This document shows, one piece after another, positions 1-64,000 of a DNA stretch of 64,000 nt. The stretch spans positions 296,464 to 360,463 of the forward strand of contig CAKOHZ010000002.1 in NCBI GenBank assembly GCA_934086315.1, read 5' to 3'. This DNA comes from an uncultured Bacilli bacterium. GTDB taxonomy: Bacteria > Bacillota_I > Bacilli_A > RF39 > UBA660. The translations under genes and the position numbers were made by a program. How positions within the stretch are numbered: position 1 is the stretch's first letter; each line of letters starts with the position of its first letter. The notes beneath the pieces were generated by a model that saw nothing but the letters and a program-made list of their open reading frames with translations, did no database searches and was not told where the DNA came from.

Positions 1-1030
1 AAAAGCAAAAGTAATTATTTCTGCAGTTGCTTATATATTATATATAGTTAGCCAATATTTAATATTATGGTTATCAAGAACAAGAGAATATAAAGCTGAC
101 GAATTCTCAGTTGATGAAACTAAAAAGCCATCATCACTTGCTGAAGCACTTGTTAAAATTGGATTTGGTTTAAGTACTACTCCTAAAACTACAAAACACA
201 ACGTATCTAAAAATAATGCACTTGGTATATTTGATGTAAAAACATCTAAATCAATGACAGTATGCAGTATTAAAAATGGAAAAGTATCAAAAGATAAAAT
301 TAAAAATGCCATGAAATGGGAATTATGGAATCCATGGGCTAAATGGTACGAAATAAACTCAACTCATCCATTAATTTCAAAAAGATTAGAAGCCATTTCC
401 GCACTAGCTCCTAAATATAATGAAGAAGCATATATAAAATTTGATTTAGTAAAACCTGAATCATATGTAGATGACTTTATATTAGAATTAATAATACTTA
501 TAATACCTACAGTAGCTCTTATAACTTCATTAGTACTAGGAATTATAAAAGATAATAAATATATATTAATTGTTGGCTTATTTATAACATTAGTTCTATC
601 ATTTATTAAATTTAAAAGAAGACACAAAACTAATTATGAAAAAACAACAGTAAGTGATCTTCTAGGAGAAGTAAAAGTATCTGATGTAACATGTATTCCA
701 TGTGAATTAAAAGGAACAATTATTGGACGTGGTAATCCAGGATGTATATTTAATGAAGACTTTGTAATAAAAGATGAAACAGGTATTATATTCGTAGACT
801 ATAATCAACCACTTTATATAGTTAATAAAATATTTGCATTATTTAAACTTCAACAAAACTTTGATAAAGAAGTTACAATAAAAGGATGGTATCGAAGAAG
901 TCCAGTACCATATGTAGAAGTATATGAAATGACAATAGATGGTAAACCTAAAAAGATATGGACATATAGTTTACAAATAGCAATCTATGTAATAGCTTTA
1001 ATAGCACTATTATTCTTTGCAATCAATTAA
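1..1030 (+). CDS. M48-family zinc metallopeptidase (HtpX-like), 5' end outside window; C-terminal extension with TM segments and a beta-rich domain
   Basis: The frame of listed ORF 254..1030 is open back to the window start. Translation from nt 2 gives ...LSRTREYKADEFSV..., the conserved M48 helix downstream of HExxH. Two hydrophobic segments follow (IILIIPTVALITSLVLGII, ILIVGLFITLVLSFI). Confidence 0.7.
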   Translation, partial: KAKVIISAVAYILYIVSQYLILWLSRTREYKADEFSVDETKKPSSLAEALVKIGFGLSTTPKTTKHNVSKNNALGIFDVKTSKSMTVCSIKNGKVSKDKIKNAMKWELWNPWAKWYEINSTHPLISKRLEAISALAPKYNEEAYIKFDLVKPESYVDDFILELIILIIPTVALITSLVLGIIKDNKYILIVGLFITLVLSFIKFKRRHKTNYEKTTVSDLLGEVKVSDVTCIPCELKGTIIGRGNPGCIFNEDFVIKDETGIIFVDYNQPLYIVNKIFALFKLQQNFDKEVTIKGWYRRSPVPYVEVYEMTIDGKPKKIWTYSLQIAIYVIALIALLFFAIN

Positions 1031-1058
1031 AAAAATGTAATCGCAAGATTACACTTTT

Positions 1059-2144
1059 TTATTTTATATTAAGAATTACATATTCAGAATGTTCATCAGT
1101 TCTAATTGGTATTTCCCATCCTGCTATACCAGCTGTAACTACTTTATTAAAATTATCATCTTTCTCATAACCATAAACCATATCAGCCGTTTTGAATACT
1201 TCTTGAAATAATTTAGCTGGGAATATTTGACCAGCATGAGTGTGTCCACTAAGTACTAAATCAACACCATTATCTTTAATATTTTTATAATCCATTGGAA
1301 TATGAGCAAGTATAATTTTATAGTCATCACTATTTACTTCACTTACTAAATCACTAACACTCTTTTTATATCCGTTACTTCTTCCCATAACAGTAAGTTC
1401 ATCATTTATTCTATAACTAGTATCTTCTAAAATATTAATACCATTTCCTTTTATAGTATTACTTAATGTTTCCTTACTATAGTTCTTTTCATTACTATAA
1501 ATATTTTCATCATGATTACCATAACTATAGAATATTCCATAATTAGTTTTAAGTCCACCTAATATTTTAAAACATTCCTTCATTCCATCTAATGTAGTAC
1601 TTTCATCAACTATATCACCGACAAGAAATACAAAATCAGGATTTAACTTATTTATCTCACTAACAACATTTTCTAATCCCTTACCCTGCACTGCAAGACC
1701 ATAATGTAAATCAGTAATAAGTATTCCTTTATATTTATTATTCAATTTACCATTAGAACTTATATCATAACTAATACTTCTAATATCATAAATATTATAT
1801 ATTCCATAAATTACACTTAACAAACTAATAATAACAGGTACTATCAAATATGTTTTCATAAACCATTTATACTTCTTTAAGAATTTATAAAATAACATAA
1901 TAACTAAATATACAAGTATTAAATAAAGTATAAATATTAATAATATAGATACATACTTATTCATCATACCAAGTACTAAACTACCATAAAATATCACTAT
2001 ACTTATAATACATAAAATATTTTTATTGATCTTAATCTTTAATTTATCACAAACTTTATATAAATATTTATAAAAAACAAGTGTTAAAAACATAAAAAAT
2101 ATAAAAAATAATATACCTATTGCATAAAACATATTTACCACCAA
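1059..2144 (-). CDS. membrane-anchored metallophosphoesterase (calcineurin-like)
   Basis: N-terminal ~4 hydrophobic helices. Phosphoesterase motifs LVGDIVDE, YGNHDEN and LSGHTHAGQ. Confidence 0.8.
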   Translation of the reverse strand: MVVNMFYAIGILFFIFFMFLTLVFYKYLYKVCDKLKIKINKNILCIISIVIFYGSLVLGMMNKYVSILLIFILYLILVYLVIMLFYKFLKKYKWFMKTYLIVPVIISLLSVIYGIYNIYDIRSISYDISSNGKLNNKYKGILITDLHYGLAVQGKGLENVVSEINKLNPDFVFLVGDIVDESTTLDGMKECFKILGGLKTNYGIFYSYGNHDENIYSNEKNYSKETLSNTIKGNGINILEDTSYRINDELTVMGRSNGYKKSVSDLVSEVNSDDYKIILAHIPMDYKNIKDNGVDLVLSGHTHAGQIFPAKLFQEVFKTADMVYGYEKDDNFNKVVTAGIAGWEIPIRTDEHSEYVILNIK

Positions 2145-2193
2145 AACAATTATAACATAGTATTTTTATTTTGATTAAGTAAATAATATAATT

Positions 2194-3588
2194 ATGGATA
2201 TAATAAGTAAACTAAAATCTAAAAAAGAATATATGCCAGATCTTCAATTAAAAGAAGTTTCTTTTGGTTTAAATAAAATTTATATCGTTAATATTCAAAC
2301 TGTATCTTCAAGTACACTTACTAATAAATTTATTCTTGATTATATTTCTAAACGAAGTTTACTTAAAAATGAACTTATAACCTCTCTTAAAAAAGATATT
2401 ATGAATTATATACCATCTATTAGTTTTATAGATATTGATTCTAAAGATGTAATGGAATACTTATTTAATGGTTTTAGTATTATTATTTATCATGATGAAT
2501 GTATAGCACTAGAAACAAGAGCTAATATTGATAGAGGTGTTAATGAACCATCTAGTGAACCTACTATTAAAGGACCGAAAGATGCTTTTAATGAAAACTA
2601 TAACACTAATATAGGTCTAGTTAGAAAAAGAATTAAAGATGAAAACCTTTATATGAAAGAATTAACACTAGGTACAAGAACTAAAACTAAAGTAAGCATT
2701 CTTTATATGAATGATATAGTTGATAAAGAATTACTTGAATGCACTATAAATAAAATAAGTAATATAACAAGTGATAAAGTACTAAATACATACTATATAA
2801 AAAGTCTTATTAGTGGTGAAAATAAATCATCATTTCCATCTATTAAATCAACTGAAAAACCAGATAGTATAGCTAAAGGTCTTACAGAAGGTAAAATATG
2901 TATAATATCAGAAAACTCATGTAATGCTTTAATTATACCTACATTCTTTATAGATTACTTTCATAATGATGAAGACATTTATCAAAAAAGTTTATATGTT
3001 GAATTCGTAAAATTCATAAGAATAATTGCATTATTTATAACTATATTTGCCCCATCTATATACCTTGCTATTATTACTTATGATCAACAAATTCTTCCGA
3101 CTGATTTACTTATAAACTTTTCTCTTCAAAGAGCAAGTGTACCTTTTCCAGCCCTCATTGAAGCATTCAGTTTAATGTTTACTTTTGAACTTCTTTATGA
3201 AGGAGACGCTCTTACCCCATCATCAAGAGGAACATCTCTTTCAATATTAGGTGCTTTAGTTTTAGGTGACGCAGCAGTAAGTGCAGGAATAGTATCACCT
3301 ATTATGGTTATAGTAGTAGCTGTAACAGCAATTTCATCAATATTCTTTGTTTACTATGATTTTCAATCATTCATAAGACTCTATAGATATAGTTTAATGG
3401 TATTATCTTCAATATTTGGAATTATCGGAGTACTATTTGGTTTCATATTTATAATAACTAATCTATGTAGTATTAAATCATTCGGAAAACCATTTATGTA
3501 TCCAATAAGTCCAAAACTAAATATAAAAGGAAGAAAAAAACTAATTAAAAGAGGACTATTACCTCAAAATAGTAATAAAGGAGAATAA
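2194..3588 (+). CDS. spore germination protein, GerA-family A subunit
   Basis: 464 aa. Soluble N-domain plus C-terminal multi-TM region typical of GerAA/GerKA. Stop overlaps the next start (ATAATG). Confidence 0.8.
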   Translation: MDIISKLKSKKEYMPDLQLKEVSFGLNKIYIVNIQTVSSSTLTNKFILDYISKRSLLKNELITSLKKDIMNYIPSISFIDIDSKDVMEYLFNGFSIIIYHDECIALETRANIDRGVNEPSSEPTIKGPKDAFNENYNTNIGLVRKRIKDENLYMKELTLGTRTKTKVSILYMNDIVDKELLECTINKISNITSDKVLNTYYIKSLISGENKSSFPSIKSTEKPDSIAKGLTEGKICIISENSCNALIIPTFFIDYFHNDEDIYQKSLYVEFVKFIRIIALFITIFAPSIYLAIITYDQQILPTDLLINFSLQRASVPFPALIEAFSLMFTFELLYEGDALTPSSRGTSLSILGALVLGDAAVSAGIVSPIMVIVVAVTAISSIFFVYYDFQSFIRLYRYSLMVLSSIFGIIGVLFGFIFIITNLCSIKSFGKPFMYPISPKLNIKGRKKLIKRGLLPQNSNKGE

Positions 3589-4655
3589 TGAAAAAGATAC
3601 TGATACTTTTAATAATGATATTATCACTTACTGGATGCAAAGATTACATAGAAATAAATGACTTAGCCATCCTAACAGGAATAGTAATAGACTACACAGA
3701 TGATATGTATGAAGTTACTGCTCAACTAATAATTAATGAAAAAGAAAGTAACACAGAAATATTCACAACTAAATCTTCATCAATAAATGAAGCAATCGCA
3801 GAATTATCAAAATTAAGTAATAAAGAAGTATTTATTTCACACCTTAAAGTCTTAATAGTAACAGACTCCATAATTAAAAATAATATAGATTTTAAAGACT
3901 ACTTTCTTAGAAGTTCTAAATCAAAAATGAATTTTTTCGTTTATGTAATAGATCAAAACATCAAAGATAAAGTATTAAGTATATACAAAGATAATAATGG
4001 TTCAGCGATATATATAGAAAAAATGATGAAATTTAACCAAAATATTTTCTCATCATCAACCCCACTAAAATTCTCAGAATATGCGTATTATTCACTTGAA
4101 AAAGGTTATGACAATATTTATCCTAAAATAGATATAGTTAAGAATAATGATAAAGAAGTACTTTATCTTTCTAATTTAATAACTTTTAAAGATTCTAAAG
4201 AAATAAATCTTACTGAAAATGAATCTATATTTTATAATATATTAACCAATAAAGCTAATAAAAGTTCGCTAACTATAGTCTGTGATGATAATACTTTTTC
4301 TATAGAAATACAAGATATCAAAACAAAATATAAATTTAAAAATAATAAATTATATTTAGATAATAAAAGTAAAACTAAAATTATAGATTATAAATGTAAA
4401 TATGACTTAAATGAAAAAAAATCTATAGAAAAATTAACTAATCTAACAAACAAATATATTGAAGATAATATTAATAATTTATTAAACTTTATTAAGAAAA
4501 ATAACACTGACATAATTGGTATAGGAAATTATATATATAAACATAATACAAATTATTTTAAAGATGATAATAAATGGAATACTTATCTTAATGATATAAA
4601 TATTGAAGTAAATTCTAATACTAATATAACATCTATAGGAGAAATAAAACGATGA
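3588..4655 (+). CDS. germinant receptor C subunit lipoprotein (Ger(x)C)
   Basis: Lipoprotein signal MKKILILLIMILSLTGC (lipobox LTGC). Size and position between the A and B subunits. Confidence 0.75.
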   Translation: MKKILILLIMILSLTGCKDYIEINDLAILTGIVIDYTDDMYEVTAQLIINEKESNTEIFTTKSSSINEAIAELSKLSNKEVFISHLKVLIVTDSIIKNNIDFKDYFLRSSKSKMNFFVYVIDQNIKDKVLSIYKDNNGSAIYIEKMMKFNQNIFSSSTPLKFSEYAYYSLEKGYDNIYPKIDIVKNNDKEVLYLSNLITFKDSKEINLTENESIFYNILTNKANKSSLTIVCDDNTFSIEIQDIKTKYKFKNNKLYLDNKSKTKIIDYKCKYDLNEKKSIEKLTNLTNKYIEDNINNLLNFIKKNNTDIIGIGNYIYKHNTNYFKDDNKWNTYLNDINIEVNSNTNITSIGEIKR

Positions 4656-5758
4656 AAAATAAAAATGAAAAAGTAAATAGTTTTTCTTTAAGTATTTTAG
4701 TAATTACTTTAAGTGGAGCTCCTTTTTGGGGAATATTAACTAGTTATCTTCTTTATAATTCTAAAGAAGCTACTCCAATATCAATGATAATTGGTTATTT
4801 TTTAGGGCTTATTATTTCTAAAATATTTTTATCATTTAATGATACTCATAAAGATTTAATAAGTTCAAAAAAGATAGAAAAAATATATGGTAAATTCTCT
4901 ATAGTTATAAATATTATAGAAGCAGTACTTGCTATATTCGCATATATTTTCTTATGTTATAGATTATCATCATTCTTATCAAGTCAATATTTAATCGAAA
5001 CCCCAGATATATATTTTTATATTTTAATACTTGCTTTAACTTTTTATATTGCTAATCAAGGAATTGAAACATTAACTAGAGTAACTATTATATCTATATA
5101 TGTAGCACTAGCTATATTTCTATTTGACTATATTAATCTATTTAAAGATATTAATTTTAATAACTTTTTACCAATAATAACAGTAAACTTCAAAAGTATA
5201 ATAAAGTCATCGATTATATATGCTTTGTTTTCTTCAGTTCTACCAATGTTTGCTATGAGTATTAGTAAATCAGAACTAACAGATCCTGAAAACTTTAATA
5301 AAATGTACTATAAAATGTATTCAATATCTTTTATTATTTTACTAATAGCAATAACATCAACTATCGGAGTATATGGTATTAACTTATCTAGTTTGTTTGA
5401 TTACCCATTATATACAGTTCTTAAAAAAATAGAAATATTTTCATTCTTAGATTCTATTGAAAATATAAGTGTTATGTTATGGATTCTCTATTCTATTAAT
5501 GCTGCTTCAGCAGTCTTGCTTTCAATATTTAATAATTTAAAAGAAGCATTAAATTTAGATAAAAAGAAAACTAAATATTTTAAAGTATTAACGATGATTT
5601 TAATCTTAATTATAACAATACTATTCTATAAGAAAAATAGCTATATAGAAACAATAGAATATATAAAATACCCAATTTATGTAACGTTTATACTATTTAT
5701 GTTAACATTTATATCTCTTATAATATACAAATTAAAACCAAATAAAAAAAGAACTTAA
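4652..5758 (+). CDS. germinant receptor B subunit (spore germination permease, APC-like)
   Basis: 368 aa, about 10 TM helices. 4-nt overlap with the upstream gene. Follows the A and C subunits. Confidence 0.75.
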   Translation: MKNKNEKVNSFSLSILVITLSGAPFWGILTSYLLYNSKEATPISMIIGYFLGLIISKIFLSFNDTHKDLISSKKIEKIYGKFSIVINIIEAVLAIFAYIFLCYRLSSFLSSQYLIETPDIYFYILILALTFYIANQGIETLTRVTIISIYVALAIFLFDYINLFKDINFNNFLPIITVNFKSIIKSSIIYALFSSVLPMFAMSISKSELTDPENFNKMYYKMYSISFIILLIAITSTIGVYGINLSSLFDYPLYTVLKKIEIFSFLDSIENISVMLWILYSINAASAVLLSIFNNLKEALNLDKKKTKYFKVLTMILILIITILFYKKNSYIETIEYIKYPIYVTFILFMLTFISLIIYKLKPNKKRT

Positions 5759-6255
5759 AAAGTTCTTTTTGATTTCAAACTATCTACTTTAGATTGTAAA
5801 TATGCATCTATATCTTCCTTACTAAATGGTTCTAATATAGCTTCATAATATTTACCATTACCATAAGTAGTTTTTCTAACAACAGCATCACTTCTCTTAA
5901 AATTAAAGTAATCAACTACTTCATAAGGTCCTTTATTTTCAATAGATTCATATAATGGTGTAACATTACTGCTAACATATACTTTATTACCAATTGTCTT
6001 TATAATTCCATCTAACCACTTATTTTCAACATCATTTGTGATAGCTCCATTAAAGCTAACTTCGCCAGTTTTAAGTTTACTAAAACTCATAGTAACTAAA
6101 TCATAAGCAGTGCTTTTACTTTCTTTAACATTAACTTCACTATCCATCACTTCTTTAGTATGTCTAATAATATCAAGGTAATAGTCGCCTTCTTCATCAC
6201 TTAGTCCCTTATAACTAAATCTAAGTTCAGATAGTATTCTATCTTCATTTGTCAT
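5755..6255 (-). CDS. hypothetical protein, 166 aa, cytoplasmic, acidic
   Basis: Clean ORF 38 bp downstream of the KH-protein gene, in the rpsP operon and ending at a bidirectional terminator. No motif recognised; not RimM-like. Confidence 0.55.
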   Translation of the reverse strand: MTNEDRILSELRFSYKGLSDEEGDYYLDIIRHTKEVMDSEVNVKESKSTAYDLVTMSFSKLKTGEVSFNGAITNDVENKWLDGIIKTIGNKVYVSSNVTPLYESIENKGPYEVVDYFNFKRSDAVVRKTTYGNGKYYEAILEPFSKEDIDAYLQSKVDSLKSKRTF

Positions 6256-6293
6256 AATAATCCCCTTTAAAAAAAGAAATAGTTTAACTATTT

Positions 6294-6536
6294 CTAAAAT
6301 GAATCTATGTTTACTTTAACTTTTCTACTTCCTTCATTATAAGCTTTTGCTTGTATTAAAGTTTTAATACTAGTAGCAATTTTACCTTTTTTACCAATTA
6401 CTCTACCCATATCACTTTCAGATACAAGTATTTCAATAGTAGTATCATCATCACTAGTAAATTCTTGAACTTTAACTAAATCAGGTTCTTTAACTAGTTT
6501 TTTTACTATTAATTCAGAAAATTCAACTAAATTCAT
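6294..6536 (-). CDS. KH-domain RNA-binding protein (YlqC/UPF0109 family)
   Basis: 80 aa. GRVIGKKGKIATSIKTLI matches the KH GxxG loop. Translationally coupled to rpsP (ATG overlaps the rpsP stop). Confidence 0.8.
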   Translation of the reverse strand: MNLVEFSELIVKKLVKEPDLVKVQEFTSDDDTTIEILVSESDMGRVIGKKGKIATSIKTLIQAKAYNEGSRKVKVNIDSF

Positions 6537-6805
6537 TATTTACTATTTTTTGATTTATGGAATTCTTCCATAACACCTACTTCACTTAAAATGTTCTTAG
6601 CTGTATCTGTAGGTTGAGCTCCTTCCTTAAGCCATTTTAAAGCTGTTTCTTTATCAACATTGTATTTAGTAGCTTCTAAAGGCATATAAGTTCCTATAGA
6701 TTCAATAACATTACCATCTCTTTTAGCTCTTGAATCAGCTACTACAACACGATAGTAAGGTCTTTTCTTAGCTCCCATTCTTTTAAGTCTAATTTTAACT
6801 GCCAT
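6536..6805 (-). CDS. rpsP: 30S ribosomal protein S16
   Basis: [31 protein letters not shown] is the canonical S16 N-terminus. Strong RBS GGAGGAG. Confidence 0.9.
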
Positions 6806-6830
6806 ATCTTTCTCCTCCTCAGTGATTAAT

Positions 6831-6859
6831 AATATACACTAATTTAATTGGTATGTCAA
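6831..6859 (-). promoter_or_regulatory. sigma-A type promoter for the rpsP operon
   Basis: Minus strand reads TTGACA (6859..6854), 17-nt spacer, TATATT (6836..6831), about 25 nt upstream of the RBS. Confidence 0.55.
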
Positions 6860-6878
6860 CCATTTTTAGTTAACACAT

Positions 6879-6903
6879 AAAAATATCTTATTTCTAAGAT
6901 ATT
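6879..6903 (-). terminator. intrinsic terminator after the HAD hydrolase gene
   Basis: Inverted repeat atatcttatttctaagatat followed on the minus strand by a T-run. Confidence 0.5.
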
Positions 6904-7486
6904 AATTTTTATTTTTAAAATTATAACCTCTAGTATAAGGTATTAATTTATTTCCTTCAACAACATAAGCAGTTTTAGCAACTTCTAATATTGGTAAATC
7001 ACTTTCACTATCACTATATGAAGTAACAATTTGAGCATTTGGTATTACTGCTGCTAACCTTTTAAGTTTTTCATCTCCCTTACAGTTTCTACCTAATATA
7101 TTACCATCTTTATCAGTTCTAGTAGCAATTATATATCTAATACCAAGCTTTTTACAAAAAGGTACAATCCATAATTCATAAGATGCACTTATAACGATAT
7201 CATAATCACTTTTTCTAGATAAATACCAAGGTTTAATATTCTTCATATGAGAGTTAACAAATCCTTCAATATATTTATCTAAATCATCTATTTGAAATAA
7301 AAATGAAAGCATTGCTTCTTTAACTCTTTCAAAAGACACCATACCACGCTTATATTCTTTTTCTAACTTTTTAGTTTTCTTTAAAGCCTTAAGAACTTTG
7401 AATGGATGTTTTTTAAATGAATAAAGTAATATATCTTTATTAGTATCACCATCGTATATTGTATTATCAAAATCATATATATTCAT
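6902..7486 (-). CDS. HAD-superfamily hydrolase/phosphatase
   Basis: N-terminal MNIYDFDNTIYDGDT carries HAD motif I (DxDxT). 194 aa. Confidence 0.7.
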   Translation of the reverse strand: MNIYDFDNTIYDGDTNKDILLYSFKKHPFKVLKALKKTKKLEKEYKRGMVSFERVKEAMLSFLFQIDDLDKYIEGFVNSHMKNIKPWYLSRKSDYDIVISASYELWIVPFCKKLGIRYIIATRTDKDGNILGRNCKGDEKLKRLAAVIPNAQIVTSYSDSESDLPILEVAKTAYVVEGNKLIPYTRGYNFKNKN

Positions 7487-7536
7487 ATTATATTATCACC
7501 AAATTTATTTTATCAAATTTTATTTAAAAAATAAAT

Positions 7537-8586
7537 CTATTTATTTATTTTGATTGTATCTATACCAAGTTTCATTATTATATTTCTTATGACACTAGTA
7601 TACATAAACCAACGCTTAATAACTTTAATTCTAAGTTTTATTTTAAGTTTATTAGTTTTAATTCTATATAATTTAGTTATTTTTTTAATATCATCATTTT
7701 CATTTATTATTTTAGACAAAATAGATGCACTTTTAATAGCACTACTTATTCCTTCAAAAGAACTTGCACTTATAAATCCAGCAGCTTCGCCTATTAAATA
7801 CGCTCCCTCTTTACCTGTAATAAAATCACTAAATTTTTTAGGTCTATAAACAAGACATGCTTCTTTCTTTACCGGTTTACTTAGATCAATATCAAGAAAT
7901 TTTGATAATCTTTTTCTTTGTTCTAAAAACTTTTCTTTTGAATTCTTTATATCAAAAGCACCACCATATATCAAATATTCATCTTTATGTATTAGCCACG
8001 AACAACTACTACTAGTAACTTTATCAAATATGCATGAATAAAATGAATTACTTGAGTCATTACATTTATACCATTCTTGTATGGCCATATATTTCATAAT
8101 ATTATTTTTATAGAATGTTCTTCTAACTATAGAGTTACATCCATCAGCACCAACTATTATTTTAGATCTTACTATTTCTTTTTTATTCTTTTCTAATATT
8201 TCAATAACATATTCTTCTTGCTTTTCTATTTTAATAACTCTACCATTTATTTTTTTAACATTTTTTGGTATTAAAGATACTAAATATTTATCAAATTTAT
8301 ACCTATCCATATTTAAATAATATCTTTGATAATACTTAATTTGTTTACTTACTAAATCCATAGTTTTAACTGAAAATATTTGAGGACTTACTAACACATC
8401 TTTAGGAATTACTAAATCATAATGAGCAAGCTCTTTTTGAGCATCAGGTGCTAATAAACCACCACATGGTTTTTTATTTTTTTCATTTTCTGCATCAATT
8501 ATTAATATCTTTTTATTTGTTTTAGCAATCTGTCTAGCAAGTGTACTACCCGCAGGTCCAGCTCCAATGATAACTACATCATACAT
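7537..8586 (-). CDS. FAD-dependent oxidoreductase (geranylgeranyl reductase-like flavoprotein)
   Basis: N-terminal Rossmann motif VVIIGAGPAGSTLA and a second GADGCNSIVR motif typical of this flavoprotein family. Confidence 0.7.
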   Translation of the reverse strand: MYDVVIIGAGPAGSTLARQIAKTNKKILIIDAENEKNKKPCGGLLAPDAQKELAHYDLVIPKDVLVSPQIFSVKTMDLVSKQIKYYQRYYLNMDRYKFDKYLVSLIPKNVKKINGRVIKIEKQEEYVIEILEKNKKEIVRSKIIVGADGCNSIVRRTFYKNNIMKYMAIQEWYKCNDSSNSFYSCIFDKVTSSSCSWLIHKDEYLIYGGAFDIKNSKEKFLEQRKRLSKFLDIDLSKPVKKEACLVYRPKKFSDFITGKEGAYLIGEAAGFISASSFEGISSAIKSASILSKIINENDDIKKITKLYRIKTNKLKIKLRIKVIKRWFMYTSVIRNIIMKLGIDTIKINK

Positions 8587-8653
8587 ATATTTCTCCCTTT
8601 CAAAGTATTATAGTAAATTAACATTTTATTAACAATTCATTTTACAAAATTTT

Positions 8654-8680
8654 ACAAAAAAAGATAACTTTAAGTTATCC
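8654..8680 (-). terminator. intrinsic terminator overlapping the tagH-like stop
   Basis: gataac-tttaa-gttatc hairpin preceded on the plus strand by an A9 run (a T-run on the minus transcript). Confidence 0.45.
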
Positions 8681-9415
8681 TTCATTTCTCATAAATGCTT
8701 CATATTTATCCATTATAACTTTAGGATCCCCTTGATCCTTAATTAATCCTTCATGAAGCCATATTACTTTATTGCAAAGTTCTTTAATAGTATTACTATT
8801 ATGAGAAACTATTACAACAGTTCTATCATCATTACTTATAAGTTCTTTCATCTTATTATAACTTTTTTCTTTAAAATGAATATCACCTACACTAAGAACT
8901 TCATCTATAAGCATAATATCTGTTTCAAGTATAGCCGTTATAGAAAACGCTAATTTTGAATGCATACCTGAACTATAACTTCTAACAGGTCTATATATAA
9001 AATCTCCTAGTTCTGAGAATTCTATAATATCATCAATTTTTTCTTCTATTTGTTCCTTAGAGTATCCGAGTAACATACCTGATAAAAATATATTTTCATA
9101 TCCAGTTAATTGTTTTTGAAAACCTACTCCAATTGACAATAATGAAATACTATTGCCATGTAAATTAATGCTTCCAGAATCTGGTGAGAATATACCAGAA
9201 ATTGCTCTTAATAAAGTACTTTTTCCACTACCATTCTTACCACATATACCAAGTATTTGTCCCTTTGGTACTTCAAATGATACACCTTTTACTGCTTTAA
9301 ATATTTTACCAGTTCCTCTATTTTTTAATCCTCCCTTTTTCAAAGAGAATCTATTCATATCTCTATAATACACGTGTAAATCTTTTACAGTTATAGCCAT
9401 TTCTTCTTTCTTCAT
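8675..9415 (-). CDS. ABC transporter ATP-binding protein, polysaccharide/teichoic-acid export type (TagH/Wzt-like, short form)
   Basis: Walker A GKNGSGKST, signature SSGMHSKLAF and Walker B MLIDEVLSVGD. 246 aa, lacking the long TagH C-terminal domain. Confidence 0.8.
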   Translation of the reverse strand: MKKEEMAITVKDLHVYYRDMNRFSLKKGGLKNRGTGKIFKAVKGVSFEVPKGQILGICGKNGSGKSTLLRAISGIFSPDSGSINLHGNSISLLSIGVGFQKQLTGYENIFLSGMLLGYSKEQIEEKIDDIIEFSELGDFIYRPVRSYSSGMHSKLAFSITAILETDIMLIDEVLSVGDIHFKEKSYNKMKELISNDDRTVVIVSHNSNTIKELCNKVIWLHEGLIKDQGDPKVIMDKYEAFMRNEG

Positions 9416-10203
9416 TATTTCATCACCTTTACATATGTATTTTCATATTTATATATCGTATTAATACCAAGCATACATATCAATATACCTATTAGAAACC
9501 ATACTAATGTCCACATTCCAACTGGAGCACTCTTATATATAAGTACATTTCTCATATTATAGATAAAGTTAGCTATAGGATTTAAATCTAATAATATTGT
9601 TCTATAAACAACATTATGTATTCTAGTACTAATATCATAGAACACACCTGTCATATAGAATATTAATCTAAGTGCTATATTTACTAAATTAGTTAAATCT
9701 TCTGCAAATACGCCTAAATGCATAACTATAGTACAAACTCCAAAAGTAAAAACAAGTACTGTTATAATTATAGGTATAAACCACAATACATTCCAAGTAA
9801 TTGGTACTTTATAATAACACATAAATATTGCTACTAATAAGAATGATACAGCCATCTTAAATGCATTAACACCCATCTTAATAAGAATTAATACAAACTT
9901 CGGTATATATACTTTCGTAACTGTATCTCTATTACTAGAAACTAATTTTACACTACACGTAACCATCTTATTAAAGAAATTCCATATAGATAAACCAATA
10001 AATACAAATACTGGAAAATATTGAACATGAGATTTAAATACAATATTAGCAATAAATGTATATATAAGCATAAATGCTAATGGTTCTAATATCATCCATA
10101 AGAACCCTAAATATGAATTAATAACTTCTGTTTTAAGTTCAGCCCATGTTGCATATAATATATAATTCTTATACTTCTTTAAATCATTTATAAATCTTTT
10201 CAT
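9415..10203 (-). CDS. ABC-2 type permease (TagG/Wzm-like)
   Basis: 262 aa with 6 TM helices. Start overlaps the downstream ATPase gene. Partner of the TagH-like ATPase. Confidence 0.75.
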   Translation of the reverse strand: MKRFINDLKKYKNYILYATWAELKTEVINSYLGFLWMILEPLAFMLIYTFIANIVFKSHVQYFPVFVFIGLSIWNFFNKMVTCSVKLVSSNRDTVTKVYIPKFVLILIKMGVNAFKMAVSFLLVAIFMCYYKVPITWNVLWFIPIIITVLVFTFGVCTIVMHLGVFAEDLTNLVNIALRLIFYMTGVFYDISTRIHNVVYRTILLDLNPIANFIYNMRNVLIYKSAPVGMWTLVWFLIGILICMLGINTIYKYENTYVKVMK

Positions 10204-10240
10204 ATAACTCCTCGTATATCAATTTTACCATATTTATAGA

Positions 10241-10276
10241 ATAAAAGCCATAAAAAATGATTACTAGTAAGACTAA
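10241..10276 (-). terminator. intrinsic terminator after the 705-aa gene
   Basis: aaatgatta...taatcattt 9-bp stem, with an upstream A6 on the plus strand (T6 on the minus transcript). Confidence 0.45.
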
Positions 10277-10290
10277 TAATCATTTCATAT

Positions 10291-12408
10291 TTATTGATTT
10301 GAAAAGTTTTCCATCCATTCACTATAAGGTGTTACTTTTTCATAATCACTTAAATGTCTAACTTTTAAATTAACTTGTGATTTATAATACTTATCAAATA
10401 GTTTTTTCTTTTTCTTACAAGTTTCTTCATCTAATGTTTTAGGTACATTATTTTCAATATAATATTTCTTACTATAAGTTTTATTAAAGTAATAGAAATT
10501 AGATTTATCGTCTACTAAACTTGTTACAATTTTACTAGTCATTTTATGATGAATATGACCATATTCACCTTCTGGATTATGAGTTACTATTTTATCCCAA
10601 TTTTTAAGTTTTATTATATTATTAAGATCACTTGTAATTGAACTATACTCTTTTTCCCAATCTGACTTTTTACCATCAACTAAATCTGGATATCCAAGTG
10701 TTATATATTCATCATCAAAATAACCCATCATATGTTTAAATTCTTTTAATCTTGTTTCACTAACACCACAAGTAATACAAACTACAACATAATCATCTTT
10801 CATAAGTTCAGTACCACCAAATAATAAATCATCATCTGGATGAGCAACTACCATTAGATTTTTATATTTATAATCTTCTGTAAATAATAATTTATATCTA
10901 ATATCATTTGGTTCTAAAACTTTTACATCAGCTTTAGTATCAAAGCCATAGAAATCTAAAAATCTCTTATCCCATGTATCACTTACAGGACTATTCTTCC
11001 ATACGAAATTATAAAATCTAGTTTTTTTAATATAAATAGGATTCATATTTGCTTCTACTTGTCTTTTAACTATTTCATATCTTTCATTGTTACTTACATA
11101 TATACTATAATAAATGTATAAATATGATGAAAGAACTATAACAAGTATAACTAGTAAAGCCCTAGTAATATATCCATTTTTATCTTGTATTAATAAATTA
11201 TAAAGTTCACTAGCCATTAATATATACATAACTAAAGCTGGTAAACTACATCTTGATCCAACTGGAGTTAAAACTAATAATGGCCCTAATATTATAACTA
11301 TACTAACCATATAGAATATCAATCTATAACCAATGGTTCTATCATAATATTTACTTTTATCAAAGAATACTAATATTACTATTAATAATAGTGACAAGCA
11401 ATAAAATGCAGTCGCAAACCCAGTAAAATAATGACTAGTACCAGTAATTATTTTAAAATCAAACTCAGTTCCTAACATTAAGAATACACTATAGAATATA
11501 CTAACTAAATTTAATAGTTGTAAACTAACTTTTTTCCATTTAACAACTTTATTATTAACAAGAAATTTATAACTTAAAACTAACATAAATGCACTAACTA
11601 CAAAGTTAATAACTAAATTACGAGAAAATGCATTAGTTTGTATTTTATTGAAATAATTTCTAGCCATTGTAACAATAATTGATTGTTTAGTTGTTACTGT
11701 TCTATAAAAGTCGTCACCTTTCACTACATGTAAATAAGCACCATTAGTAAACATAATTATAGATCCAACTATTACACCAGCAAAATATATTAAATAACTT
11801 TTAGGAATCTTTTTATATCTAATATATGAATAAATACAAAGTACTACACATAATGCTAATAAATATGTAGTAATATGTTCCATAAATAATGTACTACAAA
11901 CACCTAATATAAATAATAAGACTAAATTATACCATTTTTCTTTAAAGTCTATTTTCTTTAATGCATCCTTAATATATGCAATAAATATTAATACTAATAA
12001 CATATTAAATGAATAATTAATAAATCCACTAGTATTAACAATAGTTTCTCTAAATACAAATTTATTAATTAAGAATAACATTAATATAGAGAACACCATA
12101 ATACCATTATTATTTTTATTAACTATTTTCTTTATTAAATAACCAATACCAAAATATGTAATAGTCATTAATAAAGTTTTAAAAATATTACTTCTAGTTA
12201 ACAATATAACAAGTAAATTACCTAGATATCTACCATTATAATCTTTAAACCATATATCTAATCTCTCTAAACCTGTTTTACTTCCCCAAGCCCAATCATC
12301 ATTAGAATAAGGAAAGAAATAAGTAAGAACAAATAAGAATACAAATAAAAATGTATAAAGTAAATATGTCTTCCAATTCTTTTTAATATTTTGTTTTAAT
12401 TTTTTCAT
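10291..12408 (-). CDS. polytopic membrane protein (about 14 TM, O-antigen polymerase/ligase-like region) fused to a C-terminal PIG-L/LmbE-family deacetylase domain
   Basis: C-terminal VVAHPDDDLLFGG plus HHKMTS histidines are the LmbE/PIG-L zinc-deacetylase signature. N-terminal 500 aa are continuous hydrophobic helices. RBS GAGGAG lies 5 nt upstream. Confidence 0.7.
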   Translation of the reverse strand: MKKLKQNIKKNWKTYLLYTFLFVFLFVLTYFFPYSNDDWAWGSKTGLERLDIWFKDYNGRYLGNLLVILLTRSNIFKTLLMTITYFGIGYLIKKIVNKNNNGIMVFSILMLFLINKFVFRETIVNTSGFINYSFNMLLVLIFIAYIKDALKKIDFKEKWYNLVLLFILGVCSTLFMEHITTYLLALCVVLCIYSYIRYKKIPKSYLIYFAGVIVGSIIMFTNGAYLHVVKGDDFYRTVTTKQSIIVTMARNYFNKIQTNAFSRNLVINFVVSAFMLVLSYKFLVNNKVVKWKKVSLQLLNLVSIFYSVFLMLGTEFDFKIITGTSHYFTGFATAFYCLSLLLIVILVFFDKSKYYDRTIGYRLIFYMVSIVIILGPLLVLTPVGSRCSLPALVMYILMASELYNLLIQDKNGYITRALLVILVIVLSSYLYIYYSIYVSNNERYEIVKRQVEANMNPIYIKKTRFYNFVWKNSPVSDTWDKRFLDFYGFDTKADVKVLEPNDIRYKLLFTEDYKYKNLMVVAHPDDDLLFGGTELMKDDYVVVCITCGVSETRLKEFKHMMGYFDDEYITLGYPDLVDGKKSDWEKEYSSITSDLNNIIKLKNWDKIVTHNPEGEYGHIHHKMTSKIVTSLVDDKSNFYYFNKTYSKKYYIENNVPKTLDEETCKKKKKLFDKYYKSQVNLKVRHLSDYEKVTPYSEWMENFSNQ

Positions 12409-13549
12409 TTTTACTCCTCACACACAATTCCACAAAATCTATTATATCACTTGTATAACTCTTTTCAAATTCTTTTATATATTTTTTTCTAAAAACATTT
12501 AATTTATTCATATCATAATTATCATTATCAATTTCATTATATAATTCTTCTAAATTTAAACATATTTTACCAGGCATTTCTTTATCATATTTTAAATAAA
12601 AATCCCTATCATTAACATAATCCTTTTTATCATAAGCATAAAACATCATTGGTTTACCTATAATAGCTACCTCATATATAACAGCTGAATAATCACTTAT
12701 AACTTTATCAGATACAAATACCATCTCATAAGTATTAAAACTTTTATCAAATATAGCTTCTTTATTATCAAAAGTATACTTAGTAAGTGGATGTAACTTA
12801 ACTATTAAGTTATATTTTTTATAATTAAAATTATCTATGAATTCTTTTATATATTTATAATCATAATCTCCATCTCTAAAAGTTGGACAATATAATATAT
12901 TTTTCTTTTTATTTTTAAGTTTTGGATACTTACTATATATTTTATCACTAACCTTTTTAATGTTATCTTTATCAACCATTAAATCTAATCTAGGAAGTGG
13001 ATATACTCTAAATTTGCTTTCATCTTGACCAAATGCTTCACTGAAAAATTTTATACAATATTGACTACTAGCAAATATATAATCATAATTATTATGCATA
13101 TTCATAACACTAGCAAGTTTTTTATTATCAACATATTTAACTCTTTCATTATTATTGTTTATTACACTTAGTCCAAACTTCTTAAACGCACCCATCGCAT
13201 GCCACATTTGTATAACAGTTAAACTCTTTTTATGTTTACAATTACTTATAACGATACAATAAGAATCAAGTATAACTACTTTACTAGTTGCTATAAAGTA
13301 CATTTGTTTAAACATATGGAATATATACTTTATCTTATTAAGAAGACCAGAATCTAATGTCTTACATAAATATACTACATCATATTCTGGCATTTCTTTT
13401 TTTATTTTCTTACCAAGTAAAACAAAATCAACATTAATATTATTTGATTGTCTACTTATAAAAGTAATTCTATTTTTAGTTTTAAATAATTTAAATATAG
13501 AATATATAATATTAAGAATAAACTTAAATATTTTAATTAGTATTATCAT
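12383..13549 (-). CDS. CDP-glycerol/ribitol-phosphate polyol-phosphotransferase (TagF/TarL family)
   Basis: 388 aa. Glyphos_transf-like C-domain motifs QMWHAMGAFK, PTFRDG and LHPLT are shared with the paralog immediately upstream. Confidence 0.7.
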   Translation of the reverse strand: MIILIKIFKFILNIIYSIFKLFKTKNRITFISRQSNNINVDFVLLGKKIKKEMPEYDVVYLCKTLDSGLLNKIKYIFHMFKQMYFIATSKVVILDSYCIVISNCKHKKSLTVIQMWHAMGAFKKFGLSVINNNNERVKYVDNKKLASVMNMHNNYDYIFASSQYCIKFFSEAFGQDESKFRVYPLPRLDLMVDKDNIKKVSDKIYSKYPKLKNKKKNILYCPTFRDGDYDYKYIKEFIDNFNYKKYNLIVKLHPLTKYTFDNKEAIFDKSFNTYEMVFVSDKVISDYSAVIYEVAIIGKPMMFYAYDKKDYVNDRDFYLKYDKEMPGKICLNLEELYNEIDNDNYDMNKLNVFRKKYIKEFEKSYTSDIIDFVELCVRSKNEKIKTKY

Positions 13550-14696
13550 CTTTTTCCCCTGTTATTAATTTCTTAACTACTCTTTCAGTACTCTTTCCAT
13601 CACAAGCTCCACAAAAGAAATCGAAGAATTCTTTAAGTTTCTTTTTATCAACTTTTCCATTCTTAATTGAATTAATAAGTTCTTTATTATTATGAGCTAC
13701 ATCTCCGTAAGTATATTTAGAAAATGGATAATAAAAGCCTCTACTGCCATCATAATCTTTATAATCAGGTGTATAGAATATAACTGGTTTATTAAAGAAT
13801 GAATATTCAAATATAACAGAACTATAATCAGTAATTAATATATCTGTTATAAATAATAGATCATTTATTTCTCTCTCGCCACTTAAATCATAATAAAAGT
13901 CATCATTATCAAAATCTATATCTGGCATTTCTTTAATAAATGGATGCATTTTTACTAAGAATACATAATCTTTAGAAAAGTTCTTTTTTATTAAATCAAA
14001 GTCTATCAAACTATAATCATAGTAAGCACTCTTTTGACCTTGTCCTCTAAATGTAGGTGCGAATAATATAACTTTTTTATTTTTAAATTGAGGATATTTT
14101 TTATATAAAGTATTTCTTATATTCTTTTTATATTCATCACTGAAAAAAATATCTGTTCTAGGAACACCATATGGATGAACCTTTTCAATATCTATGCCAA
14201 ATGCTTCTGCATAATTTCCTCTTATATTTTCAGAACTAACTATTGTATCAGTATAATTTTTATGTGTTAAACTAGTATTATTATAACCATTTTTACTCTT
14301 ATTTCTACTATAACCTACTGTTTTAAAAGCACCCATTGCATGCCATACTTGAATTAGTTTAGCATTTTCTCTTATTTTTAATGGATAAATCAATGGATAA
14401 AAATCATCAACAAGAATATATTTTGATCTTGCTATATCTCTAACTAAACTTATTTTTTCTTTAAATTCTCTTCTTGTTTTTAATGATTTTTTTAAATGAC
14501 TCTTAAGCTTATACTCTGGATTATTTTCTTTCAAATAGTTATAAATAAACTCAAAATTTCCAGAGATATGGTCTCTGGAATCTGATAGAAATAATACTTG
14601 TTTTTCATCTATTTCATATTTTTTAACATAATAATTATAAATGATTATACAAAATAGTCTCTTAACTTTTTGTAAAAAACCTTTTATATATTTCAT
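13533..14696 (-). CDS. CDP-glycerol/ribitol-phosphate polyol-phosphotransferase (TagB/TagF family), paralog
   Basis: QVWHAMGAFK, APTFRG and MHPF motifs. 17-nt overlap with the downstream paralog. Confidence 0.7.
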   Translation of the reverse strand: MKYIKGFLQKVKRLFCIIIYNYYVKKYEIDEKQVLFLSDSRDHISGNFEFIYNYLKENNPEYKLKSHLKKSLKTRREFKEKISLVRDIARSKYILVDDFYPLIYPLKIRENAKLIQVWHAMGAFKTVGYSRNKSKNGYNNTSLTHKNYTDTIVSSENIRGNYAEAFGIDIEKVHPYGVPRTDIFFSDEYKKNIRNTLYKKYPQFKNKKVILFAPTFRGQGQKSAYYDYSLIDFDLIKKNFSKDYVFLVKMHPFIKEMPDIDFDNDDFYYDLSGEREINDLLFITDILITDYSSVIFEYSFFNKPVIFYTPDYKDYDGSRGFYYPFSKYTYGDVAHNNKELINSIKNGKVDKKKLKEFFDFFCGACDGKSTERVVKKLITGEKDDNTN

Positions 14697-14697
14697 A

Positions 14698-15717
14698 TTA
14701 AATCTCCCATTTCATAATAGTTTTAAAATCATTATTCAAATCTTGTTGGAATGCAGAATGTATATCATTAACAGAATGAACTTCTACTTCACTTGATATT
14801 ATAGTACTTAGATAATCAGCAACATCTTCATTTTCTTCTATAAATTTAATTGATGCATCAAAATCTTCATATCCACTTCTACTATTACCAAGTAATGATA
14901 ATCCTTTTTCAAGAATCATTCTTGTATTTAATGGAACATTGTTTTCACTAACACCCATTAATGCAATGCTTCCTTGTGGATTAATTATATCTATAATTTG
15001 ATTTATAGCAAGTTCTGCTTTAGTTCCACCAACACATTCAAATGCATGATCGACTGTAACACCTTCAGGTATTTCAGCAACTTGATATATTTCATCAGCA
15101 AATTGGAAATAATGAAGCTTCTCATATCTATTACCAAAAACTATAATTTTAGCATTAGGGAATGTTTTCTTAAGAACAAGTGCAGTAACAAATCCAACAC
15201 TTCCATCTCCCCATACACCTATAGTTTGTCTTTTCATATGGCTATATCCTTCAAAATGTTCAAGTGCATTCATAGCAACACTTAATAATTCTAAAAGAAC
15301 AGCTATTCTATCTTCAATCTTAGTATATTTTATAATTCTAGATCTTTCGATATCTACAATACTTTGCATGAATCCATCATAACCACTAGATTTAAATAAA
15401 CTACTTCTTAAATAATTTTCTTTAATAATTGAATCTGTTTCTCTAGGAGTATTTGGTATCATAACAACACTATCACCTGGCTTAAATTCACCTTTAGGAT
15501 CAAATACTACCTTACCAACACATTCATGTATTAGAGCCATTGGAAGTTTTTTAGCAAGTACTTCTGGAGCTCTTCTTCCTTGATAATATCTTTGATCAGC
15601 TGCACAAATAGAAAGATAAGATGGTCTTACAAGTACATCATCACTTGGAAGAGGTAAATCTATAAAATCAGTTCTAATTTGTTTAGGAGAACAAAGTCTA
15701 TAAGATTGTGCTATCAT
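14698..15717 (-). CDS. zinc-type alcohol dehydrogenase, TarJ-like (ribulose-5-phosphate reductase candidate)
   Basis: MDR-family architecture. GVWGDGSVGFVTA is a Rossmann GxGxxG variant. Coupled to the tarI-like gene (stop and start overlap by 4 nt). Confidence 0.65.
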   Translation of the reverse strand: MIAQSYRLCSPKQIRTDFIDLPLPSDDVLVRPSYLSICAADQRYYQGRRAPEVLAKKLPMALIHECVGKVVFDPKGEFKPGDSVVMIPNTPRETDSIIKENYLRSSLFKSSGYDGFMQSIVDIERSRIIKYTKIEDRIAVLLELLSVAMNALEHFEGYSHMKRQTIGVWGDGSVGFVTALVLKKTFPNAKIIVFGNRYEKLHYFQFADEIYQVAEIPEGVTVDHAFECVGGTKAELAINQIIDIINPQGSIALMGVSENNVPLNTRMILEKGLSLLGNSRSGYEDFDASIKFIEENEDVADYLSTIISSEVEVHSVNDIHSAFQQDLNNDFKTIMKWEI

Positions 15718-16427
15718 TTTTCATCCTTTCCCATTAAAATAGCACGAGCTATCTTAAGATCATATAATGTTGTTAATTTAATATTGTACACTTCGCCATC
15801 AACTAATCCAACATTTTCACCCTTTAATGAGAAAATTTTACAACCATCAGTTAATATTTCTTTTTCTTTCTTAGTTAAAGAATCAAATAATTCCATTAAC
15901 TTCTTAATATTAAATGTTTGAGGTGTTTGTCCTTGATAACATTCTTTTCTATCAGGAATTTCTGTTATTACCTTTCCATCTTTAGAATATACAATAGTAT
16001 CTGTTGCAGGAATTACTGTATCAACAGCATCATATTTTTTAGCAAGTTTAATGTTATCATCAAGTATTCTTTGATTAACAAATGGTCTAACTGCATCATG
16101 AGTAACAATAATATCTTTATCAGTTAATCCATATTTCTCTTCAATTAATTTACAACCATTTATAATAGTATCATTTCTTGTAGCACCACCAGCTGTTACT
16201 TCTACTCTTTCTGTGTCAATATTATATTTTTCAAGCAAGTCTTCAGCATAACTCACCCATTCTTTAGGACAACAAACAACTATTTTTGAAAATGATTGAT
16301 TAATTAAGAATTGCTCAATAGTATGAATAATAATTGGTCTATCTCCTAACATTAAAAACTGTTTAGGCATTTCAGTATTGCCCATTCTTGTACCGGAACC
16401 ACCGGCTAATATTTCTCCGTAAATCAT
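15714..16427 (-). CDS. IspD/TarI-family cytidylyltransferase (CDP-ribitol synthase candidate)
   Basis: MIYGEILAGGSGTRMG is the IspD/TarI N-terminal motif. Start placed at the internal ATG (16427), which has a GGAGGT RBS 5 nt upstream, rather than the longer ORF-track start at 16511. Confidence 0.75.
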   Translation of the reverse strand: MIYGEILAGGSGTRMGNTEMPKQFLMLGDRPIIIHTIEQFLINQSFSKIVVCCPKEWVSYAEDLLEKYNIDTERVEVTAGGATRNDTIINGCKLIEEKYGLTDKDIIVTHDAVRPFVNQRILDDNIKLAKKYDAVDTVIPATDTIVYSKDGKVITEIPDRKECYQGQTPQTFNIKKLMELFDSLTKKEKEILTDGCKIFSLKGENVGLVDGEVYNIKLTTLYDLKIARAILMGKDEK

Positions 16428-16529
16428 TTTTACCTCCATATTTATAAAAATTTCATAAAATACATATCTACGTATAACCAAATTATAACATATAAAATAA
16501 AACAAACGCAAACATTTACATAAACTTTA

Positions 16530-17501
16530 CTATTCTTTATCTATTAAAAACTTTAGCATCTGCTCTTTATCTTTTTTACCCTCTATAATATCATGTATTA
16601 AATTTATTATTGGCATTTTTACCTTTTTACGTCTAACTAGCTTATGTATAGATTTTAATGTATACATACCTTCTACAGTGGTATTCTTTAAATATAGATC
16701 AATTTCTTCTTTAGATGCACCACTACCTATTAAGTACCCAAAACTAAAGTTTCTTGAATTTTTACTAGTACAAGTCATAAGAATATCACCAAATCCAGCA
16801 AAAGATAAAATTGATTTTTTCTTTCCACCTAATGCTTTTATAAGTTCTTTTATATCGTTCATACTTTCTGTTAAGAATAATGCACGTGTTGAATCTGTTA
16901 CACCCATTCCTTCTAACATACCACTTGCAATAGCCATGACATTCTTAATACTGCCACATATTTCTATACCAGTAATGTCTCTAGTTCTTCTAAATTTAGT
17001 TGTAGAGTTTTCAAAACATTTACGAATAACCATTTCAGTCTTATGACTTTTAGTTGCCAAACTAAATCCTATAGGAGCATCTTTAATCATATCAACAGCA
17101 AATGTAGGACCTGATATAACAGCAATACTATTTTTTAGATAGTTAGAAAACACATCATTTAAAAATAAACATGTATTTTGCTGAATACCTTTAGTAGCAA
17201 TTAAAACTGGTTGTTTCTTCTTTATATATTTAGATAATTCTATTGTTACATCTTCAAAAGCAAACGCTGGGATTGCCATAACTATTAAGTCTTTTCCTTC
17301 TACTACTTTTTTTAAATCAGTTGAAAATACTAAACTTTCAGGTATTTTATAATTATTTAATTTTTTACTAACTCTTTTACCACTTAATTCATTTTTCTCA
17401 TCCTCATTATGAGTCCATACTTCTGTGTAAACTTTATTATTTACTAAAATATGTGAAAGTGCTAAACCAAAAGCACCAGCACCAAGTACACCTACTTTCA
17501 T
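16530..17501 (-). CDS. gpsA: NAD(P)H-dependent glycerol-3-phosphate dehydrogenase
   Basis: MKVGVLGAGAFG Rossmann motif, ISGPTFAVDM and C-terminal KN..AIA.G motifs. 323 aa. Confidence 0.8.
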   Translation of the reverse strand: MKVGVLGAGAFGLALSHILVNNKVYTEVWTHNEDEKNELSGKRVSKKLNNYKIPESLVFSTDLKKVVEGKDLIVMAIPAFAFEDVTIELSKYIKKKQPVLIATKGIQQNTCLFLNDVFSNYLKNSIAVISGPTFAVDMIKDAPIGFSLATKSHKTEMVIRKCFENSTTKFRRTRDITGIEICGSIKNVMAIASGMLEGMGVTDSTRALFLTESMNDIKELIKALGGKKKSILSFAGFGDILMTCTSKNSRNFSFGYLIGSGASKEEIDLYLKNTTVEGMYTLKSIHKLVRRKKVKMPIINLIHDIIEGKKDKEQMLKFLIDKE

Positions 17502-17553
17502 TCATTCACCTCTAAAGATAATTATATCATAGTAAATAATGTTTTAAAACATA

Positions 17554-17577
17554 CAAAAAAGTTCAATCACTTGAACT
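17554..17577 (-). terminator. intrinsic terminator after the tagO-like gene
   Basis: aagttcaa-tcac-ttgaactt hairpin with a flanking A6 on the plus strand (T-run on the minus transcript). Confidence 0.5.
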
Positions 17578-17585
17578 TTTATAAT

Positions 17586-18680
17586 TTATTTTTTCTTAGA
17601 TTTACCTTTACTTTTTGACCAATCAAATACTATATTAGTTTTAAGTACAAAATATAATACGATAAATATTAATATAACATAACAGCCAGCAACTATTTTC
17701 TTATCTCCAAGTACATAGAATATAGTTGTTACTGAAAATAAAATATTAATTGCATAAATCACTAATAATGAACTCTTTTTAGAAAAATGTTTCAATAATT
17801 GATGATGCAAATGTTCTTTATCAGCATGATCTATACTTTGTCCTTTTAATTTTCTTCTTATAATAGCGAACAAAGTATCCATAATTGGAATAGCTAATAT
17901 TAATAATGGAATTATTAAAGATGTTAATGTTGTTGTTTTAAAACCAAGTAAGAATATTACAGATATCATAAATCCTAAAAATGTACTACCTGCATCTCCT
18001 TGATATATTCTAGCAGGTGGAAAATTATGTACCAAATATCCAAGTGTTGAGCCAAGCATTATCAAAGATAAAATTATATCTAAACCACCAAATTTATTAA
18101 GTATAAACCCAATTACAGCAATGGTTAAAAAATATATTGATGAAATACCAGCACATAATCCATCTAGTCCATCTATTAAATTAATAGCATTTATTGTAGC
18201 TACTATTATCAACATTGAAATAAGTTCAGGCAAAAAAGGAATAGAACCAAATTTAATAGTTATACCAAACAATGTAATCTTAGTAAGTTCAAGTCCACCA
18301 TAGAAAACTACTATAGCAGCAACTATTAATTGAACTAATACTTTATATTTGTTAGGCATTGGCGTCTCACTCTTAGTCATATCATCAAAAAGACCTAAAA
18401 GCATAATCAAAAATGAACCAATAAGTACAGCAATCATTAAATCATTTTTAGGAGCAAATAACATATATCCAAGCAAGAAAGCAAAGAAAATACCAAGACC
18501 TCCTAATAATGGAACAGGATGTTCTTGAATCTTTCTAGGATCATTAGGCACATCCAATATCTTTAAAAATATTGCCACCTTTTTCATTATTTGAACAAAT
18601 ATTAAAGATGCTAAAAAACATACAGAGACTATTATAAATATATTATGTCCATTAACACTAAAATCCATATTTTCACCCAC
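17586..18680 (-). CDS. glycosyltransferase family 4 polyprenyl-phosphate sugar-1-phosphate transferase (TagO/WecA/MraY-like)
   Basis: 364 aa, about 10 TM. NAINLIDGLDGL motif and a DDxxD-like FDDMT motif. Confidence 0.8.
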   Translation of the reverse strand: MGENMDFSVNGHNIFIIVSVCFLASLIFVQIMKKVAIFLKILDVPNDPRKIQEHPVPLLGGLGIFFAFLLGYMLFAPKNDLMIAVLIGSFLIMLLGLFDDMTKSETPMPNKYKVLVQLIVAAIVVFYGGLELTKITLFGITIKFGSIPFLPELISMLIIVATINAINLIDGLDGLCAGISSIYFLTIAVIGFILNKFGGLDIILSLIMLGSTLGYLVHNFPPARIYQGDAGSTFLGFMISVIFLLGFKTTTLTSLIIPLLILAIPIMDTLFAIIRRKLKGQSIDHADKEHLHHQLLKHFSKKSSLLVIYAINILFSVTTIFYVLGDKKIVAGCYVILIFIVLYFVLKTNIVFDWSKSKGKSKKK

Positions 18681-18802
18681 TTAGTAACTATTATAAACTA
18701 TTAATATTATTTTTTCCATTAAAATTAACAAAATACCACAAAAGAATTGTTTATTAAAACAAAAAATGATAAAATTTATTTAATAATAAAAGGAGAATAA
18801 AA

Positions 18803-19879
18803 ATGGAAAAAAATGAAAAAATGAGTTTACAATCAATATTATTACTTATTTCAGCATTGGTAATGATACTAGCAGGAGGTTACATCTATAAATTAACTAA
18901 AAACAACAACAAGTTAAATAACAACGTTGAAAAGTTAGAAAACAAAACAAATATAGAATTACAAAAAACACTTAATAATTTTTTAGAAATGGATAAATCA
19001 GCATATGAAGGAACACTTTTAGAATATTTAAATATTGGGTATGACAAATCTAAAGACAAAGTTATTGAGACAAATAATGAAGATGATTCATATGAATATG
19101 TACTAACTAATATTAAATTTGATGACTATAAAAAAGCTATGTTAAATTATGTTACTGAAGATTTCTTTGAAAGAGAATACACAAATAACATAAATTACAT
19201 TAAAAATGATGATGGATTTATAAAAACATTAAAACCAGAAGAAAATGATAATAAACTAAAATATATTGTAGATAACATTATTGAAAAAGATAAACTATCA
19301 TATTTAGTATCAATTAGAAAAATAAGTGATTACAATGTTGAAAAAACAATGAGAAACTTTACACTTGTAAAAGTAGAAGGAAAATTAGTTATTAATACAT
19401 ACTCAGGAAGTAAAACAACACAATATGAAATTAAAGAACCAACTATAGATGAAATAACTAGTATATACAAAAAATATTTAGAAATAGACTGTGAATCTCA
19501 TACAGATGGTATACTTAATTTCTTAAATATTGGTTATGATGAAAATAAAGACAAATTTGACTCTAATCTAGAAATGGTTACAACAAATGTTAATTTTATA
19601 GAATATAAAAATGCAATGTTAAATTATGTTTCTGAAAACCTTTTCACAAAAGAATATACTAAAAATATAGGAATTTTTGAAAATAAAAATGGTAAAATAG
19701 TAAAAGGACAAGGTGGTGGCGAATGTCCAAATATAAAAATAAACAAAATTACAAAAACTGGTACTCTTGCCTACACTGCAGATGTTATAGAAAGCTTTAA
19801 TGAAGAAAATGCCAATAAAACATATAAATTCACACTTAAAAACTATAATGGAAAATTAGTCATAGATACAAATAAATAA
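18803..19879 (+). CDS. membrane-anchored extracellular protein composed of two copies of a ~150-aa module
   Basis: N-terminal TM ILLLISALVMILAGGYIY. The two module copies share the segments LEYLNIGYDKSKDK...MLNYVTEDFFEREYTNNI and LNFLNIGYDENKDK...MLNYVSENLFTKEYTKNI. Confidence 0.6.
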   Translation: MEKNEKMSLQSILLLISALVMILAGGYIYKLTKNNNKLNNNVEKLENKTNIELQKTLNNFLEMDKSAYEGTLLEYLNIGYDKSKDKVIETNNEDDSYEYVLTNIKFDDYKKAMLNYVTEDFFEREYTNNINYIKNDDGFIKTLKPEENDNKLKYIVDNIIEKDKLSYLVSIRKISDYNVEKTMRNFTLVKVEGKLVINTYSGSKTTQYEIKEPTIDEITSIYKKYLEIDCESHTDGILNFLNIGYDENKDKFDSNLEMVTTNVNFIEYKNAMLNYVSENLFTKEYTKNIGIFENKNGKIVKGQGGGECPNIKINKITKTGTLAYTADVIESFNEENANKTYKFTLKNYNGKLVIDTNK

Positions 19880-19887
19880 AATAATTT

Positions 19888-19924
19888 AAACTAAATAAAG
19901 TAAAAATTTATTTAGTTTTTTATT
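19888..19924 (+). terminator. intrinsic terminator
   Basis: 12-bp stem aaactaaataaa/tttatttagttt with loop gtaaaaa, followed by a T-run. Confidence 0.55.
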
Positions 19925-20016
19925 GCCTATTCATGTAAAATTCCCTAAATATAATGCAAAATATGTCTATTTTTGCTATAATTATAAAAGATAATTAAGA
20001 ATGTAAAGGAGTACAC

Positions 20017-22173
20017 ATGAAGAAAAAATATTTATTATTTATATGCTTATTAGTTTTTCTATGTACACCATTTAAGATAAATGCAGCCTTTGATGCAGAA
20101 ATAAATGGTAATACAGTTAGAATTAGAACAGGTCCTGGCACTAATAATTCAGCTATCGTAACAGTTAATGCAGGTACATCTATTAAAGTTGTTGATAAAA
20201 CTTTATATGAAGGAACTGGTTGTGACTCTAAATGGCTAAAAATAATTCATAATGATAAAGAAGGATATGTTTGTAGTGAATATGTTACTTTTATAAATAC
20301 AAGTTATGCCGGAATAAATGTTATTGATTGGACAGCAAGAGTTAGTGGAAATAATGTTTCTGTTAGAAAAACTGCTTCATCTAGTGGAACGTTAATTGAA
20401 ACATTAACACTTGGAGCTAACGTAACAATACTAGGTACTAGTGGAAACTTTTATAAAATTAAATATTATGGTGAAAAAGAAGGATACATAAGTAAGGATT
20501 ATGTTATTAAAAAAAGTGATGTCACAGCTACTGATGAAGAATATGCTAAAGTATTAAAAGACAAAGGTTTCCCAGATAGTTATATTCCATATTTAACATA
20601 CTTACATAAAAAATATCCAAACTGGGAATTTAATGCTGATAAAAATAATAGAAGTTTTACTACTTCAGTTGATAAAGAATCTGGTAAATGTTACATGCAA
20701 ACAAAAAATGATAACTATAGAACCTCTTCTACTCCAGCCGAAGGAAGCTCTTGGTTTAGAGTTAATGCTGGTGTTATAGCATTCTATATGGATCCTAGAA
20801 ACTGGCTTTTAGAAGATAGAATATTTATGTTTGAAAAACTAGATTACGATAAAAATCTTGAAAAAGAATATCCAACAATAATTAAATCAATATTTGGTAG
20901 TGGAAAACTAGGAGACGATAAATACACTATTCCAATGTTCAACGCCGCCAAATCTTTAGGAATTAGTCCTATACACGTAGCAAGTAGAATTAGATTAGAA
21001 GTTGGAGCTTCAGGAAGTGGCTCAACCGATGGCGGAGAATTCACATGGAAAGGAAAAAAATATAGTGGATACTATAACTTCTTCAATATAGGTGCTTACG
21101 AAACAACAATAGATGGTGTTAAATATTCAGCAGTTACAAGAGGCCTTGCCTACGCTGCCAAACTTATTGACAGAAATGGTGAAAAATGGGATAACATTGA
21201 AACTGCTATAAGAGAAGGAAGTAGTACACTTGCTAATAATTATGTAACTAAAGGTCAACAAACTATCTTCTATCAAAAATTTAACATTGGACCTAACGCA
21301 GGAAGCCCTTATGCTCATCAATACATGACAAATATACAAGCCCCAGCAATCGAAGGAGCATCTACTTATAACTCTTATAAAAAAGGAGATTTACTAAACT
21401 CTAAAATAATATTTGATATACCAGTATATAAAGATGGAACACTTCCAGCATACACTTCTCTACCAAAAAGTGGAGACACTAACAATAACTTAAAATCATT
21501 AAGTGTAGTTGGTTATTCATTAACCCCATCATTTGATGAAGATATACTTACTTATGACTCATACATTCCAAAAGAAACAACAACTGTAACAATAGATGCT
21601 AAAACAAGTAGTGATAAAGCAACTATATCAGGAACTGGAGAAATGAAAATCGAAGATGATGAAACAGATGTAACAATAACAGTAACAAGTGAAGCTGGCG
21701 AAGAAAAGAAATATGTTGTTACAATTCATAGAGTTGATGATCCTACTACAGTAAGTATGGTGCTTGAAAAAAGTAATCTGAATATAAAAGATAATTACAT
21801 AGTTAATATTAAACCTGAAACAAAAGCAAGTGTTATCAAGTCAGCACTAATTACTTCAGGAGCAAGAAACGTTATAATTAAAAACTCTAAAGGAAACGAA
21901 ATAAAAGATTCAGATATTTTAGGAACAGAATACAAAGTTACAATATCTACAGTATTAGAATCTAAAACATTTACTCTAGTAGTTAGAGGTGACACTTCAG
22001 GTGATGGCAAAGTAGATATCCTAGATTTATTACAAGTTAGAAAACATATAAATGGAGATAATACTTTAAATAATGCTAGATTTTTAGCAGGAGACACATC
22101 AGGTGATAACAAAATAACTATTCTTGACTTACTACAAGTTAGAAAACATATAAATGGAGATAAAAAATTATAG
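20017..22173 (+). CDS. secreted cell-wall protein: 2x SH3b, central putative peptidoglycan/glycan hydrolase-like domain, 2x cadherin-like beta-sandwich, C-terminal type-I dockerin
   Basis: Signal peptide. SH3b repeats (NGNTVRIRTGPGTNNSAI..., ARVSGNNVSVRKTASSSG...). Cadherin-like segments (LKSLSVVGYSLTPSFDEDILTYDSYIP). Two 22-aa calcium-binding dockerin repeats (DTSGDGKVDILDLLQVRKHINGD, DTSGDNKITILDLLQVRKHINGD). The hydrolase family is not resolved by eye. Confidence 0.7.
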   Translation: MKKKYLLFICLLVFLCTPFKINAAFDAEINGNTVRIRTGPGTNNSAIVTVNAGTSIKVVDKTLYEGTGCDSKWLKIIHNDKEGYVCSEYVTFINTSYAGINVIDWTARVSGNNVSVRKTASSSGTLIETLTLGANVTILGTSGNFYKIKYYGEKEGYISKDYVIKKSDVTATDEEYAKVLKDKGFPDSYIPYLTYLHKKYPNWEFNADKNNRSFTTSVDKESGKCYMQTKNDNYRTSSTPAEGSSWFRVNAGVIAFYMDPRNWLLEDRIFMFEKLDYDKNLEKEYPTIIKSIFGSGKLGDDKYTIPMFNAAKSLGISPIHVASRIRLEVGASGSGSTDGGEFTWKGKKYSGYYNFFNIGAYETTIDGVKYSAVTRGLAYAAKLIDRNGEKWDNIETAIREGSSTLANNYVTKGQQTIFYQKFNIGPNAGSPYAHQYMTNIQAPAIEGASTYNSYKKGDLLNSKIIFDIPVYKDGTLPAYTSLPKSGDTNNNLKSLSVVGYSLTPSFDEDILTYDSYIPKETTTVTIDAKTSSDKATISGTGEMKIEDDETDVTITVTSEAGEEKKYVVTIHRVDDPTTVSMVLEKSNLNIKDNYIVNIKPETKASVIKSALITSGARNVIIKNSKGNEIKDSDILGTEYKVTISTVLESKTFTLVVRGDTSGDGKVDILDLLQVRKHINGDNTLNNARFLAGDTSGDNKITILDLLQVRKHINGDKKL

Positions 22174-22181
22174 GAGGATTT

Positions 22182-23831
22182 ATGAAAAAAATATTAAAAA
22201 CACTATCTATACTAATAGTATCCCTACTCTTTACTATAACAGTAGATGCAGCTAGTGCAAATATAAAAGTTACAACAAGTAAAAGCCAAGTTGTAGTAGG
22301 AAATACATTTACAGTAACAACTAAAATATCAGGTTCAGATCTTGGCTCATGGCAATGGACACTAAATTATGATACTAAAAAATTTAAATTAGTAAGTGGT
22401 GGAAACGTTTTCTTCTTTAGTGAATCAGGAGAAAATCAAAGAACTAAAACATGGACACTTAAAGCAATAGCTAAAGGAAGCGGAACAGTTTCAGTTAAAG
22501 CAGCTGGAGCATTTGCATATAAAGATGAATCAACAATAAAAGTTACAACAAACTCTAAAACAGTCAAAGTAATAACACAAGCTGAATTAGAAGCAAGTTA
22601 TTCAAAAGACAATAATCTTAAAAGTCTAAGTGTTGAAGGCTTAACTTTAGAACCTGCATTTAATAAAGATACAACTGACTACAAAGTAACAGCTGAAAGT
22701 AACACAACAGAAATAAAAATTAATGCAACTAAATCAGACTCAAAAGCAGACTTATCAGGAACAGGAACATTTAAAGTAACCGAAGGAGAAAACAAATTTA
22801 CAATAACTGTTGAAGCAGAAAATGGTTCAATAAAAAAATATAACATAACTGTAAATGTTACAGATCCAAATCCTATAACAGCAAAAATAAATGATAAAGA
22901 TTATACTGTTGTTAAAAGAGAAAGTAATCTTACAAAACCAGAAGATTATGAAAAAACTGAAATAACTATTAACGATCAAAAAGTTCCAGCATTCTATAAT
23001 GAAATAAATAAATTCACACTTGTAGGACTTAAAGATGAAAATGGTGATGTTGCCCTATTCTTATATGATGAAAAAACAAATACATTTAGTGAATATAAAG
23101 AAATAAAACTAGATCAAATAAAACTATATCCTTTAACAATTGATAAAGAAATAGATGGATATAAATTAAGTAAAATTAAAATAAATGATGTTGAATTTGA
23201 TGCATTAATATTAGATAATAGTGAATACGCGGTAATTCACGCACAAAATATGAATAATGGTTCAAATGATTATTACACATATGACACTAAAACAAATACA
23301 GTTGTTAGATACACAGATGAAACATTAAAGCCATTAGAAAATAAACTAAAAATATATGAAAAAATAATTATCTTATTATGTGGAGAAACAGTATTAGTAT
23401 TCTTTATTCTATTATGCATACTTATTGCTAAAATAAGAAATAATAAAAAAAGAAAGAAAATGCGCAAAATGATGCTAAAACAAAAAGAACTTGAAGAAAA
23501 AGCAAAAGAAGAAAATATTCAAGAAGAAGTTATAGCAAAACAAAAAAAACTTGAAGAAGAACATGAAGTACAAGAAGAAAAAGAAATTATTGAAGAAGAA
23601 AAAACAGATGATAATAAAATATTAACAACAGATGAATACGAAAAAATATGCATGAAATTTGTTAACAACGAAGAATTAACTGAAGAAGAATTAAAAGAAC
23701 TTAAAAGAAGTACACCAGAAAAAATGAAACAAATGGAAGAAACGAGACAAAAAGAAAAAGAATCAGTCAAAAACAACGAAGAAACTAAATCTAAAAAGAA
23801 TAAAAAAGAAAAAAAGAATAGAAAGAAATAA
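22182..23831 (+). CDS. bitopic membrane protein: signal peptide, cohesin-like domain, cadherin-like beta-sandwich, TM, Lys/Glu-rich cytoplasmic tail
   Basis: The N-domain IKVTTSKSQVVVGNTFTVTTKISGSDLGSWQWTLNYDTKKFKLVSGG fits the cohesin pattern (VKV...A.GDTV.V.V...G....D..L.YD...L). NLKSLSVEGLTLEPAFNKDTTDYKV is cadherin-like. TM ILLCGETVLVFFILLCILIA, followed by a ~130-aa K/E-rich tail. Confidence 0.6.
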   Translation: MKKILKTLSILIVSLLFTITVDAASANIKVTTSKSQVVVGNTFTVTTKISGSDLGSWQWTLNYDTKKFKLVSGGNVFFFSESGENQRTKTWTLKAIAKGSGTVSVKAAGAFAYKDESTIKVTTNSKTVKVITQAELEASYSKDNNLKSLSVEGLTLEPAFNKDTTDYKVTAESNTTEIKINATKSDSKADLSGTGTFKVTEGENKFTITVEAENGSIKKYNITVNVTDPNPITAKINDKDYTVVKRESNLTKPEDYEKTEITINDQKVPAFYNEINKFTLVGLKDENGDVALFLYDEKTNTFSEYKEIKLDQIKLYPLTIDKEIDGYKLSKIKINDVEFDALILDNSEYAVIHAQNMNNGSNDYYTYDTKTNTVVRYTDETLKPLENKLKIYEKIIILLCGETVLVFFILLCILIAKIRNNKKRKKMRKMMLKQKELEEKAKEENIQEEVIAKQKKLEEEHEVQEEKEIIEEEKTDDNKILTTDEYEKICMKFVNNEELTEEELKELKRSTPEKMKQMEETRQKEKESVKNNEETKSKKNKKEKKNRKK

Positions 23832-23841
23832 TAAGAAAGAA

Positions 23842-25803
23842 GTGTTAAACATGAGAAAAAGAAAAATATTAAAAACATTTATAACATTATTACTATTATT
23901 AATAGAACTAATAAGTCTTTGTTTCTTTACCTACTCTTTAGTTCTTTACAAAGGAGTAGAAACTTTCTATAGAATATATGGAGTAATAATTCTAGTATAC
24001 TTCTTCTTATTCCTGAGTTATCTACTTCTTAGAAGTATTAAAAAGAAAACAACAAGATCATTCATCATACCTGCAATTTTAACAGTAATAATAATCGGAT
24101 GTGAATTTGGCGGCTACTACTACTTAACTAAAATATATAAATCAATTGATGCATACAGTGATACAACAAATACATATTATAGTTCACTAGTTACATATGA
24201 TAAATCATTAAATACACAAAAAGATTTAAGAAATAAAAAAATTGGTATAGTAAATGATACAAAAGATATTGAAGGAAATATACTTCCTAAAGAATTAATT
24301 AAAAAATATAGCTTAGATTCATCAAATGAGATAAAAGAATATGATTCAACTATTGAATTATTACATGCTCTAAAAAACAAAGAAATAGATGCAGCATTCT
24401 TTAGTAGAAACTATGTAGATATGTTCTATAGTCTTGAAGGATATGAAAACATAGAAAGTGAAACTAAAGTATTACTTGAAGACTCTAAAGTTTATGAATC
24501 AAATGAAGAAAACATTAAAAGTGAAACAGCTTCTTTAGATAAACCATTCACAATGTTATTTATAGGAGTTGACTCATCTAAAGATGGTGTTACTTCAGGA
24601 TACAACGGAGACGTACTTTTACTAGCTACATTTAACCCATCTACTCTAAGAGCTACAATAACTTCAGTACCAAGAGACACTTATATCAAAACAGCATGTT
24701 CAAATGGAAGTTATAGAAGAATAAATACTACTACTTGGGGAAGCTCATCTACTTGTGCAGTTAAAACAATAGAAAATCTATTTGATGTAGATATTGATTA
24801 CTACGCTAAAATTAACTTTAAAGGAGTTGTATCTCTAGTAGATGCAGTCGGAGGAATTGATGTAGATGTTCCATACTCTTTCTGTGAACAAAATAGTTCT
24901 AGACAATGGGGAGACAATACAATATATGTTAAACAAGGTAAACAACATTTAAATGGTGAACAAGCACTAGCCTTAGCTAGAAATAGACATGGATGGCCCA
25001 AAAAATGTGCTGATGAATGGAATCAAGGAACAAGAAATGACTTCGTAAGAGGTAAAAATCAAATGAAGATTATCATGGGAGTTGCTGCTTCTGCTACTAA
25101 ATTAACAGATCCAAATCAAGCTATTTCAATACTTGAAAAAATTAAATCAAACTTCCAAACAAATATAACTACTAAAGATGTATTATCACTTTATAGTCTA
25201 GCTAAATCAATAGTATTAAATGACAGTACTAACCTAGTAAATCTTCAAAGAATGCAACTTAAAACATACAATGTTTGGGGAAAAGTATATGAACCTCAAT
25301 CAAAAGGATATCCAGCAGTACAAGTTCCATATCAAGGAAGTATTGATGATATTAAAAAAGAAATAAAAATCAATCTAGGTAAAACGACTCCAGAATTAGT
25401 AAAAACAGCATCATTTGACTTAAATAACCTATATGAAGACACATTAATTGGTCAAGGAAAATATACTACTCCTACAGTAAACACACTTAAAAACTTATCT
25501 AGTTACTCTGTATCAAGCATAAAATCATACGCAAGTAAAAATAAATTAAAAGTTAAATTTGTAGATTATAATAACAACACTGAAGTATCAATAGATAGTT
25601 GGGGAGATTATGTATTCCATAGTCAAAAAGAACATGTAGATACTTTAATAGATCAATTAAGTTCATTAACTATATATGTCAAAAAACAAACAGTAGTTAA
25701 ACCTTCAGAACCAACAACACCAACTGAACCTACTACTCCTACTACTCCAACCGAACCAACAACACCAAGTGAGGGAACAACTACTGAAAATACTGAAGCA
25801 TAA
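23842..25803 (+). CDS. LytR-CpsA-Psr (LCP) family cell-envelope polymer ligase with C-terminal extension and Thr/Pro-rich tail
   Basis: N-terminal TM helices. LCP core FTMLFIGVDSSKDG...GDVLLLATFNP...SVPRDTY. C-terminal PTEPTTPTTPTEPTTPSEGTT linker. Confidence 0.75.
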   Translation: MLNMRKRKILKTFITLLLLLIELISLCFFTYSLVLYKGVETFYRIYGVIILVYFFLFLSYLLLRSIKKKTTRSFIIPAILTVIIIGCEFGGYYYLTKIYKSIDAYSDTTNTYYSSLVTYDKSLNTQKDLRNKKIGIVNDTKDIEGNILPKELIKKYSLDSSNEIKEYDSTIELLHALKNKEIDAAFFSRNYVDMFYSLEGYENIESETKVLLEDSKVYESNEENIKSETASLDKPFTMLFIGVDSSKDGVTSGYNGDVLLLATFNPSTLRATITSVPRDTYIKTACSNGSYRRINTTTWGSSSTCAVKTIENLFDVDIDYYAKINFKGVVSLVDAVGGIDVDVPYSFCEQNSSRQWGDNTIYVKQGKQHLNGEQALALARNRHGWPKKCADEWNQGTRNDFVRGKNQMKIIMGVAASATKLTDPNQAISILEKIKSNFQTNITTKDVLSLYSLAKSIVLNDSTNLVNLQRMQLKTYNVWGKVYEPQSKGYPAVQVPYQGSIDDIKKEIKINLGKTTPELVKTASFDLNNLYEDTLIGQGKYTTPTVNTLKNLSSYSVSSIKSYASKNKLKVKFVDYNNNTEVSIDSWGDYVFHSQKEHVDTLIDQLSSLTIYVKKQTVVKPSEPTTPTEPTTPTTPTEPTTPSEGTTTENTEA

Positions 25804-25805
25804 CA

Positions 25806-25842
25806 AAAGAGTTCAAATTTTTGAACTCTTTTTCTTTTTTAT
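25806..25842. terminator. bidirectional intrinsic terminator between the LCP gene and sufB
   Basis: agagttcaa-atttt-ttgaactct 9-bp stem with T-runs on both sides. Confidence 0.6.
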
Positions 25843-27158
25843 AAATGTAAATTATTCTTAATAAGTTGATTTAATTCAACTGCATACTCCATAGGAAGTT
25901 CACTTCTAAATCTATCTAAGAATCCAAGTACTATCAACTCAGTTGCTTTTTCTTCACTAAGTCCTCTACTCATTAAATAAAATAATACTTCATCACTTAT
26001 CTTAGACACAGTTGCTTCATGTTCTATGTTTGATGTTATATTATTACATGTATTAACAGGTATAGTGTCACTCTTAGATATGCCATCCAATATTAATGTA
26101 TCACACTTAACCATAGCTTCACTATTACTAGCAGTACTTTTTATATCTACTTTACCTCTATATGTAGAATTTCCTCCATCACTAGCTATACTCTTAGATA
26201 CTATATTACTCTTAGTATTTTTACCTATATGTATCATACGAGCACCAGTATCTTGTATTTGACCTTTCTTAGCTACGCCAATTGTTATACATGTACCACT
26301 TGAGTTATCGCCTTTTAAAACACAGCATGGATACTTCATAGTAATCTTAGAACCAATATTACCATCAATCCATTCCATTAGTCCGCCTTCATCAACTAAA
26401 GCTCTCTTAGTAACTAAGTTATACACATTAGTTGCCCAATTTTGAATAGTTGAATATCTACACTTACTATTCTTTCCTACATATATTTCTACAACAGCTG
26501 CATGTAAAGATGACTCACTATAAGTAGGAGCAGTACATCCTTCAACATAATGAAGACTTGAGTTATCATCTACTATTATTAAAGTTCTTTCAAATTGACC
26601 CATATTTTTACTATTAATTCTAAAATAACTTTGAAGAGGTCTATCTAAATGAGTATTCTTTGGTATATAAATAAAACTACCACCACTAAATACAGCACTA
26701 TTTAAAGCAGCAAACTTATTCTCATGCATATTAACAATCTTGCCAAAGTACTTTTCTACTATATCCTTGTGTCCCCTCATTGCAGTCTCAATAGATGTGA
26801 ATATTACATTCTTACTTTCAAGTTCTTCTATCATATTATGATATATTACTTCGCTTTCATATTGTACTCCCATACCACCTAAATGTTTTTCACTCTCAAG
26901 TACACCTAAATCAGCAAGTTCATCAACAACAGGCTTAAGTACATTATTCCAGTCACTCTCGATTTTCTTATCTGCATCATTACTTTTATAATAAACTATT
27001 TTATCATAATCTAAAGTTACATCAGGACCAAAAGAAGGATTATCTTGCTTCATAAAACTTTCATAACCTTTAAGTCTAAAGTCTTTTATCCACTCTTCTT
27101 CTTTTTTTATATTAGAAATCTTAAGAACATTTTCTTTTGTTAAACCTACTATTTCCAT
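25839..27158 (-). CDS. sufB: Fe-S cluster assembly protein SufB
   Basis: 439 aa. SufB/SufD beta-helix C-terminus including EVLFYLMSRGLSEEKA. Last gene of the suf operon. Confidence 0.85.
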   Translation of the reverse strand: MEIVGLTKENVLKISNIKKEEEWIKDFRLKGYESFMKQDNPSFGPDVTLDYDKIVYYKSNDADKKIESDWNNVLKPVVDELADLGVLESEKHLGGMGVQYESEVIYHNMIEELESKNVIFTSIETAMRGHKDIVEKYFGKIVNMHENKFAALNSAVFSGGSFIYIPKNTHLDRPLQSYFRINSKNMGQFERTLIIVDDNSSLHYVEGCTAPTYSESSLHAAVVEIYVGKNSKCRYSTIQNWATNVYNLVTKRALVDEGGLMEWIDGNIGSKITMKYPCCVLKGDNSSGTCITIGVAKKGQIQDTGARMIHIGKNTKSNIVSKSIASDGGNSTYRGKVDIKSTASNSEAMVKCDTLILDGISKSDTIPVNTCNNITSNIEHEATVSKISDEVLFYLMSRGLSEEKATELIVLGFLDRFRSELPMEYAVELNQLIKNNLHL

Positions 27159-27172
27159 ACATTCTCTTCTTT

Positions 27173-27601
27173 CTATTTATCTTCGTATATTTTAATTATA
27201 TTTATAATTGCTTTACTTGGAAGTAATGCACAATTCTTACGATTAGGTTGTAAGTATATTTCATCATACACGTTTAACTCTCCGAGTAAATCTTTATCAT
27301 ATTCTTTTTCATTAATCATATTTTGATAATTAGTAATTATCTCTTCTGCTTCACTTATTGTTTTACCAATAACTTTTTTAATCATTATACTAACAGCAGA
27401 AGTGCATATCGCACAAGCTTCTCCATCAAATCTAGCATCCACTATTTTATCATCTACTATCTTTAACATTAAATCTATATTATCTATACATGAATCACTA
27501 TTAGTATTTTTAAGAATATAACTTTTATCATCAACAAGTCCCCTATTAACAGGATTTTGATAATTATCAAGTATTATCTCTCTTTTAATTTCTTTATTCA
27601 T
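27173..27601 (-). CDS. sufU: SufU/IscU-type Fe-S scaffold/sulfur acceptor
   Basis: 142 aa with the three conserved Cys (SDSCID..., GEACAICT, KNCALLP). Confidence 0.8.
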   Translation of the reverse strand: MNKEIKREIILDNYQNPVNRGLVDDKSYILKNTNSDSCIDNIDLMLKIVDDKIVDARFDGEACAICTSAVSIMIKKVIGKTISEAEEIITNYQNMINEKEYDKDLLGELNVYDEIYLQPNRKNCALLPSKAIINIIKIYEDK

Positions 27602-28810
27602 CTATATCACCACATCATATAATTTATCACTATTTTTAAGTGCTTCTACTAACTTATCTACTTCTTCAAATGTATTATAAATATAAAAACTAATTCTACA
27701 AGTATTTTTAATACCTAAATCATCTTTTAATATTTTAGCACAATGATTACCTGCTCTTATAGCTATACCATATGTATTTAGATATACTGATGTATCTTGA
27801 GCAAACACATCTTTTATATTAAATGCTACTATTCCACTTTCACTATTCTTATTATATATAATTATATTATCCATATCTTTAATTTTAGATAATAAGTACT
27901 TTTTAAGCTCTACTTCATGTTTATGAATATTATCTACTCCGATACTAGTTATATAGTTAATTGCTTCTTTAAGGCCTATTACTTCAGCTATGGGAGGTGT
28001 TCCTGCTTCAAGATTAGTTGGAAAACTTTTTATTACATAACATTTATCACTTTCAAAACTTTCATTCATGCCTCCTCCATACTTAAGAGGTACTAAATCT
28101 TTTAAATATTCACTTTTGCCATAAAGAACACCTACTCCAGTAGGGCCACACATCTTATGACCACTAAATGCTAAAAATGATACATTACTCTTCTCTACAT
28201 CTATATTTATATGAGATACACTTTGAGCAGCATCAACAACAAAATATAAATTATTCTCTTTAGCTATCTTACCAATACTTTCTATATCACGCTTGTCCCC
28301 TATTACATTAGATACATGAGCTATACTTATTACTTTAGTATTCTTTGTAATAGACTTTTTAACATTCTCTAGAGTTACTTCATAATTCTCATCAAGTGGT
28401 ATATATTTAACAGTACATTTACCCATCTTTTCAAGAACAAACCAAGGAAGTACATTAGATGCATGTTCACTCTTAGTAATTAATACTTCATCATCTTTAT
28501 TAAGTATGTTTTTAAAGTATCCAAAAACTATTGTATTCATGGAATCAGTAGTTCCACTAGTAAACACTATTTCATCACTACTTTTAGCATGAATAAAATT
28601 CTTTACTACTTCTCTAGTTTCATCATACTCTTTGTTAGTACGCATCGCATTATCATAGTCACCTCTATGTATATTAGAAGTATACTTACTATAATACTCC
28701 ACCATCTTATCTATAACACATTTAGGTTTTAAAGAAGTTGCACTATTATCAAAATATATTAATTTATCATTTAATGCTGGAAAGTCTTCTCTATTCATAA
28801 CACACCTCAA
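27602..28810 (-). CDS. sufS: cysteine desulfurase, SufS class
   Basis: PLP-lysine motif SGHKMCGPTGVGVLYGK and active-site loop HHANI/RAGNHCA. 402 aa. Confidence 0.85.
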   Translation of the reverse strand: MRCVMNREDFPALNDKLIYFDNSATSLKPKCVIDKMVEYYSKYTSNIHRGDYDNAMRTNKEYDETREVVKNFIHAKSSDEIVFTSGTTDSMNTIVFGYFKNILNKDDEVLITKSEHASNVLPWFVLEKMGKCTVKYIPLDENYEVTLENVKKSITKNTKVISIAHVSNVIGDKRDIESIGKIAKENNLYFVVDAAQSVSHINIDVEKSNVSFLAFSGHKMCGPTGVGVLYGKSEYLKDLVPLKYGGGMNESFESDKCYVIKSFPTNLEAGTPPIAEVIGLKEAINYITSIGVDNIHKHEVELKKYLLSKIKDMDNIIIYNKNSESGIVAFNIKDVFAQDTSVYLNTYGIAIRAGNHCAKILKDDLGIKNTCRISFYIYNTFEEVDKLVEALKNSDKLYDVVI

Positions 28811-29406
28811 ATCTTATCTATTTCTTTTTCTAAAGTTTCAATTATTTCTTTATTTTCACAATTATTTACTAAGAAACTTTTAATTAACAAGTCATAACTT
28901 ACTTTCTCACTAATACCTCTACTCATTAAATAGAATAATATTTCATCTTTAAATTTGCCAATATAAGCAGAGTGAGAACTTACTACATCATAGTTATCTA
29001 TTAATAATTTAGGAAGTATGGTACTCTTACCATCTTTAATATTAAGTATTTGATTCTTTTGATTACATTCACTCTTATCACTTTTATTTGGTACATACCC
29101 TGTAATATCAAAATCTAATTCATTATCTTTAACATTTACTCCATGATTATATATATTACTTATAGTTTTACTACTATTATGATTTACTACTATTTTATAT
29201 TTATGATCATCATAGTTAATAGTACTATAGTGATATTCTACTTCTGAATTTTCTCCATTTAAATTAACAATTATATCATTATCTATATTTATTCCATATT
29301 GATACACTACTAATTTAGAGTTCTCACTTACATTATAAATTCTACTTTGATTAGTTTTATCTACTATATATAATTCTTTATTTTCTTTTATATCTACTGT
29401 TTCCAT
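28807..29406 (-). CDS. sufD: short SufD-like protein (C-terminal beta-helix only)
   Basis: 199 aa. The C-terminus DEILFYLMSRGISEKVSYDLLIKSFL parallels the SufB C-terminus. Position between sufC and sufS, with a 4-nt overlap with sufS. Confidence 0.65.
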   Translation of the reverse strand: METVDIKENKELYIVDKTNQSRIYNVSENSKLVVYQYGINIDNDIIVNLNGENSEVEYHYSTINYDDHKYKIVVNHNSSKTISNIYNHGVNVKDNELDFDITGYVPNKSDKSECNQKNQILNIKDGKSTILPKLLIDNYDVVSSHSAYIGKFKDEILFYLMSRGISEKVSYDLLIKSFLVNNCENKEIIETLEKEIDKI

Positions 29407-29408
29407 GA

Positions 29409-30146
29409 CTATCCTCTTTCATGATATCCATGTTTCTCTGTATCAAATGCTAAATCCATATTACCTGTTTTAACAATCTTACCATTATTCATAATATGAA
29501 CATAATCTGGATTAATATATTCAAGTATTCTAGGATAATGTGTAATTATAAGTACTGAAGTATCTTTATTTTCTTCTCTATATTTATTAATATTTTCACA
29601 TACTATTCTAAGACTATCTACATCAAGTCCACTATCTATTTCATCAAGTATTATAAATTTAGGTTTTAACATCTTAATTTGTAATACTTCATTCTTCTTC
29701 TTTTCACCACCAGAAAAACCTTTATTCAAATGACGATATAACATATCTTTATCAAATTCTAAATCTTCTATTGATTTATTAACTTCATCAAGAAACTTAA
29801 AGTAATCTATATTTTCACCAGTTATTTCTCTACTAGCAGTCTTTAAAAATTCACTATTAGTAACACCATCCACTACTGTAGGATCTTGCATAGCCAAGAA
29901 TATTCCTTTTTTAGCTCTTTCGTTTACTTTTAGATTCCTAATACTTTCACCATTAAAAAGTATATCTCCATCTGTAAGTTCATATTTATAGTTACCCATT
30001 ATTACCTTAGATAATGTACTTTTACCAGTACCATTAGGCCCCATTATCGCATGTACTTCTCCATCTTTAATATCAAGAGAAAGTCCATCTATTATATGTT
30101 TATCTGAATCTTTAATTTTAACACTTATATTTTTAATCTCTAGCAT
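29409..30146 (-). CDS. sufC: Fe-S cluster assembly ATPase SufC
   Basis: Walker A GPNGTGKST, ABC signature FSGGEKKK and Walker B IILDEIDSGLD. Confidence 0.9.
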   Translation of the reverse strand: MLEIKNISVKIKDSDKHIIDGLSLDIKDGEVHAIMGPNGTGKSTLSKVIMGNYKYELTDGDILFNGESIRNLKVNERAKKGIFLAMQDPTVVDGVTNSEFLKTASREITGENIDYFKFLDEVNKSIEDLEFDKDMLYRHLNKGFSGGEKKKNEVLQIKMLKPKFIILDEIDSGLDVDSLRIVCENINKYREENKDTSVLIITHYPRILEYINPDYVHIMNNGKIVKTGNMDLAFDTEKHGYHERG

Positions 30147-30155
30147 ATTCCACCT

Positions 30156-30464
30156 CTAATATAATTTCTTAAATAAATCCATAGCTTCATCTATAGCTTT
30201 ATTTTCACCCTTTAATATCTTTTTAGTAACACATGTCTCCAAATGACTTTTTAAAAGTGTATTACCAAAACTTTGTAATGATTTAGTTATTGCTGATACT
30301 TGTATTAACACATCTTCACATTTACGTTCACTCTCAAGCATTTGTCTAACACCTTTAATTTGCCCTTCAATAACATTAAGTCTCTTTATTAAATCTTGAG
30401 TTTCTTTCTCTGTTCTATGAAATGAATTCATACACATACCACAATTCTTACACTCTTCTCTCAT
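30156..30464 (-). CDS. CsoR/RcnR-family (DUF156) metal/redox-sensing transcriptional repressor with an extra N-terminal Cys cluster
   Basis: 102 aa. The C...H...C triad (KCEDVL...SHLETC) is typical of CsoR. Extra CKNCGMC at the N-terminus. Located 10 bp upstream of sufC. Confidence 0.7.
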   Translation of the reverse strand: MREECKNCGMCMNSFHRTEKETQDLIKRLNVIEGQIKGVRQMLESERKCEDVLIQVSAITKSLQSFGNTLLKSHLETCVTKKILKGENKAIDEAMDLFKKLY

Positions 30465-30480
30465 TCAAATCACCAAAAAT

Positions 30481-30509
30481 ATTATACACCCTGGGGGGGT
30501 CTATGTAAA
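30481..30509 (-). promoter_or_regulatory. predicted sigma-A promoter of the csoR-suf operon with a C7 tract in the spacer
   Basis: Minus strand reads TTTACA (30509..30504), 17-nt spacer containing CCCCCCC (30499..30493), TATAAT (30486..30481), then about 17 nt to the ATG. Confidence 0.45.
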
Positions 30510-30874
30510 GCCTATTTCTAGTTTCATTCAAACTAACATATAATACTTATAGTTTTATCATCTAATCTATCATATTCTTTTATTGATAATAACTCAGTAT
30601 AATAACTTCAAGATAATTTGGTTGCAACTAGCGACCATTTATTATTAAAGAAAAATAAATAAAACTGTCTAATTCTTATTAATGTTCTTTCATCATAATT
30701 TTTACCAGCATCATATAATATTTTGTTATTAATTCATTTTTATTAATTGAATATTCTTTATTTCTAACTATATTTTCTAAATGTCTTTTTGTAAGTCTTC
30801 TCTTCTTCACTTGAACAGCATAATAAATTTCATTTATATCTTTTATTAGTACAAGTATTTACAATGAGTTAATT

Positions 30875-30899
30875 GTGGCACCAATGGTGCCACTTTTTC
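30875..30899 (+). terminator. orphan intrinsic terminator-like hairpin in the intergenic region
   Basis: gtggcacc-aatg-ggtgccac, an 8-bp GC-rich stem followed by TTTTT. No annotated plus-strand gene lies upstream. Confidence 0.4.
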
Positions 30900-31100
30900 A
30901 TTCTTAAACACATTATAAAATTTTCTCATTTTAAATAATTAAAAAATATCTAATTTAAATTAATTAGATATTATAAAATATAAGATTAAAATAAAATTTT
31001 ATAATTAAGATCTAAAAAATAAATAGATTATCGCAAACGAAGACATTCATAAACCTAATTTCATAAGAAAAAACAAACTAAAAAATAAAATATAATAATT

Positions 31101-31129
31101 TTGACATTAATTTTCTTGTATGTTAAATT
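31101..31129 (+). promoter_or_regulatory. predicted promoter of the small hydrophobic peptide gene
   Basis: TTGACA (31101-31106), 17-nt spacer, TAAATT (31124-31129). Confidence 0.45.
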
Positions 31130-31205
31130 ACACTTCGAAGTGCTTGTTTAGGTACCACCTCAAAACCTAAGACTATATATTTTACCCTAATAAGGAGGTG
31201 GTATA

Positions 31206-31298
31206 ATGAAGAAAAAAGATTTGCTAATAGTAGTTCTTTTAGTAATCATTATTTTATTAATCATCTTAGATAATATCTTAGATTATAATAAAACCTAA
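31206..31298 (+). CDS. 30-aa hydrophobic peptide (MKKKDLLIVVLLVIIILLIILDNILDYNKT), candidate type I toxin-like membrane peptide
   Basis: Strong RBS AAGGAGGTG 6 nt upstream of the ATG. Basic N-terminus, 17-residue Leu/Ile/Val core and polar tail. Not in the ORF track because of its length. Confidence 0.45.
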   Translation: MKKKDLLIVVLLVIIILLIILDNILDYNKT

Positions 31299-31359
31299 CT
31301 CACTAGTAGTTAGGCAACCCAAACCGTGGTACCTGACTCATGGGGTCAAGTACTTCACT
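31287..31359 (-). ncRNA. candidate cis-antisense small RNA convergent with the 3' end of the peptide gene
   Basis: Minus-strand promoter TTTACT (31394..31389), 17 nt, TATATT (31371..31366). Minus-strand terminator hairpin cctaact/agttagg (31314..31294) followed by TTTTATT (31293..31287), overlapping the peptide stop codon. Confidence 0.3.
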
Positions 31360-31400
31360 ATCAATAATATAACATAATTTACCCATAAAGTAAATTATTT

Positions 31401-32477
31401 TTATTTTAAACTATAACTATTATTTATAATAGAAGTATTATAAATAAACAAGACATCTTTATTATTAAAATCAATATAATTGCCCAGTATTTTAGGACTC
31501 ATATACCTTGTATCTACTAAAGTAATAGTTTTATATGATGATACTAATAATGGAGCTAAACTACTACCAAAACTATCTCTAAATATTATTAATTCTTTAT
31601 CATTATCACAGAGATTATTATATATTTTTATTAAAGGAGTACTACCACCTAAATACATTTCATATTTATCACTACTTTTAAGCTTATCCATATCATAAAA
31701 ATTTATATAACTACTCTTACTATAATCATAAACTAAACTATTATTAATACTATCATTCTTAATAATATTTAATACATCACTTTCACCACTAATAGGTACT
31801 CTAGACTTATAAACGCCATCAAAACCACTAACATTCTCTACACTATAATTAATATCATTATAATTATTCATACCACTCAATAATCTTGAAGCTACTTTAT
31901 CAATTTTATTAATCATAAAATGACTATCAGTTTTATAATAATCATCTAACTCTAAAGCATTAAAAATATCAATATATCTAAAATTTAACTTACTATACAT
32001 ATAATCTTCTAAATATTGATAATCTATTCTTAAATTATTATCATCTATAAAATAATTCTTATCAGGTATTATTGAATAATAAACATTACTTTCGCTTAAA
32101 TAAGTATCTCTTATATAATTAATTTTATCTATTAAATTATCAACAGAATCCATATTTAATGGATACTCCATCTCGATAAAATAATCATCTTTTATATACA
32201 AATTATGATAATTATTCTTAATACTTAAATCCATCTTAGCTTTTAAAGTCCTAAAGTTATCTCTAAATATAAATTGATCAGTAGTATATTTATCAAACTC
32301 ATTAAAATACGTTCCATTAAACACACTTTTTAAACTAAATTTAGGCATTAATGTAAGTTTACGTCTCTCACTTACTGATACTTCATTATCACTTTTAAAA
32401 ACGTTTAAAACAAAGAATAATAAAAGTACTAATACAAATAATACACTAATAACTATATTTCTATATTTGTTACTCAT
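31401..32477 (-). CDS. DHHW-family protein (partner of MBOAT acyltransferases)
   Basis: N-terminal TM then SERRKLTLMPKF...YFNEFDKYTTDQFIFRDNF, characteristic of DHHW proteins. Sits immediately downstream of the MBOAT gene. Confidence 0.65.
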   Translation of the reverse strand: MSNKYRNIVISVLFVLVLLLFFVLNVFKSDNEVSVSERRKLTLMPKFSLKSVFNGTYFNEFDKYTTDQFIFRDNFRTLKAKMDLSIKNNYHNLYIKDDYFIEMEYPLNMDSVDNLIDKINYIRDTYLSESNVYYSIIPDKNYFIDDNNLRIDYQYLEDYMYSKLNFRYIDIFNALELDDYYKTDSHFMINKIDKVASRLLSGMNNYNDINYSVENVSGFDGVYKSRVPISGESDVLNIIKNDSINNSLVYDYSKSSYINFYDMDKLKSSDKYEMYLGGSTPLIKIYNNLCDNDKELIIFRDSFGSSLAPLLVSSYKTITLVDTRYMSPKILGNYIDFNNKDVLFIYNTSIINNSYSLK

Positions 32478-32486
32478 ATTCCCTCC

Positions 32487-33878
32487 TTAAAACCTAAAAT
32501 ATAAAAATGGATTATAACTACTATCAATAAGCATAGATGTAATAACTAAAAGTATTAAAAGAATAACTATTATTTCTAATATATTAATAATATTATTAAG
32601 TACTTTCTTACTTCTAAATTTCTCTATTATATTTTTTATTAAAGGTGTACTAAATATAATACCAATAATCAATATAACACTATAACTTCTTATATAATAA
32701 AGTATAAAATCATTATATAAACTTAAACTCTTAAAACTAAATAATCCTTTTATAATAGTTAATGCACTATTTAAGTCATCACTAGAGAATATAATAAAAC
32801 TTATCATAACAATAAATGAAGTATAAATTACTCTAATCACTTTAGGTAACTTCTCTAATATTTTATTAAGAAAATACTTTTCAATTATAAGTATAACTCC
32901 AAAATATAATCCCCATATTATAAAATTCCAACTAGCTCCGTGCCATAAACCAGTAAGCATCCATACTATAAATATATTTCTAATATGTTTTAAAGTGCTT
33001 ACTCTATTTCCTCCAAGTGGAATATATACATAATCTTTAAACCAACCACTAAGTGTCATATGCCAACGTCTCCAAAAATTAGTGACACTATCTGCTATAT
33101 AAGGATAATCAAAGTTCTCTGGAAATTTAAATCCTATCATTCTTCCAATTCCAATAGCTATATCACTATATCCTGAAAAATCAAAATATATCTGTAACAT
33201 ATAACCAATACCAAGTATCCAATATAATAAAACAGATACTTCTGTACTACCAACTAATGTATTACATAACTCCCCTATATTATTAGCTATAACAACTTTT
33301 TTAAATAAGCCAATCACAAATCTATTAACTCCATAACTAAAATCTTCAAAAGAAATCTTTCTTGATTTTAACTCTTTATTAACACTTTCATATCTAACAA
33401 TAGGTCCAGCTATTAATTGTGGAAACAAGAACACATAAGTCATATATTCTATTAAACTTTTAGAAGCTTTTACTTTTCCTCTATAAACATCAACTTCATA
33501 ACTAATAATTTGAAAAGTATAAAAACTTATACCAATTGGCAGAACTATATTTAACAAAGATATATTACTACTAAATATAGTATTTATATTATCAATTATA
33601 AAATTAAAATATTTAAATACACAAAGTAGTAATAAATGAAAAGATACTATTACAGCAAGTAAACTCCTACTTTTATTCTTTTCTAAACTAAGTGTCATAT
33701 AATATGAAAATAACACTTCTATAATCATCAACAATATATATTTAGGTTCACCATAAAAATAAAATATAAAACTAAATATTAATAAAACTATATTTTTATA
33801 TTTTTTAGGTACTATAAAATATAATATCAAAAACAAAGGTAAAAAATAATATAAAAATGTAATACTAGCAAATATCAT
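32487..33878 (-). CDS. MBOAT-family membrane-bound O-acyltransferase (AlgI/DltB-like)
   Basis: 463 aa, polytopic. FWRRWHMTLSGWFKDYVYIPLGG contains the conserved MBOAT His region. Confidence 0.8.
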   Translation of the reverse strand: MIFASITFLYYFLPLFLILYFIVPKKYKNIVLLIFSFIFYFYGEPKYILLMIIEVLFSYYMTLSLEKNKSRSLLAVIVSFHLLLLCVFKYFNFIIDNINTIFSSNISLLNIVLPIGISFYTFQIISYEVDVYRGKVKASKSLIEYMTYVFLFPQLIAGPIVRYESVNKELKSRKISFEDFSYGVNRFVIGLFKKVVIANNIGELCNTLVGSTEVSVLLYWILGIGYMLQIYFDFSGYSDIAIGIGRMIGFKFPENFDYPYIADSVTNFWRRWHMTLSGWFKDYVYIPLGGNRVSTLKHIRNIFIVWMLTGLWHGASWNFIIWGLYFGVILIIEKYFLNKILEKLPKVIRVIYTSFIVMISFIIFSSDDLNSALTIIKGLFSFKSLSLYNDFILYYIRSYSVILIIGIIFSTPLIKNIIEKFRSKKVLNNIINILEIIVILLILLVITSMLIDSSYNPFLYFRF

Positions 33879-33920
33879 ACATTCTCCTTTTAAAAAGGCT
33901 CCATAAAGGAGCAGTATTAT

Positions 33921-34514
33921 TTAAGCACCAGGTCTAGCATCAGGCATTTCACCTGGTAAATCAGTACTTCCACTATCTGTTTTAGTTAATTCTTTTCCAA
34001 TATTATTATTAACATATTTTTTAAATCCATTATATACTGGAGTAGCCCAATCATCACTTGCCATAACCATAAATATTATGTTACCACTATTAGTAATATA
34101 TAACTTTTCAGCGCTAACACATATCCATTTAGACATATTAATTCCATCATACATCTCTTGTTTCATATCTTCAATTTTTGAAGTATCTTTAACTTTTAAT
34201 ACAACTAAACTATATGCCTGAGCATTCATTAATGGTTCACTTACTAATGCGAATTCTACATTTGAACTATCACTTAATCCTGTATAATATTTCCATGATT
34301 CTGTAGAACTATTTATTTTTTGAAATTCAAGTGCTGGTAAAGTATCACCTAAATCACTATAAATACTTTTTACCATAGTTTTAAGATCATCAACACTATT
34401 AAATTCAGAAGTACTTTTATCTTTACTTCTCACCAACATAATAACAGCAAGCATAATAACAGCTAGTGCTATTAAAGAAACACCAATTATTAATGGTTTA
34501 TTTTTACTATCCAT
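33921..34514 (-). CDS. membrane-anchored extracellular hypothetical protein
   Basis: N-terminal TM LIIGVSLIALAVIMLAVIMLV. 197 aa. Good RBS. Confidence 0.55.
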   Translation of the reverse strand: MDSKNKPLIIGVSLIALAVIMLAVIMLVRSKDKSTSEFNSVDDLKTMVKSIYSDLGDTLPALEFQKINSSTESWKYYTGLSDSSNVEFALVSEPLMNAQAYSLVVLKVKDTSKIEDMKQEMYDGINMSKWICVSAEKLYITNSGNIIFMVMASDDWATPVYNGFKKYVNNNIGKELTKTDSGSTDLPGEMPDARPGA

Positions 34515-34589
34515 TTTATCCTCCTTATTGTATATATAAATTATATCAAATTAAATATTTTATTCAATAGAAAAAGACTATTTCTAGTC

Positions 34590-35204
34590 TTAATTTCCTT
34601 TAACTATATATAGAACATCATTATCATTAATAATTGTTAATTTAGCACTTGTTTGATATCCTAAATCTTTCTCATAAGTCCAATCAACAGTAACTAAATA
34701 AGCAGGATATTCATTTTTATTATATGTGTATTTAGTTTCAAATACATCACTTACATTAACTTCTTTAACCATAGGTAATTCTTGTTTTCTCTTACCAGCT
34801 ATATTACTTTCAACAAATTTATATAATGTTGATCCCATATTTTCTTTAAAGTTTTCTCTTAAGTCTTTATGTAGGAACTCTACTCCACCTATATCAGTAC
34901 TAGTAAGTTTATTATCAAGTGAATACAAATCTATTATAAATAACTCTGATATTAATTTAGCATAACTATTCATATCAACAGGTTTTTCATTTAATACCTT
35001 ACTTAACTCTTTAAAAGTACTTTTATATAAATCAGTATCACTCTTAGATAACGTATAACCATAGAAATCTATAGAATCAATTTGTTTTTTATTATTTGAT
35101 TTACTTAAGAAGTCTTTATTAACTCTATATCCAAGAAATCCAAGTAATAAGATACCAACAATTACAAATAAGATTATTATTTTTCTATCACTTTTTTTCT
35201 TCAC
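34590..35204 (-). CDS. membrane-anchored hypothetical protein
   Basis: N-terminal TM IIILFVIVGILLLGFLGY. 204 aa. Its start is overlapped by 17 nt by the end of the upstream LtaS-like gene. Confidence 0.55.
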   Translation of the reverse strand: MKKKSDRKIIILFVIVGILLLGFLGYRVNKDFLSKSNNKKQIDSIDFYGYTLSKSDTDLYKSTFKELSKVLNEKPVDMNSYAKLISELFIIDLYSLDNKLTSTDIGGVEFLHKDLRENFKENMGSTLYKFVESNIAGKRKQELPMVKEVNVSDVFETKYTYNKNEYPAYLVTVDWTYEKDLGYQTSAKLTIINDNDVLYIVKGN

Positions 35205-37257
35205 GTTCGCAAGCTCCTATCTTATCCTCTTCATTCTTAATTAAATCATGAAGTACAATTCCATTAGATACATCTAATATTTGATTAGCATAATCTTTAA
35301 GTCTACTTATATAATCAGTATCTATTGGTTGCTCACTTAATGTTATATATTCATCATTTAAATTACTATAATATACTTTATCAGTAAGAACATTTCCATT
35401 TGGGAATACTACAATTTTTTCATTGTCACTAAATATATCATGACCAAGACCATATTTATCTTTAAATCCAAACATATTTGCAATAGTAGGAAGTACATCA
35501 TACATACCCATCGCACTACTTACTTTTCTTCTATATTTCTTATCAACATTCCACATGATTAATGGAGTATTTTTTAATAAATCATAATTATAATTTTCCA
35601 TAGATATATAAGTTGGATCATCTTCACTCTTAATATCATTAGTAAATGGATCATAATTATATAATAAGTTAAATTGCTTTTTAGCAAGTCTTGCTTCATG
35701 ATCACCATATAATATAATTACAGTATTTTCAAGTAAATCATTATCTTTTAATAATTGTACAAATTCGCCTAAAGCAGCATCAGCATAATGAGCACTCTTA
35801 ATATAGTTACCCATAGAAGTACCTTCTAAATAGTTTGCAACTGCATCTCTTTTTTCTCCATTTTCATCAGTAACAGTATACTTCATAGTTACATCAAATG
35901 GATCATATTTTTCTAAATCATTAAATGGTGAGTGATTAGAAAGTGTAATAACTGTTCCATAGAATTTTTCATGACTTTCTTTAATATTTTTAAGTATTGG
36001 AACTAATTGGTTAAAGAATGATTTATCTGAAAGACCTAAACCAACCCAATTAGGATCGCTAGTATCTGTAGGAACAACATAACTATCTTTAGCATAGAAA
36101 TCTTGATATCCTAAAGTATGATGCATAGTTTTACGATTCCAATAATCAGCATTATTGGCATGAGCACTAAATGTATAATAACCCATATCATTAAAATACT
36201 TAGGTAATGAATAATAAGTTCTATTATAATAGTTTACAAATACTGTACCACTACTTGAAGGCATAAGACCAGTATTTAATGTAAACTCTGTATCTGAACT
36301 TGTACCTACACTAATTTGAGGATAAAACCTATCAAAATAAATTCCTTCATTAGCAAGTTTATTTAAATTAGGTGTAACCTCTTGTCCATTGATTTTTAAA
36401 CCAACTAAGAAGTTTTGCATACTTTCAGCATGTATAAATATAACATTTTTACCTTTAAATACATTAGTATATTTATTAGAACTAACTTTTTCTTCATTTT
36501 TACATGCATAGAAATTTCTAAACTTACGAGCTGATTCATCATAACCAAATAATGTATTTAAATGAGGTTGTATACTTTGAATTAAATCATTAGCAGTATA
36601 AGTATATAAACCAAACTTTTGAACTAACCACTCTCTATTCCATTGTTTAACAAGTCTACTAGTATCAGTAGCATTTAAAGTAAATAATAATGAACAAATA
36701 ATTACTCCTGAAGTAGCTATAGAATATATAAAGTTTCTTTTACCTTTTTCAGTCTTTTCAACTTCAAAATAATAATTTTTCTTAACTAAATGTTTATGTA
36801 TTAAAAAGAATATAATTGGAAACACAATATATAAAAATTGAGTAATATGTAATTTATCATATAATGAATCATCAACAGCTCCAAGCATAGATGCAGTTGA
36901 TATTAAATTAACTGATAAGAATGATTGATAAAATTGATAATAAATAGTATTTCCTATCGCTAGTACTGAAGCAAATATAACCCATATAAAGAAATACGTA
37001 AATTGATATTTAGGTTTAAATAAATAACCAAAAGCACCAATTAATAATGAAATCATAAAGTCAGATAAAAATGCTTTAAAATATATTGGAGTACCTATCG
37101 TACATAATCTTAATAAGAATCCAATTAAAATTGAAATAATTATATAAGAAATAAATAATATATTAGTAGAAGCATACCTCTTGATACCATTAACTATTTT
37201 CTTAAATATTTTTTTAATATTAATATTTTTAAAATCAAATTTTTTTAACCTTTTCAT
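35188..37257 (-). CDS. LtaS-family sulfatase-fold enzyme (lipoteichoic acid synthase / phosphoglycerol transferase-like)
   Basis: 689 aa. Five N-terminal TM helices plus an extracellular sulfatase-like domain (NVIFIHAESMQNF, SHANNADYWNRK, LYGDHEAR). Confidence 0.75.
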   Translation of the reverse strand: MKRLKKFDFKNINIKKIFKKIVNGIKRYASTNILFISYIIISILIGFLLRLCTIGTPIYFKAFLSDFMISLLIGAFGYLFKPKYQFTYFFIWVIFASVLAIGNTIYYQFYQSFLSVNLISTASMLGAVDDSLYDKLHITQFLYIVFPIIFFLIHKHLVKKNYYFEVEKTEKGKRNFIYSIATSGVIICSLLFTLNATDTSRLVKQWNREWLVQKFGLYTYTANDLIQSIQPHLNTLFGYDESARKFRNFYACKNEEKVSSNKYTNVFKGKNVIFIHAESMQNFLVGLKINGQEVTPNLNKLANEGIYFDRFYPQISVGTSSDTEFTLNTGLMPSSSGTVFVNYYNRTYYSLPKYFNDMGYYTFSAHANNADYWNRKTMHHTLGYQDFYAKDSYVVPTDTSDPNWVGLGLSDKSFFNQLVPILKNIKESHEKFYGTVITLSNHSPFNDLEKYDPFDVTMKYTVTDENGEKRDAVANYLEGTSMGNYIKSAHYADAALGEFVQLLKDNDLLENTVIILYGDHEARLAKKQFNLLYNYDPFTNDIKSEDDPTYISMENYNYDLLKNTPLIMWNVDKKYRRKVSSAMGMYDVLPTIANMFGFKDKYGLGHDIFSDNEKIVVFPNGNVLTDKVYYSNLNDEYITLSEQPIDTDYISRLKDYANQILDVSNGIVLHDLIKNEEDKIGACEREEKK

Positions 37258-37347
37258 ACTAATTCCCTCTAGGTAATTATATCATTATTATTATATTTTT
37301 TCAACAACATAAAAAAAAGGACCAATGTCCTTATTTTACACTTGGCA

Positions 37348-37713
37348 TTAGCCTTTAATAATATCATCAGAAGCAGTCTTACAATTAAATGGACTTGTAA
37401 TACATTTAGTACATTGTTTATAATCATCAGCACCTATTAAGTTCATAAGTACACCAACAATTGTTACAATTAAGAAAACTAATACTGCAGCGATTGCTTT
37501 TTTAATTAATTTATGTTGAGCATCTTTAATTTTATTCTCATCTTTTTCAGTAACAGCTTTAGCCATATCTAACATACCAACAACAATTAACATAATTGGT
37601 ACAACTACTTTAATAATGAAAATTGCGATACCAACTATTCTTAAAACTGGACCTAATTCATCACACAATTCGCCAGGTTGTACTGTAGTTAACACATTAA
37701 TTAAATTTAACAT
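37348..37713 (-). CDS. small two-TM membrane protein, last gene of the Tad-like cluster
   Basis: 121 aa. Two hydrophobic helices separated by a charged loop, and a Cys-containing C-terminus (CTKCITSPFNC). Confidence 0.5.
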   Translation of the reverse strand: MLNLINVLTTVQPGELCDELGPVLRIVGIAIFIIKVVVPIMLIVVGMLDMAKAVTEKDENKIKDAQHKLIKKAIAAVLVFLIVTIVGVLMNLIGADDYKQCTKCITSPFNCKTASDDIIKG

Positions 37714-37791
37714 AACTCATTTCTCCTTCTCTATATAAATTTTACATAATTTTTATTTTTTTGTCAACTATACACCATTTATATTTACTGG

Positions 37792-38736
37792 TTAAATTCC
37801 CATTTTGCTTATAAAGTTTTTAACTGGTTCAATATTATCTTGTCTATCATCACAAGGTGGTATAGTAGCGAATACTTTTAGTTTAGTTTCATACTCAAAT
37901 GTAGCTACATCTTCAGAGTTAAGTACACACTTATTTAATACAACTCTTTCATTTTTAAGCATTTCAAGTGCAGCTCTATTTTTTCTTAACATTTTATTTA
38001 TCATAATAGTTGATGGTTCTATTAAGTAATAAACTTGACTACATATTGAAACATCATCATAATCATTTAAATCAACAAGTACTACATCACACATTTGTTT
38101 CTTCATAAGTTCTTTTGGTAAATCTGAAGAAATAGTACTAACAAGATCTTTATCGTTAAAATATAAGAAGTCCACTTTATTTACCTCAATAGCACCTACA
38201 CTTCTAATTTCTGATAACATTTTTCTAATCATATAAATAAGAGTAGTAGCTCCAGCATGTTGAGTCATATTTTTAAATCCTATGATTCTCATCTTTCCGC
38301 CACCCATGCCCATACCATCAGAACCACTATTATCAGTAGTACCATAGTCAAGATCTTGTAAATTATGAATATTTACAACATCTCTATAAGTATGAGGATG
38401 AACTAATAAATAATTAATACCTTCAGCATTACGAGTAAAATTATAAATACCTAGTGATATTAATTTTGATAGATATGTCTTTGAATCACTTTCTGGACTA
38501 TCATCAAGTAATAAAATTACATTCTCCATATTTATATTCATCGCTAGTTTTTGTAAATTATCAGTATTTTGATAATCACGAATAGCAGTAATATCCAAAA
38601 TCATTTTATCATAATAGAAATTTGTAAAAGTATCTATTATCTCATCAACATTAAAGACCCCTTCCATGGACTTCATAACTTCAATATTTAAACCAATTAA
38701 AAGTTCTTTATATTTATTATAAACCATTACGTTCAT
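37792..38736 (-). CDS. TadZ/CpaE-like protein with degenerate P-loop
   Basis: 314 aa. MRIIGFKNMTQHAGATTLIYMI aligns to the MinD/ParA deviant Walker A (xxxSGKGGVGKTT) but has lost the lysines. N-terminal ~120-aa pseudo-receiver-like region. Clustered with CpaF/TadB/TadC homologs. Confidence 0.5.
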   Translation of the reverse strand: MNVMVYNKYKELLIGLNIEVMKSMEGVFNVDEIIDTFTNFYYDKMILDITAIRDYQNTDNLQKLAMNINMENVILLLDDSPESDSKTYLSKLISLGIYNFTRNAEGINYLLVHPHTYRDVVNIHNLQDLDYGTTDNSGSDGMGMGGGKMRIIGFKNMTQHAGATTLIYMIRKMLSEIRSVGAIEVNKVDFLYFNDKDLVSTISSDLPKELMKKQMCDVVLVDLNDYDDVSICSQVYYLIEPSTIMINKMLRKNRAALEMLKNERVVLNKCVLNSEDVATFEYETKLKVFATIPPCDDRQDNIEPVKNFISKMGI

Positions 38737-38762
38737 TATATCATCTCCCCTATCAAAATTTA

Positions 38763-39257
38763 TTATTCATTACAATTTAAACTACCAGTAACATCATAAA
38801 ACATAGTCTTAGTTTCACCAGCAATAGGTAATTTAACAGTGACTTCAATCACAGGTATAGTAAGTGCTATAAAAGTTGTTACTTTATAATAGATTTTACC
38901 ATTACCATCAGTAGGACAAAACTTTTTAAGACAATAGCCTCCATTTTGCATCTTTCCATCACCATTACAACCTGCTTGTTCTGCAGTATCATAATCATAA
39001 CCTAATGCTTTTATAAATGCAAATGCCTTTCCTTCAGTACTAGTATCAGTTTTTAATTGCTCCAAGTTAAAATCATGCAATCTAGCACTATCACTAGAAT
39101 ATGTAAAACCCTCATTTTTTTCAATTATATTAATGATTTCATTCTTGGCTCTAAAAGCTTTAGTGTAACTGATAGAATAAGCTAAAAATCCTGCAAATAA
39201 TGCAATAAAAATTATAACTAATCCAGTTAACCAAGTACCACCCATCGCATCCTTCAT
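38763..39257 (-). CDS. TadE-like pseudopilin candidate
   Basis: 164 aa. N-terminus MKDAMGG-TWLTGLVIIFIALFAGFLAY has the shape of a class III signal peptide (basic residues, Gly, hydrophobic helix). Confidence 0.45.
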   Translation of the reverse strand: MKDAMGGTWLTGLVIIFIALFAGFLAYSISYTKAFRAKNEIINIIEKNEGFTYSSDSARLHDFNLEQLKTDTSTEGKAFAFIKALGYDYDTAEQAGCNGDGKMQNGGYCLKKFCPTDGNGKIYYKVTTFIALTIPVIEVTVKLPIAGETKTMFYDVTGSLNCNE

Positions 39258-39353
39258 ATAACACTTCCTTTACAATTGTAGTATTTAAAAAGTACTACAG
39301 GTACATTGATATCAATCAATGACACCTATAGTACCAAAACTTAATACATTATA

Positions 39354-39659
39354 TTATGGTGTAGTTGTTCCACCTGTAGTTGTTCCACCTTCAGAATCTT
39401 GACCATAGTCAGTATCATAGCATTTGCCATTAGCATCGCCATCTCTACAACATTTCCAAACCTTAACAGTTGCTTGAGTACCATCGTCAAAACTTCTTAC
39501 ACTAACAGCTTGAAAGTCAGTACCATAAGTTCTACAAGTTTGATTAACTATAGATTTTTGAATCATTGGCCAAACAAATGCATAGAACAAACCACCAACA
39601 GCCGCAATAGCTATGATAGTAATAACTGTCATGTTTAATTCACCTGAAGCTTCTTTCAT
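39354..39659 (-). CDS. small pilin-like protein, Cys-containing with Thr/Gly-rich C-terminus
   Basis: 101 aa. MKEASG-ELNMTVITIIAIAAVGGLFYAF. Strong RBS AAAGGAGG. C-terminal GGTTTGGTTTP. Confidence 0.45.
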   Translation of the reverse strand: MKEASGELNMTVITIIAIAAVGGLFYAFVWPMIQKSIVNQTCRTYGTDFQAVSVRSFDDGTQATVKVWKCCRDGDANGKCYDTDYGQDSEGGTTTGGTTTP

Positions 39660-39729
39660 TTATTAGTCCTCCTTTACTTTCTAAAATAATTATACAATAT
39701 CGATTTTAATAAATCAATATTTATTTACA

Positions 39730-40527
39730 CTAAACACTCACAAACATTTGGAATATTGCTAGTACTAGAATAACCATAACACCTGCACCTGTTGATGTAA
39801 GCATTGTAAATGTTTTCTTTTCCATTTTTTCAAGACGTTCTTTATATTTAGTTTCTCTTGACTTATTTTGCAAATTTGAAATAGTTTTAGAGAATGCCAA
39901 TAATTGTTCTTGTTTTCTCTCCTGACTACCTAAACCAAGTCTATATAGAAGTCTCATCATACGCATACTATCACGAACAGGATATCTTCGAGCAAATGCC
40001 ATATAAGGTTCAATACTAGAGTCACCTGCATCTATAGAAGCTATCAAATCACGAAGTCCTGGTTTGAACATTTCTGGAGCTGTTTCTAAACTACGCGTAA
40101 TAGCAACAGGAACAGTATAGTGTTGAATTAAAATTTCTAAACTCTTTAGATAATATGGTAATTTCAAGTTGATATCATGTAAATGAACTTTGTAATAACT
40201 TTTTACTTTACTATAATCATCCTTAAACATAAGATAAGCACCAGCAAAACATAATACCAACTTAACAGCAAAATTAAGACTTTGAATACTAGTAATTGAT
40301 AATATCAAAAGTATTAAAAATGTAATAATAGCATTTTTTACTCTTTTTTGATATCTAAGATTTACGTCAACCTTTTCACCATATTTAGATACTACCAAGA
40401 AATCATAGTCATCTTCTTTTAATTTTGCAAATAGTACTTTATTATCATCAACAAACTTATTAAAATTAAAAGTACCTAAATAGTTAAATAACAATATAAT
40501 AATTACTCCAACAGCAAATATTTCCAT
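39730..40527 (-). CDS. TadC-like inner-membrane platform protein (T2SS-F family)
   Basis: 265 aa. TM-cytoplasmic domain-TM topology. Paired with, and start overlapping, the downstream TadB-like gene. Confidence 0.5.
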   Translation of the reverse strand: MEIFAVGVIIILLFNYLGTFNFNKFVDDNKVLFAKLKEDDYDFLVVSKYGEKVDVNLRYQKRVKNAIITFLILLILSITSIQSLNFAVKLVLCFAGAYLMFKDDYSKVKSYYKVHLHDINLKLPYYLKSLEILIQHYTVPVAITRSLETAPEMFKPGLRDLIASIDAGDSSIEPYMAFARRYPVRDSMRMMRLLYRLGLGSQERKQEQLLAFSKTISNLQNKSRETKYKERLEKMEKKTFTMLTSTGAGVMVILVLAIFQMFVSV

Positions 40528-41426
40528 TATTCAGCACCTACATCCTCATGGTAGTATTTTATACCTGATAGTAAGAAGTATGTATTAATTAATATTACAC
40601 CATGAAGTAATATTTGAACATACCATTGCTCAAGCAATTGTGTATAACTAGAATCACCTAATAATAATTGTACTAATAAAACTAATAAATACAGAGCTAC
40701 ACCAAATGTACAGAATTGTTTATAGAATGTTGTTCTATCAATTCTATCACGATATACACTTTCTACAAGCATATCTATATCTTGAAGCATGCCTTCTAAA
40801 GCTTCACCAGAATCTTTAGAACCTTCTTTAGTGATTTGTAAGAACAATTGATGCATATTCTTAATTACATAATAATCATATTTTTCATTCATAAAACGAA
40901 TAGCTTCATCGATAGTACCATTTTCATAAGACATTTGTATCATTTCTTTGACATCGCTTAATAATGGTTCCTCTAGTACTTCAGAATCTCTAACGCCTTC
41001 TAATGCTTTAACAAATGATTGTGTAGTGTTAAATTCCATAATAACATTAGTTGTATATACTTGAATTTGTTCAAATATATACTCACTATATGCCTTTTTA
41101 CATCTCATATAAGTCAAATATGGAATTACCATTATAGCGGCTGCAGCATACACTATACTCCATATAATACTATAAAAGTACAAGAATGAGACAAATGCAG
41201 CACCAACACCAAATACTACAATTTGAATAACATACTGGCGAGTTGAATATTCTTGTCCTAATTCTTTTGCTTTCTCACGAACAACTTTAAAAGAATAAGG
41301 AGCATATTTTTCATAAGTATTTGCAATAGTCTTAGTAATAAATTTGTATGAATTGTCACCAGTATTTTTTCTATATATTAATACAAATATAACAATAATA
41401 GCAACAATAATTATCTCAAAATACAT
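40527..41426 (-). CDS. TadB-like inner-membrane platform protein (T2SS-F family)
   Basis: 299 aa. Three to four TM helices flanking a cytoplasmic helical domain. Adjacent to the CpaF-like ATPase. Confidence 0.5.
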   Translation of the reverse strand: MYFEIIIVAIIVIFVLIYRKNTGDNSYKFITKTIANTYEKYAPYSFKVVREKAKELGQEYSTRQYVIQIVVFGVGAAFVSFLYFYSIIWSIVYAAAAIMVIPYLTYMRCKKAYSEYIFEQIQVYTTNVIMEFNTTQSFVKALEGVRDSEVLEEPLLSDVKEMIQMSYENGTIDEAIRFMNEKYDYYVIKNMHQLFLQITKEGSKDSGEALEGMLQDIDMLVESVYRDRIDRTTFYKQFCTFGVALYLLVLLVQLLLGDSSYTQLLEQWYVQILLHGVILINTYFLLSGIKYYHEDVGAE

Positions 41427-41441
41427 ATAACACCTCCATTA

Positions 41442-42884
41442 CTAAATTTCTACCATTTCTATATTATTAGTAGTTTGATTAACTACTGGTTCTTCTACAA
41501 TTAAATGTTCTTCTTGTGGTTCATTAACTACAGGCTGCACCATAGCCCCTGCAGCAACAGGTTGAGCAGTAACAATTGGTTCACTAGCAACCGGTTCACT
41601 AACGACTGCAACTTCCGAAACAGTATTAGGACCAGGACTAATTTCCGATTCACTTGCTACCTCAGAACCTACATTAGCAACATTATTGTCAACAATTTCA
41701 GGTTCATCAGAAGTGTCTCCATTCTGAATATTATTAACCTTCGCACTCTCTACACCACTACCAACAGTAGAAGTACCTTCGGTACTTTCACTTTGCTCAC
41801 CACTTGCTTCTTGTAATTCACTGCCTTTAGGTATAAATGGATCTTCTTGCATCATAACACCTTGTGACGCTAAATAATCAATTAAATGAGAAGTTGGATT
41901 ATTATATACTTCATTTTCCATCAAATCACGAGCATACAATATATTAACTTTTGCTTCATTAGTTTCATCATCAACATAAAATTCAACAACTTGAGTAATT
42001 TCTCTTTGAAATCTATTATATTTTTTTGAAAAGAAACCTTTAACGTGTATACCTAACTGAATATATCTATGCATACCTTTAACAAATTGATCAATATCTT
42101 GACTACTTTCAAGTAGTGAGTAAAGACGCATTGGAATACTTGAAGCTTTATCAGAGTGTATTGTAGATAAGATATTATGTCCTGAAGAAATTGAGTTACG
42201 AACAGCAAGAACAGCTTCTGCAGAACGAACCTCTGATAGTAAAATCCATCTTGGGTTTTGACGCATACAGGCTACCAAAACATCTGAGTAAGAAGCAATA
42301 TTATTTGTTTTCATTGCTACTATATCACGAGTTGGATAAATTTTATCCAAGTGAAGTTCTAATGTATCTTCAATTGTTATTATTTTTTCATCCTCTTTAA
42401 TATGACTTGCTAAGTATTTAACAAGCTCTGTTTTACCTGAACCAGTTTCTCCACTTACAAGAATATTACAGTGACCACCAACACAAGTCATCAAAAAGTC
42501 ATGAAGTTTTAAAGAAACATAATCTTCTTTAACTAATTTATCTTTATTCAATCTTATTTTTGCTGGAGTTTTTCTTATTAGAACAGCAATTCCATTCGTT
42601 GCAATAGAATCATGTACAAAGTTAAGACGTAACTCAGCACTTTCGGCATCTAGTAATGGATGTGCCATATTAAATGTTTTACCCATAACGTTAGAACATT
42701 GGAAAGCAAGTTTTTCCATTACTTCATTATTTAATCCCTCAATATGAGCTGGTTTAACACCTTGTGTTAAAGTTTTAATCCACAGCTGACCATTATTAGA
42801 ATACGAAATATCGGTAATATCATCATCTTCTAAAAGAGGCATTAACAAACCAAAGTCTATTTGTGAAAATACAGCATCCTCCAT
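41442..42884 (-). CDS. CpaF/TadA-family secretion ATPase with ~130-aa acidic low-complexity C-terminal tail
   Basis: Walker A NILVSGETGSGKTE, Asp box IITIEDTLEL and Walker B-like RWILLSEVRS. The tail is rich in E/S/V/P (…VASESEISPGPNTVSEVAVVSEPVASEP…). Confidence 0.8.
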   Translation of the reverse strand: MEDAVFSQIDFGLLMPLLEDDDITDISYSNNGQLWIKTLTQGVKPAHIEGLNNEVMEKLAFQCSNVMGKTFNMAHPLLDAESAELRLNFVHDSIATNGIAVLIRKTPAKIRLNKDKLVKEDYVSLKLHDFLMTCVGGHCNILVSGETGSGKTELVKYLASHIKEDEKIITIEDTLELHLDKIYPTRDIVAMKTNNIASYSDVLVACMRQNPRWILLSEVRSAEAVLAVRNSISSGHNILSTIHSDKASSIPMRLYSLLESSQDIDQFVKGMHRYIQLGIHVKGFFSKKYNRFQREITQVVEFYVDDETNEAKVNILYARDLMENEVYNNPTSHLIDYLASQGVMMQEDPFIPKGSELQEASGEQSESTEGTSTVGSGVESAKVNNIQNGDTSDEPEIVDNNVANVGSEVASESEISPGPNTVSEVAVVSEPVASEPIVTAQPVAAGAMVQPVVNEPQEEHLIVEEPVVNQTTNNIEMVEI

Positions 42885-42905
42885 TATTATTCCCTTCCTT
42901 CTTTT

Positions 42906-43760
42906 TTATTCAGTAATGTTTATATCTCCTCCATTACCATTGTTTCCATTATCGCCGTTATCACCATTGTCAGTAGAATCATCAACAAAATCTAATGGAA
43001 CTTCCCTTGTTTCTTTAAGTATTAAATTTGTTAAATACTCACTAGAAACTTTTGTACTTCCTGGATTATAATTAGCATTTCTAACAACTGGAACCAAACT
43101 ACCAGTTCCAGAAATAGCTATAGCTTTTCTTAATAACAAGTGTAAGTCTTCAGGAACAGCAAAAATTAACGCAGAAGCATCTTTTTGATTAGCTCCTTTC
43201 TTAAAAATATGTGACCCATCACTATCTTTAACAGCTAAAACTGTAATACCTTCAATTAATTTACCAAAAACAAGTTTTCCACCATCACTAGTCATATAAT
43301 ACAAATCAATTGCATCTCCAGGATAAATAGAGTTACCATATGTAGTATTTGTAGAAACACTTAGTGAGAAAATTGTATAATCTTTATAAATGTTATTCCA
43401 AGCTGAATCAGGCATAGAATCCCAAGTAACAATTTCAGAACTATAAAATAAACTACCAGCAGGAATTATTGTATTATAATTAACATATTTTCCAACAACA
43501 TTCTTTTTATCACGAACAACAGTTGAAGTAACTAAAGAAGAAGCTACTTTAACAACACCTACATCTTCTTCTTTAATTTCCTTACGAGCACTTAAGTCTA
43601 TTAAAGCATACGGAACTTCAATTGCATTAATTGCTTTATTTACACGATAATTATAAGCAAGAAACAATATTATTAAACATGCAACACCAGCAACAATAGT
43701 AACTAAGCCTTTATTGCCTAATAATTTTTTAATAGCATTATTCATCCTATTCACCTCCAT
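42906..43760 (-). CDS. CpaB/RcpC-like pilus assembly protein
   Basis: N-terminal TM then a SAF-like segment (IEVPYALIDLSARKEIKEEDVGVVKVASSLV). C-terminal Gly/Asn/Asp-rich tail. Confidence 0.55.
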   Translation of the reverse strand: MEVNRMNNAIKKLLGNKGLVTIVAGVACLIILFLAYNYRVNKAINAIEVPYALIDLSARKEIKEEDVGVVKVASSLVTSTVVRDKKNVVGKYVNYNTIIPAGSLFYSSEIVTWDSMPDSAWNNIYKDYTIFSLSVSTNTTYGNSIYPGDAIDLYYMTSDGGKLVFGKLIEGITVLAVKDSDGSHIFKKGANQKDASALIFAVPEDLHLLLRKAIAISGTGSLVPVVRNANYNPGSTKVSSEYLTNLILKETREVPLDFVDDSTDNGDNGDNGNNGNGGDINITE

Positions 43761-44595
43761 TTACAACATTATTTGTATTTGAATCTACTTCAGAATTAGG
43801 ATTATCTATCTCAATATTTTTTAAATCTTCATTATCAACATTAACAGTTTTTGATAAAATTAACTCTTTTAAATAAGTACTACTAATTCTTGTATCTTTA
43901 GGATTATTAGAATAATCAGCATTACGAGGTACCGGAAAAATAGTACCGGATGTATACAATGCTTTTCTTAACAATAAGTGCATATCTTCAGGAATAGAGA
44001 AAATCAAATATCTAGGTTTTTCAGTAACACCACTTTTTTCAAATATATTATTATAATTACTATCAGTAACTGCTAAAACTCTAATACTTTCAATAAATTT
44101 TCCTATTAAAAGTTTCCCATCATTATCGTATCCTTGATAATATAAATCAATATAGTTATCAGTAAAAATTGAATTACCATATGTTGTTTCTATAGTAACA
44201 GGTAAAGCTACAATTGTATTACCATCAGCAATATTTTCATAAATACTTGATGGAAGCTCATCCCAAGTTAACAAAGTATTGTTATAAAACATACTATCAG
44301 CAGGAATTTCTACTTTATTACTAACATACATACCAATTATTCTGCTAGATTCAGTAATAACATTAGCAGTAATAACTTTTCCTGGAACTTTTCTAGTACC
44401 AACCATTTCAGAAGTTATTAAAGTTCTTGGTAACAATGTTTTAATAGCATATGGAACCATTCTAGGTTCAGTTGCTTTTTCAATTCTCCACCAATAAGCC
44501 CAATAAATTATAAGTAAACAAACAATTACTGCAAATATAGTTACAGTATTTTTATTTTTAAAAAATCTTTTAACCCCTATTAATACACTATTCAT
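43747..44595 (-). CDS. CpaB/RcpC-like pilus assembly protein, paralog
   Basis: Same architecture as the adjacent gene (…RMVPYAIKTLLPRTLITSEMVGTRKVPGKVI…). Confidence 0.55.
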   Translation of the reverse strand: MNSVLIGVKRFFKNKNTVTIFAVIVCLLIIYWAYWWRIEKATEPRMVPYAIKTLLPRTLITSEMVGTRKVPGKVITANVITESSRIIGMYVSNKVEIPADSMFYNNTLLTWDELPSSIYENIADGNTIVALPVTIETTYGNSIFTDNYIDLYYQGYDNDGKLLIGKFIESIRVLAVTDSNYNNIFEKSGVTEKPRYLIFSIPEDMHLLLRKALYTSGTIFPVPRNADYSNNPKDTRISSTYLKELILSKTVNVDNEDLKNIEIDNPNSEVDSNTNNVVNGGE

Positions 44596-44692
44596 ATTCT
44601 TTCCTCCAAAGATTCTTATCTATTATCAATATAAATTATACAAAATTATAAGAGTTAAATCAATATAAAAAGAACATTTTTAAAATGTTCTT

Positions 44693-45847
44693 TTAATTTC
44701 TTGTATACTTAAATCTAAGTTTCCATTTAATACCAGTATACATAAAGCATCTAACAGTTCCACCATTTTCTGCGGTTTTTGATTTAACTAAATTTCCATT
44801 TGCAGAAGATCTATTTCTATATTCTGCATTATATCTTAATTTAATTTGAATAGATGCTCTTTCACTATTAGTAGATGTATCATATGTTGTATAAAGATTA
44901 CAAGTGACTCCAATATTACTCACTTCACTCGCAGTAGCAAAGTAATTGAAGTTTTCTTCTACTGGAACAGTTCCACCATTATCTCCAATTAAATATTGTT
45001 GGAATTTTTGTTTCATAGTTTTATAATTTCTAACATCATTAATACTTTCAAATACTTTAGCAGAACTAGCAATAACTTCACAACTCTTAATTCTTCCTGC
45101 AATAATGTCTTCGTTCATTCCATTAGGTAATGACTTGTATGACATTAGGAATGACATATTTCCAGTAGTAGAACTATTATTGCAAGAGCCAGTTTCACTA
45201 TTATAAGCACTTGGGTTTTGTAAATATGCAATAGAATAGAAATCTAATACATTTGAAGTTAATAAGTTACTGTCATCAGGAGTTGGATTTACAGTATTTC
45301 CTCCACCGCCATTATCTCCTCCACCATCAGGAATATTTGGAGTTGGTGTAACATTTCTAGAACTACCATCAGGACATGCAACAGTAATAGTACTGCTTCC
45401 ACCTCCATTTCCATCTTCATCAGAATCTCCATCTGCTTGGCTATATATAGTTTCCAATATACCATTTACTAATGTATCCAAGTTAACATCAAAAGATGTT
45501 TCTTTAATATTAGCGGTATTTCCAGAACTAGTTCTTACACGAACACTAGCTTTAGGTGGTTCTTCATATATATCATAAAATTCTAGTTTATAAGTTTTAT
45601 TATTAGTAACACTTTCTGAAAATCTTCTAATGAAAACCTCAACAAATTTTTGTTCTGACATTACAAGTCTACCAGTTGTTCTATATGTACCATAGTCAAC
45701 TGCATCTATCATAGAAGATTCTAAAACCTCACGTGCTAAATAGAAATCTTCTTCAGAAGTTGTAGTCATTCTTTGAATTAAAAGCAAGATGACTACAATT
45801 ACAACTCCACAAAGTACTACAAAATATCCCCAAAATGAATGTTTCAT
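44693..45847 (-). CDS. pilin-like N-terminus protein with Gly/Ser/Asn-rich central region
   Basis: 384 aa. MKHSFWG-YFVVLCGVVIVVILLLI at the N-terminus. Central DGNGGGSS...GGGDNGGGGNT low-complexity segment. Confidence 0.5.
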   Translation of the reverse strand: MKHSFWGYFVVLCGVVIVVILLLIQRMTTTSEEDFYLAREVLESSMIDAVDYGTYRTTGRLVMSEQKFVEVFIRRFSESVTNNKTYKLEFYDIYEEPPKASVRVRTSSGNTANIKETSFDVNLDTLVNGILETIYSQADGDSDEDGNGGGSSTITVACPDGSSRNVTPTPNIPDGGGDNGGGGNTVNPTPDDSNLLTSNVLDFYSIAYLQNPSAYNSETGSCNNSSTTGNMSFLMSYKSLPNGMNEDIIAGRIKSCEVIASSAKVFESINDVRNYKTMKQKFQQYLIGDNGGTVPVEENFNYFATASEVSNIGVTCNLYTTYDTSTNSERASIQIKLRYNAEYRNRSSANGNLVKSKTAENGGTVRCFMYTGIKWKLRFKYTRN

Positions 45848-45862
45848 TTAATACCCTCCTTC

Positions 45863-48800
45863 CTATGGATTTGAAAATTTAACAGTTTCAACATCATAAC
45901 TATTATTAGGTTGAGAAATTTCTTCTAAGAATGATGATTTACATTTATAGAAACCATTTAATCCACTTGGATCATTAACTAATTGACAAGATAAATAACT
46001 ATTGTCTTGGTAACCAACACCCATTAATTCTTGTTGAGTATTGTATTCTCTAATTCTACTAATTGCAGTTGGTGTAAGAATGAAACTATATTTTAAATTA
46101 CTTTCATCAGCAAACATATCGTCGCCCTTTTGTTCTATTTGTGTTTTTACATTTTCACCTAATGTTGTTGCCCAGTTTGTACCAATAGGCCTATTATTTT
46201 TTGTTGTATTAGAATCGTTTTGATCAGATGTAACTGAATTTGGGAAAACATTAGTTAAATCAATATTTCTATATACAAAACCATATCCTTTAGATTCATT
46301 ATCTTTTAACTCAAACTCATTACATTCTTTAGTAATAACCGGAACACCAGCAACTAATTTATAACAACTATTTTTACAAGCACTTAAATCCAATTTTCCA
46401 TTAGATGTTCTAGTAGCACAATCATATAAATTTGTTGTGTTGTAAACATCATATGAACATGTATAATCTAATGACACGTTATCATCAACAACAATTTTAA
46501 CATTATCGATATGTTGTTTTACAGTATAATTGCCTGTCTTACCTCCAGTATTTAATCCATTACTTACAGGATATTCTTCATTTCCTAATGGAGTCGTTAA
46601 ACCATTTCTACCTGCTTCTCCAACTTCACCAGTATAAGCACCAGCAGAGAATTTATCGCTACGCCAGAAATCAGTTTCAGTAACTACAACAAATGACGCG
46701 TAATCATTAGTAGGCAAAGATATTTTCTTTTTCTTACATTGAACGCTATTTAAAGTACCCTCACATTCAATTAAATCATGATCTTTCAAAGAATTACCTT
46801 TATCAAGTTCAACCTCTTGACCTTTCACATATTTATAACAATCAGGATTTCTATCATCATTATTTTTACAAAAATAAGTTTTGTTTAATTTTTCAGATGG
46901 CAATGTTTTTGTTTCTTTTTCAATTGTGACATTTTTGCCATATAACTCATCTTCATATTCTACTTTTAATTCTGCACAATCATTATTACTATCACTGCAT
47001 ACAGCTTTATCAAGTAAAATATTTTTTGCAGAACCTTTAGCACTTTTATTAATGCTTGCTGCTATAGTTCCATGATGTTCAGTACTAACATTTTGATAAA
47101 CATCTTCAATCTTTGGGGCAGTATCACCTGTTGCAACATACATATTACAATTTTGCAGATCATATATTAACTGAGCAACAGCATCCAATGCAGATTTATA
47201 TAGTTTATAATATTTATCTTCATCATCTGATGCTTTAGCAGGATCTCCTGGATCTCCTCTATTACAACTTCCGCTAGTACCATAACCATCATCATGCCCA
47301 CAACAAGAAGTTCCATTCTCACCACAAGAATAATCATGATTACAAGTGGTAGGATAACAAGAACTACTTTCATTTTCAACACCTGAATCTGTACTATAAG
47401 AGCCATTACTACATCTTATGTTAAAATTAACTCCCTTTTCAGAACCTGATTCAACCCAACAATACTTATATGGTATGCTTGAACCCTTAGTTGGCCAATA
47501 TAAATGCCATTGAATTGGTGGTAAATATTCACCAACTGAGCAATCTCCTGGACATCCAGTACCAGAATAACATTGTTTTCCTTCAATCAAAACTTGATGT
47601 GGTCCACCATTATTTTCTTCCCAGCTTAATGCTGATTCATATTTCTTCCATTCTACATAAGCATCCATCATTTTCTTCACAGCAGCATCATACTGTTGTA
47701 ACCAAGTATTCTTATTACCATATTTATTTTTAGTATCATAATAAATTTCTGAAGTACATTGTTGTTTTTGAAGAACTATACTAGTCAATGCAACATCAGT
47801 TCTTACAATTTCAGTAACATCTTCCTCACAAGCAAGAACGGATGGACCAATATCATATCTAAATTGCATTCCAGCATAAACTTTCTTTTTGTTTGCTAAA
47901 TAGAACACAACTTCTTTACGACAATACAAATCACAAACATTTTTATTAAGACCTACTTCTTCAGTTTTTCTAAATTGTAACTTATCTGAATCTTTACATG
48001 GATGTAAAATACAGTTCATATATGGATCTGATTTATCAAAACTATCATAACCATCGTAATTATTTCCACAAGTTGCTTGACCTAAATCTCCAGATAAAGT
48101 TTTAGATACTGGATTAAAGTCAGTACATTTTGTATCATCATTGCAAGGACAATCAGAGTACACAGATTTTTCAAACTTTTTATCTGTAGATGAATTTGGA
48201 CCACTTTCTTCCCTTTGTGACTTATTAAAAACAGCAGTATACATTATTTGATATAAACTAGGATTAATACAATGTCTATATTCTCTTATTAATCCAACTG
48301 AATTATATCCTTTTAATGTAACTTCAAAAATATACTTTTTCATTGAACTCTCAGATGTTTCAGTAGTACTACAAGTCATACTACCGCCAACTTCAAGTTC
48401 GCATTTTTCTTTACTACATGTACCACCTACAAGAGATAAATCTCCTTGTGGAACCTTAACTTTATTACCATTAGCATCTGTATAAAATACTTGAACATAC
48501 ATTCTACATCTAGAATCCTTCTTTAATAATTGATCTAAAGTACATTCAACCTCATATGTTTTAGTGGTTGTTTCTCTCTCATATTGTTCTATAAAAGATG
48601 TAGGCCATTTAGCTACCATACTAGCCCCACCATTATCTTTTTTTGAAGCCTCTATTTGAAATTTATCATCATTAGTGCCAAGTAAACCATCAAGAAATTT
48701 TTCACTACTATTACCATTAAACATATCTAATGCTTTGTTAAATAAAGGAATAGCAGCAATATAATTATTATTGCCAGACAAATTACCACAAAGCACACCT

Positions 48801-49804
48801 AGATTAGAATCGCTCTTAGCTTGCCAACATTCTTGTCCAGTATAACCACCAGCAGCAGCTTTAGCTGTACTTAAATAAACTTTAGTAGTTGAAAAATAAT
48901 CAAACTCTTGCTCAAATCCAACACCATCAACACCACTAATTGGATTACCTTTTACATTACCATAATATGAAGTCCACATTCTTAGAGCTGTAGTAACAGC
49001 ACCAAAGCCATATTCAGCATCATTACTAGTAAAAATTGTGTTACCATTACTATCAGTTGAAGGTATCATAGTATAATATAATATTTGTGCAAGACCACAA
49101 TAATAATGATTTTGTAACTTGTCATCACAATCTTTTAAATTCATTTCTTTATTTAAACAATAAGTTTCACCAGCAGCGCTAGGGCCTTTTTTACCTGGTT
49201 GTATACAATATGCACGATCACTACCATTTAATAAATATTCCCAAACAACAGAATCTTTTAATTTATCATTAAAACTTCCACTAACATTAGGATTACCTCT
49301 AACGCCTATTTTATAAACAGTTCTAAGTTCATCTGTAGCACAATAATTATTACAACTGCTTTGACAATAACTATTACATTCACCAGAACTATTATAACTT
49401 GTACCAGTAATATCACATTTATAATGGCCACGATAATCATATGTACAAGTTCCAGTAGCTATATGTTGTCTACACTCATCAGGAAGCATATCGCTAGCAC
49501 CATCTAAAGTACATTTATTTCTTACTGTTTGCATAGAATAAACACAAGCGTTAGGATCACTGCTACCAGTTGCTTTCCTACAAGCTTCTTGAGCAGCTTC
49601 TAAACCTGTATATGTTTTAGTATCCATAACAAAATCATCTTTTACTGTAGTATACTCTGCACCAGAAGCACTAACCCAATGCTGTCCAATCTTAGCTGTT
49701 GCTCCTGATGCACTAATTGTTACCCTATCATTTATACTTTCGGCATTTACATAACCAAAGCACAATAGTAAAGAAATAATTAATAAACTAAGCTTCTTCT
49801 TCAT
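45863..49804 (-). CDS. giant secreted cysteine-rich protein (1313 aa)
   Basis: Sec signal MKKKLSLLIISLLLCFGYVNA. Cys clusters throughout (e.g. SGECNSYCQSSCNNYC, SCYPTTCNHDYSCGENGTSCCGHDDGYG). Contains an RGD tripeptide. No C-terminal anchor. Confidence 0.65.
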   Translation of the reverse strand: MKKKLSLLIISLLLCFGYVNAESINDRVTISASGATAKIGQHWVSASGAEYTTVKDDFVMDTKTYTGLEAAQEACRKATGSSDPNACVYSMQTVRNKCTLDGASDMLPDECRQHIATGTCTYDYRGHYKCDITGTSYNSSGECNSYCQSSCNNYCATDELRTVYKIGVRGNPNVSGSFNDKLKDSVVWEYLLNGSDRAYCIQPGKKGPSAAGETYCLNKEMNLKDCDDKLQNHYYCGLAQILYYTMIPSTDSNGNTIFTSNDAEYGFGAVTTALRMWTSYYGNVKGNPISGVDGVGFEQEFDYFSTTKVYLSTAKAAAGGYTGQECWQAKSDSNLGVLCGNLSGNNNYIAAIPLFNKALDMFNGNSSEKFLDGLLGTNDDKFQIEASKKDNGGASMVAKWPTSFIEQYERETTTKTYEVECTLDQLLKKDSRCRMYVQVFYTDANGNKVKVPQGDLSLVGGTCSKEKCELEVGGSMTCSTTETSESSMKKYIFEVTLKGYNSVGLIREYRHCINPSLYQIMYTAVFNKSQREESGPNSSTDKKFEKSVYSDCPCNDDTKCTDFNPVSKTLSGDLGQATCGNNYDGYDSFDKSDPYMNCILHPCKDSDKLQFRKTEEVGLNKNVCDLYCRKEVVFYLANKKKVYAGMQFRYDIGPSVLACEEDVTEIVRTDVALTSIVLQKQQCTSEIYYDTKNKYGNKNTWLQQYDAAVKKMMDAYVEWKKYESALSWEENNGGPHQVLIEGKQCYSGTGCPGDCSVGEYLPPIQWHLYWPTKGSSIPYKYCWVESGSEKGVNFNIRCSNGSYSTDSGVENESSSCYPTTCNHDYSCGENGTSCCGHDDGYGTSGSCNRGDPGDPAKASDDEDKYYKLYKSALDAVAQLIYDLQNCNMYVATGDTAPKIEDVYQNVSTEHHGTIAASINKSAKGSAKNILLDKAVCSDSNNDCAELKVEYEDELYGKNVTIEKETKTLPSEKLNKTYFCKNNDDRNPDCYKYVKGQEVELDKGNSLKDHDLIECEGTLNSVQCKKKKISLPTNDYASFVVVTETDFWRSDKFSAGAYTGEVGEAGRNGLTTPLGNEEYPVSNGLNTGGKTGNYTVKQHIDNVKIVVDDNVSLDYTCSYDVYNTTNLYDCATRTSNGKLDLSACKNSCYKLVAGVPVITKECNEFELKDNESKGYGFVYRNIDLTNVFPNSVTSDQNDSNTTKNNRPIGTNWATTLGENVKTQIEQKGDDMFADESNLKYSFILTPTAISRIREYNTQQELMGVGYQDNSYLSCQLVNDPSGLNGFYKCKSSFLEEISQPNNSYDVETVKFSNP

Positions 49805-50490
49805 TATTCTTTACTTCCTTTCTTTTTGTAAATAAATATAATAACAATATAAAATAAAGATATAACAACAACTGGAATGACTACAAAATACCAATACGAT
49901 TTAATAAAATTCCAAACCTTTTGAAAAAAATTAAGCTTAGGAGTAACATCTGGATTGATAATTTCACCAAAATCATCGTGATTTAATTCAGAAGAATCAT
50001 AGTCAATTGAACAAATATCTTCATTTAAGTGCGCTTGACAATATTCAGTATCTCTATAAGTGTTATAAGCATTTACCTTATGAGAGAATTCTTTTATCTT
50101 TTCATTTGGACACTTAGATTTATCTCCACCATAAACTGTTATATTATAAGTTTTTGGTTCAAAATGAATATATGAACCTATCACATATGAATCAAAGAAG
50201 TCATCATAATAACCACTGTATTTCTCATTGCTCTCGCTATCAGTAACTTCTACTTTAACTTTATCTTTCATACCTCTTAAGGTATCACCAAAGCTTAATA
50301 AATAAAAATATTTTCTTTCACGTTCAACTTTATTATCTTTTCCTACTATCTCAAGATCTTCGACCAAAAATACATCCAATTTTTCAGCTAAATTATTTAA
50401 TTCATAATCATTGCATAAAGCGAATAATTTAGGTTGAAAAATCAAAGTAAATAATAGTACTAAAAGTAAAAGATTTATTTTCTTTTTCAT
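49804..50490 (-). CDS. secreted protein with C-terminal TM anchor and basic tail
   Basis: Signal peptide. C-terminal YWYFVVIPVVVISLFYIVIIFIYKKKGSKE. Start overlaps the stop of the giant gene. Confidence 0.55.
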   Translation of the reverse strand: MKKKINLLLLVLLFTLIFQPKLFALCNDYELNNLAEKLDVFLVEDLEIVGKDNKVERERKYFYLLSFGDTLRGMKDKVKVEVTDSESNEKYSGYYDDFFDSYVIGSYIHFEPKTYNITVYGGDKSKCPNEKIKEFSHKVNAYNTYRDTEYCQAHLNEDICSIDYDSSELNHDDFGEIINPDVTPKLNFFQKVWNFIKSYWYFVVIPVVVISLFYIVIIFIYKKKGSKE

Positions 50491-50547
50491 AATTCACCTA
50501 CTTTTCCTATTAAAAATTATAGCATACTTTTTTTTACATTTCCACTA

Positions 50548-51204
50548 CTAAATTCCATGTTTAACTTTTCTTAGTTTACCATTAAAAATAAGGATTGTTA
50601 CACTACTAGAAATAACAACTAATAATATTTGAATTCCCCACCTGACAGTAAAATCTTTAATGTCGTCAAGTATTGTCCTATTAATATCTGGATCTTCAGG
50701 CTCCTCAACTGGAATTGAATTATTATAGTTTTTTATCATACTATCAAGTAAATCTTCAGTTGGTTTATAATTCAAGAATTTAGAAGTACATATCGTAAGT
50801 TTATTTCTATATCCATTACATTTACTATTATCATAAATTGTATTATAGTATGGTAACGAAATTTGTATAGTTCTTAAGTTTGAATTACAAGTTGTTTCAT
50901 TTGTATTAACATAAATGTTAAGTGAATTTCCTTCACTTAAATTTTTAATAGTTACTTCAAAATTTTTTTCTTCAGATGAAGAAAAAACCTCACTATTATA
51001 ACTTAAATATAAACCCTTAATTATGTTATAAAATTTAATTGTATATTCTTTTTTATTTTTATTATACGAAGTTTCATATTCAATATTCATTGAAGCTTTT
51101 TGATACTGAACAAACAATGAATTATCACAACCACCAGTATTACTAGTCGCATTAACAGCAAACGGTATCATTAAAAGTAACGCTATTAAAATTTTCTTTT
51201 TCAT
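50548..51204 (-). CDS. secreted protein with C-terminal TM anchor and basic tail
   Basis: Signal peptide MKKKILIALLLMIPFAVNA. C-terminal ILLVVISSSVTILIFNGKLRKVKHGI. Confidence 0.55.
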   Translation of the reverse strand: MKKKILIALLLMIPFAVNATSNTGGCDNSLFVQYQKASMNIEYETSYNKNKKEYTIKFYNIIKGLYLSYNSEVFSSSEEKNFEVTIKNLSEGNSLNIYVNTNETTCNSNLRTIQISLPYYNTIYDNSKCNGYRNKLTICTSKFLNYKPTEDLLDSMIKNYNNSIPVEEPEDPDINRTILDDIKDFTVRWGIQILLVVISSSVTILIFNGKLRKVKHGI

Positions 51205-51220
51205 ACATTTTCCCTTTCTT

Positions 51221-52873
51221 TTATTCTTTTATTAAAACTGCATGTACTACTAATCTTTTTTCACCATTTCCAGCACATGTAGATAATGTTAAAATTTTAT
51301 CTCCATACTCTATTTTATCATTTGTCTTAAAAGTACTTCTTCCTCTAATAAGTTTAACAAAACTATCAAATTCTTTTTTATTTTCAAAATCAGTTTTTAA
51401 ATAATCAGTAGTGTAATTAACTCTATACCCAGCAAATATTTTAAATTTGTATTCTCCATTAGGAGTATCATAGCTAATAATCATATTCTCACTATTCTTT
51501 CTAAAACTTGAAGTAAGAACATATCTTAATGTACCAAACATTGTACCATTAAGCATACTATGGCCATATATAATATTATTTGAACTAAAGTTAACACTAT
51601 CATTTCTATAATCCATATATAACCAACCCATAGAACTTTTTCTTTTATAGAAATCTCTAGATAGATAATAACTATTATCAGAATGTTGAACTACTGGATA
51701 ATTAATTTCAGTACCATTAATTGTTAAAAATCCAACTGTTTCTTTATTAATCTTTTTTAGTTTAGAAAACACCTTCTCAAAATTATATCTACTATTTGTT
51801 TTATTTTCATTATTTGAAGTATTTGTATTACTATTAGAACTATTATTACTGTTATCAATATCTTCATCATTATTTTCACTATTGTTATTATTTTTATCAT
51901 TAAATCTATCTAATTCGAAATTATTATCAGCTGCGTAACTACCATTATTAATAGCATTATTTAACTCATCAATACTCATCTTTTCAACATATTCATACGA
52001 CTTAACAATAATCAAACTAACTAAGCTTACATAAACGCATAATAGAGATATAAGTTTTAAATTGTTAAATGTTAATTGTTTAAACAAATTATTAAACAAG
52101 AATGTATTAGAATATACGATTCTAAACTCACAAGTATATTCATCTTTACATTTCTTGTTTAATTCTTTTAACCAAGCAAAATTTTTAGTAATAAAGTTAT
52201 CCTCATCATAGCTTTGATGCAAGAACACAATTATATTCCTAGATTCGTCTTTTTTTACTAAATCAATAATTGAACCTATTAGTTCCTTTGAAAACACATA
52301 TATATGTATAGATTTAAGATTATAATTAATTCTTAAAAATTCTTTTAAATCTAAAAGTAACGTACTATAGTTTTCTCTAATTTCTATATTCTTTTTATAA
52401 TATAATGTTTCATAATCAAAAGCATCCTGAAGTAACATAAATCTATCAGATACCTTCTCTTTATTATATAGATTTACTTCAACTCCATTAATTTTAAACT
52501 TATCAATAATGAATTTAGGCATATAATAACAATCTATTTTCTTTAGTGAATTTACTCCTAAAAACATTTCATAATCTGCAAGACCTATTGTAGAAGGAAA
52601 ATCTAATCTTAAATAACTTATATTTAATTCATCTAAAATATATATACTATATTTAAAAGTAATTAATCTTTTTATTGTAAGTATATCTATATTATTATTC
52701 TTTAAAAGTTCTATTACTTTAGAATAATTTTTTCTATAATATTTAAGTGTTAAAAATAATGAAGCATTATAAAACTCTAAACTATTAACATGTTTACTCT
52801 CTTCATCATTAATAGTTCTAAAGTCAAAGAATAAAGTTTTATCTCTAATTGTCAAAACAATATATTCTTTCAT
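51221..52873 (-). CDS. sortase class-B-like catalytic domain fused to an N-terminal ~270-aa cytoplasmic domain via a TM helix and an Asn/Ser-rich linker
   Basis: The C-domain (GFLTINGTEINYPVVQHSDNSYYL…IIYGHSM…ILTLSTCAGNG…RLVVHA) matches the SrtB motifs (INYPVVQ, YGH, LxTC, conserved Arg). TM LISLLCVYVSLVSLIIV around residues 270-290. The N-domain is unassigned. Confidence 0.65.
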   Translation of the reverse strand: MKEYIVLTIRDKTLFFDFRTINDEESKHVNSLEFYNASLFLTLKYYRKNYSKVIELLKNNNIDILTIKRLITFKYSIYILDELNISYLRLDFPSTIGLADYEMFLGVNSLKKIDCYYMPKFIIDKFKINGVEVNLYNKEKVSDRFMLLQDAFDYETLYYKKNIEIRENYSTLLLDLKEFLRINYNLKSIHIYVFSKELIGSIIDLVKKDESRNIIVFLHQSYDEDNFITKNFAWLKELNKKCKDEYTCEFRIVYSNTFLFNNLFKQLTFNNLKLISLLCVYVSLVSLIIVKSYEYVEKMSIDELNNAINNGSYAADNNFELDRFNDKNNNNSENNDEDIDNSNNSSNSNTNTSNNENKTNSRYNFEKVFSKLKKINKETVGFLTINGTEINYPVVQHSDNSYYLSRDFYKRKSSMGWLYMDYRNDSVNFSSNNIIYGHSMLNGTMFGTLRYVLTSSFRKNSENMIISYDTPNGEYKFKIFAGYRVNYTTDYLKTDFENKKEFDSFVKLIRGRSTFKTNDKIEYGDKILTLSTCAGNGEKRLVVHAVLIKE

Positions 52874-52933
52874 TACGCACTCCTAGTATACAAATATATA
52901 ATAACATAAATCTAAATAAAAAAAAATATGAAA

Positions 52934-53473
52934 CTATTCAATTCCATATTTTTCAATCATTTTCTCAAGTACTTTATAATTAATATATTTAAGCTCACTA
53001 CTCATAGCTTCTTGAGCTTCTCCATCTTTAATATATATAAGTAATGGAGCATTAGTAATTTGATCTTTAATATTAGGATATTTTTCTTTTAATGTAACTA
53101 AATAATCAGTATTATCTCCATAATCAGCTACATTCCAATATATAAAATCATCTAATAAATCTTTCTTTTCTAAAACACTATACATTTTTTTCTCGTTACT
53201 ATATATTTCGTCATTACCAGTATAACTTACATATAAAAGTACATCTCCTGTTTCAGTTAAAGCAAAATCAGCATCTTTTGAATTAATTTGTTTTACTTTT
53301 TGATCTAAGAATACACTAGTATTTAATTTATTATTTTTATAAGTTAAATAGAAAGTTCTTAAATATAACGAAAGTATTATAACTAATATAGACACAACCA
53401 ATACAATAAAATAATTACGAGTTGGTATCTTTTTATCAAATATTTCAAATTTCTTCTTTAATAATTTCTTCAT
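52934..53473 (-). CDS. membrane-anchored hypothetical protein, Cys-free; first gene of the cluster
   Basis: N-terminal TM YFIVLVVSILVIILSLYL. RBS GGAGGA. Confidence 0.5.
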   Translation of the reverse strand: MKKLLKKKFEIFDKKIPTRNYFIVLVVSILVIILSLYLRTFYLTYKNNKLNTSVFLDQKVKQINSKDADFALTETGDVLLYVSYTGNDEIYSNEKKMYSVLEKKDLLDDFIYWNVADYGDNTDYLVTLKEKYPNIKDQITNAPLLIYIKDGEAQEAMSSELKYINYKVLEKMIEKYGIE

Positions 53474-53590
53474 ATGTCCTCCAATATCCTACATATACAT
53501 TTTAACACAATAAATTATGTTTTTCAAACTATTTATTTATAGTAGAAAAAATAATTTATTTATTATATAATTCTTTCTAGAGGTATTATT

Positions 53591-54157
53591 ATGCATGAAA
53601 TTTTTAATAAAGAGTTAAGTTATATAAAAGATGAAAAAATTAAGAATAGTTTAAAAACTATGTTAGATTTATTACCAGAGTATTTTTATGAAATTCCTGC
53701 TAGCTCTACTGGCAAATATCATCCTGAATTTACTTTAGGTAATGGTGGTCTTGTGAGACATACAAAAGCAGCTGTGAGAATTGCTTATGAGTTACTTCAA
53801 AATCCAGCTATTAATAATTTTACCGAAGAAGAAAAGGATTTATTATTATTTGCTCTAACTGTTCATGATGGATTAAAAAATGGAAAAATTAAAGGACGTT
53901 ATACAGCAACTGATCATCCTATACAAATGAGTAATTATGTTAAGGAAAATAAAGACAAATTAGAACTTAACGATTCTCAAATTGATTTAATCTGTAGATG
54001 TATTGCTACTCATATGGGACCATGGACTACAGATTTTAATGGAAATGAAGTACTAGAACCACCAAAAGATAAATATCAAAGATTTGTTCATATGTGTGAT
54101 TATCTAGCAAGTAGAAAATTCTTAAATATAAAATTTGAAAATAACGAAATAATTTAA
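53591..54157 (+). CDS. HD-domain phosphohydrolase
   Basis: His…HD motif (VRHTKAAVRIA … LTVHDGLKNG). 188 aa. Confidence 0.65.
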   Translation: MHEIFNKELSYIKDEKIKNSLKTMLDLLPEYFYEIPASSTGKYHPEFTLGNGGLVRHTKAAVRIAYELLQNPAINNFTEEEKDLLLFALTVHDGLKNGKIKGRYTATDHPIQMSNYVKENKDKLELNDSQIDLICRCIATHMGPWTTDFNGNEVLEPPKDKYQRFVHMCDYLASRKFLNIKFENNEII

Positions 54158-54190
54158 AACTGAAGAAATAAATCTTCAGTTTTATTTTGT
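54155..54190. terminator. bidirectional terminator
   Basis: aaactgaaga-aataaa-tcttcagttt hairpin flanked by A and T runs. Lies between convergent genes. Confidence 0.55.
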
Positions 54191-55792
54191 TATAAATTTT
54201 AATGTACTAGGTATTCCAGTAACAGTAGAATCACTAAATTTAGAAACAGTTTCTTCATCTTTAACATATCCACTAGTAGCAGAAACATTTTTAAACATTT
54301 CGTCCATATTAGTCACATTAGAAATATCAAATGAGCTTAAATCTAAAAAGTTAGATTTATTTCCAAAAAACATACGATACATAGTTGTAACATTTAAAGT
54401 ATCAAAATTAGTTAAGTTTAAATTAATTGCTCTAGAATAATTGAACATATTACTCATATCAGTTACATTACTAGTATCAAAAGAATCAAGACCAACAACT
54501 TCAGTAGCACGAGAACTTTGAAACATACCACCCATATTAGTAACTTTACTTGTATTAAAATTACTTAAATCCAAGTATTTCATATTCGAGCCTTGAAACA
54601 TTGAACCCATATTAGTTGAATTAGAAGTATCAAAATTATTTAAATCAATATATTCAAGATTAGTTCCCCAAAACATAGAATTAAAACTAGTAACACTAGA
54701 TGTATCAAAACTGCTTAAATCAATATATTTTACCAGTGTATTATAAAAAAATGCCCCCATACCAGTAACATTCCTAGTGTTAAAACTAGAAACATCTATA
54801 TAAGTTGCTTTACTAGAAAAGAAATAACACAAAAACGAAGTTATATTTGAAGTATCGAAACTACTAAGATCTAATGACAAAAAGTTACTATTTCTAAACA
54901 TATGTTGCATTTCAGTAACTTTAGAAGTATCAAACGATTCTAAACCATCAATTGTAGTTGCCTTAGCATTCATAAACATCGCATACATACTAGTAACATT
55001 TTTTGTATTAATATTACCAAGATCAATACTTACAGCTTCACTATCTCTAAAAGCATTATAAAAAGAAACAATTGGTCTATCATTTATATAAGTACATAAA
55101 ACTGTATTTACAGGATCTGTACTTGTTTTATCTGTTAAGGAAACACTCCAACCATTATTACCAGCAGAAGTATATGTATATTGTCCACTCACATATTCTT
55201 TTTCATTATCAGAATAACAATATATAGAATTATCTAAATATTCTTCCAACTCTATCCTGCCACTAAATTTTTTTCCAATGTTCTCATCTTGTGGATAATT
55301 TCTATTTAAAAAAGTTATTGTTAATTCATATACGTGTGTTACACCAATATCTATTTCCACATCTCTTTTAATATCTTTATTTATCTTATCTTCAGTGTAT
55401 GGAATAGCTTTATAAAAACTCTTACATTCACCATATTCTTCTTGAGTGTCTGTACCATAGTTTTTATAACTCTTACATTTCATATCTAAATGTAAATCAA
55501 AATAATTAATTTGGTTTATTAAATCTTTCCAAACGATATTATAACTTACGTTTTTAGTACCAATATTTTCAACTATTAAAGTTTTTGAAATAGAATCTCC
55601 TGGTAATGCATTTTCCATACTCAAAGTAGAAACATCAGTATATTTAAGCTTTAATTCTTCAGTACTTAAAACTATATTTTTAGAATTATTTTTAATTTCC
55701 ATACTAAAATAGGCATAAGAAAAAGTTATTACTCCAAAGACAAGCGTAATAACAAATATAATAATCATAGTTCTAACTACCCTACTATTCAT
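54182..55792 (-). CDS. BspA-type (DUF285) leucine-rich-repeat surface protein with SipW-cognate-type signal peptide
   Basis: More than ten repeats of the L(D/S)LS.FDTSNVT.M..MF unit. N-terminal MIIIFVITLVFGVITFSYAYFSMEI resembles the SipW-cognate AYFSD-class signal. Confidence 0.7.
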   Translation of the reverse strand: MNSRVVRTMIIIFVITLVFGVITFSYAYFSMEIKNNSKNIVLSTEELKLKYTDVSTLSMENALPGDSISKTLIVENIGTKNVSYNIVWKDLINQINYFDLHLDMKCKSYKNYGTDTQEEYGECKSFYKAIPYTEDKINKDIKRDVEIDIGVTHVYELTITFLNRNYPQDENIGKKFSGRIELEEYLDNSIYCYSDNEKEYVSGQYTYTSAGNNGWSVSLTDKTSTDPVNTVLCTYINDRPIVSFYNAFRDSEAVSIDLGNINTKNVTSMYAMFMNAKATTIDGLESFDTSKVTEMQHMFRNSNFLSLDLSSFDTSNITSFLCYFFSSKATYIDVSSFNTRNVTGMGAFFYNTLVKYIDLSSFDTSSVTSFNSMFWGTNLEYIDLNNFDTSNSTNMGSMFQGSNMKYLDLSNFNTSKVTNMGGMFQSSRATEVVGLDSFDTSNVTDMSNMFNYSRAINLNLTNFDTLNVTTMYRMFFGNKSNFLDLSSFDISNVTNMDEMFKNVSATSGYVKDEETVSKFSDSTVTGIPSTLKFITK

Positions 55793-55804
55793 AAGCTAAT
55801 TATA

Positions 55805-55834
55805 TCAAAAAATAGATTCTTTTCAAGAATCTAT
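55805..55834 (-). terminator. intrinsic terminator after the 61-aa gene
   Basis: atagattctt/aagaatctat stem plus an A6 on the plus strand (T-run on the minus transcript). Confidence 0.5.
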
Positions 55835-56019
55835 TAATCATAAAATATTTCATCTTTCTTAACATTTACATAATCTTTTAAAGCCTTAAATTCTTTATTA
55901 CTTTTAAATAATTCTTGTGATTTACTAATGTTACAAAAACTAGAAATATATTGTTTAAATGTAGTTTTATCTTTTTTTAATGATTCAATCTTAATCTTTA
56001 TTTTATCTTCCATATACAC
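55834..56019 (-). CDS. small hypothetical protein (61 aa), coupled downstream of the 864-aa gene
   Basis: Lies 6 bp after the stop of the 864-aa gene. Begins with MYM, as the 864-aa protein does. Confidence 0.4.
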   Translation of the reverse strand: MYMEDKIKIKIESLKKDKTTFKQYISSFCNISKSQELFKSNKEFKALKDYVNVKKDEIFYD

Positions 56020-56025
56020 TCCTAA

Positions 56026-58620
56026 TTATTTATTTTGAATATATACTATTTTATAATTATTTTTTTTAGCAATTGATTTTAAATCTTCAGTAAGTTCACC
56101 TATTACTACTATAAACTTAGGTATCATAGTATATTTATCTAATCTATCTTTATTAACTTTAATTAATGTATGATCTTCATACGTTGTAAATCTAAGAGAA
56201 CCAGTTTTAATTAGTTTATCATATCCATAACAATTCTTTTCTAAATCAGATATATTCATACAAGCATAGTGCGTTCCGTCATTAGTATAAGAACATAATA
56301 TCTTAAAATCCTGATTATATATTGTATATATAATTAAGTCATCATTATATTCTTTCTTAACTATATCAGGACTATCTATATATAACATTTCTATTTCATC
56401 TAGTGTAACTATTTGATCATTTATGATTTCACATCTATATTTTTTTAATTTATTAAAGAAATCTATTACACTAACCAAATTTCTATTAAAGCCACTACTC
56501 ATAAGATTATCTATATATTGAAGATTCATATCAAAATCGCTTACATTAAACATAAGTTTCATCATGATAAATAAGTTAATTTCTTCAAGAGTAAATACTT
56601 TCTTACCATAGTCTTCAATACTACTTAAACTCTCACTATCAAATACATCACATAATTCTTTTATAGTAGATAGTTCTATCCATCCACTATTTCCATTTTT
56701 GTCATAACCTTTATTAAATAAATAATTACATAATAAGTTTTTATATACATCAGCATCTTTAACAGCAGATAATTCTAATATTAATTTTTTCAATAACAAA
56801 ACGTCATAAGAAGAAAGTTCATCTATCTTAGTAATATTCATATGATTTCCATAAGTAGCAATTAAATCTATTAAATTATCAAGTTCTTTATCACTTAAAT
56901 TAGCTTCATCAACATCACTAAGTATTTCTTTATAATAATTAAAATTTTCAACAGCCTTAAATAATGACTCTTTAGTCTCACCATAAATCATTTTAAATAT
57001 ATTGAAATATTTAATAAATAACTCTCTATTTCTATTACTCTTTACTATGAATAATAATGTTGAAATATTAACAAAATTATATTTAGAATAATCTTCTAAT
57101 AATTCTTTTGATATAAACGATAATCTATTATCAAATATTTCTAATGAATTAATATTATATATATCTGTTTTTAATTTAATATCTCTATCATATGCTGTAC
57201 TTAATAAATCAGTTAATAATTTATTTGATGTTTCTTTAGCTCTTCCCTCTTCACCTTTATGAAGTAAAGAAATACCTATAAATAAAGTAATTTTCTCTGG
57301 ATTATTCTTAGTCATTATAGTTTTATTAAATAATACTTTGAAGAAGTCGAATATAGATTCATAATCAGTATTGTAATCATACTTATCAATGTTATCTAAT
57401 AACTCACTATAGATTTTATTAATAACTTTATAAAATCTATTATAAATTTCAGTTCCATAATATGATTTAAATAAATTTAAACATCTAGAATCACAATCTA
57501 TTATTATTTGCTCTTTAGTACTTCTTTCTGTATCACTATTATAAACTGGTACTATATAAGGAAGTACATAATTAACATCAATATTTATAAGTAACATTAT
57601 TTGTTCTATACTAAGACCCTGTATTATTTTTATTAATCTCTTAGTATATTGATAACTCATATTATTACTTTTAGCATCATATCTAAATAGTTTTCCTTTA
57701 GCATTCAATACACCTTTATTGATAAATATATTCACTATATCATTTATACTTTTATGTTCTATTCCATCAAGCAAACCATATATAACATCTTGATCTAAAT
57801 TGCCTTTACTTTTTAATGCTGAAATGTTTAAATATTTTATTAAATCTATATCATATTTTAATAACTCTATAAGAGTTTCTTTATTTAAATAATTAATCAT
57901 AAATGGATAATTATTAATATATTCTTTCTGTATATCTATAGGCATAGTATTTAAAAGATTAAAATCTTCTCTTATTTTTTCAACCTGCTTTTTAATAAAA
58001 TTTTCTCGTGCATTTCCACTTATATATGTATTATATTTTTCATCTTCTGCATATTTATTTTGTATTGTTTGACTAGCATATTTAATAAACATAGGATTAA
58101 CAGTTATTACAAATTCCCATTGTCTATCAGTTAATTTATTTTTTATCTTATCAAGTAATAATTCTGTTGCCTTTAAATCACTTGTTGATAAAACAGTTAT
58201 TACTTCTTTTAAATCTTCCATATATAATTTGGCTACATCATCTGGTTGATTAAAATAAAGTTTAATATATGATGTGTATTCTTCCGGGTCTAAATCTAGA
58301 ACATTACTATTCATAAAAAACTTATTACCACTTAGCCAATCGCAAACTAATGCTTTTCGTGCTTCAACGCTACCATACCTAAACATAGAAAGATTACTAT
58401 TAAGACGTGACTTTTGAAAATCTAATGGTAATATTCTTATTAAAGAAGGATGATGAAAAAACAAGTAACTTAATACTATTTCATTATTTTCAAATTCTTT
58501 AGTATTCAAATAAGCTTGTTCTATATCTTTTTCGCTTTTATTACCAAGACTCTTAATAAAATCATTAGCTTTTTTTTGAATTTGTCTACTTTTCATTTCT
58601 TTAAATAGTGACATATACAC
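56026..58620 (-). CDS. large cytoplasmic hypothetical protein (864 aa), no recognisable motif
   Basis: Long clean ORF with its own TATAAT-like promoter and an RBS. No TM, no P-loop. Confidence 0.6.
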   Translation of the reverse strand: MYMSLFKEMKSRQIQKKANDFIKSLGNKSEKDIEQAYLNTKEFENNEIVLSYLFFHHPSLIRILPLDFQKSRLNSNLSMFRYGSVEARKALVCDWLSGNKFFMNSNVLDLDPEEYTSYIKLYFNQPDDVAKLYMEDLKEVITVLSTSDLKATELLLDKIKNKLTDRQWEFVITVNPMFIKYASQTIQNKYAEDEKYNTYISGNARENFIKKQVEKIREDFNLLNTMPIDIQKEYINNYPFMINYLNKETLIELLKYDIDLIKYLNISALKSKGNLDQDVIYGLLDGIEHKSINDIVNIFINKGVLNAKGKLFRYDAKSNNMSYQYTKRLIKIIQGLSIEQIMLLINIDVNYVLPYIVPVYNSDTERSTKEQIIIDCDSRCLNLFKSYYGTEIYNRFYKVINKIYSELLDNIDKYDYNTDYESIFDFFKVLFNKTIMTKNNPEKITLFIGISLLHKGEEGRAKETSNKLLTDLLSTAYDRDIKLKTDIYNINSLEIFDNRLSFISKELLEDYSKYNFVNISTLLFIVKSNRNRELFIKYFNIFKMIYGETKESLFKAVENFNYYKEILSDVDEANLSDKELDNLIDLIATYGNHMNITKIDELSSYDVLLLKKLILELSAVKDADVYKNLLCNYLFNKGYDKNGNSGWIELSTIKELCDVFDSESLSSIEDYGKKVFTLEEINLFIMMKLMFNVSDFDMNLQYIDNLMSSGFNRNLVSVIDFFNKLKKYRCEIINDQIVTLDEIEMLYIDSPDIVKKEYNDDLIIYTIYNQDFKILCSYTNDGTHYACMNISDLEKNCYGYDKLIKTGSLRFTTYEDHTLIKVNKDRLDKYTMIPKFIVVIGELTEDLKSIAKKNNYKIVYIQNK

Positions 58621-58684
58621 ACCTCTATTATAATAATTATTATAACAAATATTATAGTAAAAAAATAGACATTTTAAACAAAAG

Positions 58685-58712
58685 AAATAAAAACTAGAGA
58701 TAAATCTCTAGT
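58685..58712 (-). terminator. intrinsic terminator after the helicase gene
   Basis: actagaga-taaa-tctctagt hairpin plus an A-rich run on the plus strand. Confidence 0.5.
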
Positions 58713-58723
58713 CAAAAAATTTA

Positions 58724-60811
58724 TTATTTTTTAGTTAAGTATTTATGATTAGCAGCTATACTTTTTATACCTACTCCATGAGCAAATGCTATAGTAGCAA
58801 TACCGCCACTAATCTTAATAACAACACCTTCTCCAAACACAGTATGTATAACATTATCTCCTGCTTTAATTCCATCGCTAGTAGCATTATTATTATACAT
58901 ATTTTCTAGTGTTCTCTTAGGTCTATCATCTGGTCTTACTGACATATTAGTCTTATTAATTAAATCATCATCTATTTCTTTAATAAATCTACTTTCTACT
59001 GTTCCACTGGTTTTACCAAATAGTGTTCTTTGTCTAGCACTTAATAAATAAAGAATGCTTTTAGCTCTAGTAATTCCTACATAACATAATCTTCTTTCTT
59101 CTTCAAGTTCACTAGCACTTTCAAAACTTCTACTATGAGGAAATATTCCTTCTTCCATACCAAGAATAAATACTACTTTAAATTCAAGCCCTTTCGCAGA
59201 ATGAAGAGTCATTAAATTAACAGCATCTTTATTCTCTTTATATTGACCAGCATCACTTACTAGTAATATATTTTCTAAGAATGTTGATAAGTCATATACC
59301 CCACTTTCTTCAAAAGCAACAGCTACTGACTTAAATTCATTTAAGTTTTCTATCTTAGCGTCACTTTCAAGTGATTTATCTAATTCATATTCAGCCCTTA
59401 ACCCACTCTTAACAAGCACATCTTCTATTAATTCAGATAAACTAAGAGTTTTAGCATCCTCTTGTAACTCAAGTATTAATTTCTTAAATTCAAGTTCTTT
59501 TCCTGACTCTATTGAATCAAACATAGATATATCATTTTCACGAGCTTTATTTCGAATATTCTCTATAGTCTTAGTACCTATTCCTCTTTTAGGAGTGTTA
59601 ATTACTCTTTCTAAACTAACTGAATCATTTGAGTTATATACTAAATTTAAGTATGCAATTAAATCTTTAATTTCTTTTCTACTATAGAAGTAATAACTAC
59701 CAATAATATTATATGGAATATTACTTCTTACAAAAGCTTCCTCAATTGTTCTACTTTGAGCATTAGTTCTATAAAGTACAGCAAAATCACTATATTGATA
59801 TCCTTCATCCATCATTTCTTTTATTTTCTTAATGACAAATGAACTTTCCTTAATTTCATCTTCAAGTCTTATATATTCAATCTTTTCTCCATCACCACTT
59901 GATGTCCATAGATTTAGTTTAGTACCCTCTCGATTATTTTTAATTACCGAATTGGCAGCCTTAAGTATTGTATTAGTACTTCTATAATTTTCTTCTAAAA
60001 GAACAATTTTTGTATTCTTATAATCTTTTTCAAAGTTAAGTATATTTCTATAATCAGCATTTCTCCAAGAATATATTGACTGATTAGCATCACCTACGAC
60101 AAAGATATTATGATATTTACTAGCAAGTAACTTACACAATTCATACTGAATGCTATTAGTATCTTGATATTCATCTACTAAAATATATTGAAATCCTTCT
60201 TGATATTTTTCTAATATATCTTTACGTTTCTTAAATAACTCTACTGGTTTTAATAATAAATCATCAAAATCTACTGAGTTATTTTCTTTTAATAATTTTA
60301 TATATTTTTCATATACAAAAGATATTACTTTATCTTCATCTCTTAAAAATAATTTGGAATACTCCAAAGGACTTAAACCATCATTTTTAGCACTACTTAT
60401 TCTAGATATAATATGTTTTATATCATAGTTAGCTGGATCATAAGAATTTTCTTTTAATATTCTTTTAATAAGTGCTTTAGTATCATCTGTATCAAGTATT
60501 GTTATATTAGAAGTATATCCTATATCACTATAATTTTCTCTAAGTATCCTAAGTCCAAATGAATGAAATGTTCCAATAAATATTGAATCAGCAATAGTAT
60601 CAATTTTAGCTTCTACTCTTTCTCTCATTTCTTTTGCTGCTTTATTAGTAAATGTTATTGCAAGTATATTATAGGGACTTACTCCTTCATCTATTAATTT
60701 TATTATTCTTTCAGTTAATACTCTTGTTTTACCACTACCTGCTCCTGCAAGAACTAAACAAGGTCCTTCTTTATGATTAACTGCTTCCAATTGTTTATTA
60801 TTTAACATCAT
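58724..60811 (-). CDS. pcrA: UvrD/PcrA-family ATP-dependent DNA helicase
   Basis: Motif I LAGAGSGKTRVL, motif II VDEYQDTN and other SF1 motifs. C-terminal Tudor-like GDNVIHTVFGEGVV. 695 aa. The symbol is tentative. Confidence 0.75.
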   Translation of the reverse strand: MMLNNKQLEAVNHKEGPCLVLAGAGSGKTRVLTERIIKLIDEGVSPYNILAITFTNKAAKEMRERVEAKIDTIADSIFIGTFHSFGLRILRENYSDIGYTSNITILDTDDTKALIKRILKENSYDPANYDIKHIISRISSAKNDGLSPLEYSKLFLRDEDKVISFVYEKYIKLLKENNSVDFDDLLLKPVELFKKRKDILEKYQEGFQYILVDEYQDTNSIQYELCKLLASKYHNIFVVGDANQSIYSWRNADYRNILNFEKDYKNTKIVLLEENYRSTNTILKAANSVIKNNREGTKLNLWTSSGDGEKIEYIRLEDEIKESSFVIKKIKEMMDEGYQYSDFAVLYRTNAQSRTIEEAFVRSNIPYNIIGSYYFYSRKEIKDLIAYLNLVYNSNDSVSLERVINTPKRGIGTKTIENIRNKARENDISMFDSIESGKELEFKKLILELQEDAKTLSLSELIEDVLVKSGLRAEYELDKSLESDAKIENLNEFKSVAVAFEESGVYDLSTFLENILLVSDAGQYKENKDAVNLMTLHSAKGLEFKVVFILGMEEGIFPHSRSFESASELEEERRLCYVGITRAKSILYLLSARQRTLFGKTSGTVESRFIKEIDDDLINKTNMSVRPDDRPKRTLENMYNNNATSDGIKAGDNVIHTVFGEGVVIKISGGIATIAFAHGVGIKSIAANHKYLTKK

Positions 60812-60912
60812 ATTTATTACCTCTTAACCATTATAACATTAAGATTACTCTTAGAAAAGCAAACAAACAAAATATTTTAAATTCTTTAATATAAAATACT
60901 AAAACTTCACAA

Positions 60913-60937
60913 TAAAAAAACTATTCTAAAGAATAGT
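60913..60937 (-). terminator. intrinsic terminator after sipW
   Basis: ctattc-taaa-gaatag stem plus an A7 on the plus strand (T-run on the minus transcript). Confidence 0.5.
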
Positions 60938-60954
60938 ACTTTTATATTAATGAA

Positions 60955-61506
60955 TTATTTAACTTTTTTATAATCAAGTAATAACATTATAAATTCGCAT
61001 AATTGATATATAAAGAACGCAGCTAAAGGTAAAATAATACATACGAAGAATCCAACTTTAGTTTTAAGAAATGAGAACACTGTTCCTAAAACTGCTACTT
61101 TTGTTCCATTCCATGTAGAGATAATATCTCCTGGAGCAACTTGTTGTGGCTCTTCACTTGTATTTTCACTTTGAGTCACATAAGAAGTCATACCATTGAC
61201 TGTATTTACTGAATTTATACGTTGAATTTTAATAACTTTTGTATTATCTTCCATAACGAAGAATGCTATAATATCACCTTCTTTAAGATCACTTTTTCCA
61301 TCGTATGATTTAGTAATAATTAAGTCACCATTTTTAATAGTGGGTTCCATCGAATTAGATTGAATATCTAATGGAACATATCCAAAAATTTTTGAAACAC
61401 CCTTTTCACGAGATGTAAATGTAATAAGAGTTAAACATGCAGCTAAAACAATAACAACCCAAATCACAACATTTAAAACAACTTTTATAATCTTTTTTCC
61501 CTTCAT
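60955..61506 (-). CDS. sipW: signal peptidase I, SipW type (archaeal/eukaryotic-like S26B)
   Basis: 183 aa. SNSMEPTIKNGDLII has the catalytic Ser region. A second TM at the C-terminus is typical of SipW. Confidence 0.75.
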   Translation of the reverse strand: MKGKKIIKVVLNVVIWVVIVLAACLTLITFTSREKGVSKIFGYVPLDIQSNSMEPTIKNGDLIITKSYDGKSDLKEGDIIAFFVMEDNTKVIKIQRINSVNTVNGMTSYVTQSENTSEEPQQVAPGDIISTWNGTKVAVLGTVFSFLKTKVGFFVCIILPLAAFFIYQLCEFIMLLLDYKKVK

Positions 61507-61521
61507 ATAATGCCTCCAACT

Positions 61522-62544
61522 TTACTGTGCTAATGCATTCTTAGATATTTGAATATTATAAGTAATATTAGAACCTGTAGTGTTTTTTTCACAGTCATAA
61601 TCTTGTCCTTCTACCCAACCATATATTCTAATCTTATTTATACCAGCAGATAAATTAAATAATGTTTTGTTTTCTCCATTAGCATAATTTTTATCAGGAG
61701 TTTGAATATCAGGTGTTACTTCATCAAAATAATCATCTGATTTTGATTGATAATCAATAGCAAATTCACTTGCAATAGCAGCTTTAATTCCATAATAACT
61801 AGAAACTACTGTATCTTTATCAAATGATTTTTCTCCATAACTATTAGCTTGAGAAATTCCTTCTGGTGTATGTATATTTGAATTTGGTTCCCAAATTATA
61901 TTATTTTTTTCATTTAAGCTATTATTTCTAGCACTTCTTAATGCAATTGCAGCAGCAGTAGCACCATTATCAACATTACCTTGATATAAGAATGCAACTC
62001 TAGCAGCATTTTTAAGACCACTATTAGTATCATCTGCTACAACATCAGATGAAGTTGTTAAATATATTGTAGTCGCTTGTGGAGTTAGTATAAATAAATC
62101 AAATGCAACAAAATCTCCATCAGTACCAGCCTTTTCAACTGACTCTTCAGATACTATTTTATATCCATTAGCAGCAGTAACATCAGCTTCAATACTTCCT
62201 TTAAACATTTTCATAAATCCAGTAACAGGATCAACATCACCAACAGTGAAAATAGGAGAAACTTGATTTGGCAATTGATTTGTATTACCATCATAAGCAT
62301 TTTTTAATATATCATTTGTTGAAATATCACTTTTCCAATTAACAGCATCCACTGAAACCTGAATACCAGGTTCAACGCTTACATTAACATCAATACCATC
62401 AGCATTATTGTTTGTGTTATCAATAAACCAAGCATAAGACGCAGTAGTTAATGTAACTGCAGTAACAACCAACATAATAAATGTTGGAATAATTCTCTTT
62501 TTGTTATTTATCATTTCTTCATTTTCCATAATTAATCCTTTCAT
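61522..62544 (-). CDS. TasA/camelysin-family (SipW-cognate) secreted matrix/fibre protein
   Basis: Signal peptide ending …TTASYAWFIDN (SipW-cognate class). 340 aa. Immediately upstream of sipW. Confidence 0.65.
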   Translation of the reverse strand: MKGLIMENEEMINNKKRIIPTFIMLVVTAVTLTTASYAWFIDNTNNNADGIDVNVSVEPGIQVSVDAVNWKSDISTNDILKNAYDGNTNQLPNQVSPIFTVGDVDPVTGFMKMFKGSIEADVTAANGYKIVSEESVEKAGTDGDFVAFDLFILTPQATTIYLTTSSDVVADDTNSGLKNAARVAFLYQGNVDNGATAAAIALRSARNNSLNEKNNIIWEPNSNIHTPEGISQANSYGEKSFDKDTVVSSYYGIKAAIASEFAIDYQSKSDDYFDEVTPDIQTPDKNYANGENKTLFNLSAGINKIRIYGWVEGQDYDCEKNTTGSNITYNIQISKNALAQ

Positions 62545-62653
62545 ATTTATAAAAAATATCCATAATATTTTTTACATAAGGCACAAATTTACCCTATACA
62601 CTATACAAATTTATTATATACTAGATTTTAAAAAAACACAATATTCTAACAAT

Positions 62654-62674
62654 CAAAAAGAAGGTTTCCCTTCT
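62654..62674 (-). terminator. intrinsic terminator after the 109-aa gene
   Basis: agaagg-tttc-ccttct hairpin plus an A5 on the plus strand. Confidence 0.4.
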
Positions 62675-62679
62675 ATAAT

Positions 62680-63009
62680 TTATAAAGTAAATTCATGATT
62701 ACGAGTTATCATTTTTTTGTATGATTTAGCACTTTCAGCATCGCCTATAGCTTTACCTAGTCCAATTACTATGCCATTCTTTTTATTAGGACTTACCTTA
62801 GCAAGTTTAGATATATTATTTGAAATTAAAAATCTCATAATATTATCAACTCTAAAAAATTTATGTGATACGGAATTATAAACATAATAAGAAGAACCAC
62901 CATATCCAGCTTCTTTAGAAAACAATAACATACTAATATCTTTTTTAGCCCTGCCATTGATTACTCTAACTGGTACATATATATCTATATTAGAATATTC
63001 ATCTACCAT
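62680..63009 (-). CDS. hypothetical protein (109 aa)
   Basis: Clean ORF between the BspA-like and TasA-like genes. No motif recognised. Confidence 0.45.
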   Translation of the reverse strand: MVDEYSNIDIYVPVRVINGRAKKDISMLLFSKEAGYGGSSYYVYNSVSHKFFRVDNIMRFLISNNISKLAKVSPNKKNGIVIGLGKAIGDAESAKSYKKMITRNHEFTL

Positions 63010-63058
63010 ACAAACACCTCTATAATCATTTTACATTAATTTACTATTTTTTGTCAAA

Positions 63059-64000
63059 TTAACTTTTAAAAGTAAAATATCCTGGATTACTAGTTCCACC
63101 ATCAATTCTAGCATAAGTTTTATCTATTTTAGCACTATCATATTTAGTACCACTACTACCTACTAAATTAGTAGAATTTAAAAACATATTGTTACTAGTA
63201 GATACTTTATCTATTGAAAACTTATTACTTACATATATGGTTTTTAATTTTGATTTGGAAAACATTTGAGTCATATCAGTTACATTTGATGTATCAAAAC
63301 TACTTAAATCTAAAGATTCTCCTTGGTATCCATCAAACATGTAACTCATATTAGTTACATTACTTGTATTAAAATTGTTAAGTCCTACGATATCAATTAA
63401 AGAGCTAACTTCAAAAGTGCCAATCATATCAGTTACGTTCGAAGTATCAAAATTACTTATATCTAAATATTTTATACTACTACCAAAAAACATCCAATAC
63501 ATACTTGTAGCTTTATTACTTGTAAAACTACTCAAATCTAATTTTGTAACATTACTCTCATAAAACAATTCTTCAACGTCAGTAACATTTTTTATATCAA
63601 AACTACTTAAATCTATACTTGTTGCTTGACTGCTAGAAAACATACTATGCATATTAACTACGTTACTTGTATCAAAACTACTTAAATCAAGTTTATCTAC
63701 TTGACTATTAGAAAACATACTTTCCATGTTTATCACTTTCGATGTATCAAAATCACTAAGGTCTAGTGCACTTACCTGACTATTCAAAAACATACTCTTC
63801 ATATTAGTTACATTATTTGTATTCAAACTACTTAAATCTATACTCGTTGCTTGACTTTTATAATACATATAACTCATTGATATTACAGGTTTACCATTAA
63901 TTGTACTACAAACTTTACTAGTGACAGATGATGTACTATCCTTATCTGTTAAAATAACACCCCATCCATCATCAGAAATATTATTCCAATCATAATTTAT
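63059..64000 (-). CDS. BspA-type (DUF285) leucine-rich-repeat surface protein, 5' end outside window
   Basis: Repeats of DLSSFDTSNVT.M..MF. The frame stays open upstream of the listed Met to the window edge (…NYDWNNISDDGWGVILTDKDSTSSVTSKVCSTINGKPVISMSYM…), parallel to the N-domain of the 54182 paralog. Confidence 0.65.
   Translation of the reverse strand: MNYDWNNISDDGWGVILTDKDSTSSVTSKVCSTINGKPVISMSYMYYKSQATSIDLSSLNTNNVTNMKSMFLNSQVSALDLSDFDTSKVINMESMFSNSQVDKLDLSSFDTSNVVNMHSMFSSSQATSIDLSSFDIKNVTDVEELFYESNVTKLDLSSFTSNKATSMYWMFFGSSIKYLDISNFDTSNVTDMIGTFEVSSLIDIVGLNNFNTSNVTNMSYMFDGYQGESLDLSSFDTSNVTDMTQMFSKSKLKTIYVSNKFSIDKVSTSNNMFLNSTNLVGSSGTKYDSAKIDKTYARIDGGTSNPGYFTFKS

Follow-up and report, generated by a model that had tools for sequence, protein, structure and literature searches.

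Matched variation of a dockerin-bearing cell-wall hydrolase and a neighbouring membrane-anchored cohesin suggests a wall-hydrolase tether

Keeping potentially suicidal cell-wall hydrolases in place is a long-standing question in Gram-positive biology, to which binding of wall polymers and FtsEX-type control are known answers. A further mechanism would be a tether in which the hydrolase plugs into a dedicated membrane protein, encoded together with a teichoic-acid ligase. Two adjacent genes in a 64-kb stretch of DNA from an uncultured human-gut bacterium (hereafter, the window) raise the question of whether such a tether exists. The first (20017..22173; this and all features below are on the plus strand unless stated otherwise) encodes P1, a secreted protein of 718 aa in which ORF, Pfam and PDB sequence matches reveal the order SH3b-SH3b-GH73-cadherin-like-'mid'-dockerin. 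The second (22182..23831) encodes P2, which by ORF and domain searches is a type I membrane protein of 549 aa with a cohesin, a cadherin-like domain, a novel ectodomain, a transmembrane (TM) helix and a charged tail. The list of open reading frames confirmed both genes as they had been read in an earlier note on this DNA. We consider it fairly probable that P1 and P2 form a dedicated 1:1 non-cellulosomal dockerin-cohesin pair that tethers a wall hydrolase to the membrane of the cell that makes it.

P1 carries a signal peptide and is Sec-secreted. Its two SH3b domains (aa 32–95 and 112–166; 20110..20514; the earlier note had already spoken of an SH3b hydrolase) match the bacterial SH3 model (SH3_3, PF08239) in two stretches with E 1.2e-22, as well as PDB SH3b entries 2kt8 and 2kyb. 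They are followed by a GH73-like N-acetylglucosaminidase domain (aa 176–480; 20542..21456). With phmmer, residues 245–472 align with the GH73 glucosaminidase of S. aureus Atl (PDB 6fxo, 3.1e-8), and the AtlE GH73 glucosaminidase (4pi7) matches at 2e-4. The putative catalytic residue E328, located in an SR...E motif, corresponds to the Glu of LLETG, and all orthologs down to 33% identity retain it; GQ.T....KF and Y..QY are also invariant among distant orthologs. Since a Pfam search of P1 gave no Glucosaminidase match, the domain is a divergent member of the family. Similarity to GH73 together with the conserved general-acid Glu, both found by sequence comparison, points to a peptidoglycan glucosaminidase, and the substrate and physiological role considered below are predictions of the same kind. 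Further downstream lie a Cadherin-like beta-sandwich (aa 493–572; 21493..21732; PF12733, 3.7e-7) and, directly N-terminal of the dockerin, the 'mid' domain (aa 576–652; 21742..21972), for which the Pfam search gave no match.

The dockerin itself (aa 658–713; 21988..22155) matches Dockerin_1 (PF00404) over model positions 2–57 of 57 (8.3e-11; 42.4 bits against a cut-off of 22.9) and resembles PDB dockerins 8x39, 5lxv and 2vn5. As expected for type I, it consists of two tandem segments of ~22 residues, DTSGDGKVDILDLLQVRKHING and DTSGDNKITILDLLQVRKHING, each made of a 12-residue calcium loop and a helix. The loops (21991-22026 and 22093-22128; DTSGDGKVDILD and DTSGDNKITILD) present D1, S3, D5, D/T9 and D12. 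Position 3 is thus Ser rather than the usual Asn/Asp; the liganding positions look plausible, and calcium dependence would be expected. This agrees with the description of a complete two-repeat calcium-binding dockerin at the P1 C-terminus given in the earlier note.

P2 also begins with a signal peptide, and a compact domain that had been read as a ~110-aa cohesin forms its mature N-terminus (aa 25–135, 111 aa; 22254..22586). When full-length P2 was searched with Pfam, no Cohesin match was obtained at E ≤ 1; the isolated domain scored 25.6 bits with Cohesin (PF00963; gathering cut-off 24.1, E 1.5e-5), the alignment covering the N-terminal half alone (2–61 of 139 model positions). Among the profiles previously proposed as a check, Dockerin_1, SH3_3 and Cadherin-like were all found, and Cohesin exceeded its threshold for the isolated domain only. 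Cohesin matches 65 of 70 relatives (best E 2.5e-10), and relatives already bear precomputed PF00963 matches. Single-sequence phmmer links the domain to scaffoldins having 4–9 cohesins, and in a search of the PDB with the family profile places 1–21 were all taken by cohesins (best 4.7e-7). The AF2 model (pLDDT 95.3) retrieved type I, II and III as well as archaeal cohesins in Foldseek (TMq about 0.7); the predicted structure thus resembles the fold on which the original proposal had been made to depend. The domain is short, 111 aa compared to about 140–170 aa for nine-stranded jelly-roll cohesins. By homology and fold, the assignment of the P2 N-domain as a cohesin holds. Short divergent cohesins escape routine annotation; database entries for these proteins read 'hypothetical' or 'cadherin-like'. 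At 28810-29418 (minus strand) the N-domain profile gave a weak match, which lies inside a SufBD gene and was set aside as chance.

The cohesin is followed by a Cadherin-like beta-sandwich (aa 146–225; 22617..22856; PF12733, 8.3e-10) with 42–45% identity to that of P1, so both proteins do share such modules, as had been noticed. The earlier outline of P2 (signal peptide, cohesin, cadherin-like domain, TM helix and Lys/Glu-rich tail) stands, but it overlooked a 165-aa membrane-proximal ectodomain (aa 229–396; 22866..23369). AF2 predicts it to be all-beta (pLDDT 94.3), with no solved relative: PDB sequences gave no match, and the best Foldseek E was only 0.07 (TM ≤0.22). The TM helix (aa 395–416; 23364..23429), constant in position across the family, precedes KIRNNKKRKK, consistent with the positive-inside rule, and a cytoplasmic low-complexity tail of 133 aa (23430..23828; 26% K, 25% E).

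The two genes lie close together. The ATG of P2 begins 9 bp past the P1 stop, as stated before, though the spacer itself measures 8 nt, and the P2 Shine-Dalgarno sequence AGGAGG (22172..22177) overlaps the P1 stop codon TAG (22171-22173). After a gap of 10 nt comes P3 (23842..25803), an LCP-family glycopolymer-peptidoglycan ligase according to Pfam (LytR_cpsA_psr, 1.2e-35), NCBIfam and synteny. Just behind P3 there is a terminator-like hairpin (25805..25832), the sole one on the plus strand in the region. Translational coupling and the single terminator after the LCP gene indicate an operon layout for P1, P2 and P3, and P2 and P3 are probably in one operon. TagO-like, TarIJ-like and TagF-like genes, as well as Suf genes, are found nearby, and LtaS and YfhO adjoin the pair in other loci. 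The pair is located within a teichoic-acid/LCP operon, in a wall-teichoic-acid locus.

The P2 family comprises 226 clusters at 50% identity and belongs to an abundant uncultured human-gut lineage. Of 31 family loci, three give no information because their contigs break off a little upstream; in each of the other 28, an SH3/GH73...dockerin gene precedes the cohesin-TM gene by 8–28 bp. The pairing persists at 33–45% cohesin identity and where other neighbours have been rearranged. A single-protein metagenome scan yielded 9 loci. The pair was also detected by tblastn in 'UNVERIFIED Bacteriophage sp.' faecal contigs of a phage collection. A phage origin was rejected, since the longest such contig, MT836697, carries LtaS, YfhO, GT2, ClpC and RadA and is thus bacterial chromosome.

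Dockerin and cohesin are the most divergent modules of the pair, and they vary together. Across 17 non-redundant pairs, dockerin and cohesin distances are correlated (r = 0.645, p = 1e-4), also in a partial Mantel test (r = 0.65, p = 1e-4), but dockerin distance does not follow backbone distance (r = 0.19, p = 0.20). Dockerin and cohesin types are matched in 27 of 27 pairs, several of which are near-duplicates. Matched types occur within one species, with at least five types among close relatives, and the two dockerin repeats change in concert. For one pair (P0036), the dockerin type was forecast from the cohesin type and then borne out by the partner dockerin. Each type is under purifying selection: at deep divergence within one type, dockerin dN/dS is 0.05 at dS 1.13. 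Between types the ratio rises to 0.4–0.5 in the dockerin and 0.23–0.40 in the cohesin (0.01–0.26 in flanking modules) but stays below 1, and positive selection is not demonstrated.

The divergence runs through one contiguous tract. Between the window copy and its relative L028, flanks are 97% identical at a cassette identity of 73–87% ('mid' domain, 87% at the nucleotide level). Values of dS are raised throughout, from the 'mid' domain and the dockerin to the P2 signal peptide and the cohesin, and dN of the 'mid' domain is raised between types as well. L005 and L028 share type C, yet their cassettes differ by dS 0.45–0.61; recent horizontal transfer of this cassette was therefore rejected, and the types are old alleles rather than recent imports. 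Variable cohesin residues occupy alternate beta-3 positions (S56, Q58, N62) and the beta-5/6 and beta-8 regions (patches 22338-22367, 22407-22442 and 22485-22547). In solved cohesins, the dockerin binds the 8-3-6-5 face, and by our putative strand assignment the variable residues would lie on strands of this face.

Adjacency at every informative locus, the overlap of ribosome-binding site and stop codon, and matched allelic types support physical binding of the P1 dockerin to the P2 cohesin, which we infer from sequence. Dockerin and cohesin are about 100–600 bp apart, and physical linkage over such a short distance could alone keep types together; further cohesins or dockerins may also be encoded outside the window. 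In the mechanism we propose, P1 and P2 would be co-translated from one operon with the LCP ligase. The cohesin of P2 would be held off the membrane by the cadherin-like and 165-aa domains, the dockerin of P1 would plug into it, and the two SH3b domains would bind the wall. The hydrolase would thus stay at a fixed distance from the producer's membrane instead of diffusing off, and would act on the producer's own wall in remodelling or daughter-cell separation. 'Mid', dockerin and cohesin would make up a ~0.8-kb cassette existing as several old matched types, which recombination would shuffle among otherwise near-identical strains. Homology, fold, strict synteny and covariation support the original proposal that a dockerin and a cohesin, outside any cellulosome, link an SH3b hydrolase (with a GH73-like domain, as found here) to a membrane protein, with binding as the predicted step. 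A plug and a socket that vary together between strains suggest a previously undescribed wall-hydrolase tether.

Three other readings were weighed against the tether. The P2 N-domain could be a generic Ig-like spacer of BatD/CARDB type, the dockerin binding a partner elsewhere or serving only as a calcium-binding stabiliser, and adjacency following from a shared role in the envelope. The BatD-like model (PF13584) does slightly outscore Cohesin on the window copy (27.0 vs 25.6 bits), Foldseek also returned TRAP-beta, CLIPPER and CARDB folds with similar scores, the alignment to the Cohesin model is limited to its first half, and co-inheritance is explicable by linkage. At the family level, however, Cohesin is clearly ahead (BatD matches 43 of 70 relatives, best E 1.1e-7), the search of the PDB with the family profile gave cohesins and no BatD-type matches, and plain phmmer reached true scaffoldin cohesins. 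Moreover, the pair is retained while other neighbours change, its two most divergent modules track each other and not the backbone, and the strong purifying selection within types argues for a constrained, type-specific function of both. We therefore regard the spacer reading as unlikely. No more credence is given to a variant with binding modules in which P2 regulates or inhibits the hydrolase, by sequestering or gating it; in one version the tail relays an intracellular signal. Control of Gram-positive autolysins by membrane partners is common, as in FtsEX-type systems; the novel membrane-proximal ectodomain is conserved, and the closest strain keeps the long tail at 98.9% nucleotide identity. 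Yet the tail is unlike a signalling module: it has no Pfam domain match, ranges from 9 to 150 aa in the family, is essentially unalignable among most close relatives that are 80–92% identical elsewhere, and is Asp-rich rather than Lys/Glu-rich in the distant member L034. Inside-out control through the charged tail, which the earlier note had entertained, is thus not borne out. Nor does the sequence give any sign that P2 would touch the GH73 domain so as to inhibit it.

The tether reading has P1 acting on the producer's wall. P1 could instead be displayed at the surface as part of an offensive 'lyticome' that lyses competitors, which we consider very improbable. Dockerin-bearing lysozymes and D-Ala-D-Ala carboxypeptidases of rumen metagenomes have been proposed to be competitive (PMC6487960; the concept appears in PMC6403190), and an arms race could underlie the polymorphism. 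Against this, the pair sits among housekeeping genes of wall biogenesis and probably shares their transcript, a membrane tether with a ~370-aa ectodomain would keep the enzyme inside the producer's own wall or underneath it, and no immunity gene is evident.

The proposed tether shares both module families with cellulosomal type I pairs (C. thermocellum CipA, C. cellulolyticum CipC). The P1 dockerin has two near-identical 22-residue calcium-loop/helix repeats whose symmetry permits a dual binding mode, and the N-terminal half of the P2 cohesin has the conserved G...YD motif of beta-3. Dockerin positions 10/11 read I-L in P1 and S-T in cellulosomal type I dockerins. Unlike in cellulosomes, a single cohesin sits on a membrane protein with one partner enzyme next door, the predicted substrate is peptidoglycan and not plant polysaccharide, and the P2 cohesin has about 30 aa fewer. 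The multi-cohesin scaffoldin and many dockerin enzymes that mark a cellulosome or amylosome are not found within the window, which encodes a single dockerin and a single cohesin-like domain, with a peptidoglycan hydrolase as cargo and with genes for teichoic acid, LCP and Suf functions around it. The toxin/glycosidase complexes of Clostridium perfringens (NagJ, NagH and others), also a gut Firmicute, likewise use cohesin and dockerin outside cellulose degradation, and the P2 family profile matched the cohesin of NagJ (E 0.027). Those modules join secreted glycosidases together, whereas P1 and P2 combine an autolysin-type GH73 with an integral membrane anchor. As in other Gram-positive autolysin targeting systems (S. 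aureus Atl repeats, pneumococcal LytB choline-binding repeats, SH3b/LysM), GH73 is positioned by non-catalytic modules. Those systems bind wall polymers, for which P1 also has SH3b; the proposed protein-protein plug and socket would be additional.

Cell-wall hydrolases with dockerins have been reported (PMC6487960; see also the 'lyticome' remark in PMC6403190), including a cellulosomal lysozyme of R. champanellensis (Morais 2016, as cited in PMC13463774). In cellulosome producers they join multi-enzyme scaffoldins of fibre degraders, in contrast to a 1:1 pair in a wall-biogenesis operon from a lineage with no cellulosome sign within the window. Ruminococci are predicted to have single cohesins on a C-terminal TM helix, as in P2 (PMC13463774). 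In the parts of that report available to us, these putative anchors are taken to serve amylosomes or cellulosomes with numerous dockerin proteins, and there is no mention of an adjacent dedicated dockerin, of a wall hydrolase as cargo or of allelic types. The novelty claimed in the earlier note is thus narrowed: hydrolases with dockerins have been reported, as have single cohesins with a TM anchor, while no report of a dedicated two-gene dockerin-cohesin pair, or of its allelic types, was found in the literature searched.

A more speculative reading of the dockerin/cohesin polymorphism is that it is balanced within the species and that its types differ in specificity and exclude one another, so that a strain's anchor would capture its own autolysin only (a 'private tether'). 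This possibility, for which we would not claim even odds, follows a logic comparable to that of pherotypes or toxin-immunity alleles. If true, it would be a rare case of a housekeeping function of the envelope whose specificity is polymorphic at strain level, driven perhaps by avoidance of capturing neighbours' hydrolases or by phage/host pressure on an exposed surface. The types would then also constitute a natural panel of orthogonal cohesin-dockerin pairs, with compact 111-aa cohesins, for protein assembly.

The low-GC window (~26% GC) matches MAGs labelled as uncultured Bacilli, Mollicutes or 'Clostridium sp.', some of which are designated human-gut (Hadza, HGUT), and its 64 kb contain exactly one dockerin and one cohesin. 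They are encoded by two plus-strand genes, P1 (20017–22173, 718 aa) and P2 (22182–23831, 549 aa), which ORF calling placed exactly where the earlier note had read them. P1 carries an N-terminal signal peptide, two SH3_3 domains (Pfam, E = 1.2e-22) and a Cadherin-like domain (Pfam, aa 493–572). The two-repeat dockerin noticed at its C-terminus was recovered as a full-length Pfam Dockerin_1 match (aa 658–713; E = 8.3e-11, 42.4 bits against a cut-off of 22.9) with two near-identical segments, DTSGDGKVDILDLLQVRKHING and DTSGDNKITILDLLQVRKHING. The centre of P1, which has no Pfam assignment, aligns to the GH73 glucosaminidases S. aureus Atl (6fxo, 3.1e-8) and AtlE; E328, the counterpart of the Glu in LLETG, is invariant in orthologs down to ~33% identity, as are the GQ.T....KF and Y..QY motifs. 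Directly before the dockerin lies a small 'mid' domain (21742–21972, aa 576–652) without a family match, which may by its position recall the X-modules of type II/III X-dockerin dyads.

P2 starts with a signal peptide and a 111-aa N-domain (aa 25–135), which the earlier note had taken for a cohesin. Pfam Cohesin was not reported on full-length P2; the isolated window domain exceeds the threshold (25.6 against 24.1 bits), and in 65 out of 70 family members the isolated domain also matches. Searched exhaustively as a single sequence, the N-domain returned 226 clusters, nearly all of them proteins of ~430–500 aa with the domain directly after the signal peptide, and the matches include classical scaffoldins with 4–9 Pfam Cohesin domains. 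When a family profile of 70 diverse N-domains (A1) was run against all PDB sequences, the top 21 places were taken by cohesins (best 4.7e-7, for the ScaB dyad of A. cellulolyticus), and NagJ of C. perfringens is also among the matched cohesins. Precomputed PF00963 hits are present on relatives of 33–47% identity. An AlphaFold2 model built with A1 is all-beta (pLDDT 95.3), and Foldseek aligned it to type I, II and III cohesins and to the non-cellulosomal Archaeoglobus cohesin (TMq 0.66–0.74). Other families and folds compete for this assignment: Pfam BatD scores slightly above Cohesin on the window copy and is weaker than Cohesin family-wide, and TRAP-beta, CLIPPER and CARDB sandwiches are also among the Foldseek matches. 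The domain is ~30 aa shorter than is usual for cohesins, and it covers only the first 61 of the 139 Cohesin model positions. We conclude that the P2 N-domain is a compact, divergent cohesin homolog.

The remaining modules of P2 were found largely as described from the sequence: a Cadherin-like domain (aa 146–225, Pfam, 8.3e-10), a TM helix (aa 395–416) directly followed by KIRNNKKRKK, and a 133-aa cytoplasmic tail (23430–23828; 26% Lys, 25% Glu). A 165-aa membrane-proximal ectodomain (22866–23369, aa 229–396) had been overlooked. It is kept family-wide with the motifs NPI, VPAF, LVGLKD..G and Y.YD...T.QRY, and is modelled as beta-hairpin meanders (pLDDT 94.3). A PDB sequence search gave no match and the best Foldseek hit had E = 0.07 (TM ≤0.22), so that the model may represent an undescribed fold. 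Inside-out control through the charged tail, also suggested in that note, was not borne out: the tail probably has no signalling role, as its length varies from 9 to 150 aa over the family, it is unalignable among most close relatives, it is Asp-rich in one locus (L034), and a Pfam scan found no domain match. In the window and across eight of the related loci (L001–L008) the tail region is of low complexity and hypervariable in length and composition, and the P2 proteins of close relatives range from 471 to 549 aa; the tail of L028, the nearest strain, is still 98.9% identical.

The P1 stop codon (TAG, 22171–22173) overlaps the AGGAGG of P2, only 10 nt separate P2 from the gene for an LCP ligase, and the sole terminator-like hairpin on the plus strand comes after the LCP gene; this arrangement points to a single P1–P2–LCP operon with translational coupling. 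Besides the window, 31 family loci were recovered (8 from genomes, 9 from metagenomes and 14 through ten look-ups of divergent homologs, with one contig mislabelled 'phage'); L011, L012 and L030 end just upstream and are uninformative for pairing. In all 28 pairs (27 loci with upstream DNA and the window), a GH73...dockerin gene, usually with N-terminal SH3b domains, lies directly upstream of the cohesin-TM gene. The pairing persists at 33–45% cohesin identity and where neighbouring genes are rearranged, as in L014 with its LCP gene upstream on the opposite strand.

Sliding-window comparison with L003, L004 and L005 revealed a locus with ~85–95% identity to the window. Identity dips at two places only, the dockerin (~21970–22150) and the cohesin (~22300–22560), and is higher in the signal-peptide segment that separates them. 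Residue alignments group close relatives into matched types. Type A, that of the window, combines the dockerin helix LQVRKHINGD with the cohesin segments SWQW, VFFFSESGENQ and AAGAFAYKDES; type B, RKHITGD with VWEW, IRHVSDFSDNI and AYGVYTKSE; type C, RLDITKE with VWEW, IMHVSDFSDNV and SYAAYTKSQ; type C', RLHIT with VRHVSDYSD; and type D/E, DIRMHIKQE and a 9–12-aa insertion in the second loop with IMHVGDY(F)xDSxS. The two dockerin repeats vary in concert. Dockerin and cohesin types agree in 27 of 27 pairs, several of which are near-duplicates, and from P0036, where the backbone resembles the window and the cohesin is of type C, a type C dockerin was predicted for the partner and then found. Among 17 non-redundant pairs, distances between dockerins follow those between cohesins (Mantel r = 0.645, p = 1e-4; partial r with backbone controlled 0.65, p = 1e-4) and show no correlation with those of the backbone (r = 0.19, p = 0.20); backbone modules intercorrelate at 0.97–0.99. 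With synteny, operon layout and covariation in its favour, the proposed pairing of dockerin and cohesin modules is well supported, while binding itself stays putative.

Strongly variable cohesin positions are S56, Q58, N62, 76–87 and 102–122. The first three are alternate residues and thus point to the same side of the strand with the G..W.....YD motif; judged by strand order, the variable positions would map to beta-3, beta-5/6 and beta-8. In solved cohesins the dockerin-binding face is formed by strands 8-3-6-5.

Type D/E dockerins (L003, L004, L024, L025, L029) have a degenerate second Ca loop with the 9–12-aa insertion (GHVNSNKGNDRKVGSDDINILD), and in L029 the dockerin is no longer recognised by precomputed Pfam annotation; these dockerins may be asymmetric, with a single binding mode. 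In L022 and L027, P1 has 691 aa and a single dockerin repeat next to an unaltered cohesin (types A and B), consistent with repeat loss by recombination between near-identical repeats.

Within type A, the deepest split (window versus L002/L008, dS ~1.1; Nei-Gojobori) gives dN/dS of 0.05 for the dockerin and 0.11–0.15 for the cohesin. Between types the values are 0.38–0.54 and 0.22–0.40, respectively, with 0.01–0.26 in flanking modules. Between the window and L028, identity is 97% in the flanks and 98.9% over TM helix and tail; over ~21740–22540, a cassette of mid domain, dockerin, P2 signal peptide and cohesin, it drops to 87% (with raised dN), 73%, 90% and 80.5%, respectively, and synonymous divergence is raised along the whole tract. 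L005 and L028, both type C on differing backbones, have cassette dN of 0.02–0.03 and dS of 0.45–0.61. The types are therefore old alleles, conserved within type and shuffled between backgrounds by recombination of a contiguous cassette. Physical adjacency is the main confound, as linkage alone would hold dockerin and cohesin types together, and dN/dS remains below 1, so positive selection is not demonstrated. A within-species polymorphism of specificity is the most interesting and the least certain element of this reading.

Upstream of P1, on the minus strand, lies a ribitol-type wall-teichoic-acid cluster (10291–18680) encoding a TagO-like Glycos_transf_4, GpsA, a TarI-like cytidylyltransferase, a TarJ-like dehydrogenase, two TagF-like Glyphos_transf proteins and a DUF6056–PIG-L deacetylase fusion. 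P2 is followed by the LCP ligase and the suf operon, and in other loci the pair adjoins LtaS, YfhO and GT2. Judged by gene content, the lineage, though sometimes labelled 'Mollicutes', clearly builds a teichoic-acid-bearing wall. In the most economical reading, P2 would hold the GH73 enzyme, once secreted, at the membrane of the cell that makes it, with the P2 cohesin kept out from the membrane by ~260 aa of spacer domains. While the cell grows or separates, glycan strands would then be cut only in the wall of the producer, coordinated with the attachment of teichoic acids.

Dockerins have been described on putative lysozymes and D-Ala-D-Ala carboxypeptidases in rumen metagenomes (PMC6487960), the 'lyticome' idea has been raised in a review (PMC6403190), and a 2026 study predicts single TM-anchored cohesins in ruminococci (PMC13463774). 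A full-text literature search returned no account of a dedicated gene pair of dockerin-autolysin and cohesin-membrane-anchor, of its link to teichoic-acid loci or of its matched allelic types; in databases these proteins are named 'hypothetical' or 'cadherin-like'.

L034 (MT836697.1), whose P1 has no SH3b domains, is one of three faecal-virome contigs carrying the gene pair (with MT836518.1 and MT839502.1) that are labelled 'UNVERIFIED: Bacteriophage sp.' in GenBank. A phage origin of L034 was rejected, since it encodes LtaS, YfhO, GT2, ClpC and RadA and is thus bacterial chromosome.

The plus-strand gene directly upstream of P1 (18803–19879) has a 358-aa product that matches no family and contains an N-terminal TM helix and a ~150-aa internal duplication. 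Its identity is only 51–54% in loci that keep P1 and P2 at 80–90%; its position is occupied by a GDSL lipase in L010, and two unannotated ORFs of ~200 aa lie upstream of P1 in L013.

What the first reader, a model, noticed from the sequence alone, without database searches (positions are those of the whole stretch)
31101..31394. Candidate type I toxin-antitoxin-like module: 30-aa hydrophobic peptide with SD-sequestering 5' UTR and convergent antisense sRNA
- A promoter-like TTGACA-17-TAAATT precedes a ~70-nt leader and a strong RBS (AAGGAGGTG).
- The ORF encodes MKKKDLLIVVLLVIIILLIILDNILDYNKT, a basic head, a 17-residue Leu/Ile/Val helix and a polar tail, as in Fst/Ldr/TxpA-type toxins.
- The 5' UTR contains TACCACCTC (31153-31161), perfectly complementary to GAGGTGGTA (31195-31203), which covers the Shine-Dalgarno. 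This gives a 9-bp SD-sequestering stem.
- The complementary motif GTGGTACC recurs 3' of the ORF (31326-31333).
- On the opposite strand, a TTTACT-17-TATATT promoter (31394..31366) and an intrinsic terminator overlapping the ORF stop codon (stem 31314..31294, T-run 31293..31287) define a ~70-nt antisense RNA convergent with the peptide mRNA. That antisense RNA contains GGTACCAC, able to pair with the RBS region.

This is the fst/RNAII-like and txpA/RatA-like layout.
Basis: seen in the sequence. Interest (0 to 1): 0.7.

Follow-up and report, generated by a model that had tools for sequence, protein, structure and literature searches.

The report
New type I toxin-antitoxin-like RNA module
A tiny membrane-peptide gene whose mRNA hides its own ribosome-binding site, paired with a small antisense RNA gene on the opposite strand, is conserved in a group of uncultured gut bacteria; it looks like a new family of a well-known kind of system (type I toxin-antitoxin), though toxicity is untested.

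Summary

- **The ORF is translated.** Against the most divergent alignable homologue, 14 of 14 synonymous sites have changed but only 15% of non-synonymous sites. Only a 22-aa core is conserved; the "polar tail" comes from a 1-nt deletion specific to this window.
- **The anti-SD:SD helix is maintained.** It is 10 bp and is kept by compensatory changes in two other lineages.
- **The mRNA ends are clamped.** Its first 10 nt pair with a 3' segment that lies inside the antisense RNA gene, also with compensatory changes.
- **The minus-strand RNA looks real.** It is about 75 nt, with a conserved promoter, a hairpin with four compensatory pairs, and wobble pairs that work only on the minus strand.
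- **The toxin side decays repeatedly.** In relatives it is eroded by independent deletions or start-codon loss while the sRNA gene persists. The reverse is never seen.

No known peptide or RNA family matches. The best reading is a new, lineage-restricted type I TA family that works like txpA/RatA and par. Toxicity and transcription are untested. The suggested pairing of the sRNA with the RBS is not supported.

The parts
31101..31129 (+). Toxin-mRNA promoter: TTGACA, 17-nt spacer, TAAATT, with an extended -10 TG at 31121-22. Predicted transcription start about 31137.
   Evidence: Found by the scan. The same -35, 17-nt spacing, TGn and -10 occur in all 5 intact homologues. The scan finds it independently in L031. 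It is deleted in the decayed loci L003, L004, L030, L024-27 and L033/34.
31137..31146 (+). Element a: the 5'-terminal 10 nt of the mRNA (GAAGUGCUUG). It pairs with 31347-31356 to form a 5'-3' clamp.
   Evidence: Present in both the MFE and the centroid fold. 10 of 10 positions pair in every intact homologue. L031 has three double compensatory changes, and a G-U here becomes G-C in L002. On its own it is not significant: 3.5% of shuffles reach it.
31152..31161 (+). Anti-SD (GUACCACCUC). It lies within element b (31150-58), which is also the copy of the 3' arm of the sRNA hairpin.
   Evidence: Forms a 10-bp helix with 31195-31204. The helix is kept as CGUCAUCU:GGAUGAUG in L031, as CUACCUUCA:UGGAGGUAG at the L002 toxin SD, and through a C-to-U change giving G-U in L023.
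31192..31204 (+). Shine-Dalgarno AAGGAGGUG plus spacer, sequestered by the anti-SD.
   Evidence: Seen. The predicted probability that GGAGG is unpaired is 1e-4 to 1e-8 in all five intact homologues.
31206..31298 (+). Small ORF, 30 aa: MKKKDLLIVVLLVIIILLIILDNILDYNKT. The conserved core is the first 22 codons (31206-31271). The last 8 codons are a lineage-specific read-through after a 1-nt deletion.
   Evidence: Listed. Homologues are MRKKDLLIVVLLVIIILLIIFD, MDKKDLLIVILLIIIILLIVFN and, in L031, MRKDKDSIIKTLLDIIMLLIIVILIMTIKKG. Window against L002: pS = 1.00 and pN = 0.15 in frame, and the reverse in the other two frames.
31283..31315 (-). Intrinsic terminator of the sRNA, and of the DHHW/MBOAT operon: stem 31315..31293 and U-run 31292..31283. 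It overlaps the ORF stop codon.
   Evidence: Found. Conserved in 11 or more loci, including L006, which has lost everything else. There is no U-run on the plus side.
31326..31334 (+). Element b' (GUGGUACCU), the inverted copy of 31150-58.
   Evidence: It covaries with element b in L031 (GGACGUCAUC against GAUGACGUCC). The b:b' helix is predicted to be a minority state, with probability 3e-4 to 0.06.
31329..31353 (-). sRNA hairpin 1: 9-bp stem (GUACUUGAC with GUCAGGUAC) and a 7-nt loop.
   Evidence: The helix is 91-100% paired across 11 sequences, with 4 pairs showing double compensatory change. All wobble pairs are G-U on the minus strand: 9 of 9 pairs there in 8 of the 9 variants (8 of 9 in L024) against 6-8 of 9 on the plus strand.
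31347..31356 (+). Element a' (CAAGUACUUC): the 3' strand of the mRNA 5'-3' clamp. It lies inside the region covered by the sRNA.
31285..31359 (-). Predicted antisense sRNA of about 75 nt, the putative antitoxin. It is fully complementary to the 3' UTR of the peptide mRNA and to the last codons of the 30-aa ORF.
   Evidence: The covariance model built from 11 homologues finds exactly one copy per locus, at E from 1e-20 to 1e-9 (3e-5 for the terminator-only remnant in L006), and none elsewhere in the window.
31366..31394 (-). sRNA promoter: TTTACT, 17-nt spacer, TGn, TATATT. It begins 7 nt after the DHHW stop codon (31401-03).
   Evidence: Found. The hexamers, spacing and TG are conserved in 13 loci across both clades, while the linker downstream of hairpin 1 is free to vary. 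Found independently in L031.
31377..31407 (+). Possible weak plus-strand terminator for the peptide mRNA: ATTTAC-N7-GTAAAT followed by the run TTATTTTTATTTT. It overlaps the sRNA -35.
   Evidence: Read directly from the sequence. The GTAAA inside the sRNA promoter spacer is invariant in 13 loci. This part is inferred only.

Best explanation
This is a two-gene RNA-controlled module of the type I toxin-antitoxin kind, from a family not described before. It is restricted to a narrow clade of uncultured, AT-rich human-gut 'Bacilli'.

**The peptide mRNA.**
- The plus strand makes an mRNA of about 220-270 nt, starting near 31137.
- It encodes a single-helix membrane peptide of 22-31 aa.
- The mRNA is built to be translationally silent.
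- A 10-bp anti-SD:SD helix hides the ribosome-binding site.
- The first 10 nt of the mRNA are clamped to a segment about 210 nt downstream.

**The antisense RNA.**
- The minus strand makes an sRNA of about 75 nt from its own promoter.
- It ends at the terminator it shares with the DHHW/MBOAT operon.
- It is perfectly complementary to the mRNA 3' UTR, including the 3' strand of the clamp.

**Proposed mechanism.**
- Inferred: the sRNA pairs with the 3' UTR, probably starting at the complementary hairpin loops.
- Inferred: the resulting duplex of about 73 bp opens the clamp and marks the mRNA for RNase III and exonuclease decay. The peptide is made only if the sRNA falls short.
- Shown here: the ORF is under coding selection, both RNA structures and both promoters are conserved with covariation, and the toxin side decays repeatedly.
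- Still inferred: transcription, peptide toxicity, the decay mechanism, and how the silent mRNA is ever activated.
For: 1. **Coding selection.** Window against L002: 14 synonymous and 8 mostly conservative non-synonymous changes in 22 codons (pS 1.0, pN 0.15). The other two frames show the opposite pattern.
2. **Anti-SD:SD helix.** It is 10 bp. Only 0.6% of shuffled leaders and 0 of 34 real genes reach 9 nt. It is kept by compensatory changes in L031 and at the L002 toxin SD, and by a wobble in L023. The SD is predicted to be paired in all homologues.
3. **Whole-mRNA fold.** z = -4.68, with the 5'-3' clamp in both MFE and centroid. The clamp is 10 of 10 paired in all intact homologues, with 3 double changes in L031.
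4. **sRNA.** Hairpin 1 has 4 double-compensatory pairs and is 91-100% paired. Its wobbles are valid on the minus strand only. The promoter hexamers, 17-nt spacing and TG are conserved in 13 loci. There is one copy per locus.
5. **Decay series**. Toxin expression is destroyed independently in several lineages:
   - promoter and 5' UTR deletions in L003/L004/L030, L024-27 and L033/34;
   - ATG changed to ATT or TTG;
   - ORF deletion in L003;
   - ORF replaced, leaving only its last 15-20 nt, in L001, L028, L029 and L032.

   The sRNA gene stays intact in all of these. No locus has an intact toxin without the sRNA.
6. **Context.** The module sits at a variable site that carries restriction-modification genes in relatives.
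7. **Match to published descriptors.** Anti-SD, 5' structure, 3' terminator, a 5'-3' long-distance interaction and a 3'-side asRNA in Gram-positives are the descriptors used to define type I loci (PMC8594479).
Against: - No expression or toxicity data exist.
- The peptide has no similarity to any known toxin family, and the RNAs match no Rfam family.
- No additional copies or mobile-element copies were found. There were no hits in phage, plasmid or viral collections, and the only true hit among JGI metagenome contigs duplicates L002. Many type I families are multi-copy.
- The sRNA persists in lineages without the toxin. This is equally expected if the RNA has another job, for example as a 3'-UTR element of the DHHW operon.
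- The mRNA is predicted to be always closed, so it is unclear how the peptide would ever be made.
- Covariation rests on few independent lineages. In effect there is one deep split (L031/L032) plus L002 and point changes.
Confidence: 0.62

Rival explanations
1. The peptide is a non-toxic small membrane protein with tightly repressed translation. The minus-strand element is mainly the structured 3' UTR and terminator region of the DHHW/MBOAT operon, or an sRNA derived from that 3' UTR with other targets. Its antisense overlap with the peptide mRNA is incidental or only modulatory.
For: - The terminator is shared with the operon and survives alone in L006.
- The sRNA region persists where the peptide gene has gone.
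- There is no homology to known toxins.
- The locus is single-copy and chromosomal.
Against: - Hairpin 1 and the promoter are absent from L006 and from all more distant DHHW operons (L007-L015, L035-L041). The operon therefore does not need them.
- Every locus carrying the sRNA also carries the peptide gene or a remnant of its 3' end.
- An independent promoter with conserved -35, TGn and -10 lies just after the stop codon.
- The mRNA 5' end covaries with the sRNA-covered segment, which ties the two genes together.
- Repeated independent knock-outs of peptide expression suggest a dispensable or harmful product rather than a housekeeping one.
Confidence: 0.22
2. The module is a type I TA in which the sRNA acts mainly by blocking translation in trans. 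Its GGUACCAC copy would pair with the RBS region, in the manner of fst/RNAII or SprA1/SprA1AS.
For: - The sRNA carries the same core as the cis anti-SD: UACCAC here and UCAUCA in L031. This core covaries with the SD-proximal sequence.
- par and SprA1 are precedents (PMC7472228, PMC8594479).
Against: - Only 6 bp plus one G-U can form.
- The extension that covers GAGG in the cis anti-SD (CUC) is missing from the sRNA.
- Half of the motif is buried in the hairpin 1 stem.
- Predicted trans duplexes are no better than with shuffled sRNAs, which do as well or better in 20-86% of cases.
- The SD is already occluded in cis.
Confidence: 0.1
3. It is a chance ORF and chance hairpins in an AT-rich intergenic spacer, or a leader peptide for a downstream gene.
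For: - At 26% GC, random ORFs are rich in Ile, Leu, Lys and Asn.
- The number of promoter-like hexamer pairs in the region is no higher than in shuffles: 10 against 10.9.
Against: - The substitution pattern is that of a coding sequence.
- Covariation is seen in three helices.
- Fold z = -4.68.
- The elements are conserved across loci whose flanking protein is only 72-73% identical.
- There is no co-directional downstream gene. The next gene is convergent.
Confidence: 0.03

Closest known systems
Bacillus subtilis txpA/RatA, bsrG/SR4 and bsrE/SR5 (type I TA with 3'-overlapping antitoxins)
   Same: - Convergent genes.
[quoted passage not shown]
- The toxin is a hydrophobic single-TM peptide of under 60 aa.
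- The RBS is sequestered in cis by a GC-rich helix.
- The expected mode of action is duplex-triggered RNase III decay (PMC6562991, PMC3834814).
   Different: - The overlap is about 73 nt and the sRNA about 75 nt, against 100-140 bp and 160-220 nt.
- The anti-SD helix is 10 bp, against 4-5 GC pairs.
- The sRNA lies wholly inside the mRNA 3' UTR and covers one strand of a 5'-3' clamp.
- There is no peptide or RNA sequence homology.
- The module is not on a prophage.
Enterococcus faecalis par (fst/RNA II) and the Fst/Ldr family
   Same: - Convergent promoters.
- The sRNA ends at a terminator hairpin located at the end of the toxin ORF.
- A 5' stem-loop sequesters the SD.
- A helix sequesters the extreme 5' end of the toxin mRNA, as the 5'-UH does.
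- Repeated sequence elements are shared by the 5' parts of both RNAs.
- The peptide has charged N-terminal residues followed by an Ile/Leu/Val helix (PMC7472228).
   Different: - The repeats are inverted rather than direct, so the sRNA is a look-alike of the 5' UTR and not its complement.
- The terminator has a U-run on one side only.
- The partner of the 5' end lies in the 3' UTR.
- The peptide has no PXXXG motif, no conserved Trp and no charged C-terminal tail.
- There is no Pfam Fst hit.
hok/Sok and aapA1/IsoA1 (Gram-negative type I TA with 5'-3' long-distance interaction)
   Same: The full-length toxin mRNA is locked by pairing of its 5' and 3' ends and is translationally inert (PMC8594479, PMC5416894, PMC6733600).
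   Different: - In those systems the antisense RNA targets the 5' or ORF region of a 3'-processed mRNA.
- Here the antisense RNA targets the 3' clamp strand itself.
- No processing signal is evident here.
- The host is a Gram-positive-type lineage.
Ibs/Sib (E. coli)
   Same: The toxin is very short, 18-19 aa, and almost purely hydrophobic. This is comparable to the 22-aa core here. (The Ibs size is stated from my own knowledge.)
   Different: Sib covers the whole ibs ORF. There is no homology.

Membership tests
Type I toxin-antitoxin systems (generic) | Small ORF (usually under 60 aa), typically hydrophobic, that is really translated. | tested here: met
   ORFs of 22-31 aa with a single Leu/Ile/Val helix. 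pS = 1.0 and pN = 0.15 in frame only. Strong SD at 7-nt spacing.
Type I toxin-antitoxin systems (generic) | An antisense RNA gene with its own promoter and terminator, complementary to the toxin mRNA. | tested here: met
   Conserved promoter. Hairpin with 4 compensatory pairs and strand-specific wobbles. Terminator present. One copy per locus. Met at sequence level only; transcription itself was not tested.
Type I toxin-antitoxin systems (generic) | Cis elements that keep the toxin mRNA untranslated: anti-SD, 5' structure, 5'-3' long-distance interaction (PMC8594479). | tested here: met
   10-bp anti-SD:SD helix with covariation, and a 10-bp 5'-3' clamp.
Type I toxin-antitoxin systems (generic) | The peptide is toxic when expressed, and the RNA neutralises it. 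| not testable with these tools
   There is only indirect support: repeated independent inactivation of the toxin side with the sRNA retained, and no intact toxin without the sRNA.
Fst/RNA II (par) family | Fst/Ldr peptide signature: PXXXG in the TM helix, a Trp after the helix, and a charged C-terminal tail (PMC7472228). | tested here: not met
   None of these residues is present in any of the 4 peptide variants. No Pfam or NCBIfam hit at E up to 10.
Fst/RNA II (par) family | Direct repeats (DRa/DRb) transcribed in opposite directions, giving sRNA complementarity to the translation start region. | tested here: not met
   The repeats are inverted (31137-58 against 31326-56), so the sRNA equals the 5' UTR rather than complementing it. 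sRNA-RBS pairing is no better than with shuffled sRNAs.
Fst/RNA II (par) family | Bidirectional intrinsic terminator shared by both RNAs. | tested here: not met
   The U-run is on the minus side only. The plus strand continues GGCAACCC. The clamp partner lies beyond the hairpin, so the mRNA must read through it.
TxpA/RatA and BsrG/E/H families | [quoted passage not shown] | tested here: met
   The predicted sRNA (31359..31285) lies inside the mRNA 3' UTR and overlaps the last codons.
TxpA/RatA and BsrG/E/H families | Sequence homology of the toxin or antitoxin to family members (Rfam RatA and others; peptide families), and an sRNA of 160-220 nt with 100-140 bp of overlap (PMC6562991). | tested here: not met
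   No Rfam match at E up to 10 in the locus, and none at gathering score in the window. No peptide family hit. The sRNA is about 75 nt with about 73 nt of overlap.
Hok/Sok-type regulation | A 5'-3' fold-back that keeps the full-length mRNA inert, with activation by 3' processing. | tested here: inconclusive
   The fold-back is present and covaries. Processing and activation cannot be assessed. The antisense target site differs.

The most novel reading that the evidence does not exclude
The antitoxin is a molecular look-alike of the toxin mRNA's own 5' end, because the two are an inverted duplication that co-evolves. It would work by strand displacement. The sRNA competes with the mRNA 5' terminus for the 3' clamp segment, unclamps the mRNA, and exposes its 5' end to 5'-3' decay. 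The conserved 6-nt palindrome at the core of the repeat is GGUACC here and GACGUC in the L031/L032 clade, kept by two compensatory double changes. It would provide a kissing contact between the sRNA and the anti-SD element. This would be an antitoxin mechanism not described for any type I family.
Probability: 0.15. Interest if true: 0.65.

Novelty: new member of a known kind. Interest (0 to 1): 0.42.

Why it matters
- It would add a type I TA family from a gut lineage known only from metagenome-assembled genomes, where no such systems have been characterised. Its toxin core is among the shortest known, at 22 aa.
- The set of relatives forms a natural decay series of promoter loss, start-codon loss and ORF deletion, always with the sRNA retained. 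It shows how such modules erode.
- The mRNA combines a strong local anti-SD helix with a 5'-3' clamp whose 3' strand is the antitoxin's target. That makes it a compact, testable model of how 3'-binding antitoxins can affect mRNA fate.
- It also illustrates that gene callers miss these genes: no gene was called for this ORF in any assembly.

Tried and rejected
1. **Toggle hypothesis.** I proposed that the 5' UTR element switches between the SD (off) and the 3' copy b' (on), and that the sRNA forces the off state, as with bsrG/SR4. Folding does not support this.
   - The b:b' state has probability 3e-4 to 0.06, and 6e-6 in L023.
   - The SD stays paired even in that state.
   - Blocking the 3' region changes the probability that the SD is free by at most about 40-fold, in either direction, and it never rises above 4e-4.
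2. **sRNA-RBS trans pairing.** Not better than with shuffled sRNAs.
3. **Known RNA families.** No meaningful Rfam match. The only hits at E up to 10 are two sub-threshold miRNA models, which are chance matches to hairpins.
4. **Known peptide or defence families.** Pfam, NCBIfam and PADLOC give only sub-threshold transmembrane-like noise.
5. **Peptide homology search.** The exact peptide is not on record as a called gene. The peptide string appears in no paper.
6. **Wider distribution.**
   - A JGI metagenome scan with an 18-nt 5'-UTR motif gave one true hit, a duplicate of L002, plus 6 chance hits in coding sequence.
   - Phage and plasmid collections and IMG/VR gave nothing.
   - More distant DHHW operons, at 61% identity or less, lack the module.
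7. **Alignment of the full mRNAs.** MAFFT misplaced the divergent L031 5' region, so those helices were tabulated by hand-anchored strands instead.
8. **Minus-strand 27-aa ORF at 31303-31386.** It has no SD and lies across stem and loop indels, so it was dismissed.
Full report

- The plus-strand promoter is TTGACA (31101-06), a 17-nt spacer and TAAATT (31124-29), with an extended -10 TG.
- The SD AAGGAGGTG lies 7 nt upstream of ATG 31206.
- The 30-codon ORF ends at TAA 31296-98.
- TACCACCTC (31153-61) faces GAGGTGGTA (31195-203).
- GTGGTACC lies at 31326-33.
- The minus strand has TTTACT, a 17-nt spacer and TATATT (31394..31366), and a terminator (stem 31315..31293 plus a T-run).

The window is 26% GC, so hydrophobic AT-rich ORFs and promoter-like hexamers are cheap. 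The scan found 10 promoter-like sites against 10.9 expected.

The specific combination is not cheap.
- GTGGTACC and its complement are the only two copies in 64 kb, against 0.23 expected.
- A perfect complement of 9 nt or more to the RBS occurs in 0.6% of dinucleotide-shuffled leaders. It occurs upstream of 0 of 34 SD-bearing genes of the window.
- This is the only strong-SD, highly hydrophobic mini-ORF in the window.
- The RNA 31137-31358 folds with z = -4.68; 0 of 200 shuffles do as well.

**2. Surroundings**

The locus lies in a 0.9-kb spacer between two minus-strand operons.
- To the left is a CsoR-like repressor followed by SufC, SufD and SufS, starting at 30464.
- To the right is an MBOAT gene followed by a DHHW (PF14286) gene, ending at 31401.

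There is no co-directional gene downstream of the small ORF, so a leader-peptide role is excluded.

**3. Relatives**

The flanking DHHW protein retrieved syntenic loci. All come from uncultured human-gut "Bacilli" or "Clostridium sp. CAG" MAGs and assemblies. The module is present only where DHHW is at least 72% identical. It is absent at 61% identity or less.

No copy was found in phage, plasmid or IMG/VR collections. The JGI metagenome scan gave only a duplicate of L002. The family is narrow, chromosomal and single-copy.

**4. The ORF is a real gene**

Homologous ORFs are:
- MRKKDLLIVVLLVIIILLIIFD (L005);
- MKKKDLLIVVLLVIIILLIIFD (L024-27);
- MDKKDLLIVILLIIIILLIVFN (L002, L019);
- MRKDKDSIIKTLLDIIMLLIIVILIMTIKKG in the deepest branch, L031.

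Window against L002 differs at 22 of 66 nt. Of these, 14 are synonymous (pS = 1.0) and 8 are mostly Ile/Val/Leu/Phe exchanges (pN = 0.15). In the other two frames pS falls to 0.41 and 0.04 while pN rises to 0.28 and 0.40.

The L031 peptide has no BLASTP similarity to the window peptide. It keeps the same plan: a charged head, an aliphatic helix of about 17 residues, and a short polar end.

The conserved form is 22 aa. The tail NILDYNKT in the window and in L023 results from loss of one T (GATTAATATC became GATAATATC), which removes the ancestral TAA. The "polar tail" is therefore not a family feature.

**5. The mRNA is built to be silent**

With the 5' end predicted from the promoter (about 31137), both the MFE and the centroid of 31137-31358 contain two helices.
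- GUACCACCUC (31152-61) pairs with GAGGUGGUAU (31195-204).
- The first ten nucleotides, GAAGUGCUUG (31137-46), pair with CAAGUACUUC (31347-56).

The anti-SD:SD helix is maintained with different sequences.
- In L031 it is CGUCAUCU with GGAUGAUG.
- At the L002 toxin SD it is CUACCUUCA with UGGAGGUAG.
- In L023 a C-to-U change gives a G-U pair.

The clamp is 10 of 10 paired in all five intact homologues. L031 has three double changes (GAAGCGUUUA with UAAACGCUUC), and a G-U in the window becomes G-C in L002. The clamp alone would not be significant, since 3.5% of shuffles reach it. The covariation is what supports it.

The predicted probability of a free SD is 1e-4 to 1e-8 in every homologue.

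All five intact loci keep TTGACA, a 17-nt spacer, TGn and a -10 hexamer. The scan finds this promoter independently in L031.

**6. The minus-strand sRNA**

From the conserved promoter the RNA would start near 31359 and end at the U-run near 31285, a length of about 75 nt.
- The promoter hexamers, the 17-nt spacing and the TG are conserved in 13 loci.
- Hairpin 1 (31353..31329) is 91-100% paired in 11 sequences and has four pairs with changes on both sides.
- Every non-Watson-Crick pair is a G-U on the minus strand. Counting pairs gives 9 of 9 on the minus strand in eight of the nine variants and 8 of 9 in L024, against 6-8 of 9 on the plus strand. The structure is therefore selected in the minus-strand transcript.
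- The linker between hairpin 1 and the terminator varies freely, as expected for an unpaired spacer.
- A covariance model finds exactly one copy per locus and nothing else in the window.

The terminator also serves the DHHW operon. In L006 it follows the gene directly and is all that remains. Read-through or processing of the operon transcript could therefore add to the sRNA pool.

**7. The two genes are linked**

The 5' UTR (elements a and b, 31137-58) is an inverted copy of the two arms of hairpin 1 (b' and a', 31326-56). Both copies changed together between the window clade and the L031/L032 clade. Antisense overlap cannot explain this, because it is complementary by construction. The two genes must therefore be linked by a functional constraint, or possibly by gene conversion.

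Every locus with the sRNA also has the toxin gene or a 15-20-nt remnant of its 3' end next to the terminator.

**8. Decay series**

Toxin expression has been destroyed several times independently.
- **L003, L004, L030:** a deletion runs from an upstream terminator hairpin into the anti-SD, at the microhomology GGTGCCAC/GGTACCAC.
  - L004 and L030 also have ATG changed to ATT.
  - L003 also has a deletion of the ORF.
- **L024-27:** a different deletion removes the promoter and 5' UTR.
- **L033/34:** loss of the -10 and 5' end, ATG changed to TTG, and an internal deletion.
- **L001, L028, L029, L032:** the ORF is replaced by restriction-modification genes.

In all of these the sRNA promoter and hairpin 1 survive. 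No locus has an intact toxin gene without the sRNA. L006 has lost both.

This asymmetry is what a toxin-antitoxin pair predicts. The numbers are small, and it is also compatible with a second function for the sRNA.

**9. Mechanism**

*Best-supported model.*
- The sRNA pairs with the 3' UTR over about 73 nt.
- The complementary hairpin loops are the likely first contacts. The terminator loops of both RNAs contain CUAG, which fits YUNR; this is inferred.
- Pairing disrupts the clamp and creates a long duplex for RNase III. This resembles RatA and SR5, which act through degradation (PMC6562991).

*Toggle model, tested and rejected.* I tested whether the sRNA would also switch the RBS, as SR4 does (PMC3834814). 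Folding says no. The SD is occluded with or without the 3' region. The alternative b:b' helix is a minority state in which the SD is still paired.

*Open question.* How the closed mRNA is ever activated is unknown. The same was long true of hok, aapA1 and dinQ (PMC8594479, PMC5066626).

**10. Comparison with known systems**

The module works like the Gram-positive type I systems with 3'-side antitoxins, and it shares several regulatory devices with par (PMC7472228). The shared devices are a stem-loop that sequesters the SD, a helix that hides the extreme 5' end, and convergent promoters.

It is not a member of any of these families.
- No Rfam antitoxin family matches.
- No Pfam, NCBIfam or PADLOC hit was found.
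- There is no PXXXG, Trp or charged-tail signature.
- The repeats are inverted, not direct.
- The terminator is one-sided.
- The sRNA and the overlap are about half the size of those in B. subtilis.

**11. Verdict**

This is a real, conserved module of two RNAs and one peptide. [quoted passage not shown] The main rival, at about 0.2, is a non-toxic small membrane protein next to an operon 3'-UTR RNA.

The novelty class is a new member of a known kind. Interest is moderate. The kind is well known and new families appear regularly. The decay series and the clamp-targeting antisense RNA make it a good small model, and the host lineage is uncharted for such systems.

Noticed in passing
window 31152-31157 and 31328-31333; L031 3678-3845 (minus strand): The core of the repeated element is a 6-nt palindrome in both clades: GGTACC here and GACGTC in L031/L032, at the same alignment columns (38-43 of A1). 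It is kept palindromic by two compensatory double changes. None of the helices I propose requires this. It would let the sRNA copy and the 5'-UTR copy pair with each other over 6 bp. Unexplained.
   Followed up: partly
L002 7150-7411 (minus strand); also L019, with decayed copies in L033/L034: This lineage has an extra 21-codon upstream ORF (MTNHLLKFLDHKTTFNFNGGS) with its own SD locked in an 11-bp hairpin. Its stop overlaps the toxin start (TAATG), and it runs through the toxin's anti-SD hairpin. This suggests mok/hok-like translational coupling.
   Followed up: partly
window 31377-31407: The inverted repeat ATTTAC-N7-GTAAAT overlaps the sRNA -35 and spacer. It is followed on the plus strand by a T-run that is the reverse complement of the last DHHW codons and stop. 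The GTAAA in the promoter spacer is invariant in 13 loci. It may be a weak terminator for the peptide mRNA or a regulator binding site.
   Followed up: partly
window 30500-31100, compared with L024, L028, L029, L031, L032 and L033: The spacer is an insertion hotspot. Relatives carry different cargo between the module and csoR.
- L028, L029 and L031 carry a D12-class methyltransferase gene; in L031 it is followed by a DpnII-family gene.
- L032 carries MutH-like and Dcm-type methylase genes.
- L033/34 carry a gene for a 644-aa protein.

The window keeps only a 43-aa fragment (30679-30810, minus strand) of a 62-aa ORF that is intact in L024-27. The match is 86% over 21 aa, and neither ORF has a Pfam family.
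   Followed up: partly
window 30619-30637 and 30875-30893 (plus strand): There are two plus-strand terminator-like hairpins with T-runs and no obvious plus-strand gene upstream. The second (GTGGCACC-AAT-GGTGCCAC) is the left breakpoint of the deletion that removed the toxin promoter in L003, L004 and L030. The breakpoint lies at microhomology with GGTACCAC.
   Followed up: no
window 30465-30510 (minus-strand promoter of the csoR-suf operon): The best sigma-70-like promoter of the region (TTTACA, 17-nt spacer, TATAAT; 11 of 12 matches) sits next to a GC-rich palindrome (ACACCCTAGGGGGGT in relatives). This is probably the CsoR operator. A CsoR-family repressor heading a SufCDS operon is an unusual pairing.
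   Followed up: no
L005 759-984 (minus strand), just upstream of the SD: L005 has a second local SD-complementary stretch, CUUCCU, 3 nt upstream of AGGAGG. It is predicted to take over SD pairing when the main anti-SD is engaged elsewhere. This looks like redundancy in SD occlusion.
   Followed up: no

Follow-up and report, generated by a model that had tools for sequence, protein, structure and literature searches.

In Tad pili, TadZ positions the machinery, and tadA, tadB and tadC follow one another in the gene order. A glutamate at position +5 is typical of type IV pilins more widely, and in type II secretion a pseudopilus acts as a piston. The Kil Tad pilus of Myxococcus is associated with paralogous, disulfide-rich 'Tip' clusters (PMC12075869), and in 2022 a computational study predicted a Clostridia operon that combines CpaF, PilC/GspF and DUF5411 to be secretion-related (PMC9523054). 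Here, we describe a locus from an uncultured gut Bacilli bacterium that we lean towards reading as a divergent monoderm type IV filament, closest to Tad (type IVc) pili, in which a DUF5411 minor pilin would bear a giant secreted protein as an exchangeable tip.

Layout of the block

The window, that is, the whole 64,000-nt stretch of DNA analysed, carries at 37348-53473 fifteen co-oriented minus-strand open reading frames (~16 kb, in a chromosomal setting); a sequence-only reading of the same DNA had put the number at sixteen in its title and at fifteen in its text, and the latter is correct. The genes, g1 to g15 in the order of transcription, and the signals at their two ends are as follows.

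53499..53527, minus strand: promoter-like site before g1 (TTGAAA, 17-nt spacer, TG, TAAAAT; consensus scan)
52934..53473, minus strand: g1, DUF6568 protein, 179 aa, N-terminally anchored, no Cys (Pfam PF20207 4.4e-24, above cut-off)
51221..52873, minus strand: g2, class B sortase fusion, 550 aa (TIGR03064 5.5e-50, above cut-off)
50548..51204, minus strand: g3, 218 aa, signal peptide, ectodomain, C-terminal TM helix (alignment, 14 orthologues)
49804..50490, minus strand: g4, 228 aa, signal peptide, C-terminal TM helix and basic tail (alignment, 17 orthologues)
45863..49804, minus strand: g5, secreted giant, 1313 aa, 58 Cys (signal peptide; Cys count)
44693..45847, minus strand: g6, DUF5411 protein, 384 aa (family confirmed by profile search)
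43747..44595, minus strand: g7, CpaB/RcpC-like, 282 aa, N-terminal TM anchor (RcpC 5.4e-3, TIGR03177 3.7e-5, both below cut-off)
42906..43760, minus strand: g8, second CpaB/RcpC-like paralogue, 279-284 aa (RcpC 4.1e-5, TIGR03177 2.2e-7)
41442..42884, minus strand: g9, secretion ATPase, 480 aa (T2SSE 4.6e-28, above cut-off)
40527..41426, minus strand: g10, polytopic membrane protein, 299 aa, proposed TadB-like half (hhalign)
39730..40527, minus strand: g11, membrane protein, 265 aa, proposed TadC-like half (hhalign; fused homologues)
39354..39659, minus strand: g12, candidate major pilin, 101 aa (alignment, 24 sequences)
38763..39257, minus strand: g13, candidate minor pilin, 164 aa (alignment, 23 sequences)
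37792..38736, minus strand: g14, cytoplasmic, 314 aa, possible TadZ analogue (alignment; motif reading)
37348..37713, minus strand: g15, two-TM hairpin, last gene, 121 aa (T4SS_pilin PF18895 4.4e-4)
37317..37332, minus strand: terminator-like hairpin and T-run just past g15 (consensus scan)

Intergenic distances range from -14 to +97 nt, with 15-nt spacings at g5/g6 and g9/g10, and the overlapping starts and stops described earlier are present at g4/g5 and g10/g11 (1 nt each). Profile searches also bore out the LtaS-like and HD genes as neighbours; the block lies amid housekeeping genes, and related species have the same two neighbours. The 117-nt gap between g1 and the divergent HD gene holds the promoter-like site (53527-53499), the LtaS gene has one of its own (37304-37276) beyond the g15 hairpin, and a bidirectional terminator (54155-54184) ends the HD gene, whereas no minus-strand terminator-like site lies between g1 and g15, including g5/g6. 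All these calls are consensus matches only: promoter-like matches are numerous in AT-rich DNA (147 found, 128 expected), and with four terminator-like sites against 2.7 expected the hairpin at 37317-37332 is by itself weak evidence. Every exported protein of the block has an even number of Cys.

The ATPase core and the pilin candidates

The ATPase g9 retains its Walker A (GETGSGKT), Asp-box, Walker B and His-box motifs, ends in an acidic, low-complexity tail of 140 aa and is 62-98% identical across loci. It had been named a CpaF/TadA ATPase; membership of the T2SSE superfamily stands, but CpaF is not assignable, because VirB11, TadA-conjugal, TrbB and FlaI models score about equally (2e-33 to 1e-29), all below their cut-offs. 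VirB11 gives the best NCBIfam score. On plasmids, the closest proteins belong to the Bacillota 'CpaF/VirB11 family' (~1e-28), and one of the nearest sits in a pLS20-type conjugation operon with VirD4 and VirB4, where it is preceded by a FlaJ-annotated gene and followed by a hypothetical, platform-like one. At the other end of the core, T4SS_pilin is matched by all eight g15 orthologues (best 8.9e-6), and g15 additionally matches a mycoplasma ICE pilin-like family; it looks like a VirB2-type two-helix hairpin rather than a pilin with an N-terminal signal. These matches speak for an apparatus for conjugation or DNA transfer that descends from type IV secretion systems of Gram-positive bacteria, which we nevertheless regard as highly improbable: Pfam and NCBIfam scans of the block reveal no relaxase, VirB4 or VirD4 family, its housekeeping surroundings are kept in related species, its GC content of 28.4% is unremarkable beside the 26.1% of the window, and it has no close plasmid match. 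The resemblance of g15 to T4SS pilins counts against the Tad model as well, which leaves this gene unexplained.

Neither g10 nor g11, previously described as T2SS-F platform proteins, has a match in Pfam, NCBIfam or PDB sequences, but hhalign comparisons, fused homologues and gene order indirectly support the suggestion that they form a split platform protein. A broad g10 profile aligns with Gram-positive plasmid platform-like proteins, whose own annotation goes no further than hypothetical or FlaJ (96.8%, E 2.9e-10), and with proteobacterial TadB/C (42-51%, E ~2e-4, 220-230 columns; score 41.5 against 17.0 for a reversed control). In hhalign, g10 also aligns with g11 (41%, E 2.8e-4), and g11 in turn with the plasmid proteins (78%, E 1.8e-5). 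Distant homologues fuse the two halves: in P0384, P0379 and P0389 the N-terminal half matches g10 and the C-terminal half the g11 profile (1e-17 to 5e-12), and P0389 also matches T2SSF weakly (4.4e-3). The order of an ATPase followed by two polytopic proteins of ~280 aa mirrors tadA-tadB-tadC. In the case of the proposed tandem CpaB/RcpC paralogues, g7 and g8 stay below the family cut-offs, yet the RcpC match recurs in 19/19 orthologues scanned (best 1.4e-8; some match SAF too), and the CpaB model covers both proteins nearly end to end. The TIGR03177 match of g8 spans residues 20-230; its start is uncertain by five codons, gene callers choosing one five codons downstream.

The small proteins are recognisable by their N-termini. 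That of g12 reads MKEASGELN (family consensus MKEATGELN, with M1, A4, G6, E7, L8 and N9 invariant in 24 sequences) and that of g13 MKDAMGG (consensus MREAIGG, with M1 and G6 invariant in 23 sequences); a hydrophobic helix follows, and then a short C-terminal part containing Cys in g12 or a globular part with conserved Cys in g13. In distant loci g12 occurs as tandem duplicates and g13 is likewise duplicated. Pfam, NCBIfam and PDB-sequence profiles recognise neither protein, including no Flp family match for g12 and no TadE match for g13. The g12, g13 and DUF5411 families all begin with the same brief conserved stretch, M[KR]E[AS]x(x)G, ahead of a hydrophobic helix; their N-termini have neither the Flp G/XXXXEY signature nor the Glu at +5. 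Three to four pilin-like N-termini had been counted; g6, g12 and g13 share this common feature, and g15 looks instead like a VirB2-type hairpin. As had been observed, no prepilin peptidase, secretin or canonical Flp pilin gene was found in the block, nor in the rest of the window or in 78 related loci, A24 prepilin peptidases included. The missing signatures, the missing peptidase and the lack of profile matches for g10 to g14 weigh against the filament reading.

The cytoplasmic g14 combines a receiver-like N-domain, a variable linker and a MinD/ParA-like C-domain whose P-loop is without Lys (GFKNxTxHAG[AS]T), and its distant orthologues terminate in an amphipathic GKLFSIFK. Searches of Pfam, NCBIfam and PDB sequences returned no match for this protein, and the tentative label 'TadZ-like' draws on its motifs and on a single weak hhalign comparison with TadZ (score 24.5; null 14.0, sd 1.9).

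The giant, DUF5411 and the sortase module

The signal peptide and 58 Cys of g5 agree with its earlier description as a cysteine-rich secreted protein; it has a Sec signal peptide, no anchor and no pilin-type N-terminus. It belongs to no Pfam or NCBIfam family, TED_2 is matched by one of 28 relatives (4.7e-4), and an AF2 model (mean pLDDT 43) was unusable and gave no fold match. Conservation is confined to islands around aa 200-250 (AYC[ILV][QND]P motif), 600-650 and 1200-1300, and the remainder is fast-evolving, with identities between species of 22-65% compared with 62-98% for the motor; across loci, giants have 925-1600 aa and 23-68 Cys. A giant directly follows g4 in all cases. The two bitopic secreted proteins reported before are g4 and its paralogue g3, each with four conserved Cys, which in g4 extend over 17 orthologues, including those of the core-less loci L029, L055 and L044.

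Overlooked in the sequence-only reading, DUF5411 is the signature of the whole system, encoded directly after the giant and provided with a pilin-like N-domain. In g6 this domain (aa 1-133) starts with MKHSFWG/Y and continues with a long hydrophobic helix and a small beta-sheet; a structure model of DUF5411 weakly suggests a likeness to minor type IV pilins. N-domains are 60-78% identical and make up the entire protein in ~60% of the DUF5411 proteins of the loci. The window's g6 has an additional variable, beta-rich C-terminal domain, and relatives carry adhesin repeats, dockerin, peptidase or HINT modules there, PT-HINT/intein, Peptidase_C39_2 and VanY among them.

Our survey covered 78 loci of different species. 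Dozens of species-level genomes share the arrangement, which is not due to chance. With a giant defined as an ORF of at least 700 aa, giant and DUF5411 abut in 56 of the 65 loci with enough upstream sequence (86%), at a spacing of 0-16 nt in mapped loci, and in seven of the nine others a giant is present with the sortase module in between. The ATPase follows DUF5411 within 6 kb in 46/56 loci (82%), so that the proposed linkage of a Tad-like core to a Cys-rich giant extends across related genomes. The sortase genes fare differently: with 27/48 loci (56%), g1-g2-g3 is a clade-specific add-on and does not belong to the conserved system. Its first gene, g1, is the membrane-anchored protein noted ahead of the core and accompanies g2 and g3 in related loci, even where gene order is altered (L018). 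The sortase-B-like fusion g2 is a true class B enzyme, with a cytoplasmic domain (aa 1-270, conserved, no match in Pfam or PDB), one TM helix, an Asn-rich linker and an extracellular sortase domain that matches SrtB structures of B. anthracis, C. difficile and S. aureus (3e-56 to 1e-49); all of 15 orthologues keep H438, C533 and R540. The constantly adjoining g3 has no Pfam or NCBIfam match; its K.KHGI cytoplasmic tail is invariant in 14 orthologues, which share no motif of the NPxTN or SPxTG type.

A sortase-dependent surface-protein module (g1-g5) could simply neighbour an unrelated Tad-like operon (g6-g15), given that the sortase genes are missing from 21/48 loci and are placed differently around the giant in loci of the L018 type, that DUF5411 modules are core-less in 6/56 loci, five of them with a giant, and that no sorting signal was found connecting the sortase with a pilus protein. 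We consider this quite unlikely for the block as a whole, in view of giants that share only ~20-30% identity and still abut DUF5411, a core that comes after DUF5411 in 82% and the lack of an intervening terminator-like site, but it may apply to g1-g3 alone.

The same components would also suit a secretion machine without a displayed pilus, in which a short g12/g13/g6 pseudopilus acts as a piston: the giant, once exported by Sec, and the C-terminal modules of DUF5411 proteins would be pushed across the thick wall and set free. The unanchored giant, enzyme and HINT modules of the sort that released effectors typically carry, and the classification of the Clostridia relative as 'secretion-related' by Miller et al. 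are in keeping with this. However, that each giant is tightly paired with one DUF5411 protein fits a stoichiometric complex better than a machine and its cargo; the sequence is compatible with both display and release. To our knowledge, T2SS-type cargo recognition is not known in monoderms, and we judge this reading unlikely.

Contact-dependent antagonism, with tips and polymorphic DUF5411 C-termini bringing toxic or lytic modules to neighbouring cells in the manner of Kil, is a functional variant of the filament reading rather than a true alternative. The Myxococcus precedent, the C-terminal modules listed above and the multiple copies of the g4-giant-DUF5411 triad (duplicated in L018, L051 and L062) would favour it; it seems very unlikely here, since no toxin or enzyme domain can be recognised in the window's DUF5411 C-domain or in its giant, nothing resembling an immunity gene turned up and most DUF5411 proteins consist of the N-domain only.

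Proposed model and comparison with known systems

The general idea of a Tad-like machine in a Gram-positive cell, tied to a Cys-rich giant, is retained, with conserved linkage, although several component assignments fail profile searches. In the filament model that we favour, a hexameric g9 would power the membrane-embedded split platform of g10 and g11, the task of positioning the machine may fall to g14, and the membrane-anchored CpaB-like g7 and g8 would provide a conduit across the cell wall. Subunits with the common N-terminus and hydrophobic helix would leave the membrane, after any N-terminal processing, and polymerise, with g12 as the main and g13 as a minor filament subunit and g6 as the minor pilin at the tip. 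Sec-exported g5, with its small membrane-anchored partner g4, would dock on g6, as we infer from gene adjacency alone, and, displayed at the tip, would act as an exchangeable adhesin or effector rich in disulfides. The window belongs to a sub-clade in which the g2 sortase, with g1 and g3, would add a wall-anchoring step.

The proteins of a pXO1 cluster, annotated as CpaB, AAA-ATPase, CpaF/VirB11, a platform-like protein and two small pilins, are the nearest plasmid relatives. A DUF5411-bearing operon has already been reported, by computation, in Clostridia (PMC9523054). The triads that occur in several copies or away from the core (L029, L039, L044, L055 and L062) resemble the 'Tip' clusters of the Kil system (PMC12075869).

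The gene block and its chromosomal setting

Fifteen minus-strand ORFs, numbered g1 to g15 in the direction of transcription, fill positions 37348-53473 of the window. The sequence-only reading had announced sixteen genes in its title and fifteen in its text; the block that it described holds, with this and other corrections. Spacing between the genes ranges from -14 to +97 nt, with 1-nt overlaps at g4/g5 and g10/g11. Consensus scans place a promoter-like site directly upstream of g1, a hairpin with a T-run 16 nt past g15, beyond which the LtaS gene has a good promoter-like site of its own, and a bidirectional terminator that closes the divergent HD gene. As these signals are consensus matches in AT-rich DNA, they only suggest that g1 to g15 form a single predicted transcription unit.

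Features of the block and its surroundings (window positions)
52934-53473, minus: g1 (DUF6568), first gene of the block
37348-37713, minus: g15 (two-TM hairpin protein), last gene of the block
2194-5758, plus: GerA/GerAC/spore-permease operon
10291-18680, minus: wall teichoic acid gene cluster
20017-25803, plus: three large consecutive ORFs
54182-55792 and 63059-63877, minus: two DUF285 (BspA-like repeat) surface proteins flanking the region
56026-58620, minus: 864-aa protein of no Pfam or NCBIfam family
60955-61506, minus: gene for a type I signal peptidase (Peptidase_S26), lying 7.5 kb upstream of the block

The neighbourhood includes the spore germination operon, the wall teichoic acid cluster, a SUF operon and genes for MBOAT/DHHW, LtaS, PcrA and signal peptidase I. 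These surroundings are chromosomal and of the Gram-positive spore-former type, and the host is one of the uncultured Bacilli with low GC; the germination operon identifies it as spore-forming Bacillota, despite the ‘Tenericutes’-type labels on related MAGs. Metagenome contigs as long as 756 kb also carry the exact sequence, and the GC content of the block is 28.4%, compared with 26.1% for the window. On genomic context and GC content we reject a mobile-element origin of the block, and megablast of the block against plasmids gave no match.

Several neighbouring genes have features of their own. The teichoic acid cluster encodes a DUF6056 and PIG-L deacetylase fusion (705 aa), two TagF-like glycerophosphotransferases, a zinc ADH, an IspD/TarI-like cytidylyltransferase, GpsA and a TagO-like GT4. 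The first of the three large ORFs combines SH3_3 repeats, a cadherin-like domain and a dockerin, which also occurs at the end of some relatives of g6 (DUF5411), and the second carries a cadherin-like domain. Homologues of the 864-aa protein are present in 10 related loci, in some of which they adjoin the HD gene, and a BspA-family protein is also encoded in a Lactococcus plasmid cluster, next to a CpaF/VirB11 ATPase. The Peptidase_S26 enzyme is the sole signal-processing peptidase in the window and probably has a housekeeping function.

The Tad-like core

A Tad-like core is likely, partly on indirect evidence. The ATPase g9 belongs to the T2SSE superfamily (PF00437, 4.6e-28, above cut-off) and retains all motifs, whereas the NCBIfam subfamily models VirB11, TadA-conjugal, TrbB and FlaI give near-equal scores that are each below cut-off; what had been called a CpaF/TadA ATPase is thus secure at the level of the family but not of the subfamily. 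Its C-terminal 140 aa (window 41442-41900) form an acidic, low-complexity tail rich in Ser, Val, Glu and Pro, and related ATPases in the loci span about 370 to 550 aa. The adjacent g7 and g8, taken initially for two CpaB/RcpC paralogues, match CpaB models nearly end-to-end with scores below the cut-offs, and the tentative assignment recurs in their orthologues: in Pfam scans RcpC is matched by all 19 of those scanned at 0.01 or better (best 1.4e-8), and SAF by three of the 19. The hairpin protein g15 matches T4SS_pilin weakly in the window, as do its eight scanned orthologues (8/8, best 8.9e-6). This and the VirB11-like score of g9 are the only T4SS-type matches in the block, and none of its proteins matched VirB4, VirD4 or relaxase families in Pfam and NCBIfam scans.

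Two T2SS-F platform proteins had also been proposed. Neither g10, g11 nor 33 orthologues had any match in Pfam, NCBIfam or PDB sequences, but three indirect lines, namely gene position, profile-profile comparison and fused homologues, favour the likely though unproven reading of g10 and g11 as a split platform. Both genes directly follow the ATPase gene, in the same position as tadB and tadC. An exhaustive profile search of 1.84 billion representatives yielded 282 relatives, and the g10 profile used with hhalign was enlarged with the distant full-length ones among them.

hhalign comparisons of the g10 profile
Gram-positive plasmid platform-like proteins: probability 96.8%, E 2.9e-10
Proteobacterial TadB/TadC: probability 42-51%, E about 2e-4, 220-230 co-linear columns

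The plasmid proteins, annotated only as hypothetical or FlaJ, are encoded beside CpaF/VirB11 ATPases on Bacillus pXO1 and on Paenibacillus and Lactococcus plasmids. The score with TadB/TadC was 41.5; as controls, column shuffles scored 8.9 (sd 1.5) and the reversed profile 17.0. Finally, three distant homologues (P0384, P0389 and P0379; 489-720 aa) join a g10-like N-terminal half to a C-terminal half like g11 (hmmsearch 1e-17 to 5e-12), mirroring the two domains that GspF/PilC hold in one protein. P0389 has a weak T2SSF match (4.4e-3, profile positions 15-120 of 125), and P0379 bears an extra 220-aa Lys/Glu-rich N-terminal extension. More than 8000 platform-protein clusters at 90% identity include none with a Pfam annotation, and the matches listed by a homologue search with the g10 alignment, all at least 78% identical, are likewise unannotated.

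P0133, 95% identical to g10, carries the NCBI name ‘Holdemanella sp. SCCA2’, and the contigs that encode it (loci L087-L089) have the gene order of the window. Their GC content of 27.5% is low for Holdemanella, so the isolate label may be unfitting, or the culture may have been mixed. On the Paenibacillus larvae plasmid locus L083 (3915-14065), a pLS20-type conjugation operon has, between VirD4 and VirB4, an ATPase of the CpaF/VirB11 family that is preceded by a FlaJ-annotated protein and trailed by a hypothetical protein of platform-like type; the arrangement amounts to a Tad-like sub-module within a Gram-positive T4SS.

In the candidate TadZ-like protein g14 a variable linker connects a receiver-like N-domain to a C-domain whose conserved blocks match MinD/ParA by eye, in the order Lys-less P-loop (GFKNxTxHAG[AS]T), hhhhD and LNK. 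Profile searches of Pfam, NCBIfam (including 20 orthologues) and PDB sequences gave no match; the PDB-sequence search was empty although a structure of Eubacterium rectale TadZ is reported there, according to the passage of PMC12786226 that cites Xu et al. 2012. In hhalign comparisons with four TadZ/CpaE-type proteins g14 scored 24.5, with a null of 14.0 (sd 1.9). Distant g14 orthologues (L045-L080) have a C-terminal extension ending in GKLFSIFK, which is amphipathic like the MinD membrane-targeting helix and is missing from the window protein and its close relatives.

Pilin-like N-termini had been assigned to three or four proteins. They are common to three families, g12, g13 and DUF5411 (g6), in each of which a hydrophobic helix follows a short, near-invariant N-terminus ending in Gly, and do not extend to g15, which lacks an N-terminal pilin type.

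N-termini of the three families
g12: MKEATG/ELN; M1, A4, G6, E7, L8 and N9 invariant in 24 sequences
g13: MREAIG/G; M1 and G6 invariant
DUF5411: MKESxW[GA]/Y; M1, W6 and Y8 invariant in 25 sequences

These N-termini are laid out like a class III (prepilin) signal, yet all three lack the Flp G/XXXXEY motif and a Glu at +5. The window g12 (MKEASG/ELNMTV) has no Glu-Tyr at +5/+6. Neither g12 nor g13 belongs to a Pfam or NCBIfam family. In Pfam scans, Flp was matched by neither g12 nor its orthologues and TadE (PF07811) by neither g13, g6 nor their orthologues; across 102 orthologues there was no match to T2SSF, TadZ, TadE or Flp. In distant loci g12 and g13 are duplicated in tandem, recalling flp genes, which are often duplicated likewise. 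No Peptidase_A24 (TadV) was found in the block, in the other window ORFs of at least 120 aa except 23842-25803 and 27173-27601, or in the 78 related loci fetched, using a GxGD[VI]K regular expression and Pfam on selected ORFs. The block thus has, as first described, no visible prepilin peptidase or canonical Flp pilin.

The third pilin-like protein, g6, is a DUF5411 member (PF17424, 164.3 bits with a cut-off of 30; 1.8e-48). Its AF2 model (mean pLDDT 69.5; about 65-85 in the N-domain) combines an N-terminal helix of 46 residues with two short helices and a sheet of three strands, and Foldseek against the PDB gave no match. Relatives of DUF5411 end in Flg_new repeats, dockerin, C39-like peptidase, VanY or PT-HINT modules, as expected for a modular pilin that presents cargo.

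The giant protein, its partners and the sortase module

The 1313-aa protein g5 is secreted and Cys-rich as described, with a Sec signal peptide, 58 Cys residues and no anchor. It is conserved in islands at about aa 200-250, 600-650 and 1200-1300, and searches of Pfam, NCBIfam and PDB sequences placed neither it nor 28 scanned relatives in a family, save for one relative with the TED_2 match given below. The first island contains AYC[ILV][QND]P, similar to the motif around the Cys in thioester adhesin domains. In such domains the Cys of [YFL]C-phi-[DNEQ] is paired with the Gln of TQxA-phi-W. The downstream motif of g5, (T)ALRxW, has Ala in place of Gln in 28 of 28 sequences, and TED_2 is matched by one giant in 28 (4.7e-4); with the partner Gln missing, we reject a thioester-domain adhesin identity. 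An AF2 model of aa 130-1313, calculated from 15 sequences, reached a mean pLDDT of 43, so that the structure prediction proposed for this protein was run but gave no usable fold, and the Foldseek matches that pointed to a pore-forming-toxin fold are artefacts of low-confidence hairpins.

The proteins g3 and g4 are paralogues of no Pfam or NCBIfam family, each with a signal peptide, four conserved Cys residues and, at the C-terminus, a TM helix with a basic tail; an invariant K.KHGI closes the g3 sequence. Every exported block protein has an even number of Cys residues, which fits a disulfide-stabilised surface assembly.

Conservation across related genomes bears on whether the giant belongs with the core, a linkage first drawn from gene order. 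A scan of one genome per species gave at least 549 matched stretches encoding a DUF5411 relative, and the 78 fetched loci belong nearly all to uncultured Bacilli of the gut, whose labels vary between ‘Tenericutes’, Erysipelotrichaceae and ‘Clostridium sp. CAG’. Across these loci the run from g6 to g15 is conserved. In 56 of 65 loci an ORF of 925-1600 aa with 23-68 Cys residues lies directly against the start of DUF5411, and in seven of the nine remaining loci a giant is present but parted from DUF5411 by the sortase module. The ATPase gene follows within 6 kb downstream in 46 of 56 loci, and further off in 4 more. The DUF5411 module lies away from the core in 6 loci, five of them with a giant, and L018, L051 and L062 each hold two triads of g4-type gene, giant and DUF5411. 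Such adjacency and core counts support the linkage well, and the giant is truly part of the system. Identity to the window proteins is 62-98% for the ATPase, 60-97% for g10 and 22-65% for the giant; a motor that is up to 98% identical where giants share about one third of their residues points to an important machine with a fast-changing outward face. Insertions are seen in two loci, a lactate/malate dehydrogenase gene between the ATPase and platform genes in L051 (12456-13415) and an IS605 TnpB fragment between DUF5411 and CpaB in L018 (10581-11081).

The sortase module (g1-g2-g3) is distributed differently. The sortase-B-like fusion g2 contains a true class B sortase domain (TIGR03064, 169.9 bits with a cut-off of 153.75; PDB SrtB, 3e-56) with invariant H438, C533 and R540, ahead of which come a conserved cytoplasmic domain of 270 aa and a single TM helix, and g1 is a DUF6568 protein (PF20207, 85.6 bits with a cut-off of 27.1; 4.4e-24). 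The module is present in 27 of 48 loci, all of the closer clade, and the fusion is accordingly an accessory, clade-specific addition, not a fixed part of the machine. In the window, a C-terminal TM helix with a basic tail is restricted to g3, g4 and one spore-germination permease. No NPxTN, NPKTG or SPxTG sorting signal is conserved ahead of this helix in g3 or g4, which gives no support to either as a classical sortase substrate. Like SrtB of S. aureus, B. anthracis and C. difficile, g2 has the full catalytic domain with the conserved His, Cys and Arg; in contrast to these class B sortases, it has the extra cytoplasmic N-terminal domain and no neighbour with an NPxTN- or SPxTG-type signal. 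To our knowledge this is the first link between a class B sortase and such a machine.

Comparison with known systems

Taken together, the Tad-like interpretation is supported in part: it keeps a likely core and a giant that belongs to the system, and the sortase is confined to one clade. The system is widespread and uncharacterised, with several features that a specialist would not expect. Its carriers are uncultured low-GC gut Bacilli of humans and animals, about whose contact with their surroundings little is known, and host adhesion, phage reception and bacterial antagonism are candidate roles for a machine with a changing outward face. A broader proposal, which we regard as rather unlikely, is that the block represents a separate, unnamed branch of the type IV filament superfamily in monoderm gut Bacilli and Clostridia, with its own M[KR]E[AS]xG leader, no dedicated locus-encoded prepilin peptidase, and DUF5411 as an ‘adaptor pilin’ that mounts interchangeable giants or polymorphic enzyme or toxin modules at the tip. 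If true, it would rank among the chief means by which a large, uncultured portion of the gut microbiota makes contact with hosts, glycans or neighbours. Possible gains are a role for DUF5411 and a natural test of type IV filaments without a locus-encoded prepilin peptidase.

The closest machinery is that of Tad/Flp (type IVc) pili, compared here including their monoderm versions, the Bifidobacterium breve tad locus and, most of all, the tad-like cluster of Bacillus pXO1, which is annotated though unstudied and encodes the plasmid proteins nearest to g9 and g10. Shared with Tad are a T2SSE ATPase followed by two polytopic membrane proteins of roughly 300 aa, putative CpaB-like proteins with an N-terminal anchor, a cytoplasmic protein with putative receiver-like and MinD-like domains, and small subunits that begin with a short leader and a Gly, ahead of a hydrophobic helix; a secretin is absent from the block, as expected for a monoderm. 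Unlike Tad loci, the block has no Flp G/XXXXEY motif, no TadE/TadF/TadG matches and no TadV in the locus, its candidate platform and TadZ-like proteins have diverged beyond the reach of Pfam and NCBIfam, and the CpaB-like gene is duplicated. It adds DUF5411, the giant, g4-type genes, a VirB2-like hairpin and, in one clade, the sortase fusion.

PilY1/PilC are tip adhesins of type IVa pili that dock on minor pilins. The giant resembles them in its Sec export, in a size of about 1000 aa or more, in a gene position next to proposed minor pilin genes and in its proposed display at the tip, whereas no sequence or detectable fold similarity to PilY1 and no beta-propeller were found in g5.

The one description of this system that we found in the literature is an operon of 8-9 genes in Clostridia (Roseburia, Ruminococcus, Eubacterium) with CpaF, PilC/GspF, DUF5411 and an internalin-like protein, predicted by a language model to be ‘secretion-related’ (Miller et al. 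2022, PMC9523054). Like the block, it comes from gut Bacillota and sets DUF5411 next to a platform protein and an ATPase of CpaF type, with most other genes unrecognisable; its description mentions neither a Cys-rich giant as partner nor a pair of CpaB genes, a fused sortase or a pilin-like reading of DUF5411.

Closest in logic is the Kil Tad pilus of Myxococcus (Herrou et al. 2025, PMC12075869), whose interchangeable minor-pilin ‘Tips’ come from paralogous clusters, are rich in disulfides and vary in their distal domains. The two systems are not similar in sequence, the block has no T3SS* partner, and the large Kil tip protein (KilN/TadG) is itself a pilin, whereas the giant has a Sec signal and only its DUF5411 neighbour is pilin-like. 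Both systems combine a conserved machine with several paralogous clusters, some of them apart from the core locus, for large, variable, disulfide-rich distal proteins built on pilin-like helices, although in the block the tip role of the giant is an inference.
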